Below, piece after piece: positions 1 through 64,000 of a DNA stretch of 64,000 nucleotides. The notes beneath the pieces are model-generated. The model did no database searches, had not been told where the DNA came from, and saw only the letters and a program-made list of their open reading frames with translations. A program made the translations under genes and the position numbers. Position 1 is the first letter of the stretch. Each line of letters opens with the position of its first letter. This stretch comes from Sphyrna mokarran (lineage: Eukaryota): contig JAGIQG010000004.1 of NCBI GenBank assembly GCA_024679065.1, positions 54,684,001-54,748,000 on the forward strand, in the 5' to 3' direction.

Positions 1-120
1 TACTGGAAAACCTCAGGGGGTCTGATAGTTCTCTACACAGATGTTGTCAGGCCTGCTGAGATTTTCCGGCATTTTCTGTTTTTGTTTCAGATTCCAGCAC
101 TGGCAGTATTTTGCTTTTAT
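1..120. repeat. Short palindromic shark repeat (probably Penelope-derived), partial
   Basis: Same sequence family as 29798-29996, 27670-27760 and 16430-16500 (gaaaatgctggaaa..ctcagc arms). Confidence 0.6.
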
Positions 121-1079
121 AGTAGGAGCTGTCTGGATGTGTTCGCTGTTCTTCCCCTAGTTTATTTTCACCGCTGATAAAACAATCCCGAAACTGGATC
201 TAGCAGCATTGCGGGATCACGTGGATCGCAGAATTAAACTCGACATCAACTTTTCAAGTAAGTCCTACTCAGAATAGGCAGCAAATGGAGAACTTGCAGC
301 TTTGACAACACCCAAGCAATAAATTAAAAAAAACATATTATTTGTCGTATCAATTACATTATACTCCCCATCCCAATAGCTATTTGCGTTTCACTATCCG
401 ATGTTTCAATTAACCTTAATGTGAGAAGCATATCTTCAAACCCTACGAGGAACACGAAATTAAATCATGTGGCTTGTATAGATGTAGAAAATAGTACAAT
501 AAAACTGCTAAGATTGCAATGTAAGCTTCCTAAACAGTCAGCAAGAAATTATTCGACGTATATTTAGACAAGGTATTGAAAATTACACGAACATCAGGAC
601 AATAATAGTTAACTTCTATTAACCGGGGTAGTATCAATATAAAATATATAGAGGATACGTAATTCTTAGACTGTATTTGGGAGAACTTTGTTTTAAGACA
701 AATAATATGTAAACTCCAAATGACTTCATTTAGGAAATGAATCTGGACAGGCGAAAGGTGCCTCAGTAGGAGAATAATTTGGCAGTGATAATCATAAATC
801 AATTAGACTTTGATTGTTATGGGAAAGGCTCAAGATAGACCAAGACTGAAAACTTAACGTTTGTGAAAGGTCCAAAAATTAAACCGAGATAATATTTGGA
901 GAAGTTGGACCGCAGACAGTTTCTTGAAGGAAAATTTGTGTCTGAGCAACAGGAGCCATCCACGGCGAATTCCGAAACTTTCAAAACGACTATATTGCCG
1001 TAAAGAAAGAACGGAACTCCCAGGTATGGATTGTCGGACACAACCCCGCCCTTCAGATGTCAAACAGCCCCCCAGATGT

Positions 1080-3495
1080 CAATGTAGGATAAGGAAAAAT
1101 AAACCATGTCACATTCCGAAGGCCTGTATTGCAGGCGGTTTGGAGGAGTGTGAAAATGTCTGTGTGACATTTAAAAGGGAACTAAAGAAATAATGAGCGG
1201 GTGTGAAAAATACTGACGAGTATTGTTAAAGAAAACCGGAATATGCTTTATGAATGCGTAAAGAGCGAAAAAGAACAGCTACGTAATGAGATAGTCTGAT
1301 AAAGACTTCTGAAAAATGATATACTGTGTTGTGGCGGAAGACCTGAACATGATTCTCAATTAATACTGCACATCGGTGTTGCCAAAATATAGGTCTTATA
1401 TCGACGTTTTAATAAAAGATTGTTAAACTTTGGATGGTATAAGTATTGCGAGAGAGAGCATAGCATTGTTGAAAGTGGATAGATAACCAGTTCTGGAAGA
1501 AATCTATCCTAAGCTACTAAGAGAAACAATGCAGGAAATAATGCGAGCTCCGCCTACCATCTTTCTCACTTATCTGGCTACAAGCCTCGTGCCAAAGGAC
1601 TACGGACAACTAAAATTGTCTCTAAAATTGGCGCTTCGCAGTGCCAGGGACTCAGGTTCGATTCCCTGCTTGAGTCACTATCTGTGCTTTGTTTGCACGT
1701 CTTCCGCGTAACTGCGTGGGTTTCCTTCGGGTGTTCCGGTGTCCTCCCACAGTTCAGCGCAGACGTGCTGATCAGGTACACAGACGTACTGGCTAGGGGC
1801 ATTGACCATTCTAGATTCTTTTTCAGTGTATTGGAACAGGCGTCGTGGTATGGCTTCTGGAGGATTTTTATAATAACTTGATTACAATTTTAACATAAGC
1901 CTACTTGTGAAATTCAGAAATAAACTTTAAGCATTAAACTTTAACTTATATAAAAACAGGGAAAGGATAGACCTCGTGATTACAGACAAGACAGCCTAAC
2001 CGTGGCTGGGTCAATTTATTGGGGAAAGAATCTGATAATTGTAAAAAATGCGTGTACAAATCAGTGACACCCACATGGACATACTAAGGGAAGTTTGTGT
2101 CTGCATAAACTGATTGATTTATTTGACGAGGTGGCAAGGAGAACTAGTGAGGGTGACACGTTCAATATAGTCTATGTGGATTTAGCAGGACCTTTGGCAT
2201 GATTCAACATTGCAAACTAGTCAGTAAGATCATAGTCTCTAAAGTGGCAAATTGGATCTAAAATTCGATGAGTGGCAATAAGCCAACAGCAAAGAACGTT
2301 TGTCGAAGAATGTCTTTTATACGTTTCCAGACGGATTCGACGGAATTCAGGGTTTAGGTGCCTTGTTTCTCATGGGTATGTATCAAAACTCGAGGGTGAA
2401 ATTTATTTGGCATGATTAAGAAGTTTTCAGATGACATAAAATTACTCGTGTTGAAAGTAATGATGGGAGATGCAGCACTCAGGAAGATATCTATGAATTG
2501 GTCAGATGGGAAGAAAGGTGGCAAGTGGAATTCAGCCTGAAAATATGTGAGGAAATTTGGGGAGTAGGAAACAACTCAACGTTCAACAAATGACAGGACA
2601 TTAAGAAGTGTGTAGAAGAACAGAGGTACGTTCACAGATCCGTAAATGCAGCAGGTCACGTGGATGAAATAGTTGAAGTGCATATGGGATATTTTCCTTC
2701 ATTAGGCCAGGCAGCAAATATGACAACATGGAAGTCAAGTTGGGAATGCACTAAACACTAGCTAGGCCAAAGCCACAATCCTGCGTAACAGGTAAGCTAA
2801 GCGTGCGTTCGTAGCAAAGAGGATACACAGCAGACTTACAGGAATGTTGTCTGGAATTGAGAATTTTAGCTATGGGAAAAAAACAGACTGGTGTTGTTTT
2901 ACTTGTAACAGATAAGGCTGAGATAAATTTGAGGTATATAAAATTATGAATCGAATGCATGTGAATGATCTATTAACGTTAATATCTAACCTTACAGAAA
3001 TGTTAATATGTCAGGGACATAAATTTAAAGTAATTGGCACTGCCTAAAAGGGCGATAATTACAAAGGAGCTCATCTCAATTAAAGCAGTACGTGGATATA
3101 GATTCGACATAACTCACATGGCTATGATCCAAGAGCTCGAAAATGAGCTTAGGCTGATGCCAGAGCTCTAACGGACGTTTGGCCAGGGCGAATACAATAG
3201 AGGGGTCAATAACCAGGACACATGCAAATAAGGTAAGCTGCAGGCGATCTAGAGGGGACTTGAAAATCTCTTTCACCCTAAAGTTAGTTGGAATCTGGCA
3301 TTTGCTGCCTGAAAGAGTGGTAGAGGTGAGAAATTTCACAACATAAAAAAACATATAGATGAACACCAGAAACGCCATGCCATTCAAAGCTACGAACCAC
3401 TTGTTGGCATATGGGATGCGAATAGATAAACGCTTGATGGACCGTAGGGCAAGATGGGTGGGATGATGTCTTTCAGTACTGTTAAGTCGATGACT
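1080..3495 (+). mobile_element. Old degraded CR1 LINE, ORF2 region and 3' end, interrupted by a SINE
   Basis: Degenerate RT motifs (aagttttcagatgacataaaa = KF.DD.K; aggtggcaagtggaattc = RWQ.EF); many stops. Boundaries approximate. Confidence 0.65.
1630..1945 (+). mobile_element. tRNA-derived V-SINE (HE1-related)
   Basis: B box ggttcgattcc, V-domain gcgtgggtttccttcgggtgttccgg, taaactt tail. Confidence 0.75.
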
Positions 3496-3829
3496 ATGAC
3501 TGCTGCGTCGTAAATGTTTCATGTTTGCTTGCCACGATCTAGAATATCTTTGCATGGGACTATTATTCGCAATCTCTTTCTTCTTGTTCTCAATCTCGTT
3601 AACCTTTACTAAGGTCACTTCTCACTTTGGCTTTCCCAATTATCCAATATGCTTAACTGTAGTTACAAGAACCAATACTGTGCAATTGTCAATTTGTCCA
3701 GGAAAACCAAATGCTTTTCTTACCTTTGTTATCCGAAACGCATGGATTTCTAGCAGTGTCATAAGTATACAAATTAGAAGATCCCTGTGAACAAACCAAG
3801 GTTAATTTCTGAATCCGCAGTCATAAAAC

Positions 3830-3845
3830 GTCGAACATCATTGCG
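3830..3845 (+). promoter_or_regulatory. Candidate CRE/ATF-half-site promoter element shared by the three paralogs
   Basis: gtcgaacatcattgcg here, gtcaaacgtcattgcg at 23598-23613 and ctcatacgtcatcact at 37381-37396. They start 107, 107 and 106 bp before the respective ATGs. Confidence 0.55.
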
Positions 3846-3936
3846 ACGTAACACAGAGAAAGTAAACCGCAAACTATTCTTCACAGTTGCAAGCTCGCAG
3901 CTACTGTAGAGTCAACAGTTGTATTCGTTGCTAAGA

Positions 3937-3988
3937 ATGACGAAAATGTTTTTTCTGTGCCTGATCCTCCAAGGGATTAATCACACAG
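3937..3988 (+). CDS. Gene A exon 1, signal peptide MTKMFFLCLILQGINHT
   Basis: ATG plus hydrophobic stretch, phase-1 donor G|gtagc, and a 160-bp intron before the V exon. Confidence 0.75.
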
Positions 3989-6455
3989 GTAGCAATTTAT
4001 TCATTTCCCAATTACTTTAATCGATAACTAGCTCCGAAGTAGTTTCTATGTCAATTTAGCGAACCTCATTTCCTCTATCTAGTTTATGTTTTGAACTTTT
4101 ATGTTGTATCCTATTCAATTGACGTGTGTTCGTCTACATTTCTGACAGCTGCGGACCACACTTCGTTCAGCGTGTCTCAAGCGCCAGTAGAAACGTCTAT
4201 ATCCAGAGGAGGAAACATCACCTTCTACTGCATATTCCCCATTTTTCCATCCCAGTCCTGGGTACGGGTATTATGGTGGAAACATGGTGAGAATGAATTC
4301 CTGCATTCAAACCCAGACAAGAGAAAAATGGTTGGTATGGAAAATAAAGTCAGCGGTTTCATTCGCTTAATAAATGTGACATTTCAAGACTCTGGAATCT
4401 ATCACTGTACGGTGATCTGTCAGGGAGTAGGTCAACGAAATGGAACAGGATCACATCTAATTGTGCATGGTAAATGTCAAATATACTTGTCAAATATACA
4501 TAGCATCTTTTGACTGTTACACCGATCCATTTTTATTAGTGTTAACATGATTAGTAATACAAGCAGTATTGTTCTCTCTATATAATTGTTATTTGGCCAT
4601 GCAATGTCAGACGCAGAGTACTGCGAAATGATTCAATATTATTGAATTTGACAACAACTATGAAGGCAACTTATGCGCCAACTGAATGATCCTGGAAACC
4701 CATAGCGGTTTCCAAACATATAACAAAATGAAAATCATTTATAATAAAGGCATCATCCAATCAGTTGATCTTGCTCATTTGAGACACGCACCATCCTGAA
4801 CATCATTTATGTTAAAATTCATCTCCCAGTAAGTACACCATTCTTGTTAACTTCAAATTCTTTTTCTGCCTCTATCACTGTCCTGGCGGCTTAGTATTCC
4901 TGAAATCCTGAGATTTCGACGAGGTTCGTATACAATAGGTAAAAATTTAAAAAGTCAGGAGGCCGCGTTTTTGAATTGTACTATTATAAGAAAATGAAAC
5001 GAATGTATATCAGAACTTAATTTATCCAAATCGAGCACATTACTTGACTTTGTTCACTCTGTGTTCCGCAGCGGCCCCAATACTATTGAATCTTATCTCC
5101 AGGGCGTCTGAAGGGAATTTATCTGCGGCTTTGACTCTAGTCTGTGAAACGGCAGCGTTTTACCCGGAAAATTTCACGCTGACTTGGTATAAAAACGGAG
5201 CTGAAACTACACTTGGAATACACACCAGTAAAGTGCAAAACAGAGAGGGGTTATATGAAGTTTCCAGCTCTTTTGTTGAAACGCAGCCTGTCCCGAGCGA
5301 CGCCAATTATACACGCTTGGTATCTCATGTCTCCCTCGAGACTCCGGCAGTTGTCACCTACGTTCGCTCTAAATCTAGCCAAGGTACGATGACAGGACTC
5401 CAAAAAGGGATTAAACAATTATTGAATTCGTAAAGGGATATAATGGACAGTTTGCGCATAAAGATACTCATGGCGATAATTCACGACATTTCATTGGAAA
5501 TATTAATGAAAATATTAGATTTATTTGAATCATATATTTCAATCTAATGTTATAACATCGGTTACACACATGTTGTCTGTTATGCCTTACTATTAATAAT
5601 TTCCACTATTGTATGTACAACATATACTAGAACATATAAGATCGAAATCGGAGTTCATCATAGGGCCCGTTCGAATCTGAGTGGCCATTCAATAAAATAA
5701 TTACTGACTTTCTACATAAACTGTACTTTCCAGTCCGATCCCCTAACGATTGCAACCTTATATATACTCAGTGACTCAACATTCATAACTTTCTGAGGTA
5801 CAGAATTCCTAAGATTTGAAACTCTTGAATGAATGAATGAAGAATTCTGTCCTAATCGCAGCCTGAGATGATAAAACCCTTACCTTATGACTTTGATCCG
5901 AAGTTTTAGACTTCCAGCCAGAGATAGTAGTTTGCTGACTTAATTTATGGAAAGAAATGATTTTTTTCCCGTTCTGTATTATAGTTCCTGGGAACACTAT
6001 TAGTTTAACGAATGAACTGTTCGTCAGCAAACTTCTAAAACACTCACCACTATGTGTAACATATGTTTATGTTCTTATTAATTTTGCAGATTATGCCGGT
6101 ATGTCCCTTTACTACTCGTGTTTCAGATACGTGGTGGGTGTATTGGCGTTTGCACTACTCCTGATCATCATTAGGGCGCACTGCCAAATACCGATTAAGA
6201 ATGGTAAAGTCTAATGTAAGCGTTTGATTTTAATACAATCGTCAGATGCCGAGCGTCGAGAGAGTGAGAATCTACATGGAGAGAGGATTTTATTGAAGTC
6301 TGAACTTCAGTCCAGAGCAAGCCACTGATTGCCCCAAGTAGTGACAAATTCTTCATTCAAAACATGGTAATTATTGCAATACCATGCCACAAATGGATCT
6401 GATTAATTGTATATCTGTCACTGACATTTTTCACTTTGCAGCAACTGCTGAATGA
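3937..6455 (+). CDS. Gene A: VJ-C1-TM IgSF receptor, predicted activating (NKp30/SIRP-beta-like architecture), 270 aa
   Basis: Manual splice model with GT-AG introns, all phase 1: leader 3937-3988, V 4149-4469, C1 5072-5383, TM 6090-6203, last exon 6442-6455 (ATAE*). Total 813 nt in one open frame. The last exon is the least certain part. Confidence 0.8.
4149..4469 (+). CDS. Gene A exon 2, V-set Ig domain with J-like end
   Basis: SVSQAP..ITFYC..WWK..QDSGIYHC..NGTGSHLIV; acceptor tctgacag, donor G|gtaaat. Confidence 0.93.
5072..5383 (+). CDS. Gene A exon 3, C1-set Ig domain (second Cys replaced by Arg)
   Basis: LVCETAAFYPENFTLTWYKNG..GLYEVSSS..YTRLVSHVSL; acceptor ttccgcag, donor G|gtacga; 312 bp as in both paralogs. 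Confidence 0.92.
5625..5960 (-). mobile_element. Old CR1 3' fragment in gene A intron 3
   Basis: agaacatataaga tail and degenerate ORF2 end (cagaattcc..agatt, aagaattct.tcct); approximate. Confidence 0.5.
6090..6203 (+). CDS. Gene A exon 4, transmembrane segment containing Arg
   Basis: DYAGMSLYYSCFRYVVGVLAFALLLIIIRAHCQIPIKN; acceptor ttaattttgcag (same as the gene B TM exon acceptor), donor G|gtaaag. Confidence 0.85.
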
Positions 6456-7689
6456 AATATGTCGTTTCGCATAGTTTCCAACTAGTCTGCAGTGAGACCG
6501 CAGTTAGTTTGCATGGAGCCTTGTATCGTTCAGACCTGAAATGGTTGCAGGTCACTGCTGTCGTGCACAGGACTTGGCACTTCGAATACTGTCGAGAAAT
6601 CTATTTTGGAAAAACACGTTCTACTTTGGTACCTTCTCGCGTAAGGAGTTTGCAAAAATTGACAATTGAACTAAGTGAGTATTTAAAAAAAAAACTCCTC
6701 ATGACTGAATTTCAGTCGTTCACCTGGCAAAAGCCTAAGGAACATAGCAGCTGCACGTTCATTTGCGCATCTTCGGAAAGGCTTGAAATGAGAAAATAAA
6801 GGTCGCATAATGATCAATTTATTTATTGTTGGAAGCATTTGTCTGGCAAGAAATACTTAACACCACGAGCTCGAGAATGAAACTGCTTTTGCGAAAATAA
6901 AATCAGGCGTGGCGTTGTTAGTTCGCTCTTGTCCCTGTTGCAATATCGCGGAAGACCAATTTGTTCCAGCCATCCAGTGTTTACTGTTCTAAATAGATAC
7001 GGAGCAGAAAACAAAACTAATGGTTTTGTTAAAATTTAAAGCTGTAATCATTTTTATAATTTTATCTATATTTGGGAAAAAAAGCTAGCAAATCTGTATT
7101 CAAGCAAAGCAGGAAGTTTAACGATTTCAGTAACTTGGTGTGGCGAGCGCTTTGACATTTAAAATTTAAATTCTAATTTTAAAATTTAACTATAATTACT
7201 ATTCGCAATAGCCGGTATTCAGATTTGCAGTTATTTGAAATTATTCAGCATGGCTTCTGTGCTTTATCTCCAGCCATTCTGCTTAATGTTTCACCAGTAG
7301 AATGTAAAATGATTCAGGAAAGTGAAAGAGACATTAAAATATTTTTCCGTTCCATGTAAGAAACACAGGTTGAAATCGCCAATATGTTGCAGCACATTTA
7401 AGTAGAGCCTTTTACATTCCAAAACTTATAATTGAATTGGAGAGACCCGTGCACCCTCAGGCGGTGCTGAGATCAGACCGACAGCCATTATCACAGGACT
7501 ATATGTTACCACAATATTCCCGTGATAATGAATAATACATACAGGGTTGGCTGTTTTCTGCCGTGTATTGCAGCTCGGTTCTGTGCATTTTTTAATTCCT
7601 CATGAATACTTTGTGTAGAAGCCAATAAAACTGGAAAGAACACCAATTAATAATCTCCCCAAACATTAATTTTTCAGACCAAACAAGTT

Positions 7690-8360
7690 AACATCATGTA
7701 TAAGGTCAATAAAATAAATTTTATTAGACCTTGCTTATTTCAATCAAGCATTATTAATTTCCGTGCGTAAAATTGCAAAACCTGGTTTTTGATCTGCGTG
7801 TTTTGTATTCTGACGCCTAGAGTTGATGATTCTTTTGAAATGGACTCTACAATATATTGATTGGCCCACAGACGCATCAGAACACAGGGGCCTTCGCGGT
7901 TTAGAACGTTCAAACTCCAAAAGAGAAAAATGAAGAAGATTAAATGTAACAACTGAAAAAGAGTAACGTGTGACATTATTTTGTAACTGAGTATAAAGTA
8001 TAAGAGTTTGCTATTGTTTAACGATTCGTGGAAATTTATTTGCTTTTGCTTAACGATTTGTGGAAATTTACTTGAATTGCATGTGATAGTTATTTGATTG
8101 CCTTGATTGCCTTGTATAGTTCGACGAATCGGTGCCATTTAATGAATCAACACGCTGACTATTGAGTTATCATGTATAAAGTCAATAAAATATATGTTAT
8201 TAGAACTTGCTTATTTTAAATATTTTTAATTTTCATGCTAACATTTGCGAAATCTGGTTTTTGATCTGTGGAGTCCTATTTTGACGTTTAGAGTTGATGA
8301 TTGTTTTGAATTGGAGTCTGCAATTTATTTGCTGACGCACAAAAACCTTAGAACACAGTT
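7690..8360 (+). repeat. Diverged local direct duplication (~200-bp units at ~7690-7888 and ~8168-8358)
   Basis: atcatgtataa.gtcaataaaata.at.ttattaga.cttgcttattt..ctggtttttgatctg..agagttgatgatt..agaacacag is present in both units. Confidence 0.8.
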
Positions 8361-8877
8361 TGCATCTGATAAGATAGGAGGTGCATTTCTCTTAGTTCCC
8401 TGTGACTATCATTCCCATTCGATATCATATGTCCAGAAAATTACAGGTCACTGGCAAATGACTGACTTTAATTGTGTTTACTGGGGGTTGTCTTTAGAAC
8501 GAAAACAACCTTAAGAGCTTCTACGTCTAGCAATAATAATGAGTCGGCGTATAGTGTTGAGTATAGGTACGAACAATAATCGTGCAGAGTTGAAAACCCT
8601 TTTCTTATTGGAGATTAAGTCCTATTTAAGTGTGGCTATGTTAGCAGCAGATGACAGAATGCTCGTAATTATCGTGTTTAAATGATAAATTATTTAGGAA
8701 GTAAATTAGTTAGCAAGTATCTCACTTAAATTAGAGTTAGAACATTGCACAGTTAGTTAATAGAAGAAATGCAGACCACCGTTTCTGATGATATAAGCGT
8801 AACTTAGTACAACACAGAGTGAATGGGTGTTGTTCTCAATGTGTTTGTTTGACAATTGTTTGCGGTTAACACACATT

Positions 8878-11800
8878 AGAACAAAGAACACAGAGCAAAA
8901 CAGCGCGGGAAACAGGCCCTTCGGCCCAATGAGCCGGCACTGCCACCTCGATGTTCGCACTTCTACTCATGATCTCTGTCTATGTTTATAGATCTATGCA
9001 TTGGAACCAAATTTGAGAGACAATTTAGGGAGAATTTGTTTTGCCAATCAGCCTAAGAGCACATCTTTGGGGTGTGGCAGGAAACTGGAGCACCCAGAGA
9101 AAACCCACGCAACCACGGGGAGAATGCACAAACTCCCGCAGATACAGGACCAAATCCATGTATCTGCACAGCACAGTGACAGTCAGTGAGCTGTCGTGTT
9201 GCCCATCAATTGGTCAGTTCAAGCGTGACACTAAACTACTCTCAAAAAATCCAAGAGCAGCCTTCTCATGACCCATGGCGTATGTGCCCCTTGTTAGACA
9301 AGGTGGACCGAAGTACCTGTAGGATAAAACAGAAATACATCTATATCATTGACAATTTACACACTTCCCAGGGAACTCCCAAGGCTCGTGATCCCTATTT
9401 TAAATCAATTTTCTATATCCCTCCATTCCCATTCTGTTCATGTGCCCATCTAAGTATCCCTTAAATAACTCCAGAATGCCTGCCTCCACCACTTTATTTG
9501 GCAGTGCATTCCATACCCCCACCACCTTTGTGTGAAAAAACTCCCTCTAGCATCCAAATTATACCTTACCCCCCTCACCCTAAGCCCGTGACCCCTCGTG
9601 ATATTTGAGTCCATCCTAGGAAAAAGCTTAACCCTGTTTACCCTATCTATACCCCTCAATCCTGTACACCTTTATTAGATCTCCTCTAAGTCTACATATT
9701 TCTAAGGAAAACAGCACCAATTTGCCTAACTTCTCCTCGTAATTTAGACCTTCCATACCAGGCAGCATCCTGGTAAACCTCCTCTGCACTCTCTCCAGAG
9801 TCTTCACGTTCTTCCGGTAGTAGGGTGACCAGAACTGGATGCAGTATTCCAAATGAGGTCTAACCAATGTTCTATACAACTGCAACATTAAATGCCAGCT
9901 CTTGTACTCTATTACCCTTCTTATAAAGGCTAGCATACCATATGCTTTCTTCACAACCTTCTCCACCTGCTCTGCCACCTTCAGAGACTTGTGCACCTGC
10001 ACTCCCAGATCCCTCTGCGTTTCTATACTCTTAATAGGTCTACCCTTTATCATATACCTCCCTCTACATTCTCTCCTGAAATGCATCACCTCACATTTGT
10101 CAGGATTGAATTCCATTTGCCATCTATCTGCCCAAGCTACCAGCCTATGTCCTGCTGTATCGCCTGACAATGCTCTGCACTATCCGCAAGTCCAGCCATC
10201 TTTGTATCGTCTGCAAACTTGCTGATCACTCCACTTATTCCCTCTTCCAAGTCATTTATATATATTACAAATACAAGAGGTCACAGTACCGAGCCCTGCA
10301 GCATACCACTAGTGACCGACCTCCAGCTAGAAAAACACCCTTCCACTAATACTCTCTGTCTCCTATTACCAAGCCAGTTACTTATCCATCTAGCTACCTG
10401 TCCTTGTATTCCATTAGTCTTGACCTTTTCAACTAACCTTCCATGAGGGACTTTGTCAAACGCCTTACTGAAATCCACGTAGACAACATCAACAGCTCGC
10501 CCGTGGACTGTTTTTGTCACCTCCTCAAAAAATTCTAACAGATTTGTAAGACACAACCTCCCCTTAACAAAGCCATGCTGCGTATCCCTAATCAGATCAC
10601 AATGCTCTAAGTGCCTCGCCCCAACAGCTTCCCTACCACTTCTGTCAAACTCACCGGCCTATAGTTTCCAGGGTTTTCCCTACTACCCTTTTCAAACAAC
10701 GGTACAACATTAGCTGTTCTCCAGTGCTCTGGGACCTCACCTGTGTCCAAAGAAGAGACAAAGATTTGTGTCAGAGGTCTAGCAATTTCACCTCGCACCT
10801 CCCTAAGCAGCCTGGGATAAATGCCATCAAGCCTGGGAGAATTGTCGGTTGTAATGCTATCTAGAATCTCTAACACTTCCTCCCTCGGTATGGCTATTTC
10901 CCTCAACTGGTCTACGGCTCCCTCAGAGACAGGGCAGGTCAACAAGCTCCTCTCCTTCGTGAATACTGAGACAAAGTATTCATTCAGGATCTCTCCCATT
11001 CCCTTGGGTTCTAAACACAGTTTCCCTCCTCTGTCCCTAAGAATTCCGATTTTTCTCTAACCACCCTTTTATTCCTAACATTGGGTTAAGGAAAATCCAA
11101 AGGCTTTTTACTCCTATCTGCCAAAATCACTTCATGCCCCCTTTTTGCCCTTTTAACTCCCTGTTTGAGCTCCCTCCTACTCTCTCTAGTCCCTCCTACT
11201 CTCCCTCCAGTGCTGTCTCTGTTCCCAGTTGCTTTGACCTAACATACGCCTCTCTTTTCTTCCTAACCAACCCTCAATATCTCGAGTAATCCATGGCTCT
11301 CTAATTCTACTTTTCCCATCCTTCCCTTTAGCCAGCACATATGTTTCTTGCAACACTTTCAGTATTCCCTTGAAAGAATCCCACATGCCTAACTTGGACT
11401 TACCCTCGAACAACCATTCCCAATCAGTTTCCATAAATCCCTGCCTAATCCGATTGTAGTTAGTCTTCCCCCAATTCAGCACCTTTCCACTAGGGCAACA
11501 AGCATTCTTTTCCATTTGTATCCTAAAGTAGACAGAATTGTGGTCATTATTAGCCACATATTCTCCTACTACAGCCTCCACCTCCTGACCTGGCTCATTA
11601 CTCACAACTAAATCCAATATAGCCCCTTCTCTAGTCAGACTAGCTACATACTGCTGCAATGATCCTTCTCGTACACATTTTACAAATTTCTCACCGTACG
11701 AGCAGCCATCTCTAGGTACCTTCCAATTTACCCCAGGGAGATTAAAATCTCCCACTATAACAACTCTGTTCTTTCTGCACCTATCCAAAATGTCTTTACA

Positions 11801-13470
11801 TATACCTTCTTCAACTACCCGCAGGCTGTTGGGTGGCCTATAATATATCCTTAGCATTATAATTGCCCCTTTCCTGTTCCTCAACTCCACCCACAGCGAC
11901 TTCATTCCTAACTCCTCTATATTGTCCTCCCTCTGCACTGCGGTGATGCTCTCCCTAACTAACAACACCACTCCCTCACCTCTTCTCACCCTTCCTCTGC
12001 CAGGTCTGAAACATTTGTACCCAGGAATATTCAGCTGCCAGTGCTCCCCTTCCTTTAACCATATCTCCATCACTGCAACCATATCTAAGTTCCTTGCAAA
12101 CATTAAGGCCCTAAGTTCATCTATTTTTCCTGTTATGCTCCTCGCATTGAAACAGACATACTCCAGACCTCCAAGCCCACTCAGAACCTTCTTCTCCCTG
12201 GTTTATTTCCTCTCATCCAAGCTTACTCAATCTCCCATCTCACTCCCTACTGAGCTATCTTCTTATCCCCTCCGCCCCTCCATATTAGTTTAAACCCTGC
12301 CAAAACACTCCAGCTCACCTCCCAACTAAGATATTCATGCCCTTCCCATTTAAGTGTTCCCCATCCCTTCTATTAAGTGCCCTTCATTCACAAATAATTC
12401 CCAGTTATCCACTGGAAAACCCTCTGCTGTACACCAATCCTTCAGCCATCCATTCAGCTGTAAGATCTCATTTCCTCGGCCCCACTGTTACCTGGCCCTG
12501 GTAGCAGCTCTGAGATCACCACCCTGGAGGCCTTGCTCTTCAGCCTACCTCCCAACTCCCTAAACTGCCTTCATATATCCTCCCTGCTCTTCCTTCTTAC
12601 ATCTTTCTCTCCTATGTAAATAATTACATCTGCCTGCGTCCCCTCACCCTTCAAAATTCCCTCTACCGTGTCAGAGGTATCTTGCACCCCTGCAAGGGAG
12701 GCAAACTACCGTCCTGGAGTCCCACCTTTGACTACAGAACCCCCTATCTATTCCTTTAACGCTCCCACCCCCCACTACTATCTCCCTTCTAGCCCCCTTC
12801 CTCCCCTCTGAGGTACTCCGGTCCTCTTGCCTTACCTTTTTTACCCCTCCACCCTCGATATTTTGGGGGACTGCCACTGGGAAGTCTTTGGACTATTGCC
12901 CCTTTTCTTTTTCCCCTTCCTTACAGTAACCCACCTGTAAGGGTCAGGTTCCCTCCCTTAAGCTCTGGGTTCACCACCTTACTATGCCTCCCTTTCAGTA
13001 CTCTCCCTGACTAAAGATGCATCTTCCAATCGCCACTCTAATTGCTGGACCTGAGCCCTCAGACAATGCAGCTCCAAACATTTGACGTATATGTGGATTT
13101 TCGGGAGACAGCTTGCCTCCAGGAACTCCCACATATGACACTATATGCAGGTGAGGCATCTTTCCGTTATCCCTGCCATTGTCCTGAACACCTTTGGAGG
13201 TATGAACGCAATTAGAAAACCAGTAGCACCTTGCCTAAGCGTGCTCTCACCAAGCGAGCCAAAGCCCTCAAATCTCTCTCTGTGCTCTCTGCTCACTCCG
13301 CTGTCTACTGCTGCTTTCTTTTCATACTCTCCGGTTCCCTTCCCAGCTACCCCCACGCCTAACTACGGCAGCAAAAAACAATTAAAAAACCCACTAACCG
13401 GAAATAGAGAAAGAAAAGCAAATTAAAAAATTTTCGTGCTCACCACAACCACCAGCACTTCCAAACACTC
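8878..13470 (-). mobile_element. Near full-length decayed CR1 LINE, family A (ORF1, APE-RT ORF2, long 3' UTR)
   Basis: Minus-strand ORF pieces: endonuclease (YYRPP, GDFN, SNDH-like), RT (DFSKAFDKVPH, QGSVL, HLEYCIQFWSP), ORF1 fragments; (TGTTCTT)n tail. The 5' end is approximate. Confidence 0.92.
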
Positions 13471-14454
13471 TGTTCCAGAGGACAGGATCCTATGATTTTA
13501 CAGTAAGAGATTCAGTTTGGGCTATTCTTATAGTCTGCATGAACCATTCAGTCTCCAATCAAATAATTAATAAATAATTAACTTCGAAAAGGATTCTTGT
13601 GATTCTACATTTTGTGGCAAAGACCATCTATTATTCCCGAATCAGCTTCCCAGAAAGAATATTTTGTTTTGAATCCATCTTTATATTTTCCGATTATGTT
13701 TTCGCTGTCCTCAGCAGTGGAAATATTCCTCGATTTTTCATGACGTCTCAGAAGCTTGAAAACTTATCAAGTCACTGATCAATCCCCAAAACGTCAGTAT
13801 TGGAAATGGGGGCGGGGTAGGGGGATACACGGTTCCCACATAATTACATTCCATAAGTGATTCCACTAACACATTATGGGTCTTCTATAGTAAAATCAAC
13901 TTTATTTAAGAACGCAATTTAAATATAACTCTAATAAATGAAGCAACGTAACCATTAACAGTCGAGCAATATTTAAAAATCAAAGGAAGCAATTTTCCTT
14001 TCTAGATTATGAATGTTCCAGTTTCTAAAGAGTCCCATTCATGGATTGATCAACGCTACGTTTAATCAATAGTATTAGCAAACCCAGGGATACTAGCTAT
14101 AAATTGTATTAACAATCTTGACGATTTCAATGAGATTTTGTGGAGAGAGTTCTCAGGAATGGCCTGCACGTGCCTCTGACTTTAGCAAACATCCAATTAA
14201 CAATTGCAAAAACTTCTTTCTTGCTGCCACAGACACAGTTTTGAACTTGAACAACACTTTAATTTGATCCTGTCAATCAACTTCCTGAAGAAATATTTTC
14301 ATATTATAGAATCCCTACAATTTAGGATGGGGCCAGTCAGCTCGGCGACCTTGCATCAACGAGAATCCCACCGCTACCCCGTGCATTTAATCTGATAGTC
14401 TTCCTGACACTAAGTGGAAATTTAGCATAGCCAACTTACCTGATCCCTATACTG

Positions 14455-15650
14455 CAGAAGGAAGCCATTAGGCGTCCCGAGTCTCCACGAACTACAGTCC
14501 CAATCAGGCTGTATTCCCGTAACCCCACATATTTACCCCGCTAATTTCCATGACACTAGAGTCAATTTAACAAAGAATAAAACAGCATGGGAAACAGGCC
14601 CTTTGGCCCAACGAGCCCGCGCCACCACCCCGATGTTCCCATCTCTACCCGTGATCCCTATCTATGTTTGTAGATCTATGGATTAAAAACCAAATTTCAG
14701 ACAATCTAGGGAGAATTTGTTTTGCCAATTTGCCTAAGAGCACATCTTTGGGATGTGGGAGGAAACCGGAGCACCCGGAGGAAACCCACGCAAGCACTGG
14801 GAGAATGCGCAAACTCCATGTATCTGCACAGCACAGCGATAGTCACTGAGCTGTCGTGTTGCCCATCAAATGGTCCAGGTCAAGCGTCCACTAACGACGT
14901 GGAGCACTAGGATACTTTCAAAAAATCCAAGAGCAGCCCTCCCACGACCCATCGCATGTATGCCCCTTGTTAGACAATAGAGTGGACCAAAGCACCTGTA
15001 GGATAAAAACAAGTACATCAATATCATCATCTATTTACACCCTTCCCAGAGACTTACAATTCTGTTCATGTGCCCATCTAAGTATTTCTTAAATAACTCC
15101 AGAATACGTGCCTCCACCACTTTACTTGGCAGCGCATTCCATACCCCCACCACCCTCTATGTGAAAAAACTCCCTCTCGCATCCAAATTATATCTTAACC
15201 TCCTCACGCTAAGCCCGTGACCCCTCGTGCTATTCGAGTCCATCCTAGAAAAAAGCTTAACCCTATTTACTCTATCTACACCCCTCATAATCTTGTACAC
15301 CTCTATTAGATCTCCTCTAAGTCTACGTCTTCCTAAGGAAAACAGTCCCAATTTGCCTAACCTCTCTTCGTAACTCAGACCTTCCATACCAGGCAGCATC
15401 CTGGTAAACCTCCTCTGCACTCTCTCTCCAGAGTCTCCACGTCCTTCCGGTAGTAGGGCGACCAGAACTGGACGCAGTATTCCACTTAACCAGCACGTTT
15501 TTGGAATGTAGGAGGAAAGGGGAGCATGTGGAGGTAACACACGGGGGGAACGTGCAAACTCCCCACAGTTATCCGAGGCCGGAATTGAACCAGGGTCTCT
15601 GGCGCGGTGACGCAGCAGTGCTTACCACGATGCCACCGTACCGCCCACAG
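14455..15650 (-). mobile_element. HE1-like V-SINE split by a CR1 family A 3' fragment (14569-15484)
   Basis: SINE head and V-domain at 15485-15650, SINE 3' part at 14455-14568. The insert carries the ORF2 end (ERVQRRFTRMLPG) and the family A UTR. Confidence 0.8.
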
Positions 15651-16784
15651 TTGGCTACCCCAGTTTTCGATTGTCAAATGCCTCTTGGTATTCAGAGGTC
15701 CACTGAAATTTCTTTTGCTTCTTCAGTAGTTCAGCCAATGGCATAACCTGACTGCTAAAATTTTGCACAGGTTTTCTCTAGAAACCATTAGAAACCCAGG
15801 AATCTTAACATTTCTCTTCCAGTTGATAGTTCCTGATAAATTACTTTCCTTCTCATATTCCGTGAGGCCATCTGTCCATATTCAATCACATGATTGAAGA
15901 ACATAACATGGGCATTTTCGAGATCAAAGGAATATTTTACGATTGTTGAAGTTCTTCTAAACAGACATTGGAAAGTAATTGGAAACAGAGATAGGATATT
16001 TTCACCAAGACACCAAAGGGAAGAAATGCATAGAAATTCAAGAGGGGCAACACAAATTTAGATAGGTTAGTCGGATATCTTTAAGATTCAGCAAAAGTAG
16101 TTACGTGAAAAAAATGTGCTCATGTTATTTAGATAATGCGAAACAAATTACATCTCATACTTAATTCAAAGACACACTGTTATTCGCACCTTCCTACTTC
16201 AAAGTCCATCATTTGCCCTTACATTTTACGTTCTGTGACGTTGCTAACATTCCAGCTATTCACTTTGATACAGAATCTATTATTTTCAGAATTCAGCCCG
16301 TCAGTTAGAGAACGTCAACAAAATACTGATATTAACATACAATCCATGGTCGGCCACCCTATCGGTTCCATTTTGTTTTCCCCCACCCCCTTTCAATTGC
16401 TTTGCAACTACTGAAGTTCTACAAATGTAAAATAATCCTGCTGCGGAAACCTGAAACAAAACCGGAAAATGCTGGAAATGCAGGTCACCGATATGAAAGT
16501 TTAACTCTTTTGTTATTCCACATGTTACATTTTTATTTATTTATAGGTCTAAGGAACGTTCAGAGATAACACCTTATTGTCGCTATGTCAAAAGCTTGAA
16601 ACCTCTCTCATCACTGTGGGAGAATGTTACTAACATAGTAAGATTATATACATTTTGAATAGTACAACACGCCATCATATTTTCGAGGGAATTCAGAAAT
16701 GAACAGTCAGTGCTGGATTGTCAACGATGCTCAAATCGCATTAATGAATTGGAAATAAGTTTTTTTGGGGTTTTCATTAAAATC

Positions 16785-17415
16785 TAGGGTCTTTAAGGGT
16801 CTCTTGGACAGCCACATGAGCGGTCTGCAGATAGAGGGATATAGCAGGACTGCCTAAATATCTTATTAATATTAATATTAATTTATTTTATATTATTTAA
16901 TTTAAATAATAATTCAATTTAAAAAAATATTAACATTAAAATATTAATTCCACAGGCAATTCGGTCCACCTTGGACCAACAAGGTGCATGCATTCGGCAG
17001 GTCGTGCGAGGGCTGCTCTTGGTTGTTGCTTCAGGAGTGGCCTAGTCCTTCAAGTCGTTAGTGTATGCTTAAACTGGTCCATCTGATGGGCAACATGACA
17101 ACTCAGAGACTATCGCTGTTGCTGTGCAGACACATAGATTTGGGCCTGTGTCTGCGGGAGTTTGCGCGTTCTCCCCGTGGTTGCGTGGGTGTTCTCCGGG
17201 TGCTCCGGTTTCCTCCTACATCCTAAAAATGTGCTCTTAGGCTGATTGTGTAACAAATTGTTCTTATACTGGTCCCTATATGGGAGTCTTCCACAATAGG
17301 CAGAGCCTAAAGTCATGGATATGTCATTAAGACGTTAGGACGGCGGCGCGGGCTCGTTGGGCCGAAGGGCCTGTTTCCCGTGCTGTGTTGCTCTTTATTC
17401 TTTGTTTGTTCTTTG
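16785..17415 (+). mobile_element. CR1 family B 3' end with structured UTR and V-domain
   Basis: ORF2 end LDSHMSGLQIEGY, AT-rich tract at 16858-16948, UTR matching 19541-19975, gggccgaagggcctg terminal hairpin. Confidence 0.85.
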
Positions 17416-17769
17416 TATCTAAGAACAGCTTCCAGTAGAAACTTGCGTCTCTATCTGAAGCCCAGATTTGCTGTGTGAGTGCTTTCAAGCGACACCGCAG
17501 TCAGTGGAAAACACGTTCACTGCCTTTGGTCTGTGTCTCAAAATCCATCGACTCCATCCGTTTCCTTGGCAAGTGTCTGTTTTTAGTGAGATTTTGTGGA
17601 ACTTGAGTGTTATGTTTGACTCCGAAGAATATTCTGACCACATATTCGTATAAAACTAGAATTGTCCAAGGTCGTCTTTGCAACATTGCCTTCTAGAGTT
17701 GACTAGCCAGGCTCCCGCCCTGTATCCAATGTAAACCCCAGATTATCGAATGGTCTGTCGCCCATTTTC

Positions 17770-18125
17770 TCCCTCTCATCAAGTTCCCCCATTTATTAAC
17801 TCTGTGCTCGCTAATCTACATTTATTCCCAACTAAGCAATTGCATTTTTCAAATCCTCAAGCTGCTTTTCATGACTTGTCCCCTTCCATCTTTTGTAACC
17901 CTCTCCAGCCACAGAACAGGAGGAGGCCTCCGAACGCCTCTATTTCCGGCCTCTCCAATTTTCACCACTTAACTATTAGCAGCGTGCGTTCAGCTGGCAA
18001 AAATCTCTAATTCCCTTCTAAACCCTTCAGCCTTCTTTTTCCTCCTTTTAGATACTTTTTTGATGAAGTTTTACCGCCCATGATATCTCCTTGTGTACTT
18101 TCATAACAGTTCAATGAAGTGCCCT
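17770..18125 (+). mobile_element. L2-type LINE 3' fragment
   Basis: INSVLANLHLFPT..F..L resembles the L2 ORF2 C-terminal motif ITPVL..LHWLPV. Confidence 0.55.
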
Positions 18126-18130
18126 AGATA

Positions 18131-21100
18131 ACGGAGTGCCATTTTGCTCGTGAGTGCTTGGGAATTAAAATGAGAGTGGGAGATCAGAAGGATTTGAAGA
18201 GAATTAACCTTAAATTTTGTTAGCAATGCTAACACAAATATTTGCTATTTTTCTTCGACTGCATATTGCTGGAGGAAATTTGAAAGTACTTTAAATCTAA
18301 AAAAAAGTTAGAAACAAGGACATTTAGTGGACTAGCCAGAGGATTAATTTAGAACAGATATTAAACAAGTTTAAACTTTTCTTTTGCGAACCGGGAGACA
18401 AAGACTATAAAAACTAAATTCCTGGTGCCTTAGCACGGAGTGCCATTTTATTGTGTGCTTGCGAGTTAAAGTTCAGTAAAGTTGGGGAGTGTTACTGCCT
18501 TATTTCTCTTTACTGTGTACAAAAGTCAGTGAGGGCAATTGCAGGAGGAGTGAACACATCTCTGTGATATCACAGGTAAGTGACTGGTCGGTGAGTCTTT
18601 CTCTCTTATGACTTTCTGGCTTTGAAAGCGAAGGCTGGGTAGAGAAACGGAAACTGTGGAAAGTAAAAATTCGTGGTACAAACAAATTAAAGCGAAGGGT
18701 TTGGAGTTATTTGATTAATTCGCTTTTTAAGGACTTTTAAGATTTTGAAACTTAAAAGGGATTTAGTGATAATGACAGGAGAGCTCGAAGCCGTGGTCTG
18801 CTCTTCTTGGACCACGTGGAAGGCCGGGCAAATTACCTTTGCTGGGGACCAATGTGTGTTCAGAAAGTGTGTCGAACTGCAGCTCCTGGAAGCCCGAGTG
18901 TCCGAGCTGGAACAATGGCTGGGGACTCTGTGCAGCATTCACGAGTTTGAGAGCATTGTGGATAGCATGTTTACAGCTACGGTCACACTGCAGTTGAAGG
19001 GACCCGAGGCAACAGGGGAACGGGTAACCCACAGGTAGTCCAAGAGCAACAAGGAGGTAGTTCAGGAGTCTTCTAGGGTCTCTCTCGCAAATCAGTACTC
19101 CATTTTGAAGGCTAATGAGGATGTTGGTTCTTCCAAGGAGTGCGTACCGACCGAAGCTTCTGGCACCACATGCAACTCATCTATCCTAGGGTTGGGGTGG
19201 GGAGCAGCAGGGCATTAGCAATAGGGGATTCTGTAGCCAGAGTAATAGATAAGCGCTACTGTGGCCGTCAACATGACTCCAGGATGGCGTGCTGCTTCCT
19301 TGGTGCTAGGGTCTAGGAGGCCACCGAACAGCTGCAAGGCATCCTGAAAGGGAGTGTAATGAGACAGAAGTCATGGAGCATGTTCGTGCCAATGACATAG
19401 TTTGAAAGTTCGAAAGGAGGATGAGGTCTTGCATCGAGCATTAGGGGCTAGGCAGTGAAATAAAAGGTACGAGCTGTTAGTGAGTGATCTTTGGGTTATT
19501 TCCAGTGTCACATGCCAGCGAAGACAGAAATACGACAATACAAAGAACAAAGAACAAAGAACAACACAGCACGGGAAACAGGCCCTTCGGCCCAACGAGC
19601 CCGCGCCGCCATCCTAACGTCTTAATGACATATAGAGACCAATATAAGGACAATTTGTTACCCAATCAGCCTAAGAGCACATTTTTGGGATGTGGGAGGA
19701 AACCGGAGCACCCGGAGAAAACCCACGCAACCACGGGGAGAACGCGCAAACTCCCGCAGACACAGGCCCAAATCCATGTGTCTGCACAGCAACAGCGATA
19801 GTCTCTGAGCTGTCATGTTGCCCATCTGATGGTCCAGTTTAAGCATACACTAACGACATGAAGCACTAGGCCACTCCTGAAGTAACATCCAGGAGCAGCC
19901 CTCGCACGACCTGCCGAATGCATGCACCTTGTTGGTCAACAAGGTGGACCGAACAGCCTGTGGAAACAATTAAAGTATTTAAACAGTCCTCCTATATCCC
20001 TCTATCTGCAGACTGCTCATGTGGCTGTCCAGGAGACCCTTAAACAACCCTAGCGTGCCTGCTCCCACCACTTTACTCGGTAGTGCATTCCACACCCCTA
20101 CTACCCTTTGTGTGAAAAAATGCCCTCTAATATTAGTCTTATACATAGCCCCCTTCACCCTAAGGCTGTGACCCCTCGTTCTATCAGAATCTAATGGTGG
20201 AAAAAGCTTACCACCATTTACTCTATCTATACCCCTCATAATCTTATATACCTCTAATAGATCCCCTCTCAGCCGAAATGTCGCAGATGAATGCGTGGCT
20301 TAAGATTTAGCGCAGGAAAGAAAGTTTTAGATCTCTGGATTACTGGGATGAGTTCAGGGGAATGTGAGATGTGTACAAGTAGGATGTTCTACAGCTGAAC
20401 CAGAGCAGGATTAACGTCGTTGCGGGACATTTTGCTCGTGCTGTTGGAAGGAGTTTAAATTAATTTGGCAGGAGCAGGGATACAGTCTAGGGGCGGAATA
20501 GGATCACCACAAAATGCAGGAAGACAATCAAGTCAGAGGGGAGAACAGCTGTACCAAGTTTCAAAGGAATAAAGCAGGTTCGATGGCCTCTAGTTAATGC
20601 CAGGAATATTATAGATAAAACAAATGAATTAAGGACGAGGATTGACACGTGGAATTGTAATAATAACCATCACAAAGACGCGGTTGGGAGAGAGTCAATA
20701 TTGGCAATTCAACACCTCAGGATATAGAAACTTCAGGCAAGACAGAGTGGAAAAGAGAGGAGCAAGCATTGAATTATTAATTAAAGAATCAGTTGCTGCA
20801 GTAAGGAGAGGTGCTATCTTCAAGGGGGCATCGAATGAAGCTTTGTGGATAGAACTTAGGAATAAAAAATAAAGCCATATTGAACCCCAGAGAGTCAGGT
20901 GGAAATTGAGGGGCTAATATGTATACATTATGCAAAGGCGTGTGAAAATAATAACAATAGGATAATTATAATAGGTGATTTCAACTTTCCCAACATTAAC
21001 TAGGTAAACATAATGTTAAGAATTTGACTGAAGTAAATTCTTTGAACTTTAGGCCAATATATAGAGCATCCGATAAGGGAAGGAGCTGTGCCGGGCATAA

Positions 21101-22845
21101 TTCTGGAGAATGAAGCCGAGAATGAGTAAGATCTGTTAGGGAAAAAATGAACAGTCTGTAGGTGGAACGAGTGTTCAAAGAACACCTTGCATCTGTTTTC
21201 ACCAAGAAAATGAGGATGTACGTATGGAGCTCAGAAGGAGGCACTGTGAGATTCTTGAGCAAATTGACATAGGGAAGGACAAAGTACTGGAAGTATTGGC
21301 AAACTTAAATGTGGATAAATTGCCAGGTACAGATGAATTGTGTCCCAGGCTTTTGTGGCAGCCAAGAGAAGAAACTGCAGGGATCCTAACCCAATTTTTG
21401 ATTTCTCTCTGGTCACAGAGAAGGTGCCAGAGAACTGGAGACCATTGAATGTGCTTCTACTATTTGAGAAGGATTGTACAGGAGTGTCACATTAGCACAG
21501 ACCAGTGAGTTACAGGTCAATAATAGGGAAATTGTTGGGGAAAATTCTGAATGAGAGCATCTATCTCTCATTTAATGAAGCAAGTTTGAATAACGATAGC
21601 CAGCATGGCTTTGTCAAAGGGAGGTCATGCCTAACAAAGCTGGTTGAATTTTTTGAGAAGTGGCTAAGTTCATCTCCTCAAATGTAGTTTATATGTATTG
21701 CAGCAAAGCCTTTTTCAACGTTGCACATGGGAAACAAATAAACAATTTAAATAGAATACAGGATACATTGATAAAATGGATTCAAAATTGGCTTAATTGT
21801 AAGAGACAAAGAGTGATGACAGTTGATGATGGCTGCATTAGTAACTGGAAGCCAGAGTCCAGTGGCGAACTGTGCTGGATCCACGATTATTCATCATTTA
21901 TATAAATAGCATAGATAACTATGTGGGAGGTAGGATTAATAAATTTGTGGATGGCACAAAAATCGTTGGATGCTTAACAGCGAGGTAGACTGTCTTGGCT
22001 GTGAGGAGACATAGATGGGATAGTCAAATGGGGAGATATGTAGCAGATTGAATTTAACCATGAAACATGTGAGGGATACTTTTGGAAGAATAATTGGACA
22101 AGAATTGGACAATGAGTGGCACGACACTCGGAAGTTCTATAAAACAAAGGAACCATGTATCTTTGTCCAGACATCTCTGAAACTTAAAAAAAGTTTGCAT
22201 GGTGTTTAGAAATAATTGGGGCACTTGCATTTATCAATCGAGGCGTACATTACAAAAGCAGGGAAGTTATGTTGGAGTTGTACATAACTTGAGTGAGGCC
22301 ATAGCAAGAGTACTGTCTGCAGCTCTTGTCGCCACATTCTTGGAAGGCTCTGATTGCTCCGGAGTGGGTGCAAAGGAGGTTTACCAGGGTGCTACCTGGG
22401 ATGGAACATTTAAGTTATGAAGAGAGGTTGGATAAACGTGGATTGTTTTTGTTGGAGCAGAGAAGATTAGACAGGTGAGAGGGATGCACCTGATTGAGGT
22501 GTATAAGATTATGAGCAGCATAGTCAGAGTAGATGAGCAGCAGCTCTTCCGATTAGATGAAGGGTTAGTTATGAGGAAGAACAAATTCAAAGTCAGGTAC
22601 AGGAGGTTTATGAGGTGTGTGAGAAAAAACCTTTCATCCTGCGTGTGGTGACGTTTGGAATGCACTACCTGGTAGCGTGGCAGAAGCGGGTTGCCTCGCA
22701 ACCTTTAAAATGCAACTGGATAAGTATTTGGAGAATCATGACATTCAAGGCTATGGACCAAGTACTGATAAATTATATTAGATGGGAGCTCACACGAGTT
22801 TTTGCAGACTCGGTGGACCGAAGGGCATCTTCTGCGCTGTATGAT
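18131..22845 (+). mobile_element. Old full-length-derived CR1 LINE (5' UTR, ORF1, ORF2 with internal deletion)
   Basis: ORF1 zinc-finger/zipper (VVCSS..CRKCVELQLLEARVSELE) at 18772; endonuclease and RT fragments at 20642-22701; interrupted by 19541-20272. Confidence 0.85.
19541..20272 (-). mobile_element. CR1 family B 3' fragment nested in ORF1 of an older CR1
   Basis: ORF 19979-20239 (FFTQRVVGVWNALP..LDSHMSSLQIEGY), long UTR, (TGTTCTT)n tail. Confidence 0.9.
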
Positions 22846-23430
22846 CTGGAGATGAGGGCGTTGGAATATGAGGAGACACTGGATAGGCTAGGTTTGTACT
22901 CTTTGGAATTTAGAAGGCTGAGAGGGGATCTTATAGAGACGTATAAGATAATGAAGGGGATGGATAGGATAGAGGTTGAGAGACTCTTCCCGTTTAGCAA
23001 AGATAAACACAGACAGAGATCATGGGCAGAAGTGGGAACATCGAGGTGGCGGCGCGGGCTCGTTGGGCCGAAGGGCCTGTTTCCCGTGCTGCTTTGTTTT
23101 CTGTTCTATAGCAGGACTGGAGGGCACAGCCTTAAGATTGGGGGAAGGTGGGGGTGCTGTTCAGATCAGAGTTGCGGAGGAATTTCTTCACGCAAAGGGT
23201 GGTGAATCTTTGGAATTCTCTGCCTGAAGAAGTGGTGGAGGATTCCTCGGGGAATATGTTCAAGTCAAGAGTGGATAGGTTTTTGATTGACGAGGGAATT
23301 AAGGGTTACGTGGAGAAAGCAGGAAAGTGGTACTGAACCACTACAGATCAGCCATAATCTCATTGAATGGCGGGGCAGGGTCGAGGGGTTGGATGGCCTA
23401 CTCCTGCTCCTACTTCTTATGTTCTTATGT
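22846..23430 (+). mobile_element. CR1 3' fragment with a ~110-bp family A tail inserted at ~22997-23110
   Basis: YEETLDRLGLYSLEFRRLRGDLIETYKIM..NFFTQRVVNLWNSLP; ttcttatgttcttatg tail. Confidence 0.8.
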
Positions 23431-23704
23431 TATCTCGTCAAGGGGATGGGTATAAAAGCAAGCTGATGTTGGAAATCATCCTTTTTGAAACTCAGGTTTT
23501 TTTACCCTCAGTTTTAGTTGATCGTGCTGCAGGTGATTCCAAAAGCTGCCGGACGATCACAAACGAAACGTATTTTCGAACAAAACGGATGCAGGATGTC
23601 AAACGTCATTGCGGTAGTTTTCAGATCAAATATTCAGCAGACAATTCACACAGTAATAAACACACGGTCACTGTAGTCAGACGTCAACTGAACTTTATCA
23701 CAGA

Positions 23705-23765
23705 ATGTTGTCTAATCTGATCGTCCTGTTAACGTCCATGTCTTCTCTGAAGATCATTTCAACAG
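23705..23765 (+). CDS. Gene B exon 1, signal peptide MLSNLIVLLTSMSSLKIIST
   Basis: ATG, hydrophobic core, phase-1 donor G|gtattg, 190-bp intron. Confidence 0.75.
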
Positions 23766-26700
23766 GTATTGGGATATTATCTACCCCTGTCTTATTAAAG
23801 AAATAAATATTTCATTGTTCCCGAGTTGATAGAATTAAACGCATTTTGTCCTTCAAAACCTCTTTTGCATTTCCATGCAGAAACATGTTCTAAAATCTCT
23901 CCTTTCGCGTTGAATACAGTTAATTAATATAAACCTTAAATATATTTTCTAACAGGTGCTCTAGGAGCTTCAATCAGTGTGTCTCAAAGTCCTGAACAGG
24001 TAACTATATTAAGGGGGGCAAATATCACCTTTTACTGCATAATCCCCCTTTCTCATGACAATGTGGATATCGAGGTACTTTGGTGGAAACAGGGCGAGAA
24101 TAAATATATGACAAAAGGAACCGATGACAGAAAACGATTCGATTTCAAAAGTAAAGGAGGTGGTTCATTTGAGCTGCGAAACTCCACTCTCCAAGACTCA
24201 GGGATCTATCACTGCGCAGTGATCCATCAGGGAAAAAATGTTGGAAATGGAACAGGATCAAATTTAGTTGTCTGTGGTAAGTGACTGAAATGACCAGAAC
24301 ATCAAGCACTTTGTTTTGCCATTGTTTTATTGTGCTGCCTTTGATGTTGTAAAGCTCTGTGCACAACTGCTAGTTACGCAGCGGAATGTGACGGTTGATT
24401 TGCTGTGTCCTTCCATACTGCTGGAAATACTCAGCAATTCAGGGCATGTCCGCAGAGAGGCAAAGTTAAAATCTCAGATCTATACATTATTTGAGTAAAA
24501 TGTTAAATGATTCACCTCAAAATGTAATTTTTACATTAGATTTCTTAGTCCGAGGTTGGTCCACGTAATTTTGATTCCCCAGCCAGAGGAAACGACCTCA
24601 TCAAATCTATCTGTCAAGCACATTCACAATCTTGAATGTTCCAATGACATCACTTCATTCTAACTTTTTCATTCTTCATCTGTATGAGTTTCCATAAATC
24701 TATATAACCTTGCTTTTATTACAAAGAACAAAGAACAAAACAGCACGGGAAACAGGCCCTTCGGCCCAACGAGCCCACGCCGCCACCCCGATGTTCCCAT
24801 CTCTACCCGCGATCCCTGTCCATGTTTATAGATCTATGGATTAAAAACCAAATTTCAGACAATTTAGGGAGAATTTGTTTTGCCAATTAGCCTAAGAGCA
24901 CATCTTTGGGATGTGGGAGGAAACCGGAGCACCCGGAGAAACCCACGCAAGCACGGGGAGAATGCGCAAACTCCCACAGACACAGGCCCAAATCCATGTA
25001 TCTGCACAGCACAGCGATAGTCACTGAGCTGTCGTGTTGCTTATCAAATGGTCCAGATCAAGCGTACACGAACAACGTGAAGCAGTAGGATACTCTCGAA
25101 AAAGATCCAAGAGCAGTTATCTCACGACCCATCGCGTGTATGCCCCTTGTTAGACAACAAGGTGGACCAAAACACCTGTAGGATAAGAACAAGTACATCA
25201 ATATCATCATCTATTTACACACTTCCCAGGGACTCCCAAGGCTCATGATCCCTATTTTAAAACAGTTTTCTATACCCCTCCATTCCCATTCTGTTCATGT
25301 GACCATCTAAGTATTTCTTAAATAACTCCAGAGTACCTGCCTCCACCACTTTACTTGGCAGCGCATTCCATACCCCCACCACCCTCTGTGTGAAAAAACT
25401 CCATCTAGCATCCAAATTATACCTTACCCCCCTCACTCTAAGCCCGTGACCCCTCGTGCTATTTGAGTCCATCCTAGGAAAAAGCTTAACCCTGTTTACT
25501 CTATCAATCCCCTTCAAAAATCTTGTACACCTCTATCAGATCTCCTCTAAGTCTACGTCTTTCTAAGGAAAACAGTCCCAATTTGCCTAATCTCTTCTCG
25601 TAACTCAGGCCTTCCATACCAGGCAGCATCCTGGTAAACCTCCTCTGCACTCTCTCCAGAGTCTCCACGTCCTTCCGGTAGTAAGGCGACCAGAACTGGA
25701 CGCAGTATTCCAAATGAGGTCTAACAAATGTTTTATACAACTGCAACATTAAAGGCCAGCTCTTGTACCCTATACCCCTTCCTATAAAGTCTGACATACT
25801 ATATGCTTTCTTCACAACCTTCTCCACTTGCTCTGCCACCTTCAGAGACTTGTTCACCTGTACCCCCAGGTCCCTCTGCGTTTCTATACTCTTAATAGGT
25901 CTACCCTTTATCATATACCTCCCCCCTACATTCTTTCTCCCGAAATGGTGTCGGGCAGATTGTTTTTCTCTTGCAGACGCTGTTATCTGATCTATTCGTA
26001 CCAGCATAAAGGGAAATGAATGAGGATATGATTCGACTCTCATTCCTTATTCTGAACTTTTCTCCACCAACCTGATTTTCCCTATGTTCTGTTCGCAGCT
26101 GCACCAACTCCGTTAATGATTTCCGCTAAGCATCCCGCAAGCAATTCAACTACGTTCCTGAATTTTGTGTGTCAGACGGCTGGGTTTTATCCGGGTGATT
26201 TGACTCTTCTTTGGTATAAAAATGGCATCAACATTGCAACGGTAGGAAATCCGATCAAACAGCAGAACGCAGAAGGACTGTATGAAGTTTCCAGCTCTTT
26301 TGAAGAGACGCAGTCTGTGAAGAAAGAAACTGTTTACATGTGTTTGGTAACTCACATCTCTCTCCGAACTCCCGCCATTGCCGTTCACACAGTTAACAAC
26401 TCCTGCCCAGGTATGAAGTCAAAAGGCCAGGAAATGTAGTTAGCAGTTTTTAAAAATCAGAAAAGGATATTTCTTAGAGATTATTGACATCACTAATCAT
26501 GAAAATAGTTTTAAAATAAAATACCGGTAAATCTAAAATCAAAGAGAAAATTGAAAAGTCTATGTAAAATGTTATTGGCCCATCCCTTTTGTCAAAACGA
26601 AATAACATCATTGTTATCGTTCTGAGTATTGAAGTTCGGCAGGTTTTAAGTTTTTAAAAAGAAAAAGTTGCAGGCGAGGTACATCTTCCGTCCATTTATT

Positions 26701-29700
26701 TTATATATCATGCTTATTATTAAACACTCGCACTTGGCCATTTCTCATCCTGATTTATATTTTCCATTATCAGAGTTCCTCACACGAGCTACAGAACCAG
26801 AAGTAACAGTTTGTTTGGTGCGCCCAACTGTGAAGGGGTCAGAAGTTAGTACTCTGTGCAGGCAGCAATGCCTCTCCATGATCTAGTGGTTAGGAGTGAA
26901 AACGCTGATTTATAATATTTCATTTCGCTTGCAGCCCAGATCTGCAGTATAACTGACTGCGATTCATCTGTTTATTAATTAGTAAGTTCACTTATTAACA
27001 AATAATCTCCCTCCTTACTGCTTCTTAATTCAGACAATTCAAAAGATTGAATTTGCATATTAAGAGACTCAATATTGTCTATATTTCTCTTAGTGACGAG
27101 TTTCGTTTTATTGAATTACTAACGTTTAATTAAATAAGAAAAATAAAGTCAATTGCAAGAACAAGTCTATTGATCCATCGAAATGTACTCGAAGGGAATT
27201 GTAACTCTAAAATACGAAGTTTAGAGTGTCCCAAACTGGTACTCCTGCTCGCAAGTCATTCTGGTGTTGTGAAAAGAAATTAATTCGACATCAATCCAGT
27301 ATAGTAAATTTCGAATACTTTGAAATAAAGTTTTAACGTTTATTTATTAATCACAAGTAAGGCTTACATTAATACAGCAATGAAGTTACAGTGAAACTCG
27401 CCTAGTCGTCACAGTCCGGCGCCTGTTCGGTTCAATACACCTAACCAGCACGTCTTTCAGGCTGTGGGACGAAACCGGAGCACCCGAGGAAACCCACGCA
27501 GACATGGGAAGAACGTGCAAACTGCACACAGACAGTGACCCAAGTCTGAAATCGAACCCGGGTCCCTGGCGCTGTAAAGCTGCAGCGCTACCGCGCCGCC
27601 TCCATGATCTGCTCTGGACTTGTCACCCAGTTGCAGAAAACATGAGCACTAGTTTAACCAACAAATTAGATAAAAGCAAACTACTGGATGCTGGAATCTG
27701 AAACAAAAACGGCAAATGGTGGGAAACCTCAGCCGGTCTGACAGCATCTATGGTGAGAGAATATTAATTCGAGATTTCTTTTTAGGTAGCGACCGAAATG
27801 AACTGGAACTCAACATGATTTTAATTTTGCAGAGTCTGATGACAAATATTACATTTGGATTTCTGGATGTACGGCTGGTGGATTGGTTTTTCTGATATTC
27901 ATGTTCATAATTGGGAAGACGGTCTGTCTGAAGAAGGCAGGTAGGTGCTACATTACGCATTCGATTTTAATGCAAATCTTCATGAACGGAAAGATCATGC
28001 TTGGCGCCACTGTAAGCACAAGGATTACGCAATTGTCACTTACTGGATGCAAGAGAAATCGTGAGCGTCAATTGTGGGTGATTTTATAACATAGTAATTG
28101 TCTCAAAATTAGAATTTAATTAACCTGATTACTTGTACATTATATTCGTAAAGTTACATTCTGGCAGATGGTAAATCAGATGGAGAATGTTTACAATTCA
28201 CTTAAAAATGTGAAAATCTGGCATCAGCAGAATTCAATTAATCTGAAGAGTGGCAAAAAATGCCAAGTAACTGATTAATGTCCTTTAGAGACGGAGACAG
28301 ATTCAATGCGGTCTGACCTATATGTGACTCCAGTCCGACAGAAGTATGCTTAGTTTTTTAATAACTTCTGAGGTGGTCACGCAAGTCATTTAGTTGTACC
28401 TAGTTAATAACAGCCAGAGGGGGACACTAAGGATGCCTGTCTGCGGCACCGACGTCTTGAGAATGAAGTAAGATCGCAGTTTGACATTTTCTACACGTTA
28501 AATATTCTTACATTTTTCCATAAACAATAAGATCGAGCCGTCGCTTTGCAGGCTAAAGGATCAAATTTATCCCGGCTACGACAATGAATAATCACTCGGT
28601 GTCTCTATTAACGAACGCTTGGGTTTTATTATTAATTACCAAAACTGTGTTCCGTTATGCCATGGTCTAGAGCACCCCAGAGATCGACCGTTCGCACGTG
28701 TGCCGTGGTCTCTTTTCCATGTAGTTTCACATCCAGTATTAAACCATTGTTAATCTGCATTAAATGGACATTTTATGTGCCCTGCCAACTAAGTACTTGG
28801 TCGCTCTCAGTTTCACCCTTACCAATGTTCATAGAATCCAGGGATTCTTTTTTCCAGTCCGCTGTAGCCTGCGTCCGTGTGTGTTTCTGAGCGTGTTACT
28901 ATGAGTGTCTGTATTTGTGTAATTATGTGCATGCGTGTTTCTCCAAGTGTGTGTTAAAACTTTATGTAGCCCCTAAAAACACTTTTGGAGGCACAAATAT
29001 GGAAAGTGATGAGGGATCGTAAGCATTGAAAGAAATTAATCGGTTTATTTTCCAGGTAAACAAGAACGTGCGGCAATAGTGAACACTGGTGACGAGCTGG
29101 TGGGTTGATTTTTATATAAATGTTGTTATAATGAAGATAATTCATCACGGTCTATTTAACTATCGGCATTTATCTCTAATTGATGCTTTATTGATATCGT
29201 GTTTTGAAAATCATTTGATGATTACTAGGATGCTGTTGAAAGTTGTTAAAGGAAGAAATAAATGAAGGGGAAAATGAGGGCAATACAGTAGTTAGCACTG
29301 TTGCCTCATAGCTCCAGGAACCGAGTTCATCCCCAGCCTTAGGCAATTACCTACATGGAGTTTGCACGTTCTCTTCGTGCCTGCTTAGTTTCCTCCCACG
29401 GTCCAAAAATATGCAGATTAGGTAGGTCGGTCACGCTACCTTGCCCCTTAGTGTCCAAAGGTATGCAGTTTAGGTGGATTGACTTTGCTAAATTGCCACT
29501 TAATGTCAAAAGGTATGTAAATTTCATGGATTAGCCATGACAAATGTGTGGATTAAGGGGTAGGGTGGGGGAGAAACGGAGTCAGATACTCAGAGAGTTT
29601 TGGTGCACATTTTTCTGCACTGTATGGATTCTGTGAATTTGATAGTTTCATTAACATACAGTGCTGTAATCGTCATATGTCTGACCATCTAAAGGTTGTT

Positions 29701-30351
29701 TTTTGGGAGCTAAGATTGCCGTTTAAAATGCTGAAATTGTATCTTGTCTAAACGCATCAGTAAGCGAAAATCAGCAGGATGAAATGTAACCAAAGGAGAA
29801 AATGCTGGAAAATCTCAGCAGATCTAGCAGCATCTGTAAGTAGAGAAAAGAGTTGACAATTCAAGTCCAGACAATCCGTTGTCAAAGCTCTGGACTAGAA
29901 ACATCAGCTCTTTTCTCTCTTTACTGATGTTGCCAGACCTGCTAAAGTTTTCCAGCATTTCCTCTTCCAGTTTCAGATTACGCAGTAATTTGCTTTCATA
30001 GGATGAAATGCAAGTTCCAATTGACACTTTATTTACCGACACATCTTTAAATATAGTCACGATCAGTTCTTCATTTAATACGTAGGCCATATCCCATTTA
30101 TATTCAGTGTTTAATCAAGAATTTTTATTCCGGTGGCCCCCATTAACTTACCAAATAACGAAACGATTTCGTTTTGTCACACGCAGACAGCTCAGCACAA
30201 CGTTGTGACATATGCTGCAATGGATTTGAATAAATCCACTAAAACTCCAAGACGTAAAGCTGAAGAGGAGATGACAGCGTACGCTGAGGTGCGTCTGAGA
30301 AGTAGAGAAGGGACAGTATCGAACACCTGCGAAATGCTAACAGTAATGTAA
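23705..30351 (+). CDS. Gene B: VJ-C1-TM IgSF receptor with ITIM-like + ITSM tail, predicted inhibitory, 336 aa
   Basis: Exons 23705-23765, 23956-24276, 26099-26410, 27833-27940, 29056-29099 (44 bp, phase 1 to 0), 30187-30351. Total 1011 nt in one open frame with GT-AG introns. Confidence 0.85.
23956..24276 (+). CDS. Gene B exon 2, V-set Ig domain with J-like end
   Basis: SVSQSP..ITFYC..WWK..QDSGIYHC..NGTGSNLVV; acceptor tttctaacag, donor G|gtaagt. Confidence 0.94.
24721..25947 (-). mobile_element. CR1 family A 3' fragment in gene B intron 2 (V-C1)
   Basis: ORFs 25257-25517 and 25504-25945 give the ORF2 C-terminus; family A UTR and tail present; ends ~150 bp before the C1 acceptor. Confidence 0.92.
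26099..26410 (+). CDS. Gene B exon 3, canonical C1-set Ig domain
   Basis: FVCQTAGFYPGDLTLLWYKNG..GLYEVSSS..YMCLVTHISL; both canonical Cys present; donor G|gtatga. Confidence 0.94.
27325..27600 (-). mobile_element. V-SINE (same subfamily as 1630-1945) in gene B intron 3
   Basis: gaaaccggagcacccgaggaaacccacgcagac V-domain and tcgaacccggg B box on the reverse strand. Confidence 0.8.
27833..27940 (+). CDS. Gene B exon 4, transmembrane segment (uncharged)
   Basis: ESDDKYYIWISGCTAGGLVFLIFMFIIGKTVCLKKA; acceptor ttaattttgcag, donor G|gtaggt. Confidence 0.87.
28160..28480 (+). mobile_element. SacSINE1/DeuSINE-like relic
   Basis: taatgtcctttag..ggtctgacctatatgtgactccag core, recognised from memory of the family; similar to 44580-44750 and 47440-47580. 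Confidence 0.55.
29056..29099 (+). CDS. Gene B exon 5, 44-bp cytoplasmic spacer (GKQERAAIVNTGDEL)
   Basis: Acceptor ttattttccag, donor gtgggt. Same length and phases (1 to 0) as the gene C spacer exon, and it restores frame to the ITIM exon. Confidence 0.7.
29278..29635 (+). mobile_element. HE1-type V-SINE
   Basis: gttagcactgttgcctca head, ggagtttgcacgttctc V-domain, internal tandem ttgccccttagtgtcc repeats. Confidence 0.8.
29798..29996. repeat. Palindromic ~200-bp element (long inverted arms), probably Penelope-derived
   Basis: gaaaatgctggaaaatctcagcagatctagcagcatc..agagaaaagagttgac is mirrored by atcagctcttttctct..gatgttgccagacctgctaaagttttccagcattt. Confidence 0.75.
30187..30351 (+). CDS. 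Gene B exon 6, tyrosine-motif exon (VTYAAM, TAYAEV)
   Basis: Acceptor ttgtcacacgcag, phase 0; two Tyr motifs 23 aa apart; stop TAA at 30349-30351. Confidence 0.85.
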   Translation, partial: TAQHNVVTYAAMDLNKSTKTPRRKAEEEMTAYAEVRLRSREGTVSNTCEMLTVM

Positions 30352-30477
30352 TAGCGGAGTACTTGACGTTGCTGTGTCGCATCGAATGGCGTTTATACAT
30401 TTTCTTGATAAACCTGACTTCAACTGCAAATTGGTAAAAATGAGCAATCAATGATCCCTTTAAACATTTTATTTCAG

Positions 30478-30600
30478 ATAAAACAGGGGACAACCCGAAC
30501 AAGATAACACATGCGGCTCTAGAATTGTCTGAATTTGAGACAGGGAGATTATTAGAAGCAACTGAAGAAGCGAACAATATTCCGAACCATAGACGAAAAC
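30478..30600 (+). pseudogene. Decayed duplicate ITIM/ITSM exon downstream of gene B
   Basis: Acceptor ttttatttcag; ITHAALEL is an ITIM with Tyr to His; TAT-TCC-GAA (YSE) lies 68 nt later (69 expected); two -1 shifts relative to the gene C last exon. Confidence 0.6.
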
Positions 30601-33600
30601 CCAAAGAGTGCAATAAAGGAGATATAGAGGGAAGCAGCAATCAAATGGAGTCACTACTTTGGGCGCAGAAGTCAGTTATTTTTGTATATCTGTGTCGCAT
30701 CTACATTAATTTCAGTAAAAATGAAAGCTGGCGGGTTGGAAAAGAGCAGGTGCTCCAATGTGACAGTTTACTGGCTCAGCAGCGAAAGTATAAATTATTT
30801 CTATGCGTATATATGTCAGCATTTATAATCACTGATATGTAAGATCGTAGTATATAAAAACTATTTGGGTCTTTAATTATTTGGAGATTATTAGTCAGCA
30901 ACATAAATGCATGTAATGAGTGAATTCTGTATGATTGATATTTAGCTATTGTACACTTTTGCAATTACAAGGTACGCCAGTTATCATGCTGTAACTATCT
31001 TATTATAATATACAACAATGGATTTCTTAAATCTACTTACATATGTTTCTGTATCCTTCCTTCAAAAGGATGTTCACGTCGCAAAAAACAACTGCAGTCT
31101 AATAACGTCAACTGCAACATTATCTCACCAGCTTTTTAATTTAAGCCTTGAATGGTTCTATTTGTATGGTAGCATCTTTAAATACTTATGCAGTCACATA
31201 GCAAGGTACGTGCTCCCTTGCCCGACTTCAAATCTAACTATTTAAAGCTCTTCGGTTTCTCCACTAATCATGAGCATCTTCAAACCTTTCTTACTTTTTA
31301 TATTTACATTTTTTTATTATTTTATACATGGGCTTAACTGACAATGACTATTAGTATTCCACATTCACCATACTCTCCTACCGATTATATAATAGCTTCA
31401 AAATTGGATGCTAATCCCTGAACTCTGATGAACCGATGACTTACGTGTCTCATAAAGCAGAGCAGCACCAAATCAGGCTGTGCAATATCCGTCATTAAAT
31501 ATTTAAATTCTAGAAGCTTGCTTTTATAATTGTGCCTTGTTTTCCATCTGGCAGTACTTGTGACTAGATTCAACTTACTTCTACTTCTGCCCTCTTTCAT
31601 GATTTCTTATCAAACTAAAACCCCTGAAAGTCACATCCATTAATTTCCTTTTTAACCTTTGTGATTTCTCAAAGAATTACCTAAGAGATTCCAAGCACAG
31701 TCTGCTTGTAAAAAAATGGGTGCTCATCGGGTCTTGCTGAACTTGTGTTTCTATAAAGGTCTGGCAAATTTTCTCAATTGATAAAGTGTCGATTACATGT
31801 AAGTAAGTGTTCAAGAACTGTGTTCCTACGATTGTGTTTCAAATTATTATCGCATTAGGCTTTTTCGTGCAACAACAGCACATGCTTCAGCAGCCTTTCC
31901 ATAACTAAATGGTGAAACGAGCGCGCGAGCGGTGAAAAAGTTAACGCGTGGAAATGGTCAGCTAAATGTTCCGCCTTGTGCTGTTGCTATATCGACAAAC
32001 ATTGCGAAACATTAACACAGGCGTGCTGATTTCTAATGCTAGATTTGACTCTACAGCTCATTTCCGGTGCAGCAGTGCAAACTTTAAATTTAGCTGTTAA
32101 GTACAGCATTCTAAAAATATAAACATGTTGCGAAGCGGCGGTTATTGCACCTCAATTTTCAGTATAGTTGCAGAAACAGAAAACGTTTACATGACATGGA
32201 CACTCTATTTGATATTTACCATTGTAAACTTTCCTAATTCATTATGAATTTGAATCTATCATTGCGCCACATTAAGGCGGCAAAATTGTTCCTATCATTT
32301 TCAACTTCCAATTTACGTATTGTAGCGTATCGACCCCTGCGCCAGAAATTTCTGCTTTGAGCCCCACAGTGGAACTTGTTGGCCCAGAAGAATGCATTGA
32401 TAACGTGGCTAAGCAGGATGATCGTTAACCTGAACATCCCGCCTACGGTAGAACGTAAGAACGGGAGTGTTTCCTTGTCAGCTAGAACAGCGTTGCAGCT
32501 GCTGCGTAACAGCCTCCTCACGCTAAATACAGCCAAACGCAGGTTCCGAACACAGTCCGAGAGTTGCGTGTTCTAGGCTTTGAGGGCCTACCAAAGACAG
32601 GAATTATGCAATGTGTGCATTGGCCGAAGTACGATTTCGGGCCGTTTATTTATCTTCACAGATAATTTAACATGCCAAGTCTGCCCTGTGGAATGGAATG
32701 GTCTGCAATGCTATAAGAACTGATCACATGGCATCCAGCTTTTAAGTTGTGTTAAAGTGATGCAATTTTTATTTAATCGTCTTTTGACTGACAATATTTG
32801 AAGAGGAAAGCTGCTAATTACTGTAGTCCGAATGTCATAGAATATAATGTCTTATAGGACATCTTGCTGCTCTGTTTCATCTGCATTGTGATCATTTTTT
32901 GCTTCTTGCTAAACGTAGTATATGGGCTCGAAAAATTGCGGTTAGACTTTCCGAATACATTGCACGCTGCTACACGGTTGCAAATCAAGGCAGTGGAATA
33001 TTTAGATTTAATAACAGAACTCGATTAATGCCCAAAATGCATGCGCGACTACCTACGCGCGGACACGCAGACACGTAACTCCAATTCACAGTCTTTGTGC
33101 ATATCCATTTAAAAATATTTAATCTGCATCATTAAAGTACATACATTATTTAAAGAGTCAACTTAACAATATAAAACGCCAGCGTCTTGAGAGACTCAGA
33201 AGTGACAAAATTCATTCCTTAGCTGCTTATATCTTAACCGATCAAACTCGGTTTACCTTTTCACCAATCACTATCCCTATATGCATGATGTCGTGGATAT
33301 GTCGCTTCATACATTTTATACCGTAGTTTGAGAGTGAGAAGAGTTGATTCTCAGATACACCCAATACATGATTTCTCGATACAAGAAGCAGGGCATCGTA
33401 TAAATAGCCACACATCTCACTGACAGCGTAATAAGAGCTGATGAAAGTCACCTAAATGTAAGATAGGTAGCATGATATTTACAGGATATGAACGTTGTAA
33501 ACAGTGGAAGCATGGACTACATTCGGTTTAGCCGAAAGTCGATGACACTTGCAGTCGAGATACAGCGATGCTTCTTGCCGCAAGAAATTATTTCCCTCCA

Positions 33601-36600
33601 ATCTATGGAGGCAGAACAAAGCTGCATGTATATTTAGCTTGAAATCACTGACAGTTAGATAGAAGGAGATGCACATATTCATTCGTCTACCGTCAAGCAC
33701 ATCGCAGCAATTGTGGGATTTTCAAAGAGAACTCAGTTTTAATCTTATTTCTGACGTATCCAGGAACACATTCTTTTGACACAAACACGCCCTGATGATT
33801 ACTTGAGCAATTTCTTTCTCTTTGGTTATTAAGTGTTTTGCCATTTGAGGTTTTTATTATCTAAAATACAAGAACTCTGTTTGATGTGGCTATCAATTAT
33901 CTCGAATTGTCTTCAGAAGGAACACCGATCGTTCAAATATCTTTGAATGTTCGCTAGTGGCTCGGTGAACAACGAGTCCCCGAAAGCAGTGCTGAACCAT
34001 GCAGCACATGGGATTCCTAATGTCCGTTGACATAATGTTTATGTACTGGAATTCTACAGTTCATCTCAGGAGTTGTGAGCTTAATTTGGAATTCGTGGAC
34101 GGAGATGAGTTGGTTTTGTGGTAGATTTTGTAGCCTAATTATGCACCAATGGACTGGGGAGAGCAAAATAGCTAAAACTCCCACCTTAAGTGACTGTTAG
34201 TGTTGCACCTAAAATAAAATAAGTAATTGGACAAGCATACGTTAGCATTGCAAGGCAAAGTTTCGATATGAAGCGATCGTTAGATTTTAGATTATTTCCT
34301 CCTTTTAGTTTTTCTCCTTTCTCCCTCTTTCGTCTTGGGTCTCCAACTGCGCAAACGGATTCACATTGACAGAGTTTTTGTTTATAGCAAATTTAAGAAA
34401 TCAAATCCAGAATATTAACAAAATGGTATCGATGCACTCCCGCATTACCTGGTTTTTGACAGTTGATGCGAAGTATGGACAATATTAATGCTACTGTACA
34501 CAATGAGGATGTCTAAGAAGACGGAACTTCCGCTTGTCAAGCTTCCTGAACACTCGAAATGTTTGTTTGTTGGAAGCGCTTTTTGCCCAACTAGGTATTG
34601 TCGCCAAACCCAGTTCACTCTTTAACCCTGATTGTTACCAAGCGTGAAGGACGCGATATGAATGAAGTTCTGTCCGGCCTACCTGACATAACCTTAAGAC
34701 GTGGAACTGAAGCCCAAATGCTTTTTAGAATAAAGTTGGTCAAATTACAGTACATGTTTTCTCCGGTCATTTTGAATGGCTTAAGCTATGCAGCTGGGAT
34801 AATGCGAAGGTGCAGATAAATCTAAGCCATTTGAACATATAGCTTTATTTAGAAAATCATTTGGCGCATCTTCATCTACCAACTAGAAACCAACGATTCC
34901 CCTATTACAACATTTAATTATCTCTTCAATTATTTCAGAGTGCTGTCTTCGCTTTGGTACTTCAAGTCCTCTTCTATCATGGACCAGACCTGTGTGCCTT
35001 AATGCTTTTCATTCTTTTGCCTTTGGCATCTAGAAGGTACTGCAAGGTAATACAGGCTGGTGATTATTTTTTTCTACAAGTGCTACCTGTTAGCCAGGAA
35101 AATCTAGATTATTGATTTAAGGTTGTTGCAGTGCCTCCAAGTCAATTTGATGTGATATTTATAGAAGACATTGGAGGTGATTACATTCTTTTGACGTTGC
35201 TGTTCTCATTCTGTTCAGTGGCGGGGATGGTACTGCTGTGACGTGATGTCCAATAACATCGCTCTTAGAAAATTTCTAAAATAGTTGCGTCCGCAGCCGG
35301 ATGCTGCTCTGAACTTTCATCACAGTGCGTGCTGCACATCGGCTGGTGCAACCAATAACTGCAATACATTTAATAAATCAACCTGAAATTTCACTTCCGT
35401 CTATATGCCCTCGTTTAAAATAAATATCCGAAACTTCATAATGTGCGATTGTGAGCTATATGAATACTGCATATGTTAAATTACTTTGTTAATAATACTG
35501 TGAATTCGAGTGAGGTAGTCAGATTTCACAACATGATACTGCATGACACAATGATAATAATGAACTCCTAAGCCGCAATCTTTCTAGAATCATACAGGCA
35601 TGGCTATTATTAAACAGCAGATGATTATTCAGTGTTCCTATTGTAACAATGCTATTTGACGTTCTTATGGAATGGTTTCAGGAAGTACATTGGTGGCAAC
35701 GATTTACATTGATGACAACTAATGCTATAATTAGTAATAACATTGCACTCCTGAAAATTATTTATGCACCCGCAACTCTGAAGTACCTGTTAAGTTTATG
35801 AACATACCCACAGATGTTCAGAGATTGCACCGTCTCAGATACAGGTGGGCATAACAACAGCCCGGTTGTTCGGTGCTGTGGGGTAAATGAAGTCTTAACT
35901 ATAAACAGTACAAACTCATGACACTGAAATCTCTGTATAAAGACATAACATTTCTTCAAAACAAAAACAAGTAGCTATAAGGAGATCGCAAAAAAGGGTT
36001 AAGTAGCTCTGAGATACAACCTCTCTGGTGAATCAAACGTATACAATAAAGAACAGGTCAATTATAGATTTTCTTATCAATAATTACAGCCTTATATTAG
36101 TTTGAAATCAATTATATTTATCATACACTCATCAATAATAATCCCTCACATTCACCTCAACTAGTTGCATTTTATCATCCAGCATAATGATATAGCATGC
36201 ATCCATGTAATTCGGACATTAACTCCTATCTTGGCTAAAGTCGCTTCCTTTTTGCCTGGTTACCCTACACGCTACTATAGAGATCATAGTCGACATTCCC
36301 ACCGAATCATTACCAAACTGAATAAGTATGTGAGTCCGTGTCTGGGCACGTCCCCATCCTAAGTCTAGGCCAAAATAATTCATTGATGTTGCAATATGTG
36401 TTCCCGCATCAGAAACTTTCCTGATATGTGCTTTGCTAACTACGGATTCCCGGACCTTTGACTCTGAACTATTCGCCTTTACATCATCCCTTGCAGTAAC
36501 CTGCTTTCGCGTGAAATTAATAATTTCTTTTACAACACTTTAAATATATTAAAATATCAATATACATGTTTTAAAATATAATTACTTTTTAACTCACTTA

Positions 36601-37486
36601 CAGATTTCACATATATGCAAACTATTCTCTCATTAGCTTATTAATATTTTAAAAATCACTTAGCCCTTTACTGGTAGCCCTGTTAGTGTCTTAATGTATT
36701 CTGCTTAAAAAAAACTTATCAACTGGTTAGAAACTTTCCACATTATTATGTCTCCCCCAACAATTGTTTTTAATCTTATTATCTGTCCCTTTGCCCTCAT
36801 ATCATGGATATTCTACATCGCATGGCCCCAACTGTTTCTCTTTTTTCCCCTTGCTGTGTCGTGAACCAGGAAGTTGATTCTAATTTCTGCAGGCTGTTGA
36901 ATGCAATACCTGTTCCTCCTGAATTCTTCCTAACCCTGCTAGTACTTTGTTTTCTCTGATGTTGAGAGGATTATTGTTTTTCTATCCGTTGAATTATTGC
37001 CAATAATAACTGCCTCCTGCTTTATCTTGTTTTCCATCCGACGCATTGTCATCTCAATACTGAACTTGCCCGCGAATTGCAGTTTCTGAATATAAAGGAA
37101 ATTGCAACGCATGGTGGATGTGGCATTGAACGTAAAATATTGTAACCTTCCTTTCACATTACAGACGCCCATAAAATATACCAAGTTGCATTGACAAGCT
37201 CAAACATTCCACAAAAGTAGTTAATCAAGTATAACATATTATGCAACTTTAAAGATACTTTACAAAAGAAATTTGAAGTTACCTTGAATGTTGTGTGATA
37301 AGGGTTAAATAATTTGAAGCGTACGCCTTCAGCTTACTCTTTAAACTCGGCCGATGGCACCAGAATCAGTTGAGTATCGCCTCATACGTCATCACTTCAC
37401 ACCGTTCGTCATGTTATGTATGGCGTTATTTCTCCTCAGATCGAGACTTTCGTGTTAACTTCACACGTCCAGTACCTATCGCTAAA

Positions 37487-37535
37487 ATGGCATCGAGTGT
37501 TGTGCTTCGCAGCACAATCTGGATTACCTTGATTG
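37487..37535 (+). CDS. Gene C exon 1, signal peptide MASSVVLRSTIWITLI
   Basis: Good Kozak context aaaATGg, phase-1 donor G|gtattt, 93-bp intron. Confidence 0.75.
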
Positions 37536-40500
37536 GTATTTATTATAGTTCACTCCTTGTCTTTACGTCTGTGTCTCGCTCTCGCTCTTTTTTTTATAAC
37601 TAAAACGAGTGTTCATTTTCTTTCATAGTTGCTGCCAATCCTCTGATTGAAGTGACTCAATCCCCTGAAAATATCAATTCGATAATCGGGACTAATGTTG
37701 CATTCGACTGCACGTTTCCTACTTCTCATAGTTTAGATGTGAACTTTCATTGGTGGAAACTAGGCGAAAAGGATTTGATGCGACCAGGATCAGATAGCAG
37801 GAAATGGTTTGCCACTGGGAATGGGAGAGCCTCCTTTCAACTTCTGAATATCAGTATTCAGGACTCTGGAGTCTATTACTGCGGAGTGACACTTCAGGGA
37901 AACTGGGTCACAAATGGAAGTGGATCAACCCTCGTCGTTCGTGGTAAGAGAAGTGTTAAGATGCTAGGCTTGCTCAGTTTCAAAGTTATTCAAATAATTA
38001 ATAAAGATTAACATCCCTTCAGCCTTCTCCTGATCGATTCTTAAATAGTTACATTGGAAATTAATTGCTCCGATAGAAAGATTCTGGGCATGAAATAAAG
38101 GTGCTCTTTTCACCTTCTTACTTACTTCAGTAATAATTATCTCTGTCCTTTCATGTGTTCAAACTTGCACAGGAAATGTTTTCAGATCATTCAAGAGCGA
38201 ATGGAGATTATGAAACAACTTGAAGTAATTTCGATATAAATAATATTTTTCATAATTTAAAATAGTGCTTATTAAGAAAAAAATGTTAGAAGGTCTTTTT
38301 ATTGAGTTCAATTACAATCAGAACACGGATCATATTCTTTCTGCGTTAAAACTAATGTCTCTACAGGGCACTGGCGTTTCCAACAGTTTTGTAAGCGTAT
38401 TACTGTTTTAATGTATGAACCTGGCAGCGGATCTGCATACAATAATATTTCATAACCAGAGAAGAGAAATTGCCAAATAATTACTGGCAGTGTTTCGGGG
38501 ACTAATTACTAGCCAAGGGGACAATGTCAATATATTTCTCTGAGTAGTGCTGGAGGCTATGTAGAGTTTATCTCTCCAAAGCACTACATATTTAAATACT
38601 TCCTCCGTACTATACTAAATTGTTTGCACTAATTAAATTTTCAAATGCGGGGAGTACAACATGGATCTCACGACTTTATCGGAGTTAATGTTGCTGCATT
38701 TGACCAATGGAATTCACAATGCGCTCCAAATATGAAGCCAAGCTCCCAGATGTTTAGCTATCATTTCAGTTCGTTATTCGGCCGCTTTGGTCACTTCCTG
38801 ATTGACTCACACAATAAGCTGAATCTTCTCAAGTCTCTTCAAAAACGAATATGCCGCCGATGTAGAATTTGATGAAACTATTCCTGAGTTGTTCAAACTC
38901 TACTCGTCGCAGTAATTAATCTTCAGATACATCTGGCACGTTGAAGTAAGCAGCGAAATGAGCGCCTTGCCTTTTGTTCAATCCCCGGTTGGGGTTTTGT
39001 TCATTCCTTACGAACTCACGATAGAACTATATCACCTCCGTTTAGCTATCGAATTATAGTCAGCAATAGGATGGCTTGTGAGCGTGGGATCTCAATTCCT
39101 CCGCTCATTATAAGTAGCGATATAGTCTGAGGGCCTTCTGGAAGTTTCATCAGGTTGCTAATTGAGAGCAAATAAACTTTTCACAAAGGCATTTCCATTC
39201 AGTATAAGAGCAACCCCAAATATTTCATTCGTGTTCCGAGTTCTCTTATCTATGCAGGCAAACAGAAAAATGTAATTTCGAAAATTTACGTAGAGAACGA
39301 TACATTTGCGCTCAGTTCAAAAGATCTGGAATGCTTGTTACAAGCAGATTCAGTAGAAATTTAAAAGGAAATTTGATATGCATTTGAAGTAGAATGTTTG
39401 CTGCGCTGAGGTAAGAGTCAAGGCGTGAAATTAATTGCTTATTTCTTGCATAACCACCGCAGATTCAATAAGCCGACTGACATTCTTTATACTTTATGAT
39501 GCAATTATCTACAATAATTATAGAACGATTTTTTAATTCCGCTAGTAATAAACAGATTGATAACTCTTTGAGCTGTTTTAGTTCAAATACAATAAAAGTG
39601 AATGCCACTCTGCGGAATATACGGTCTATATAACTTCAATTTTCGATCTTTCCCGAGCTCTTCCAACTCCCGTGAAGATTCTTCCCCGCGCACCTGCAAG
39701 CAATGTACCCTATTCTTTGATGCTGGTGTGCGAAATGGCTTCATTTTACCCTGCGGATCTAACTATCACTTGGTACAAAAATAATGAAAGCATTGAGAAT
39801 GGAATTCACACTATCAAACAACTCAGCAAAACTGGAATGTTTGAAGCTTCCAGCTACTTTGAAGAGGCACAACCTATCCAGGGAGGGACTGTTTATGCCC
39901 GCCTAGTTTCTCATGCAACTCTCCAGATTCCGGCCATGGCAACTTACATAGTTCCCAATTGTAAACCAGGTATGAAATCAATTTTCTTGGAAAAAATGAC
40001 AATGCAATAAAATCTAACGTTATTGAAAGTGAACGGGTTGTAAACTTCAACGCAGTGATAACTGCATTGATAAAATGCAAAATATATTTGTAAAATTAGG
40101 TAATTATTTGAAGTATAGAAATGTATTTTTTTTCACTGCCTTTGCTTTTCCATTTTCAACTCCACGGAATAGTGACAACTTCTTAAATAGAAGAAACTTC
40201 CACCTTTGATGGGGAATGAAAAGGCGGTCTCCATTGGACCGTGTTATATATATCGCCAGATTTTACTTCCAATTTATTATATAACCTAATTTGAATATTC
40301 GCGCAATGCAATTGCATCTCGACAGCTTAGTAAATACTGAAACCCAGAAAATGTTGTTTTCGCAAAATTCATTTCTCTCACCTATTCAATTTCATTCATC
40401 AATATTGTAAATTTATTCACACTGCGTTCATTATCTTCCAATTTTCCATTTCAGCTTAGATAATTAGTGCTCCCCATTGTAATCACGAGTGGATTTCTTT

Positions 40501-43500
40501 AATCCAGCACAGGCCTGAGACGTGTATTGGAGTTCTTCACCCTGAAGTGGCAAATGGGAATGAATCATTGACAGCTTTGGGGCAAATGTATACCTGAGCG
40601 TTTTTGTGTTCGCGATTCGAAATGGAATGGAAAACGTGTACAAACCATAATTCTTTCTGCCTGTTATCAAATACTTGTTGCACATCCATAACTTTCTTGA
40701 AATAATACTAGCCAGGTAGTTTGGAATTTAAAAATCTGTGTTGGGACAGTGGGTAAAATTTTTCACTCGCATTTTGTGGAGAAATAAACATGTCTTGACA
40801 CACTAGCAAAGTAAACCTTAACATCGAGAAGTCACTCCACATAATGCCAAGGGGAATTAACACTTGAATTAATTAGCTTAATGAAACAAAAATTTTAATA
40901 TTTTACTGCATCAGTAGTAACTGACTGTGAAAAAATAACGGGACGAAGTATCTGTGAGGCGAGAATTAAAATAATTCCCCCTTCCGCCTGCCATGGGAAA
41001 CGGAGCGGGCGAGGGACTGACCATGGAAAGGTGCTTTGACCTCATACGAGATTTTCCGGTTGCGGGGCGAGCGCGGACGGAACATCTGGCCCTCTGTAGT
41101 TCGTCTTCAGCAACAGCACAAATTGGGCGATAGCGAGTCAGTAGCGGTATTTACATCTCTCCTGATTGCCATTTGACTTTCCACAAGTTAAATGAAGCGA
41201 TGCATCACTTCCCAACCCGAACACGCATCGCTTAGTTTTAAATAGTGGGAAATGAATTTTCACCAAAGCACACGCTGATTCCACACATTAGACTGATGGA
41301 ACAATTCTTCGAAATCAGAAGCTCTCTGGAGTTGTTATCTTGCAGTTACAAAGTTATGTCAATCTTTCAGGTCGTGACAGAGCCTCGTCCTCTTATTTAC
41401 GAATCTTTGGGTGCGTATGTTTCGCATTTATGTTTTTGTTGCCGGTGATCTTCATTAGAAAGTTGTTCACATTCGGCAACCATAAAGGTAAGATATCGCA
41501 TTAGGACGTAATAAAATTATAAATCAGAAATAACAGGAAGCAACCAATGAGCAGCAAAAGATGATTGATCCAAGTTTGAGCCCAATTATCTGTTGGTGCT
41601 GGAAGAATTCAATTGGTCGTTGGATTTTGAAATTGGTTTGTGATATTGATTATAGTATTTATTTTAAGTTGGCATGAGTTTAACGATAGATTGTGTTTTC
41701 AGAACGCAATCTCCCAACACACCCCAATCCGAAAACTCTGCATCTATGAGGTTAAACATACTACGGGAATAATATATCCAAAATTGTTTTGCCCATCATG
41801 TAGCAGATATTTCATTTTTTTTAACTGCAGTGAAGAGTTTTGAATTAGTATTCGCTCTTAAATATCCCATGGCGTAAACACAATTTGTAGAGTTTAATGA
41901 TGCTTTTTTTTCTTATCCTCACTGTAAATTGATAATTTTGTGCATTATTGACAATGGCGTTTTGAACTTTGTGTTTTAGTAACCAGACAGAGAAAAGACA
42001 AAGCAAACAGGAATGGCAAATCTGTAAGTTAATAATACTCATTTGACTGATGTTTTAAATATAATGTGCAAATTTTGTGTCGAGCCAAGAGCATCTGACA
42101 TTTGATACTGTTATCCACTAAGATTTAGCTGGCTCTACTGGAAGTAAAACATTGCAGTGTTTACTAATTCCCGTTTTCTTTGTGCTTCATGTCAATGTGG
42201 TTAGTGTCAAACAAAATGCCAGTTTTACATTTGCACTCCACAGTTCGGGCACTCAAAATTATTTTAGGCAACATCCTTGAGTAGATATAGCATCAGCATA
42301 TTGAAGTTTCAGCGTGTTCCTGGCTATCAAATTCGAGCTTTTGTACGGACGTTCACCCGAAACTACGTCACTTGGATGGAATTTGCAATGTTTCGTCTAT
42401 TGCAACAATGACAATCAATCCTTCGAAGGGATTCATCGGTTCTTCATTTCGACGAGCTGTGGTAGTGAAATATACTTAGTAAAGAATGTTATCATTTAGC
42501 ATATAATTACTGCTTGAAAATATTACTCATCGCTTGGAGATAGGTTGAAGTTAATTGGACTTTATTAATAGTTAAATCACTAGGTTGATCACTTTCGCGG
42601 ACGTTTTAGCTTTGATGTTCAACTAGACACACTAGGGATCTTTTAATGTAAAAACATGAAGAGCTGATTGAAAAATTGGAATTTTGAAGCATCTTGCGCC
42701 AATCAGTGGGGAAATTTATTTCCACTGACAATGATTAGGTTACCAGAGGATATAATTTAACATCATCACCAGAAGAACAGAGGTAGGAGAATCTTTCTCA
42801 ATCAGAGAGCAGTTAGAGATTGGAATTCCACATGAGAACAACACAACGCATAATCCATACAAGAATTTACAAAAAGTGGCGATAGCAATTTTAAAAACAA
42901 AATAAACAACTTGGTATGGGGAGAAAATACAAGTGTATGGGGCTAAATTTAAAAAAAAATGCCCTAATGACAGTTACAAGGACAACACGTAACTTGTGAA
43001 ATACTGAATGCAATGGACATTCCTATAGCGTATCATTCGCAAGTTTGTAATCATTGTTAAGCTAAAGTAACAATCACTGTGAATTTGGGGGACAAACACA
43101 TTTGAGGAGACAAGATATCATTTGAAAGAATCATAGAATGCCTAGTGCAAAAGGGCGTTATTCCTCATCGAACCTGCACTATAGGTTCCCACACAGGCCC
43201 TATCCAAGCAACCCTATGTATTTTTCCTCCTAATTCCCCCTGACACCATGGAGCAATTTAGAGTGGCCAATCCACCTAATCTGCATATCTTTAGACTGTG
43301 GAAGGAAATCGGAGCACCTGAAGGAAGCCCGCCCAGACGGGGGAGAACACGCCAACACCAGCACAGACAGTGACCCAAGTCGGGAATCGAACGCCGGTCC
43401 TTGGCGCTATGATGAGGCAATGCTTACCACTGTGCCATCATGCGGCCCCCAGCATTTGCCTAATTTACTTTGGTGACCCAATATATAAGTTCGTTAAGCC

Positions 43501-43738
43501 AAGGGTAACTCAAATATTATGATGAAATCACTCGGTTTTATTATGTATTCTGTGGCTAAATGAGATTAAGATCTAACTTTACAAAACATCTCTTTTATAG
43601 ATCTTACAAGACTCATCTGATAAACAGCTGACTTACGCAGAAGTCGAACTAATTAGTTCTCAGAAAAATAGAAGTCTGAGAGGCAAGGAAAAGGGCACGG
43701 AATATGCGGATATTAGGAATGTAGGACAAGAGAAATAA
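37487..43738 (+). CDS. Gene C: VJ-C1-TM IgSF receptor with ITIM + ITSM tail, predicted inhibitory, 324 aa
   Basis: Exons 37487-37535, 37629-37943, 39658-39969, 41371-41487, 41980-42023 (44 bp), 43601-43738. Total 975 nt in one open frame with GT-AG introns. Confidence 0.85.
37629..37943 (+). CDS. Gene C exon 2, V-set Ig domain with J-like end
   Basis: EVTQSP..VAFDC..WWK..QDSGVYYC..NGSGSTLVV; acceptor tctttcatag, donor G|gtaaga. Confidence 0.94.
39658..39969 (+). CDS. Gene C exon 3, C1-set Ig domain (second Cys replaced by Arg)
   Basis: LVCEMASFYPADLTITWYKNN..GMFEASSY..YARLVSHATL; 312 bp; unusual GAG acceptor; donor G|gtatga. Confidence 0.9.
40955..41092. mobile_element. Short GC-rich MITE-like insert (possibly Harbinger-derived)
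   Basis: GC-rich island in an AT-rich intron with imperfect termini ggcgagaatt..ttccgcc / gcggacggaacatctggccc. Confidence 0.4.
41371..41487 (+). CDS. Gene C exon 4, transmembrane segment
   Basis: Absent from the ORF track. Read by hand: GRDRASSSYLRIFGCVCFAFMFLLPVIFIRKLFTFGNHK; acceptor aatctttcag, donor G|gtaaga. Confidence 0.85.
41980..42023 (+). CDS. Gene C exon 5, 44-bp cytoplasmic spacer (VTRQRKDKANRNGKS)
   Basis: Acceptor tttgtgttttag, consensus donor gtaagt, phase 1 to 0. Confidence 0.78.
43128..43450 (-). mobile_element. HE1-type V-SINE in gene C intron 5
   Basis: agaatcatagaat tail, V-domain, and gggaatcgaac B box on the reverse strand. Confidence 0.8.
43601..43738 (+). CDS. Gene C exon 6, ITIM (LTYAEV) + ITSM (TEYADI)
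   Basis: Absent from the ORF track. Acceptor tctcttttatag; ILQDSSDKQLTYAEVELISSQKNRSLRGKEKGTEYADIRNVGQEK*. Confidence 0.87.
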   Translation: MLQDSSDKQLTYAEVELISSQKNRSLRGKEKGTEYADIRNVGQEK

Positions 43739-44579
43739 GTGACTACATGACATTGGGTGACTTCCCTTTTCATCAATACAATCTCCTATCACTCAGATTA
43801 AGTTGAGCCCAAAGTTAGATTTAAAATTTTACAGCTGGCGGAATTTTACGTTTACAATTATGACAGGTTCGCACACTTGCAGAACAAAACGGAAGCCAAT
43901 AATTCACTTGGGTGAATATCTGCTTCAGTTTAACTTAGGTTGTAAAGATCACCAAATACTTTAATTTCTATCGAAGCATAACGTTTTCGTTGTTAGCCTA
44001 CTTACAAAATTCCTTGGAAAAGATTACGCTTTGTTTATCAATGAGGAACGTGTAGTTTTATAAAGCGTTGTACTTTATCCTTACTGCTAAACATCCAAGC
44101 TCATGCTGGAAACAGAATCAAAAATTTGTGACTGTTGAAATTTCACCATCGTGTTAAAAATGCCATCAATGTTAAAAATATTTTAAAATTTTAGCTTGTA
44201 CCTGAATCCAAACATGACGGCGAATTTTGCTGTCTGCAAATGAAAATGAAAGATGAATCTTCCTGGTTTGCTGTGTTCAGCGTGATTAACGACTTGTTCG
44301 TTTATTTGCATTACCAATGATACAGCCGAAGGTAGTTCGTTGACTTGAATTGAATGTAAACTCGATCGACAAAGAGGAATGTTATGCAACAGAAATCGCT
44401 TTTTGAGCAGCATTCTTTAAGGTCAGAGACCAGGAGCTTTCTCTGGTGTTGACTAGAAAACTCATTGTGATAGCACATGTTTGTCCAAACATGATAGCAG
44501 CTTAGGAAATGCTTGTGATTAATATGGCAGTGAAACTTGCGAGCTACACCAATTAATGCTGTCTGTAAAATATCTGCAT

Positions 44580-46750
44580 TTCTGGACTGGTAACCTAGAA
44601 ATCCAGGTAATGATCTGGGCATCTAGGTTTAAATCCCACCATGGTAGATGATGAATTTCGAATTCAATAAATATCTGGAATTAAAAGTCAAATGACGACA
44701 GTGAAACGATAGTTGTAAAAGCCCATCTGGTTCACAGAAGTACTTTTAGCCCCAGGGAAAAGAAGCATACTAAGGGGACACGGTAATCGTCGCTAACGAC
44801 AGAAGTCAGGGGCATTAAAGCAAAATAGAAAGCATACAATGTGCCAAAGATTAAATGGGAATCCAGCGAATTGGGAAGTTTTTAAAGACCAACAGAGGAA
44901 ATAAAACGGAAAAAAGAGGGAGCAGTTAAAATACGAGGGTAACCTAGCCTGTGATATAAAAGAAGACTGTAACAGATTTTTTGACATGTGATGGGTAAAA
45001 GAGGGGCAAATGTAGACACTAGTCGATTGGAAAATGAAGCTGGGCAAGTTATAATGGGGAACAAAGAAATGCTAGAGAATCCGAACAGTATTTCATAACA
45101 GTCATCACGGTGGAAGACACGAGTAATGTTACAAAAAAATTCAAGACAGTCAGGGGGCAGAGTTGAGTATTGTAGCTATTATTAAGAAGAAAGTGCTTGG
45201 AAAACTGAAAGCTCTGAAGGTCGATACATCACCTGGGCCAGATAGACTGAACTCAAAGTTCTGAAGAAGATAGCAGAAGAGATAGTGGAGACATGGAAGT
45301 GATTTTTCAGGAATCACTGGAGTAGGAGAGGATTCCAGCTGACTGGAAAATTGCAAATGTAATATACTTGTTTAAGAATGGAAGTAAGCAAAAGCAGGCC
45401 TGTTAGCCTGACCTCAATAATTAGTAAGATTTTAGAATCCAGTATTTAGAATGAGATTTCGGAAGTCCATGGTAAAATAGGGTGAAGTAAACAAGATTTC
45501 GTCAAGTGGAGGTCATGCCTGACAATCTGTTAGAATTCTTTGAAGAGGTAGCAAACTGGTTAGATGAAATAGAGCCAGTTGATGTTATCTACTTGGATTT
45601 CCAGAAGATCTTTGACAACGTGCCACACTGAAGGCTGCAGGGTACGATAAGAACTCGCGGTGTTATAACAACGTGATAAAATATTGGCTGACTAGCCAAA
45701 GGCATGTAATAGGGTTAAAGGGTCATTTTCAGGATGGCAGATGGCAGCTAATGTATTTCTGCAGGGTTTAGCGTTGGAAGTACAACTTTTCACATTGTAC
45801 ATCAATAATTTAGATGAAGGAACTGAGGACATTGTCCGTAAGTTTGAAGATTATACAGAGATAGTTGTAATGACTGTAATATTGAGAAGTCAAGGAGGCT
45901 GCAGAACGACTTGGATAGATTAGGAAAGTGGACAAAGAAATTGCAGATGGAAAAGGACGTGAGAAAATGTGGTGTGGTTGGAAGAATAGAGGTGTGGTCT
46001 ATTTTCTAAATGGGGAAAGAATTCAGAAATCAGAAGGGCAAAGAGATTTGGCAGCTCTAATTCATGATTCGATCAAGTTTAACTTGTAGGCTGAATGGAT
46101 AGTTAGGAAGACAAATGCAAAGCTAGCCTTCGTTTGGAGAGAATTCGAATACAAAAGCAGGGGTGTACTGCTGAGACATAAGAAGACTCTGCTCAGACGG
46201 CATTCGGAGCATTGTGAACAATTTTGGGCTCCAGATTGTGCTGGCCTCGGAAAGTGCCCAGAAGAGATTCACGAGAATCATCCTAAGAATGAAAAGCTTG
46301 ACGTATGAGGAGAATTTGAAGATTCTGGGTCTGTTCTCGCTTGAGTTTAGAAGGATGAGGGGCGACCTCACTAAAAATTACAGAATACTGAAAGACCTGG
46401 ATATAGTGTATGTGGGGAAGATGTTACCGTTAGTAGGAGAGATTGGGACAAAAAGGTGCATCCTCAGAATAAAGAGACTATCATTCGAACAGAGATTAGG
46501 AGGAATTTCTTCAGCGAGAGGGTAGTGAATCTATCGAATTCCTTGTAACAGAAGCCTCTGAAGGCCAGGTCATTGGGTATGTTTAAGGCAGAGATAGCTA
46601 GGTTCTCGATTGATAATAGAATCAAAGATTATGAGAAAAAGATAGTAGAATGGAGTTGATAAATTCGATTTCCTAATTCTGTTCCTATATCCTATGGTCT
46701 TATGCTCTTTTAGGAAGGAAATATCTCCTCCTTCCTGCTTTGGCCTGATG
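44580..46750 (+). mobile_element. SacSINE1-like SINE split by a degraded CR1 (about 44750-46705)
   Basis: The SINE stops at ctggttcac..cttttag (44750) and resumes tttaggaaggaaat (46709). Between them are CR1 RT motifs (DFQKIFD, KFEDYT, GLFSLEFRRMRGDL). Confidence 0.7.
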
Positions 46751-47643
46751 GACACTCACAACTCATGTATAAATGAAAACAACCCATATCTGATGTTTTG
46801 ACGATTGTAAGATTGTACCATGCTGTAACACTTGTCCTTAAGTTCAAAACTATTAAAACGTTATCCACAACAAAGTTGCACACCATTGAATGTTTAACGA
46901 ACCATGTTATACTTAACCAATAAGATCGATTCTTCTGTTTTGGGGATTGACAGTTACATTGGAAGCAGCTATGTGCGGTGGGCATTCTGTGTTGGGTAAA
47001 ACTCTCCCAATCATTAAACAAATTGGAAGATCAAGAGGCTTAACAATGAAAAACCTCACCGAAACTGCGTGTCAATTGAAGCGATGACCATATTCTTATT
47101 CCGTTTTGAACATTAGAGGTACGCAATTTTAATTTGTTAGAACCATAAAGATATCCCATTAACAATAAAGCTGTCAGCCTGAATCCATCTTCAGACCAAA
47201 CACCAGAAGTCCAGTAAAGCGGTGATCGTGGAATCAAGTCAGAGCGCAAGAGGGAACAGTAGAGAGAGAGAGAGAGACAGAGAAAAAAAAACAGTTAAAT
47301 CACTTAATATATACCAATGGATTTGGATTGACACCATTGCTGGAAGTGCAAACTGGAGGGAAGGCAATGTCATATTAACACTGTCAGCTGAGTAATACTC
47401 CGGAGATCTAAGGTAATGCTCTGGGGACTCCGCAATATGCAGCAATTTAAATTTGGTACACATTTGGACTTAAAAGCAAGAGGACAATGAAGCCCAGCTA
47501 GTTCATTAATGCCCTTTCTGGAGGGCCTATATGTTAGTGCAGACCTACAACCACAATAGTATGGCTGACTCTTAAATGCTGAACAAGTGCAATTAGAAAT
47601 GGACATGTCCACGGGATACCCACTTCCTTTAAATAAAATAGAT

Positions 47644-49052
47644 GAACAAAGAACAAAGAACAAAACAGCACGGGAAACAGGCCCTTCGGCCCAACGAGCC
47701 CACGCCGCCACCCCGATGTTCCCACCACTACCCGCGATCCCTGATCATGTTTATAGATCTATGGATTGAAAACCAAATTTGAGGCAATTTGAGGAGAAAT
47801 TGTTTTGCCAATTAGCCTATGAGCACATCTTTGGGGTGTGGGAGGAAACCGGAGCGCCCGGAGAAAACCCACGCAAGCACGGGGAGAATGCGCAAACTCC
47901 CACATGTATCTGCACAGCACAGCGATAGTCACTGAGTTGTCGTGTTGCTTATCAAATGGTCCAGGTCAAGCGTACACTAACGACGTGAAGCACTAGGATA
48001 CTCTCGAAAAAAAAATCCCTCTCACGACCCATCGCGTGTATGCCCCTCGTTAAACAACAAGGTGAACCAAAGCACCTGTAGGATACAAACAAGTACATCA
48101 ATATCATCATTTATTTACACACTTCCCAGGGACTCCCAAGGCTCATGATCCCTATTTTAAATCAGTTTTCTATACCCCTCCATTCCCATTCTGTTCATGT
48201 GGCCATCTAAGTATTTCTTAAATAACTCCAGAGTGCCTGCCTCCACCACTTTACTTGGCAGCGCATTCCATACCCCCACCACCCTCTGTGTGAAAAAACT
48301 CCCTCTAGCATCCAAATTATACCTTACCCCCCTCACCCAAAGCCTGTGACCCCTCGTGCCATTCGAGTCCATCCTAGGAAAGAGCTTAACCCTGTTTACT
48401 CTATCTATACCCCTCATAATCTTGTACACCTCTATTAGATCTCCTCTAAGTCTACGTCTTTCTAAGGAAAACAGTCCCAATTTGCCTAATCTCTCCTCGT
48501 AACTCAGACCTGCCATACCAGGCAGCATCCTGGTAAACCTCCTCTGCACTCTCTCCAGAGTCTCCACATCCTTCCGGTAGTAAGGCGACCAGAACTAGAC
48601 GCAGTATTCCAAATGAGGTCTAACCAGCGTTTTATACAACTGCAACATTAAAGGCCAGCTCTTGTATTCTATACCCCTTCCTATAAAGGCTAGCATACTA
48701 TATGCTTTCTTCACAACCTTCTCCACTTGCTCTGCCACCTTCAGAGACTTGTTCACCTGCACCCCCAGGTTCCTCTGCGTTTCTATACTCTTAATAGGTC
48801 TACCCTTCATCATATACTCCTCCCTACATTCTTTCTCCCGAAATGCATCACCTCACATTTATTAGGATTGAATTCCATCTGCCATCTGTCTGCCCAAGGT
48901 ACCAGCCTATCTATGTCCTGCTGCATTGCCTGACAATGCTCCTCACTATCCGCAAGTCCGGCCATCTTTGTATCGTCTGCACACTTGCTGATCACTCCAC
49001 TTACTCCCTCTTCCAAGTCATTTATATAAACATATATTACAAATAGAAGAGG
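47644..49052 (-). mobile_element. CR1 family A 3' portion; resumes briefly at ~50558-50616
   Basis: ORFs 48157-48567, 48595-48813 and 48810-49055; family A UTR and tail. Confidence 0.92.
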
Positions 49053-50560
49053 CAAGAGAGGCGATTGCAGAGCCTCTGGCTCTGATCTTCAGGTCGTCGT
49101 TGGTTACAGGTGTGGTTCCGGAGGACTGGAGGATAGCGAATGTGGTCCCATTGTTCAAGAAGGGGAAGAGAGACCTTCCAGGAATTATAGGCCAGTGAGT
49201 CTTACTTCTGTTGTGGGCAAAGTATTGGAGAGAATTATTAGGGATAGGATTTATAGTTATTTAGAGATAAATGAATTGATTGGGGATAGTCAGCATGGTT
49301 TCGTGAAGGGTAGGTCGTGCCTTACTAACTTCATTGAGTTTTTTGAAAACGTGACCAAAGAGGTGGATGGGGGTAAGGCTCTTGATGTGGTATACATGGG
49401 CTTTAGTAAGGCGTTTGATAAGGTGGCCCATGGAAGACTTCTGCAGAAAATGCAGATATATGGGACAGAGGGTGATTTAGCTAATTGGATTAGGAATTGG
49501 CTAGCAGATAGAAGACAGAGGGTGGTGGTTGAATGGAGATATTCATCGTGGAGTTCAGTAACAAGTGGTGTACCTCAGGGGTCTGTTTGGGGGCCCCTGC
49601 TGTTTGTAATTTTTATAAATGATCTGGATGAGGGTATTGAAAGATGGATTAGTAAATTTGCAGATGACACTAAAGTCACTGGAGTGGTAGATAGTGAAGA
49701 GGGGTGTTATTGTTTGCAGAGTGACTTGGACAAGTTGCAGAGCTTGGCCGAGAGGTGGCAAATGGAGTTTAATATGGAAAAGTGTGAGGTAATGCACTTT
49801 GGCAGGAATAATAAATGTGTAGAGTTTAGGGCTAATGGTAGGATTCTTAATAGTGTTGATGAACAGAGGGATCTTGGTGTATTTGTGCATAGATCCCTGA
49901 AAGTAGGCAGTCAAGTCGATAAGGTTGTTAAGAAGGCATATGGAGTCTTAGCTTTTATTGGTAGGGGGATTGAATTTCGGAGCCGCAACATCATGTTGCA
50001 ACTGTACAAAAGTCTAGTGCGGCCGCACTTGGAGTATTGTGTGCAGTTCTGGTCCCCACATTATAAGAAAGATGTGGAGGCATTGGAGAGGGTACAGAGG
50101 AGGTTTACCAGGATGTTGCCTGGTATGGAGGGCAGGTCTTATGAAGAGAGGCTGAGGGATTTGAGGTTGTTTTCGTTAGAAAGGAGGCGGCTAAGAGGGG
50201 ACCTTATCGAAACATATAAGATGATTAGAGGTTTAGATAGGGTGGACAGTGATAGCCTTTTTCCTAGGATGGAGAAAGCTAGCACGAGGGGACACAGCTT
50301 TAAATTAAGGGGTGATAGTTATAGGACGGATATCAGAGGTAGGTTCTTTACCCAAAGGGTGGTTAGGGAGTGGAATGCCCTGCCTGTGGCAGTTGTAGAT
50401 GCGCCAAGTTTGGTGGCGTTTAAGAGGTTAGTTGGTAAGTATATGGAAGAGAACGGAATGGTTTAGTTTGGAGGGTCATTGCTTTGTATATTGGTCGGCG
50501 CAACACCGGGGGCCGAAGGGCCTGTTCTGTGCTGTAATGTTCTATGTTCTATGTTCTATA
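49049..50560 (+). mobile_element. Young 5'-truncated CR1 (HER1-like) with uninterrupted RT/C-terminal ORF2
   Basis: 423-aa ORF 49195-50466 (QHGF, FSKAFDKV, GVPQGSV, FADD); short UTR, (GTTCTAT)n tail. Confidence 0.96.
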
Positions 50561-52019
50561 TAGTCGATGTCAACGGCTCGCCCTTCGTCCACCGTTTTCG
50601 TCACCTCCTCAAAAAATAGAAAATTGTTTTTCCTCTATCTCCGTGTTATTAATATTGAACGTCCTGTCAATGATTTCCGAAATTTGCACTTTGGCCTATT
50701 GAATCAGAAAACGTATCCCTACTACACGCGGAAAGACGTGACATGCATAGTACGAATGAATCAACATGCAAGTCTGCAGATATCTGACAGTCTGCATGTC
50801 AAGCTATACATTTCATGTCTACTTGATGCCAAATACATAAAGGGCTAAAACACAGACAGGGTAGGATTGTATGCTGCTTTAATCATTTTGACTTTTCTAT
50901 TGGGCTGCCATGTTGATTAATAAGCGTTTGACTTTGAATTCACTGGATAGCAACAAAAATCAGTGCTCTTTTCTGCATTAAATTTTTGTTCTATGTCGTA
51001 CATTCTTTCAGACTCACTTCATTTACAAAGCTGAGTATAAACAGAGAGTCGTACCACTGATACCATCCTTACGCGCCTATAATGGAAACAGCGCACACTC
51101 CACTTGTAGGCGGACGCACAGTATCGCTGACCTCACCATTGTGCCCCAGCTGATCCCTCGCCATCTAATTATCTGACTACAAACCAGGTCCCTTGTCGAT
51201 TCTCTCGTTGTCCAACTCGCTGTTCTGCTTGCTGCTTCTCTCATCTCCCCGCTCATCACCCTCCTTACAGTTTCGCACAGCATCTCCTTGCCGCTTCGCT
51301 CGCCGGCACCTCCCTGCTTGGCACGTCATCCATTTGCCTTCGCACTCGCTGCTTCTCTCACAGCTTGGAATCGTTGAGGGAATAGAGCGATGAATAAGGG
51401 ATCGGGAGCAACCAATTTAATCAATTTAAATGTGTTGAAGTTTTTGTATAGATGAATAAGAAAAAAAAACATAATTCAACTAATGAAAACTCAATGAATG
51501 TAGGTGAGCTAAACTGATTAAAGCGAAATACCTACGCATTCTCACCTGATAGTGCGGTAGGCAACACCATACAGATCAGAAATAGAATCTCTTTTCAATG
51601 TCAACATGAAGTGATGCTATAATTACATCGAAATTGCCGTGGAAACTTGACGCAAGTCTTGGTAGCCGTACTGCAGTTTGTGATCTACAGAGTTGAATGC
51701 GTCTGTGCCTTGAGCAGAGTAGCTCAACCACATCCATTACTTAATTTGGAAGAGTAATTCGTCTTTGTTAGGAGTTAGCAATTCATTAGTGTCGGTAAAA
51801 CTCAATCTTAAAATCACAATGCTAAATCTGACTTTTTTCGGGAATGATCAGATGGCCAAAATATTCACCTTTCAATTTTTGTGCCACTGCACTGCTGTTT
51901 CGATTGATTAATTATCAAAATAAGCTGCAAGCCTTAGTCTCAAAATTGAAGCAACAAATGGCTATTAGACGCGAAAACCGATTGAACTGATCTGAAACAT
52001 GGGCATGTAAATTGTTGTA

Positions 52020-52580
52020 AATTTCGCTAGCATCTTCGTTTCCCTCGACTTTCTCCATTTAAGTAATATTCAGTTCTTTCGTTCTCACGTCATATTGAAC
52101 AAATTAACTTTTTTCCATGTTATATTTCATTTTCCTGCTTTTGTCGCCACTTACCTATCCCATTAATATCTCTTGGTAAACTTTTAGCATCCCACTCTTT
52201 TGACCTATTGTTGTGTCGTCTGTAAATATGGCGGTAGCAGATTCGCTTCCCTCCTTTAAGGCTTTATTGTATATTGTAAACAATTGCGAACCCAGCACTG
52301 ATCTCTGTTGATTACAGGTCACCCGCCTGAAAAAGAACACCTTATCCATCACTCGCTGTTTCCTGCCCATTAGCTAATTATCTATCCAAGCCAATTTACG
52401 TCTTTGAGTATCATGAACTCTTATGACTTAACCTTGTCTAATACTTTCTGGAAATGTAAATTTAACATATCTTCTGGTCCCCCTCTACCCACGCTGGTTG
52501 AGACGTACTCAAAAAACTCTGATAAATTAAACAAACAAGATTTCCATTTCATGAATTCACGCTGACTCTGCTTGATTATG
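52020..52580 (-). mobile_element. Degraded CR1 RT fragment
   Basis: GRKQRV..SVLGSQLFTIY..FTDDT. Confidence 0.7.
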
Positions 52581-52999
52581 GAAGACCTCTTCCCATTTAG
52601 ATGAAAGGACGTGTTCCTTTCAATCGCAAGCTAGTACCCTTACCGCTTTTCCAACCTGGTGGTTAAAAGGTTAGCTCTGCTGCAGCCCGCTAGCCCTCCG
52701 CCCACCCAACGCATCCGTGCAAATATTATCTGCGGGAAAGAGCTGGCGAACTAGCTGGACGCTAAAGAGCAATGCATTCTGTATTGGCCACCCGCCTCAG
52801 CTCCCCAACCAGGAGTTGACTGAAAAGCAAACTTTTGTAATCTCACCAGAACGTATCAGCTAAACTGTGAACCCGTGTTTTTATTGCAATCCCTCGCATA
52901 TTTATTTTCGGTAAGTGACCAATTATTTTAATACGCCTTTTCTCTAATGTTATTTCTCGTGTCTATGCACAGGTAAGAATGATCTTGGTTTCCACTAGC

Positions 53000-53076
53000 T
53001 CATAGTATTTCATAGTACTATGAAATAGTACTATGTTCATAGTATTTTTCATAGTATTCATGTTCATAGTATTTTT
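53000..53076. repeat. Irregular CATAGTA-based minisatellite with an internal inversion
   Basis: catagtattt catagtactatgaa atagtactatg ttcatagtatttt ... Confidence 0.75.
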
Positions 53077-54714
53077 ATCAAGTTCAAAAGTCTGTGAATG
53101 TGTCACTGCCAGCAAAGAGCCGGAGTGGACTTTCGATTGCACACCAATCCCTTTCGTTATATTCCAGGAATGGTGGGTTACTAGCCGAAGCGCTAGCTGT
53201 GTTTTCGCATCAGTTTGGGAAGGTGTATGGCGTGTGAAGCCAGGTAAAGTGACCCAGGAATGTTTCACAGAGTTTCGTTCTTTTTGTTTTGTCAGCGCCG
53301 GCAAAGATGCCAGATGGATTGACTACACCGGGTGCACTTGGGGCATGAAATTGGCCAATTCCACACGACCTCACACGTCAACACCTTTCTCCCCATCTAG
53401 CAGCTCCACTGTCGCATTGGGAGATCACCACTTGAAAGTTGATAACCATTTTGCGGGATTCAAGGCATTACCTGGCCTGGGCAACACCTCGATAGTATCT
53501 CCAATCCGACTTATCTGTGGTGGAGGACGCACGACCATCAATAAGTGGCATTGCTGAGGCCAGTGTGCTGCTGGGCTGCACATGCATTGTAGCATATAGT
53601 TTGAAACGCTTCCCTTGCAGCTATTCGTCTAAATGACTAAGAGGAATTGCGAAAGTGAAACAAAAGTTCATCTTTTATAAAACGAACTTGGTTTAGCTGT
53701 TAATGATTACAAATTATTCAATCAAAGTGCAGGAGGACTTTTGAAATTTCGGTATTGTGAATTTTGAGAAAATTTCTGTTTCTGAAAATGATTGGCCTAT
53801 ATAGTCACTGTTGGACTCAAACATCAAGGTATATTGCGAAGCCAGACTAGACACCAACAATTTTTCTATTTTATTATGAATGTGAGGAAAGGATTTGATT
53901 TATTGTTGTTACGTGTATTAGCATGGATTGAAAAGCATGTTTCTTGCGCGCTATACAGAAAAGCATACCGTTCACAGAGAGAGTGCAAAATTCAGCGTTA
54001 CAGTCATAGTTAGGGTGTAGAGAAAGGTCAACTTAATGCAAGGAAAATCCATTCAAAAGCCTGACAGAGGCAGGGAAGAAGCTGTTCTTGAGTTCGTTGA
54101 TAAGTAATGTATCTTTTATCCCACGGAAGTTTTGTATCTTTTATCCGACGGAAGGTGGAAAAGACAATGTCCGAGGTGCGAGGGATCCTTTATCATGCTG
54201 ACTGCTTTGCCGAGGCAGCAGGAAGTGAAGACCAAATCGATGAATTGGAGGTTAGTTTGAGTGATGGATTGGGTTACATTCAGGATCTTTTGTAGTTCCT
54301 TGCTGTCTTGGGCAGAGCAGCAACCTTAGCAAACTGCGATGCAACAAGAAAAAATGCTTTCTATGATGCATCTGTAAAAGTTGGCGAAACTCGGAGCAGA
54401 CACGCAAAATTTCCTTAGTCTTCTGAGAATGTAGAGGCGTTGGTGAGCTTTCTTAACTGTAATGTCGGCATAGGGGAATCAGGGCAGATTGTTGGTGATT
54501 GGACACCTAAAAATTTGAAGATATCGACCCTTTCTACTTCATCTCCATTTATGTAGATAGGGACATATCCTTTATACTTCATAAAGTCGATGACAATCTT
54601 CTTCATTTTGTTGACATTGACAAGATGGGTTATTGTTGTACCAGTTCATCAGATCCTGTATCTCATTTCTGGATTCTGTCTTATCATTGCTTGAGATCCG
54701 ACCCGGTTGGTGAA

Positions 54715-57700
54715 TACAGCATCCTAAAAGGGACGGGTAATGAGACAAACGTCATTGTCCACATTGGCGTAAATGACGTACGCAGAAAGAGCAGGGAGGT
54801 TCTGCTCCAGCAGTTCAGGAAGTTAGGTAATAGGCTAAAAAAGCAGGGCCCTAGGGTGGCAATCTCTGCACTATTCCCAGTGCTGCGGGCTAGTGAGGCT
54901 AAGAAGAGGGAGACTGTACAACTGAACGCGTGGCTAAAGGACTGGTGCAGGACGGAGGGTTTCAAATTCGTGGATCGCTGGGAAGTCTTTAAGATAGGAT
55001 GCACCTGTACAAGAAGGACGAGTTACACCTAAACTGGAGGGGCACAAATATCCTGGCCGCGAGTTTTGTTAGTGTGGTTCGGGTGAGTTTAAACTAATGT
55101 GGCGAGGGGCGGAAGGGTGTGGCCGAGGGTGATGGGGACCAAAACAATAGGTCAATAAGCATAGAGGCTGGGAGATAAGCTTGGGGCTAGGACAAGGATA
55201 TCTAAAAGCTTCTGGGGCAGGATGACCTCAGTGGGCCTGGGGATCTGAAATGCATCTTCTTCAATGCAAGGAGCATAACGAGCAAGACAGACGAACTTAA
55301 AATCTTAATGCTTGGGCAAAACTTGGATGAGGTTGCAGTGATGGAGACTTGGTTAAAAGAAGGACAGAACTGGCAGCTGAATATTCCATGGTATAAGTGT
55401 TTTAGGTGAGGCAGAAGAGGGGCTAGAAGTGATGGGGGAGTAGCAAGACTGGTTAGGAAGCATATTACAACGGTACAGAGGGTGGGCAATTAGGAGGGTC
55501 ATGTAACAAGTCACTGTGGATGGAGCTCAAAAACAGGAAGCGTGCAGTCATTAAGATGGGGGTATACTACAGGCCTCCCAGCAGCCCATGGGAAGTTGAC
55601 GAACGGATATGTAAGGAGATTCTGGACAGGTGGAGAAAAAATAGAGTTGTTGGAGTGGGAGACTTTAATTTCCTTTGTATAGACTGGAAATCGTTTCGGG
55701 CTGGCGGTCTGGACGGGGAGGAATTTATAAAATGGGGACCGGAAGGTTCTTTGGAACAATACGTTCATAGTCCAACTAGAGAGAGTTCTATACTGGACCT
55801 AGTACTGGGGAATGAGCCCTGTCAGATCATCAAAGTTTCAGTAGAGGAACATGTGCCAAATAGTGACCACAATTCTGTAAACTTCAGGATAGGAATGGAA
55901 AAAGATGAATGTTATCCTATAGGTAGGGTACTGAATTGGGGGGAAGACTAACTATAGCTGGATTAGGCAGGATTTGGTGGTTGTTGATTGGGAGACACTG
56001 TTCGAAGGCAAATGCACACATGGCACGTGAGCATCTTTTAAGGAGAAGTTGATAGGTCTGCAGGATGGACATGTGCCTATAAAAAGGAAGGATAGGGAAG
56101 GTAGGATTCGAGAGCCGTGATAACAAGTGAAATTGTGGATCTAATATAAAAAAAGAAGTATACGTAAGGTCCAGGCTGCTAAAAACAGATGGAGCACTGG
56201 AGGAATACAGAGAAAGTAGAAAAGAACTCAAACAGGGAGTTAGAAGGGCAAAAAGGGGTCACGAAATGTCCTTGGCAGACAGGATTAAGGAGAATCCTAA
56301 GGTATTTTATACGTGCGTTAGGAAAAAGAGGGTTGTCAGGGACAAAGGAGGGGAATTATGCTTAGACCCCAAGGAAGTAGGTGAGATCCTAAACGAATAC
56401 TTTATATCAGTATTCACAAAGGAGAGTGACATGTTAACTGGTAGTGTCTCAGACCTGTTAGAAAAATTTCAATCACAAGAGACGAAGGGTTAGGTTCCAA
56501 ATAAATCTCAAGGGCCTGATGGCATCTATCCTAGACTGCTCAAGGAGGCAAGAGATAGAATTGCTGGGCCTCGAACAGAAATCTTTGTCTCTTCACTGGA
56601 CACAGGTGAGATCCCAGAAGATTGGAAGATTGTGCTCCCATTATTTAAGAAGGGGAGCAAGGAAAACCCGGGTAATTATAGGTCAGTGAGTTTGACGTCC
56701 GGTAGAAAAATTGTTGTAGAAGATTTTTAGAGATAGGATATATGCACACTTAAAACTGAAAAATCTCATTAGCAATGGACAGTATGATTTTGTACGAGGG
56801 AGGTCATGCCTCACAAATTTGTTGCGTTTTTTGAGGAGTTGACAAAAACGATTGACAAGGGAAGGGCCATGGATGTCATCTATATGGATTTAAGTAAAGC
56901 GTTTGACAAGGTCTCTCATGGCAGGCTGGTGCAAAAGGTTAAATCTCATGCGATAAGAGGTGAGCTAGCTAGATGAGTGGAGAACTGGCTTGGCCATAGG
57001 AGACAGAGGCTGGCAGTGAGGGGTCTTTTCCTGATTAGAGGTCTGAGACTATTGGTGTTCCACAGGGCTCTGTACAGGGACCTCTGCTGTTTGTGATACA
57101 TATGAATGATTTGGAAGAAGACGTAGCTGGTGTGATCAGTAAGTTTGCAGATGACACGAAAATTGCTGGAGTTCCAGATAGTGATGAACATTGTCAGAGA
57201 ATACAGCAGGCTGGAAAATTGGCGGAGAAATTGCAGATAGAATTTAATCCTGATAAATGCCAGGTGATGCATTTCCGTAGATCTATTGGAGGGGGAGCTA
57301 TACAATAAATGACAGAACCATCAGGACTCTCGACACACAGAGGGACGTGGGTGTGCAAGTCCACAGATCTTTAAAGGTGGCAGCACAGGTGGACAGGGTG
57401 GTGAAGAAGGCATCAGGCATGCTTGTCTTTATTGGACGGGGCATAGAGTTTAAAAGTTGGCAAATGATGTTGCAGCTATATATTGCCATAGTTAGACCAC
57501 AACTGGAATACTGCCTCCAGTTCTGGTCGCCACACTATCAGAAGGATGCTTTGGAGAGAGTACAGAAAAGGTTTACCAGAATGCTGCCTGGCATGGAGGG
57601 TCTTAGCTCTGAGGAGATATTGGATAAACTGGGGTTGTTCTCCCTGGAAAGATGGAGGATGAGGGTAGATCTAACAGTAATGTGTAATATTATGATGGCA

Positions 57701-58048
57701 TAGATAGGGTGAACAGTGGAAAGCTTTTTCCCAGGTCGGAAGTGACGAACAAAATGGGTCACAAGTTCAAGGTGGGGGGGAGGGGTGGGGTGGGGGAGGA
57801 GAAAAAGGTTCAGCACAGATGTCAGAGGGACGTATTTTACACAGAGGGTGGTGGGGGCCTGGAATACACTGCCAAGCAAGGTGGTTGAGGCGGACACGCT
57901 GGGATTGTTTAAGACTTATTTAGATAGCCACATGAATAGACTGAGAATAGATGGACACAAATGAATGGTCTAGTTGGGCTTATGAGTGGCACAAGCTTGG
58001 AGTGCCAAAGGGCCTGTTTCTGTGCTATACTGTTCTTTGTCCTTTGTT
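54715..58048 (+). mobile_element. Decayed CR1 (ORF1 esterase end and full ORF2 span), short 3' UTR
   Basis: VIVHIGVNDV..NAWLKDWC (ORF1 esterase domain); YYRPP, GDFN, SDH endonuclease motifs; FADD; tgttctttg tail. Confidence 0.92.
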
Positions 58049-58551
58049 CAAACTTGGAAACTGAATTGGAGGGGAGTTTGGCCACACAGTCATAGGTGTG
58101 TAAGTAATGGGGCTAAGAACATAGCCTTGTGGAGCACCAGTGTTGAGGATGATTGCAGAGAAGGTTTTGTTGTCTATTGCTACAGATTGTGGTCTGTTAG
58201 TTAAGAAATTCAGGATCCAATCACAGAGGGAGGTGCCAAGCCCGGGAGTTTGGGGATGGGTTTCGTGGGAAAAATGGCATTGAAGGCTGTGCTATAGTCA
58301 ATAAATAAGGGTCTGACATAGACGTTTTTGTTACCTAGATGTTCCAGATTTGAGTGCAAGGATAGGAAGATGGTGTCTGCTGTGGACTTGTTGCAGCAGT
58401 AGGCAAACTGTAGTGGATCCAGACAATCCAGGAGGCTGGAATTAATTCATGTCCTGGCTAGCCTTTTGAAACACTTACCATGATAGATGTCAGAGCCACT
58501 GGCTGATAGTCAGTAAAGCATGCTGCTTGGTTTGTCTTAGGTACCGAGATG

Positions 58552-60227
58552 ATAGAACATAGAACATAGAACATAGAACATAGAACATTACAGCACAGAA
58601 CAGGCCCTTCGGCCTTCGATGTTGCGCCGACCAATATAAAAAGCAATGCCCCTCCAAACTAAACCATTCCGCTCTCTTCCATATACTTATCAACTAAGCT
58701 CTTAAACGCCACCAAACTTGGCGCATCTACAACTGCTGCAGGCAGGGCATTCCACTCCCGAACCACCCTTTGGGTAAAAAACCTGCCTCTGATATCCGTT
58801 CTATAACTATCACCCCTTAATTTAAAGCTGTGTCCCCTCGTGCTAGCTTTTTCCATCCTAGGAAAAAGGCTATCACTGTCCACCCTATCTAAACCTCTAA
58901 TCATCTTATATGTTTCTATCAGGTCCCCTCTTAGCCTCCTCCTTTCTAACGAAAACAACCTCAAATCCCTCAGCCTCTCCTCATAAGACCTGCCCTCCAT
59001 ACCAGGCAACATCCTGGTAAACCGCCTCTGTACCCTCTCCAATGCCTCCACATCTTTCTTATAATGTGGGGACCAGAACTGCACACAATACTCCAAGTGC
59101 GGCCGAACTAGAGTTTTGTACAGTTGCAACATGACGTTGCGGCTCCGAAATTCAATCCCTCTACCAATAAAAGCCAGGACTCCATATGCCTTCCCAACAA
59201 CCTTCTCGACCTGACTGCCTACTTTCAGGGATCTATGCACATACACACCAAGATCCCTCTGTTCATCAAGACTACTAAGAATCCTACCATTAGCCCTATA
59301 CTCTACACATTTATTATTCCTGCCATAGTGCATTACCTCCCACTTTTCCACATTAAACTCCATTTGCCACCTCTCGGCCCAGCTCTGCAACTTGTCCAAG
59401 TCTCTCTGCAAACTATAACACCCTTCTTCACTATCTACCACTCCACCGACTTTAGTGTCACCTGCAAATTTACTAATCCATCCTTCAATACCCTCATCCA
59501 GATCATTTATAAAAATTACAAACAGCAGGGGCCCCCAAAACAGACCCCTGAGGTACACCACTTGTCACCGAACTCCACGATGAATATCTCCCATCAACCA
59601 CCACCCTCTGTCTTCTATCTGCTAGCCAATTCCTAACCCAATTAGCTAAATCACCCTCTATCCCATACATCTGCATTTTCTGCAGAAGTCTTCCATGGGC
59701 CCCCTTATCAAACGCCTTACTAAAGTCCATATATACCACATCAACCGCCTTACCCCCATCCACCTCTTTGGTCACTTTTTCAAAAAACTCAATGAGTTAG
59801 TAAGGCACGACCTACCCTTCACAAAACCATGCTGACTATCCCCAATCAATTCATTTCTCTCTAAATAACTATAAAATCCTATCCCTAATAATTCTCTCCA
59901 ATACTTTGCCCACAACAGAAGTAAGACTCACTGGCCTATAATTCCCTGGAAGGTCTCTCTTTCCCTTCTTGAACAACGGGACCACATTCGCTATCCTCCA
60001 GTCCTCCGGAACCACACCCATAACCAACGACGACCTGAAGATCAGAGCAGAGGCTCTGCAATCTCCTCTCTTGCCTCCCAGAGAATCCTAGGGTAAATCC
60101 CGTCCGGCCCAGGGGACTTATCCAACTTCAAAACCTCGAGAATATCTAGCACATCCTCCCTATCTACTTCGATACCTTCCAGTTTGCTACCCTGTACCTC
60201 AGTGTTCTCCATAACTACATTTACATC
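58552..60227 (-). mobile_element. Young 5'-truncated CR1, same subfamily as 49049-50560
   Basis: ORFs 58659-59561, 59503-59775 and part of 60042-60392; the C-terminal ~250 aa are nearly identical to the 49195 ORF; (GTTCTAT)n tail. Confidence 0.95.
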
Positions 60228-60559
60228 ATGATGGTTGCCATCTTGAAGCAGATGGGACCTCAGATTGTTGTAAAGATGTCTCGCTTGTGGAGTAATTCCA
60301 GTAACATATTTTGGATTAAAAAAAATCAAAACTGCCTTTATTGCGCCACAGTTTAAGTATAGCTCCAACAAAATGCTGTTTTTAACCTGCAACTGTTGAG
60401 CACTCTTTTAATGTGAAACTAAATAAGTCTTAATTTCAAACTTATCACTATTTCAATTCCAAGTTTTAATTCTCATCCTATGGACTTGAACCCCCAGTTT
60501 AAAAATAGGCAGAGAGGGTGGCTACGGAGACCTTGATCAATACTCTTTTTGGGAACTGG

Positions 60560-63117
60560 GGCCACTGTTGCCGCACGCACATTCCAATCTCCCCACTTTT
60601 GCATCCCTACAATCTCCTGAACCAATATAACAATAGAGTCGGGGGCCTGGGTTAACTTTTTAAGCAAATTCTTGTGGCAAACAGGAGGATGATGACGATT
60701 CGCTATGCACCAATGTGATAACGCCATGCTGCAATCTAGTCCGGCTCGTACCTGGGCATTGCATGCATGATAGCATTAGAACCTTATCCGGCTGAGGGTG
60801 AGGGAGCACTGTACACTAATGCAAGGCCTCGGAGCGGACCGGATGGTGTGGGGAAATGTGCCTCTAGTTCTGGGAATGCTATGATAGATGTTTTAAGTCG
60901 CTACCATTGCATGCCATACAATATAGTCAGTGAATGATTTGAACATCTTGATTTTCACACTTGCAGTGCACTGAAGGCCTTTCCCCATGGACATTGACTT
61001 TTGGATGCTTCCGGTCAAGGTCAGTAAGTACATTCTTGTTGAATGCTAATCACAGACAGCTGTGGGGTGCAATAATATATATTGGTGCCAATAAAAGTGC
61101 CATCAAACTAAGTACTCATATATAATGAGAGCAAGTGAAAATTAACAATGGCTAATTATTCTATCGAAATGATGTGCTCCTTTACCCAAGCTACCTTTGT
61201 GCCACTACAACTTCTTAGCTTTATGTGATCTGCCATTGCATCTCAGTGTCTGCCCATGATGTACATCAGAAGTGGAGGTGGTCGAGGGCTTGTCATGATC
61301 CTGGCCTGTGATGCTGTTGCCAATCGCCCTCTGAAGGGCCTGGATTTTGAGGGCCCCAACTAGCTTTGAGATGTCATGTACAAATCCATGCCATCCTGTT
61401 CATCCTAGTGCTCTTGAGATGCACTCAAGAGTCAGAATATGTCGCCACTGCTGCAATTAGTGGATGGAAGGCCCCACGTGGCATCTAGCCCTTCCTCCTA
61501 CCTGGGGTTCCTGCGGCCCTTGATTCACTCCATGGGATGGCATTGCTTGTGCAATGAGGTCCAATGTCAAACCACCTGGTCAGTCCTGCAATCTTGCCGT
61601 AGTGAACTTGCCCTCAGCGATGGCATTCTCTGAGTCTGGGGCCACCTACCAATGGCAGCAACAAGAACATCTGAGATTGGATTATGCACTGCATCCCTTA
61701 ATCGTGAACGGGCCACATTCTCAAGAGCTGCTCATAGCGCACTATGTTCCAGCACTGTCCCATTGGGTCACCTACAAGTTCTTAACCTCCCAGCTATATG
61801 CTGCAGAATCACGTTAAGCTTGTTGAGGCCCTCAGCTGTAGCCTGCTGTGCATCAGTCATAGCCTTTTGTGACTCCATAGTGTCCTGATGTGATTCAGCC
61901 GTTGCTCGGGCCCTGCCACTCATGGTGTGGATTTCTGGTCCAGCTTTTCCACTGCGGATGTCATCCTTGCAGCGATGGTCTGGGAACCATGCAGGAATGG
62001 CAATAGTTGGTCCATCTAAAAACTTTGGTACTCTTCCCAACAGCCTCACAGTCTGTCCAGCGTTGCTGCCAGCTCCTCCTGCATTTCCTGGCACTGTTGC
62101 TGCATCACTGTTGCAACTGATCAAGAAGAGATCGCGGAGGCCAAGCATGTAGCCTGGGACCAGCTTTGTCTCGCCCCTGGCAGGCTGCGTGCCAGAGATT
62201 TCGGACCTTCCCTCCTCCACCCAATGGCCATCAACAGACATATGGCATGCTCGACAGAGTGACCCAGATGCCTCACACTCACTTGACTCATCACAGAAAC
62301 TCTCTGGGATGGTGAGTTGCAAGGTGAAAGCTGACGCGAAGCCGGTGCTGGCTTGGTGTTTTCATCATTGCTTTTAGTGAGGAATTGTCTGAGCTGTCTT
62401 GAGAAGGATGGGTAGGAGCAGAGGGGGATATCAGTGCATCTGGCCCTGGTGCATCCCGTCCCTTCGTGCAACACAGTAGATGAGGTTAAGCACAAGGGAG
62501 GGGCACGAATCTGGTTGCATGCAACTTAGTTCAGATATCTCCAACCAGTGGAGGATTAGCAGGTGCTCACTTCTCCGTTCCAGCCCAACCCGTCTGTTAT
62601 ATTTGTTGTGGGTTCTCTTCTCTCCTGGTCCTCAAATGGAATGAGAACCTGACCTTCAGACACATCACCCACTGTCTTCACCCTCTCACAGTGGGTTTGG
62701 TTGTTCTTCTCCTGTCGGGCCGAGTAAATTCCGATTGTAGGATCCTGCAAGGTGTCATGGGGTAGCCCCCAGGGGGAAAAGTTTGGTTAGAGTAGGGCCA
62801 GAAGGAGGTGCTTGCAAGTTAGGGGCTGGACGTTTGCATTGTGCTGGGGGCGTGGGAGGGATCTGGAAGTCACTGAGTGGAGAGATACTAGGACCGGTTT
62901 AACATTCATCCTTGGTGCCCAGATTATGTTGTTCAGTTTCTTCTGGCGCTGTTTCTGTCCTCCTTCCCAGTGCCCTCATGCTGATACATGCTGCCACCGC
63001 CTCCCAGGCTGTATTGCCATCCCTTCCCCTGGAATAGCATTCTGCTAGGGAGAAGGAGGGGTGGGGTTTGAGACTCCGAATTGAGCTTCAGGCTGGCTGG
63101 CGGGTTAAATCCTGCCC
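60560..63117 (-). mobile_element. Decayed PIF/Harbinger-like DNA transposon (Myb/SANT-like gene relic)
   Basis: Minus-strand remnants RQKKLNNI.. (~62950) and ARQEKNNQTHCERVKTVGDV..LIPFE resemble Harbinger Myb/SANT-like proteins; gggcaggattt terminus at 63117. The other end was not located. Confidence 0.45.
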
Positions 63118-63139
63118 ACTACACCTCGTGGCTGGAAAC

Positions 63140-64000
63140 GTTCTGGTCCATTTTTCATTATCTAACTCCATCGGATTGGAAATAAAAACTTGCCCAAGAG
63201 ACGAGTCTGGAATTGTTCCATTTTCAAGCAAAATGGACATCAAATGCCAGAAATGTTGGAGAATGCAAGACGTAGTGAGAAGAAGAACTGAGAAAGTTAA
63301 TATTAGTCGAGAAACGGTGCTGGGAAAGATGATGTAATTGAAGGCAGATAAATCCCCAGGGCCTGATAATTTACTTCCCAGAGAACTTAAGCAAGCTTCT
63401 TTAGAAATAGTGGATACATTGGTGTTCATCTTTCAGGTTTATATAGACTCTTGAACAATCCCAGCAGATTGGAGGGAGTGAATGTCACTCCAATATTCAA
63501 AAGAAAGGCAGAGAGAAAACAGGGAATTATAGACCAGTAAGTTTAACATCGATAATTTTCGAATCCATTATCAAGGACTTTATATATCACAGCATTTAAA
63601 AAAAGCAGTGGCAGGATCAGATAGAGTCAGTATGGATTTATGAAAGGGAAATCATGCTTGACAAATCTGTTGGAGTTCTTTGAATATGTACCTTGACAGG
63701 AGGGAACCAGTCAATGTGATGTATTTGGACTTTCAGAAAGTGTTTGACAAAATCTAGCACAAGAGATTATCGTGTAAAGTTAAAGCACTTGGGATTTGGG
63801 AAGTGTGTTATGATGGATAGAAAATTGGTTGGCAGAAACGAATTAAAGTGTTGGAATTAATGGATGTTTTCAAATTGGCAGACAGTGGGATGTCACAGGA
63901 ATCGATGTTTGGACCATAGCTATTCACAATATATATATTAATGATTTGGATGCGGGAACAAAATGTAACATTTCAAAGTTTGCAGATGATACCAAGTTGA
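63140..64000 (+). mobile_element. Degraded CR1 ORF2 fragment running off the window
   Basis: KSPGPD, NYRPVSLTS, DFQKVFDK and KFADDTK motifs with stops. Confidence 0.85.

What the first reader, a model, noticed from the sequence alone, without database searches (positions are those of the whole stretch)
3937..43738. Cluster of non-rearranging, TCR-chain-shaped VJ-C1 receptors forming an activating/inhibitory paired-receptor set in a cartilaginous fish
Seen: three tandem paralogs with the same exon plan, namely a short leader intron, one V exon ending in a J-like GxGSxLxV, a 312-bp C1 exon and a TM exon. Gene A has a TM Arg and a 14-residue tail without Tyr. Genes B and C have a 44-bp spacer exon and a two-tyrosine ITIM(-like)/ITSM exon. 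Known: C1-set domains are largely confined to Ig, TCR, MHC, tapasin, SIRP and some B7 members; V-C1-TM is the layout of one TCR chain; a charged TM versus ITIM tails defines paired receptors (SIRP, KIR, LILR, NITR); NKp30 has a VJ-type domain and TM Arg but no C1. Inference: an innate paired-receptor family combining an NKp30-like V, an antigen-receptor-like C1 and a SIRP/PD-1-like tail, resembling the hypothesised pre-RAG antigen-receptor ancestor. Germline VJ-C1 genes and shark NCR3 relatives have been reported, so whether this family is new must be tested.
Basis: partly seen in the sequence, partly recalled or inferred. Interest (0 to 1): 0.92.

Follow-up and report, generated by a model that had tools for sequence, protein, structure and literature searches.

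The report
Shark light-chain-like VJ-C1 signalling receptor genes
Three neighbouring shark genes encode membrane receptors whose outer part looks like one unrearranged antibody light chain or T-cell-receptor chain; they belong to a large, unnamed family found in sharks, rays and chimaeras.

Summary
Three + strand genes (A 3937-6214, B 23705-30351, C 37487-43738) share one exon plan: split leader, single-exon V ending in G-x-G-S-x-L-x-V, a 312-nt C1 exon and a TM exon. B and C add a 44-nt exon and an ITIM...ITSM exon. All junctions are GT-AG and in frame. Pfam scores all V exons as V-set and all second exons as C1-set.

They are not orphans. A V profile finds 1265 relatives. 28 of 30 looked up are chondrichthyan models with automatic, contradictory names. 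A, B and C each have closer relatives in other species than in each other.

The paired-set reading is partly supported. Both signalling types exist, and a G/R switch sits at one TM position. But the three V domains are only 36-50% identical. Genes A and C carry Arg where 40 of 40 relatives have the C1 F-strand Cys.

An NKp30-like V is not supported by sequence. The best contiguous V-C1 match among solved chains is a segment reading as an Ig lambda chain, a kappa-like segment close behind.

The key shark NCR3 paper was not readable. My 10 searches found no description of the family. Other first-stage notes flag similar genes elsewhere in this genome.

The parts
3937..3988 (+). Gene A leader exon (52 nt, phase 1), followed by a 160-nt leader intron
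   Evidence: ATG and GT donor read; exon table
4149..4469 (+). Gene A VJ exon (321 nt), ending in NGTGSHLIVH
   Evidence: Pfam V-set E 6.2e-7, above cut-off. 78% identical to the Mustelus asterias model P0004 and 70% to the S. canicula model P0006
5072..5383 (+). Gene A C1 exon (312 nt). The F-strand cysteine is replaced by Arg (codon CGC at 5314-5316)
   Evidence: Pfam C1-set E 1.9e-8. Alignment. This cysteine is invariant in 40 of 40 relatives
6090..6214 (+). Gene A TM exon. Arg sits in the outer third of the hydrophobic stretch, with a 13-residue tail to the stop at 6212-6214. A GT donor is kept at 6206
   Evidence: TM is 72% identical over 29 residues to P0006, which also ends shortly after the TM
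23705..23765 (+). Gene B leader exon (61 nt), followed by a 190-nt leader intron
23956..24276 (+). Gene B VJ exon (321 nt)
   Evidence: Pfam V-set E 1.6e-10. 75% identical to the S. canicula model P0170
26099..26410 (+). Gene B C1 exon (312 nt), with both canonical cysteines present
   Evidence: Pfam C1-set E 1.5e-10; alignment
27833..27940 (+). Gene B TM exon (108 nt). Gly sits at the position where activating-type relatives have Arg
   Evidence: Compared by eye with P0170, P0006 and P0015
29056..29099 (+). Gene B 44-nt cytoplasmic spacer exon (moves phase 1 to phase 0)
30187..30351 (+). Gene B tail exon with VTYAAM (ITIM-like; Met at +3) and TAYAEV (ITSM), tyrosines 23 residues apart
   Evidence: 62-66% identical over 29 residues to tails of Heptranchias models
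37487..37535 (+). Gene C leader exon (49 nt), followed by a 93-nt leader intron
37629..37943 (+). Gene C VJ exon (315 nt)
   Evidence: Pfam V-set E 2.3e-8. 69% identical to the second V of the S. torazame model P0165
39658..39969 (+). Gene C C1 exon (312 nt). The F-strand cysteine is replaced by Arg (CGC)
   Evidence: Pfam C1-set E 1.2e-9; alignment. 74% identical to P0165
41371..41487 (+). Gene C TM exon (117 nt), with an Arg at the outer boundary of the hydrophobic stretch
   Evidence: The relative P0036 has Lys there and a short tail
41980..42023 (+). Gene C 44-nt spacer exon
43601..43738 (+). Gene C tail exon with LTYAEV (ITIM) and TEYADI (ITSM), tyrosines 23 residues apart

Best explanation
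The window holds three tandem members of a large multigene family found across cartilaginous fishes. The family encodes type I membrane receptors. Their ectodomain is one germline-joined (non-rearranging) VJ domain followed by one C1-set domain, that is, the layout of a single Ig light chain or TCR chain.

A, B and C each group with genes of other species rather than with each other, so they look like old, separate lineages, not recent duplicates.

Inferred signalling, none of it shown:
- B and C carry a membrane-distal ITIM plus ITSM 23 residues apart. Once phosphorylated, this would recruit the tandem SH2 domains of SHP-2/SHP-1-type phosphatases and damp activation.
- A has an Arg in the outer third of its TM helix and a 13-residue tail without tyrosine motifs. 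It would pair with an acidic-TM ITAM adaptor (FcR-gamma, CD3-zeta or DAP12 type) and activate.

Across the family one TM position switches between Gly (long tyrosine tails) and Arg (short tails). Gene A still carries the donor site of the ancestral TM exon, so its short tail looks like read-through after loss of the tail exons. The ligands are unknown.
For: Gene structure and domains.

Family membership:
- The V profile gave 1265 hits at E<=1e-3, 241 at E<=1e-10 and 21 at E<=1e-30 among 1.84 billion representatives.
- 28 of 30 representatives looked up are chondrichthyan; the other two are multi-Ig turtle proteins.
- 22 of 22 and 13 of 13 word-search hits are chondrichthyan.
- In all, 17 species of sharks, rays and a chimaera are named in those calls.

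Lineages:
- In the V tree, A sits in a 10-row clade (SH-aLRT 95) with sharks and batoids.
- B sits in a 7-row clade (99) with sharks and rays.
- C sits with P0165 and P0036 (94). The C1 tree agrees.

Signalling types:
- P0006, the S. canicula relative of A, has the same Arg-TM and a short tail.
- P0170, the S. canicula relative of B, has Arg where window B has Gly, and a short tail.
- P0004, P0166 and P0167, also relatives of A, have Gly or Val there and ITIM/ITSM tails.
- A rough census of 114 single-V proteins found 75 with a TM. Of these, 41 have a plain TM plus tyrosine motifs, 12 a basic TM residue without motifs, 3 both and 19 neither.

Ectodomain likeness: the family profile aligns V-J-C in one stretch to a segment reading as an Ig lambda chain (71.7 bits) and a kappa-like one (69.3 bits). 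UrIg2 and SIRP-alpha are also near the top.

Partner proteins: ITIM/ITSM consensus, tandem-SH2 binding and conservation of SHP-1/SHP-2 binding residues in jawed vertebrates including sharks are described in PMC12151841 (passages read).
Against: - No transcript evidence for this species: no RNA run was listed, so no reads could be laid.
- A and C have Arg at the C1 cysteine that is invariant in 40 of 40 relatives. This may mean a misfolding C1, a skipped exon or a decaying gene.
- B's first motif has Met at +3, outside the ITIM consensus quoted.
- Gene C combines a boundary Arg with an inhibitory-type tail, which blurs the two classes.
- No adaptor or phosphatase binding has been tested for any family member that I could find.
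- The trees are 'quick' trees on about 105 columns with many unresolved forks.
- The census includes isoforms, fragments and a few non-family rows.
Confidence: 0.7

Rival explanations
1. These genes are members of the already published shark NCR3 (NKp30) family (Kinlein et al. 2021; Flajnik et al. 2012). On this reading the finding is known biology under another name.
For: - The V is of the VJ type and has no RSS.
- Gene A has a TM Arg, which from general knowledge NKp30 also has.
- RefSeq holds V-only models that look like C1-skipped forms of V-C1 models (P0074 next to P0072, P0085 next to P0080; read). These have the NKp30 layout.
- The UrIg2 paper lists eight nurse shark NCR3 sequences, so that family is diverse.
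Against: - No NKp30 chain is among the 60 best solved-structure matches shown for the V exon of B or the V profile.
- None of the 30 looked-up representatives or the 35 word-search hits is named NCR3. Two are named NCR3 ligand 1-like.
- The group that described shark NCR3 writes of it as a 'VJ single exon' gene. They present UrIg as the novel VJ-C1 gene of elasmobranchs, which suggests that published NCR3 lacks a C1.
- Unchecked first-stage notes place V-only NKp30-like clusters on other pieces of this genome.
- The two key papers were not held, so this is not settled.
Confidence: 0.15
2. They are the cartilaginous-fish orthologues or co-orthologues of the SIRP family. On this reading B and C are the inhibitory SIRP-alpha type and A the DAP12-coupled SIRP-beta type, with one C1 domain lost.
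For: - The commonest automatic RefSeq names are SIRP-alpha-like (PTPNS1-like) and SIRP-beta-1-like.
- The C1 of B has SIRP-alpha domain 2 and SIRP-gamma as its best solved matches (E 2.7e-11 and 3.6e-11).
- The family profile aligns to SIRP-alpha residues 3-205, V plus first C1, in one stretch (E 1.7e-33).
- One relative, P0032, has two C1 domains.
- The paired ITIM-type tyrosines, and a basic-TM short-tailed form, resemble SIRP-alpha and SIRP-beta (SIRP features from general knowledge and the abstract of PMC12975943 in the listing).
Against: - The C1 domains of A and C rank UrIg2, a light-chain-like constant segment, beta-2-microglobulin and MHC class II beta at or above SIRP.
- No SIRP V domain is among the 60 best V matches shown.
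- There is one C1 here instead of two, and one tyrosine pair instead of two.
- The same family also receives the names tapasin-related, Ig lambda-like, CD276 homolog and MHC II beta-like. The names therefore reflect generic V-C1 likeness.
Confidence: 0.2
3. Genes A and C are decaying or non-functional copies, and only B is a working receptor. On this reading the apparent activating gene A is a truncated relic of an inhibitory gene.
For: - Arg (CGC) replaces the C1 F-strand cysteine in A and C, while 40 of 40 relatives keep Cys.
- A has no tail exons, although it keeps the donor site of the TM exon.
- No RNA evidence is available.
Against: - All exons of A and C are open. All splice sites are intact, and the other invariant residues read in the alignments are kept: the first C1 Cys, the C1 Trp and His, and both V cysteines.
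- The Arg-TM plus short-tail form of A is shared with the S. canicula model P0006. It is therefore older than this species and not a random truncation.
- Because the C1 exon is 312 nt and phase 1 at both ends, skipping it would keep the frame and leave a V-only receptor.
Confidence: 0.2

Closest known systems
Ig light chains and TCR chains (rearranging antigen-receptor chains)
   Same: Split leader with a short intron, a V domain ending in a J-like G-x-G motif, and directly a C1-set domain. The family profile aligns across V-J-C in one stretch to a segment reading as an Ig lambda chain (71.7 bits) and a kappa-like one (69.3 bits).
   Different: V and J are one germline exon. No RSS-like site adjoins any V exon. 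The J Phe/Trp position is Asn. The chain carries its own signalling tail or a charged TM, and it belongs to a multigene family with fixed V sequences.
SIRP family (SIRP-alpha, beta, gamma)
   Same: VJ-like V plus C1-set domains. Inhibitory members have tyrosine-motif tails, and activating members have a basic TM residue and a short tail. B's C1 is closest to SIRP-alpha domain 2. Many automatic names are SIRP-like.
   Different: One C1 instead of two, and one ITIM/ITSM pair instead of two tyrosine pairs. The C1 domains of A and C are not specifically SIRP-like. The V is not specifically SIRP-like. Orthology is untested.
NKp30 / shark NCR3 family
   Same: Non-rearranging VJ-type V and a TM Arg in the activating form. 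The V-only models of this family have the NKp30 layout.
   Different: A C1 domain is present. Human NKp30 is not among the 60 best solved-structure matches shown. MHC linkage is not testable here. The published shark sequences could not be compared.
UrIg and UrIg2 (non-rearranging elasmobranch VJ-C1 genes; PMC12227049, Introduction and the UrIg2 results section read)
   Same: Single-exon VJ with a split leader, followed by C1-type domains, in elasmobranchs. UrIg2 is the second-best solved match of the family profile (E 7.6e-36) and the best match for A's C1.
   Different: UrIg has three C domains and is secreted. Nurse shark UrIg2 has nine C domains. The genes here have one C1, a TM and ITIM/ITSM or charged-TM signalling, and they form a large multigene family.
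Chicken VJC1A/VJC1B (Fu et al. 2019; seen only as a reference-list entry, content recalled)
   Same: As recalled: non-rearranging VJ plus C1 plus TM genes in tandem, proposed as relics of an antigen-receptor precursor.
   Different: Not compared. No sequence was available, and the paper is not in the library (one search found no text on it).

Membership tests
C1-set Ig domain proteins | Second ectodomain scores above the Pfam C1-set gathering threshold | tested here: met
   3 of 3 exons pass: 35.0, 41.7 and 38.8 bits against a cut-off of 21
C1-set Ig domain proteins | Canonical B-strand and F-strand cysteine pair | tested here: not met
   Met in B only. A and C have Arg at the F-strand position, while 40 of 40 relatives have Cys
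VJ-type (germline-joined) V domains | V-set domain ending in a J-like G-x-G-(T/S)-x-L-x-V within the same exon, followed by a splice donor | tested here: met
   V-set is above cut-off in 3 of 3. The motifs are seen and the donors. The Phe/Trp of a canonical J is Asn
Rearranging antigen receptors (Ig/TCR) | V segment flanked by a recombination signal sequence, with a separate J segment | tested here: not met
   Only 3 RSS-like matches in the window, near 19.2 and 28.6 kb on the - strand and none beside a V exon. V and J are continuous. The heptamer and nonamer consensus used was recalled
NKp30 / NCR3 | Single V domain with no C domain | tested here: not met
   All three genes have a C1 exon. 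V-only forms exist among relatives' models
NKp30 / NCR3 | V domain closer to NKp30 than to other V domains | tested here: inconclusive
   No NKp30 chain is in the 60 best of 72 matches (V of B) or of 4663 matches (V profile).
NKp30 / NCR3 | Linkage to the MHC | not testable with these tools
SIRP family | V followed by two C1-set domains | tested here: not met
   One C1 exon per gene. One relative, P0032, has two
SIRP family | Specific sequence affinity of V and C1 to SIRP domains | tested here: inconclusive
   SIRP is the best match for the C1 of B but not for A or C. No SIRP V is in the 60 best V matches shown
SIRP family | Conserved synteny with the SIRP locus; CD47 binding | not testable with these tools
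Paired activating/inhibitory receptors | Members with opposite signalling modules: a basic TM residue and short tail versus ITIM-bearing tails | tested here: met
   A versus B and C. Family census. The G/R switch at one TM position was read
Paired activating/inhibitory receptors | Near-identical ectodomains between the activating and inhibitory partner | tested here: not met
   V identity is 50% (A-B) and 36% (A-C); C1 identity is 45% and 42%. Within the A lineage, both signalling types occur only across species
UrIg / UrIg2 | VJ followed by three or more C1-type domains | tested here: not met
   One C1 exon per gene.

The most novel reading that the evidence does not exclude
This family may be the closest living membrane-bound relative of the chain that the RAG transposon split. 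That would make it a self-signalling, germline VJ-C1-TM receptor kept as a multigene family in all cartilaginous fishes. V-only NKp30-type receptors may be derived from it by loss or skipping of the frame-neutral 312-nt C1 exon. Genes A and C, whose C1 has lost its disulfide, would then be caught midway along that path.
Probability: 0.12. Interest if true: 0.85.

Novelty: new member of a known kind. Interest (0 to 1): 0.58.

Why it matters
Comparative immunologists are looking for non-rearranging VJ-C1 genes as relics of the antigen-receptor precursor. The recent elasmobranch literature I could read names UrIg, UrIg2 and NCR3 in that role.

The family seen here is much larger and is found in sharks, rays and a chimaera. 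Its ectodomain aligns end to end with Ig light-chain-like segments, and it carries its own inhibitory or activating signalling module. If it is truly undescribed, three things follow.
- It adds a membrane-receptor branch to that set of relic genes.
- It offers old, trackable gene lineages for studying how activating and inhibitory forms interconvert through a one-base Gly/Arg change in the TM.
- It shows that the current SIRP-like, tapasin-like and Ig-lambda-like names in shark genome annotations hide one family.

If it is only a SIRP or NCR3 offshoot that has already been described, it is ordinary annotation work.

Tried and rejected
Transcript evidence. The look-up of sequencing runs on gene A (kind rna) listed no run, so read laying was never called.

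ESM Atlas. It did not hold the window's V exon. The stored homologue P0006 gave only generic V-C1 clusters, named SIRP-like, NCR3 ligand 1, tapasin-related and Ig kappa-like, which was not discriminating.

Outgroups for a rooted phylogeny.
- Word-index searches with P0006 (whole), the C1 region of P0004 and the V region of P0039 returned only family members (22 and 13 hits) or only the query itself.
- I therefore could not place the family against SIRP, NCR3, tapasin, B7H6 or Ig/TCR in a tree. I used solved-structure rankings instead.
- Whole-chain E-values there favour chains with many Ig domains, so I relied on per-stretch scores.

Hidden tail for gene A. tblastn with the B and C tail exons and a six-frame motif scan found none.

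Family-wide stalk cysteine for covalent dimers. I rejected this idea. A cysteine between C1 and TM was flagged in 4 of 45 relatives, and by my reading only two of those lie in the stalk proper. B and C in the window do have one.

Literature. Searches were answered; one search was a format error and was not counted.
- None found a description of a chondrichthyan VJ-C1-TM ITIM family.
- Kinlein 2021, Flajnik 2012, the 2023 UrIg paper and Ohta & Flajnik 2015 were not held.
- Supplements were not opened. The supplementary gene lists of PMC10751288 and PMC12227049 may name these loci.

Earlier notes of the scan gave leads only. They gave no linkage information for this piece.

Full report
WHAT IS THERE.

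Reading the + strand gives three genes with one exon plan.
- Gene A: leader 3937-3988, V 4149-4469, C1 5072-5383, TM 6090-6214.
- Gene B: leader 23705-23765, V 23956-24276, C1 26099-26410, TM 27833-27940, a 44-nt exon 29056-29099, tail 30187-30351.
- Gene C: leader 37487-37535, V 37629-37943, C1 39658-39969, TM 41371-41487, a 44-nt exon 41980-42023, tail 43601-43738.

All introns are GT...AG. All junctions are phase 1 except after the 44-nt exon. Summed exon lengths give 269, 336 and 324 codons. The leader introns are 160, 190 and 93 nt. That is the short 'split leader' which the UrIg2 paper calls canonical for antigen-receptor genes.

Pfam places all three V exons above the V-set cut-off and all three second exons above the C1-set cut-off. 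tblastn of each exon against the window finds just these three V and three C1 exons. The rest of the window is mostly retroelement debris. That includes an RVT_1 open reading frame at 49195-50466 and an endonuclease domain at 11186-12103.

THE DOMAINS.

The V exons end in GTGSHLIV, GTGSNLVV and GSGSTLVV just before the donor site. V and J are thus one germline exon. A scan for heptamer-spacer-nonamer signals found three weak matches, none beside a V exon.

V identity to A is 50% for B and 36% for C. C1 identity to A is 45% for B and 42% for C.

The tails of B and C each carry an ITIM-type and an ITSM-type tyrosine, 23 residues apart. These are the only two such tails in the six-frame translation. 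B's first motif has Met at +3, outside the consensus quoted in PMC12151841.

Gene A's TM exon has an Arg about a third of the way into the hydrophobic stretch. A stop follows 13 residues after that stretch. The exon also keeps a GT donor (6206) at the place where B's TM exon splices onward.

THE FAMILY.

A profile of the three V exons, run against 1.84 billion representative proteins, gave 1265 hits at E<=1e-3. Of these, 241 are at E<=1e-10 and 21 at E<=1e-30.

I looked up 30 of the 150 best hits.
- 28 are models from cartilaginous fishes. The other two are multi-Ig turtle proteins that score by adding up many domains.
- The names are automatic and contradict one another: SIRP-alpha-like, SIRP-beta-1-like, tapasin-related-like, Ig lambda-1 light-chain-like, CD276 homolog, MHC class II beta-like, NCR3 ligand 1-like, and uncharacterized.
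- Word-index searches gave 22 of 22 and 13 of 13 chondrichthyan hits.
- Seventeen species are named: ten sharks, six batoids and Callorhinchus milii.

Among the 202 proteins I had fetched, 73 have one V and one C1 by my domain scan.

ORTHOLOGY.

Each window gene has closer relatives elsewhere than next door.
- A: 78% (V) and 78% (C1) to Mustelus asterias P0004, and 70% (V) to S. canicula P0006.
- B: 75% and 68% to S. canicula P0170.
- C: 69% and 74% to S. torazame P0165, a fused model whose first V is A-like.

The quick maximum-likelihood trees agree.
- In the V tree (112 rows), A lies in a 10-row clade (SH-aLRT 95) with sharks and batoids.
- B lies in a 7-row clade (99) with sharks and rays.
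- C lies with P0165 and P0036 (94).
- The C1 tree (94 rows) gives the same groups, with support of 92-93.

These trees rest on about 105 columns and many forks are open. They still show that A, B and C are old lineages and not recent duplicates.

SIGNALLING TYPES.

P0006, the S. canicula relative of A, has the same Arg-bearing TM (72% identity over 29 residues). It ends five residues after the TM stretch by my scan.

P0170, the S. canicula relative of B, has Arg where window B has Gly, and ends soon after the TM.

Other A-lineage models (P0004, P0166, P0167, P0168) have Gly or Val there and long ITIM/ITSM tails.

Read side by side, activating-type members have R-(C/Y)-x-x-G-(G/V)-L where many inhibitory-type members have G-C-x-x-G-G-L. 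The switch is a single-base change. This agrees with an earlier first-stage note (s1-887832).

A rough census of 114 single-V proteins found 75 with a TM. Of these, 41 have a plain TM with tyrosine motifs, 12 a basic residue in the outer TM without motifs, 3 both and 19 neither. The census includes isoforms, fragments and a few non-family rows.

Both signalling types therefore run through the family, and within single lineages across species. Inside this window, however, A is not the near-identical partner of B or C that 'paired receptor' usually implies.

WHAT THE ECTODOMAIN RESEMBLES.

V domain. Among solved structures, the V exon of B and the V profile give generic matches: contactin, the polymeric Ig receptor, TCR alpha V, amphioxus VJ-C2, shark NAR V and PD-L1. 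No NKp30 or SIRP V chain is among the 60 shown.

C1 domain.
- B's C1 is closest to SIRP-alpha domain 2 and SIRP-gamma.
- A's C1 is closest to UrIg2 and a light-chain-like constant segment.
- C's C1 is closest to that same segment and to beta-2-microglobulin.

Whole ectodomain. A 40-member family profile aligns V-J-C in one stretch to two light-chain-like segments. One, in entry 2rcj_C, reads as an Ig lambda chain (71.7 bits). The other is a kappa-like segment in 7t62_B (69.3 bits). UrIg2 and SIRP-alpha are also near the top.

So 'shaped like one antigen-receptor chain' is a fair description. 'NKp30-like V' and 'SIRP-like' are not specific.

THE ODD CYSTEINE.

The F-strand cysteine of C1 is invariant in the 40-member alignment. 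In window genes A and C it is Arg, with codon CGC in both. An earlier first-stage note (s1-887811) saw the same thing.

All other invariant residues that I checked by eye are kept, and the reading frames and splice sites are intact. Three readings remain open:
- the C1 domains of A and C are unstable and the genes are decaying;
- the domain tolerates the change;
- the 312-nt, phase-symmetric C1 exon is skipped.

RefSeq holds V-only models that differ from V-C1 models of the same species by exactly this domain (P0074 next to P0072, P0085 next to P0080). This makes the third reading worth testing.

MECHANISM (INFERRED).

B and C are probably inhibitory receptors. Their two phosphotyrosines would engage the tandem SH2 domains of SHP-2/SHP-1. 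PMC12151841 reports that the binding residues of these phosphatases are conserved from sharks to mammals, and that ITIM plus ITSM act together (passages read).

A is probably an activating receptor that needs an acidic-TM ITAM adaptor. That a basic residue in the outer third of the TM marks such pairing is general knowledge of FcR-gamma, CD3-zeta and DAP12-coupled receptors. It was not tested here.

The ligands are unknown.

WHAT IS KNOWN.

The 2025 UrIg2 paper (Introduction and UrIg2 results section read) and the 2023 MHC paper (passages read) name UrIg, UrIg2 and NCR3/NKp30 as the non-rearranging VJ genes of elasmobranchs.
- They treat NCR3 as a VJ-only gene.
- Term searches found no ITIM or SIRP in the UrIg2 paper and no SIRP in the MHC paper.
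- Neither describes a VJ-C1-TM family in the parts I read.

My ten literature searches found no description of the family.

The papers most likely to hold one were not in the library. These are Kinlein et al. 2021 on shark NCR3 and Flajnik et al. 2012, together with the 2023 UrIg paper and Ohta & Flajnik 2015. Supplements were closed. The chicken VJC1A/B genes (Fu et al. 2019) were seen only as a reference entry and could not be compared.

LIMITS.
- No RNA run was listed, so nothing is known about expression here.
- Spliced proteins were not assembled, by rule. Every search, alignment and tree used single exons or database proteins.
- Linkage to the MHC or to the Ig/TCR complex could not be examined.
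- Other first-stage notes report many similar VJ-C1 genes on this and other pieces of the genome. These are unchecked leads.

VERDICT.

The genes are real-looking members of a widespread, automatically annotated family. As far as I could search, the family is undescribed. Its members are light-chain-shaped, self-signalling receptors.

I file it as a new member of a known kind, namely non-rearranging VJ-C1 IgSF receptors with activating and inhibitory forms. Interest is moderate to high. It would rise if the family proves distinct from NCR3 and SIRP and linked to the MHC or the antigen-receptor complex.

Noticed in passing
window 5314-5316 and about 39900-39902: The C1 F-strand cysteine is Arg (CGC) in genes A and C. 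Gene B has TGT, and 40 of 40 relatives in alignment A3 have Cys. Two genes only 42% identical in C1 carry the same odd codon.
   Followed up: partly
window 6090-6214 compared with 27833-27940: One TM position is Arg in short-tailed members (window A, P0006, P0170, P0015). It is Gly in many long-tailed members (window B, P0166). The difference is one base. Gene A also keeps the ancestral donor site at 6206, just before its stop codon.
   Followed up: partly
window 41371-41487: Gene C has an Arg at the outer edge of its TM and also an ITIM/ITSM tail. Its relative P0036 has Lys there and a short tail. The two signalling classes are therefore not cleanly separate.
   Followed up: partly
window about 26400-26410 and 39955-39969: B and C have an unpaired cysteine in the stalk just after C1 (NNSCP, PNCKP), as do P0170 and P0165. 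Such a cysteine was flagged in only 4 of 45 other relatives. It could form a covalent dimer, but this is speculative.
   Followed up: partly
proteins P0072/P0074 and P0080/P0085 (Heterodontus francisci, Mobula birostris): Some RefSeq models are identical apart from lacking the C1 domain. This suggests that skipping the phase-symmetric C1 exon gives V-only, NKp30-shaped isoforms.
   Followed up: no
window 27380-27620, 43268-43408, 1633-1777, 24897-24994, 19676-19774, 17136-17235, 14739-14818, 47822-47898, 15483-15637, 9058-9134: A short interspersed repeat of about 100-240 nt recurs ten times at 70-83% identity, including inside introns of B and C. I did not classify it.
   Followed up: partly
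window 9643-12103 (-), 48157-50466, 58659-59775 (-) and others: There are several LINE fragments. One has an RVT_1 reading frame (423 aa at 49195-50466) and one an endonuclease domain (11186-12103). They fill most of the 17 kb between A and B.
   Followed up: partly
protein P0165 (Scyliorhinus torazame, 413 aa): This RefSeq model fuses an A-like V to a C-like V-C1-TM. It is either a mis-merged pair of neighbouring genes or a true two-V receptor. Either way, A-like and C-like genes are probably adjacent in that species too.
   Followed up: no
window 61768-62322 (-): A 184-aa open reading frame with no Pfam match at E<=0.001. It was not examined further.
   Followed up: no
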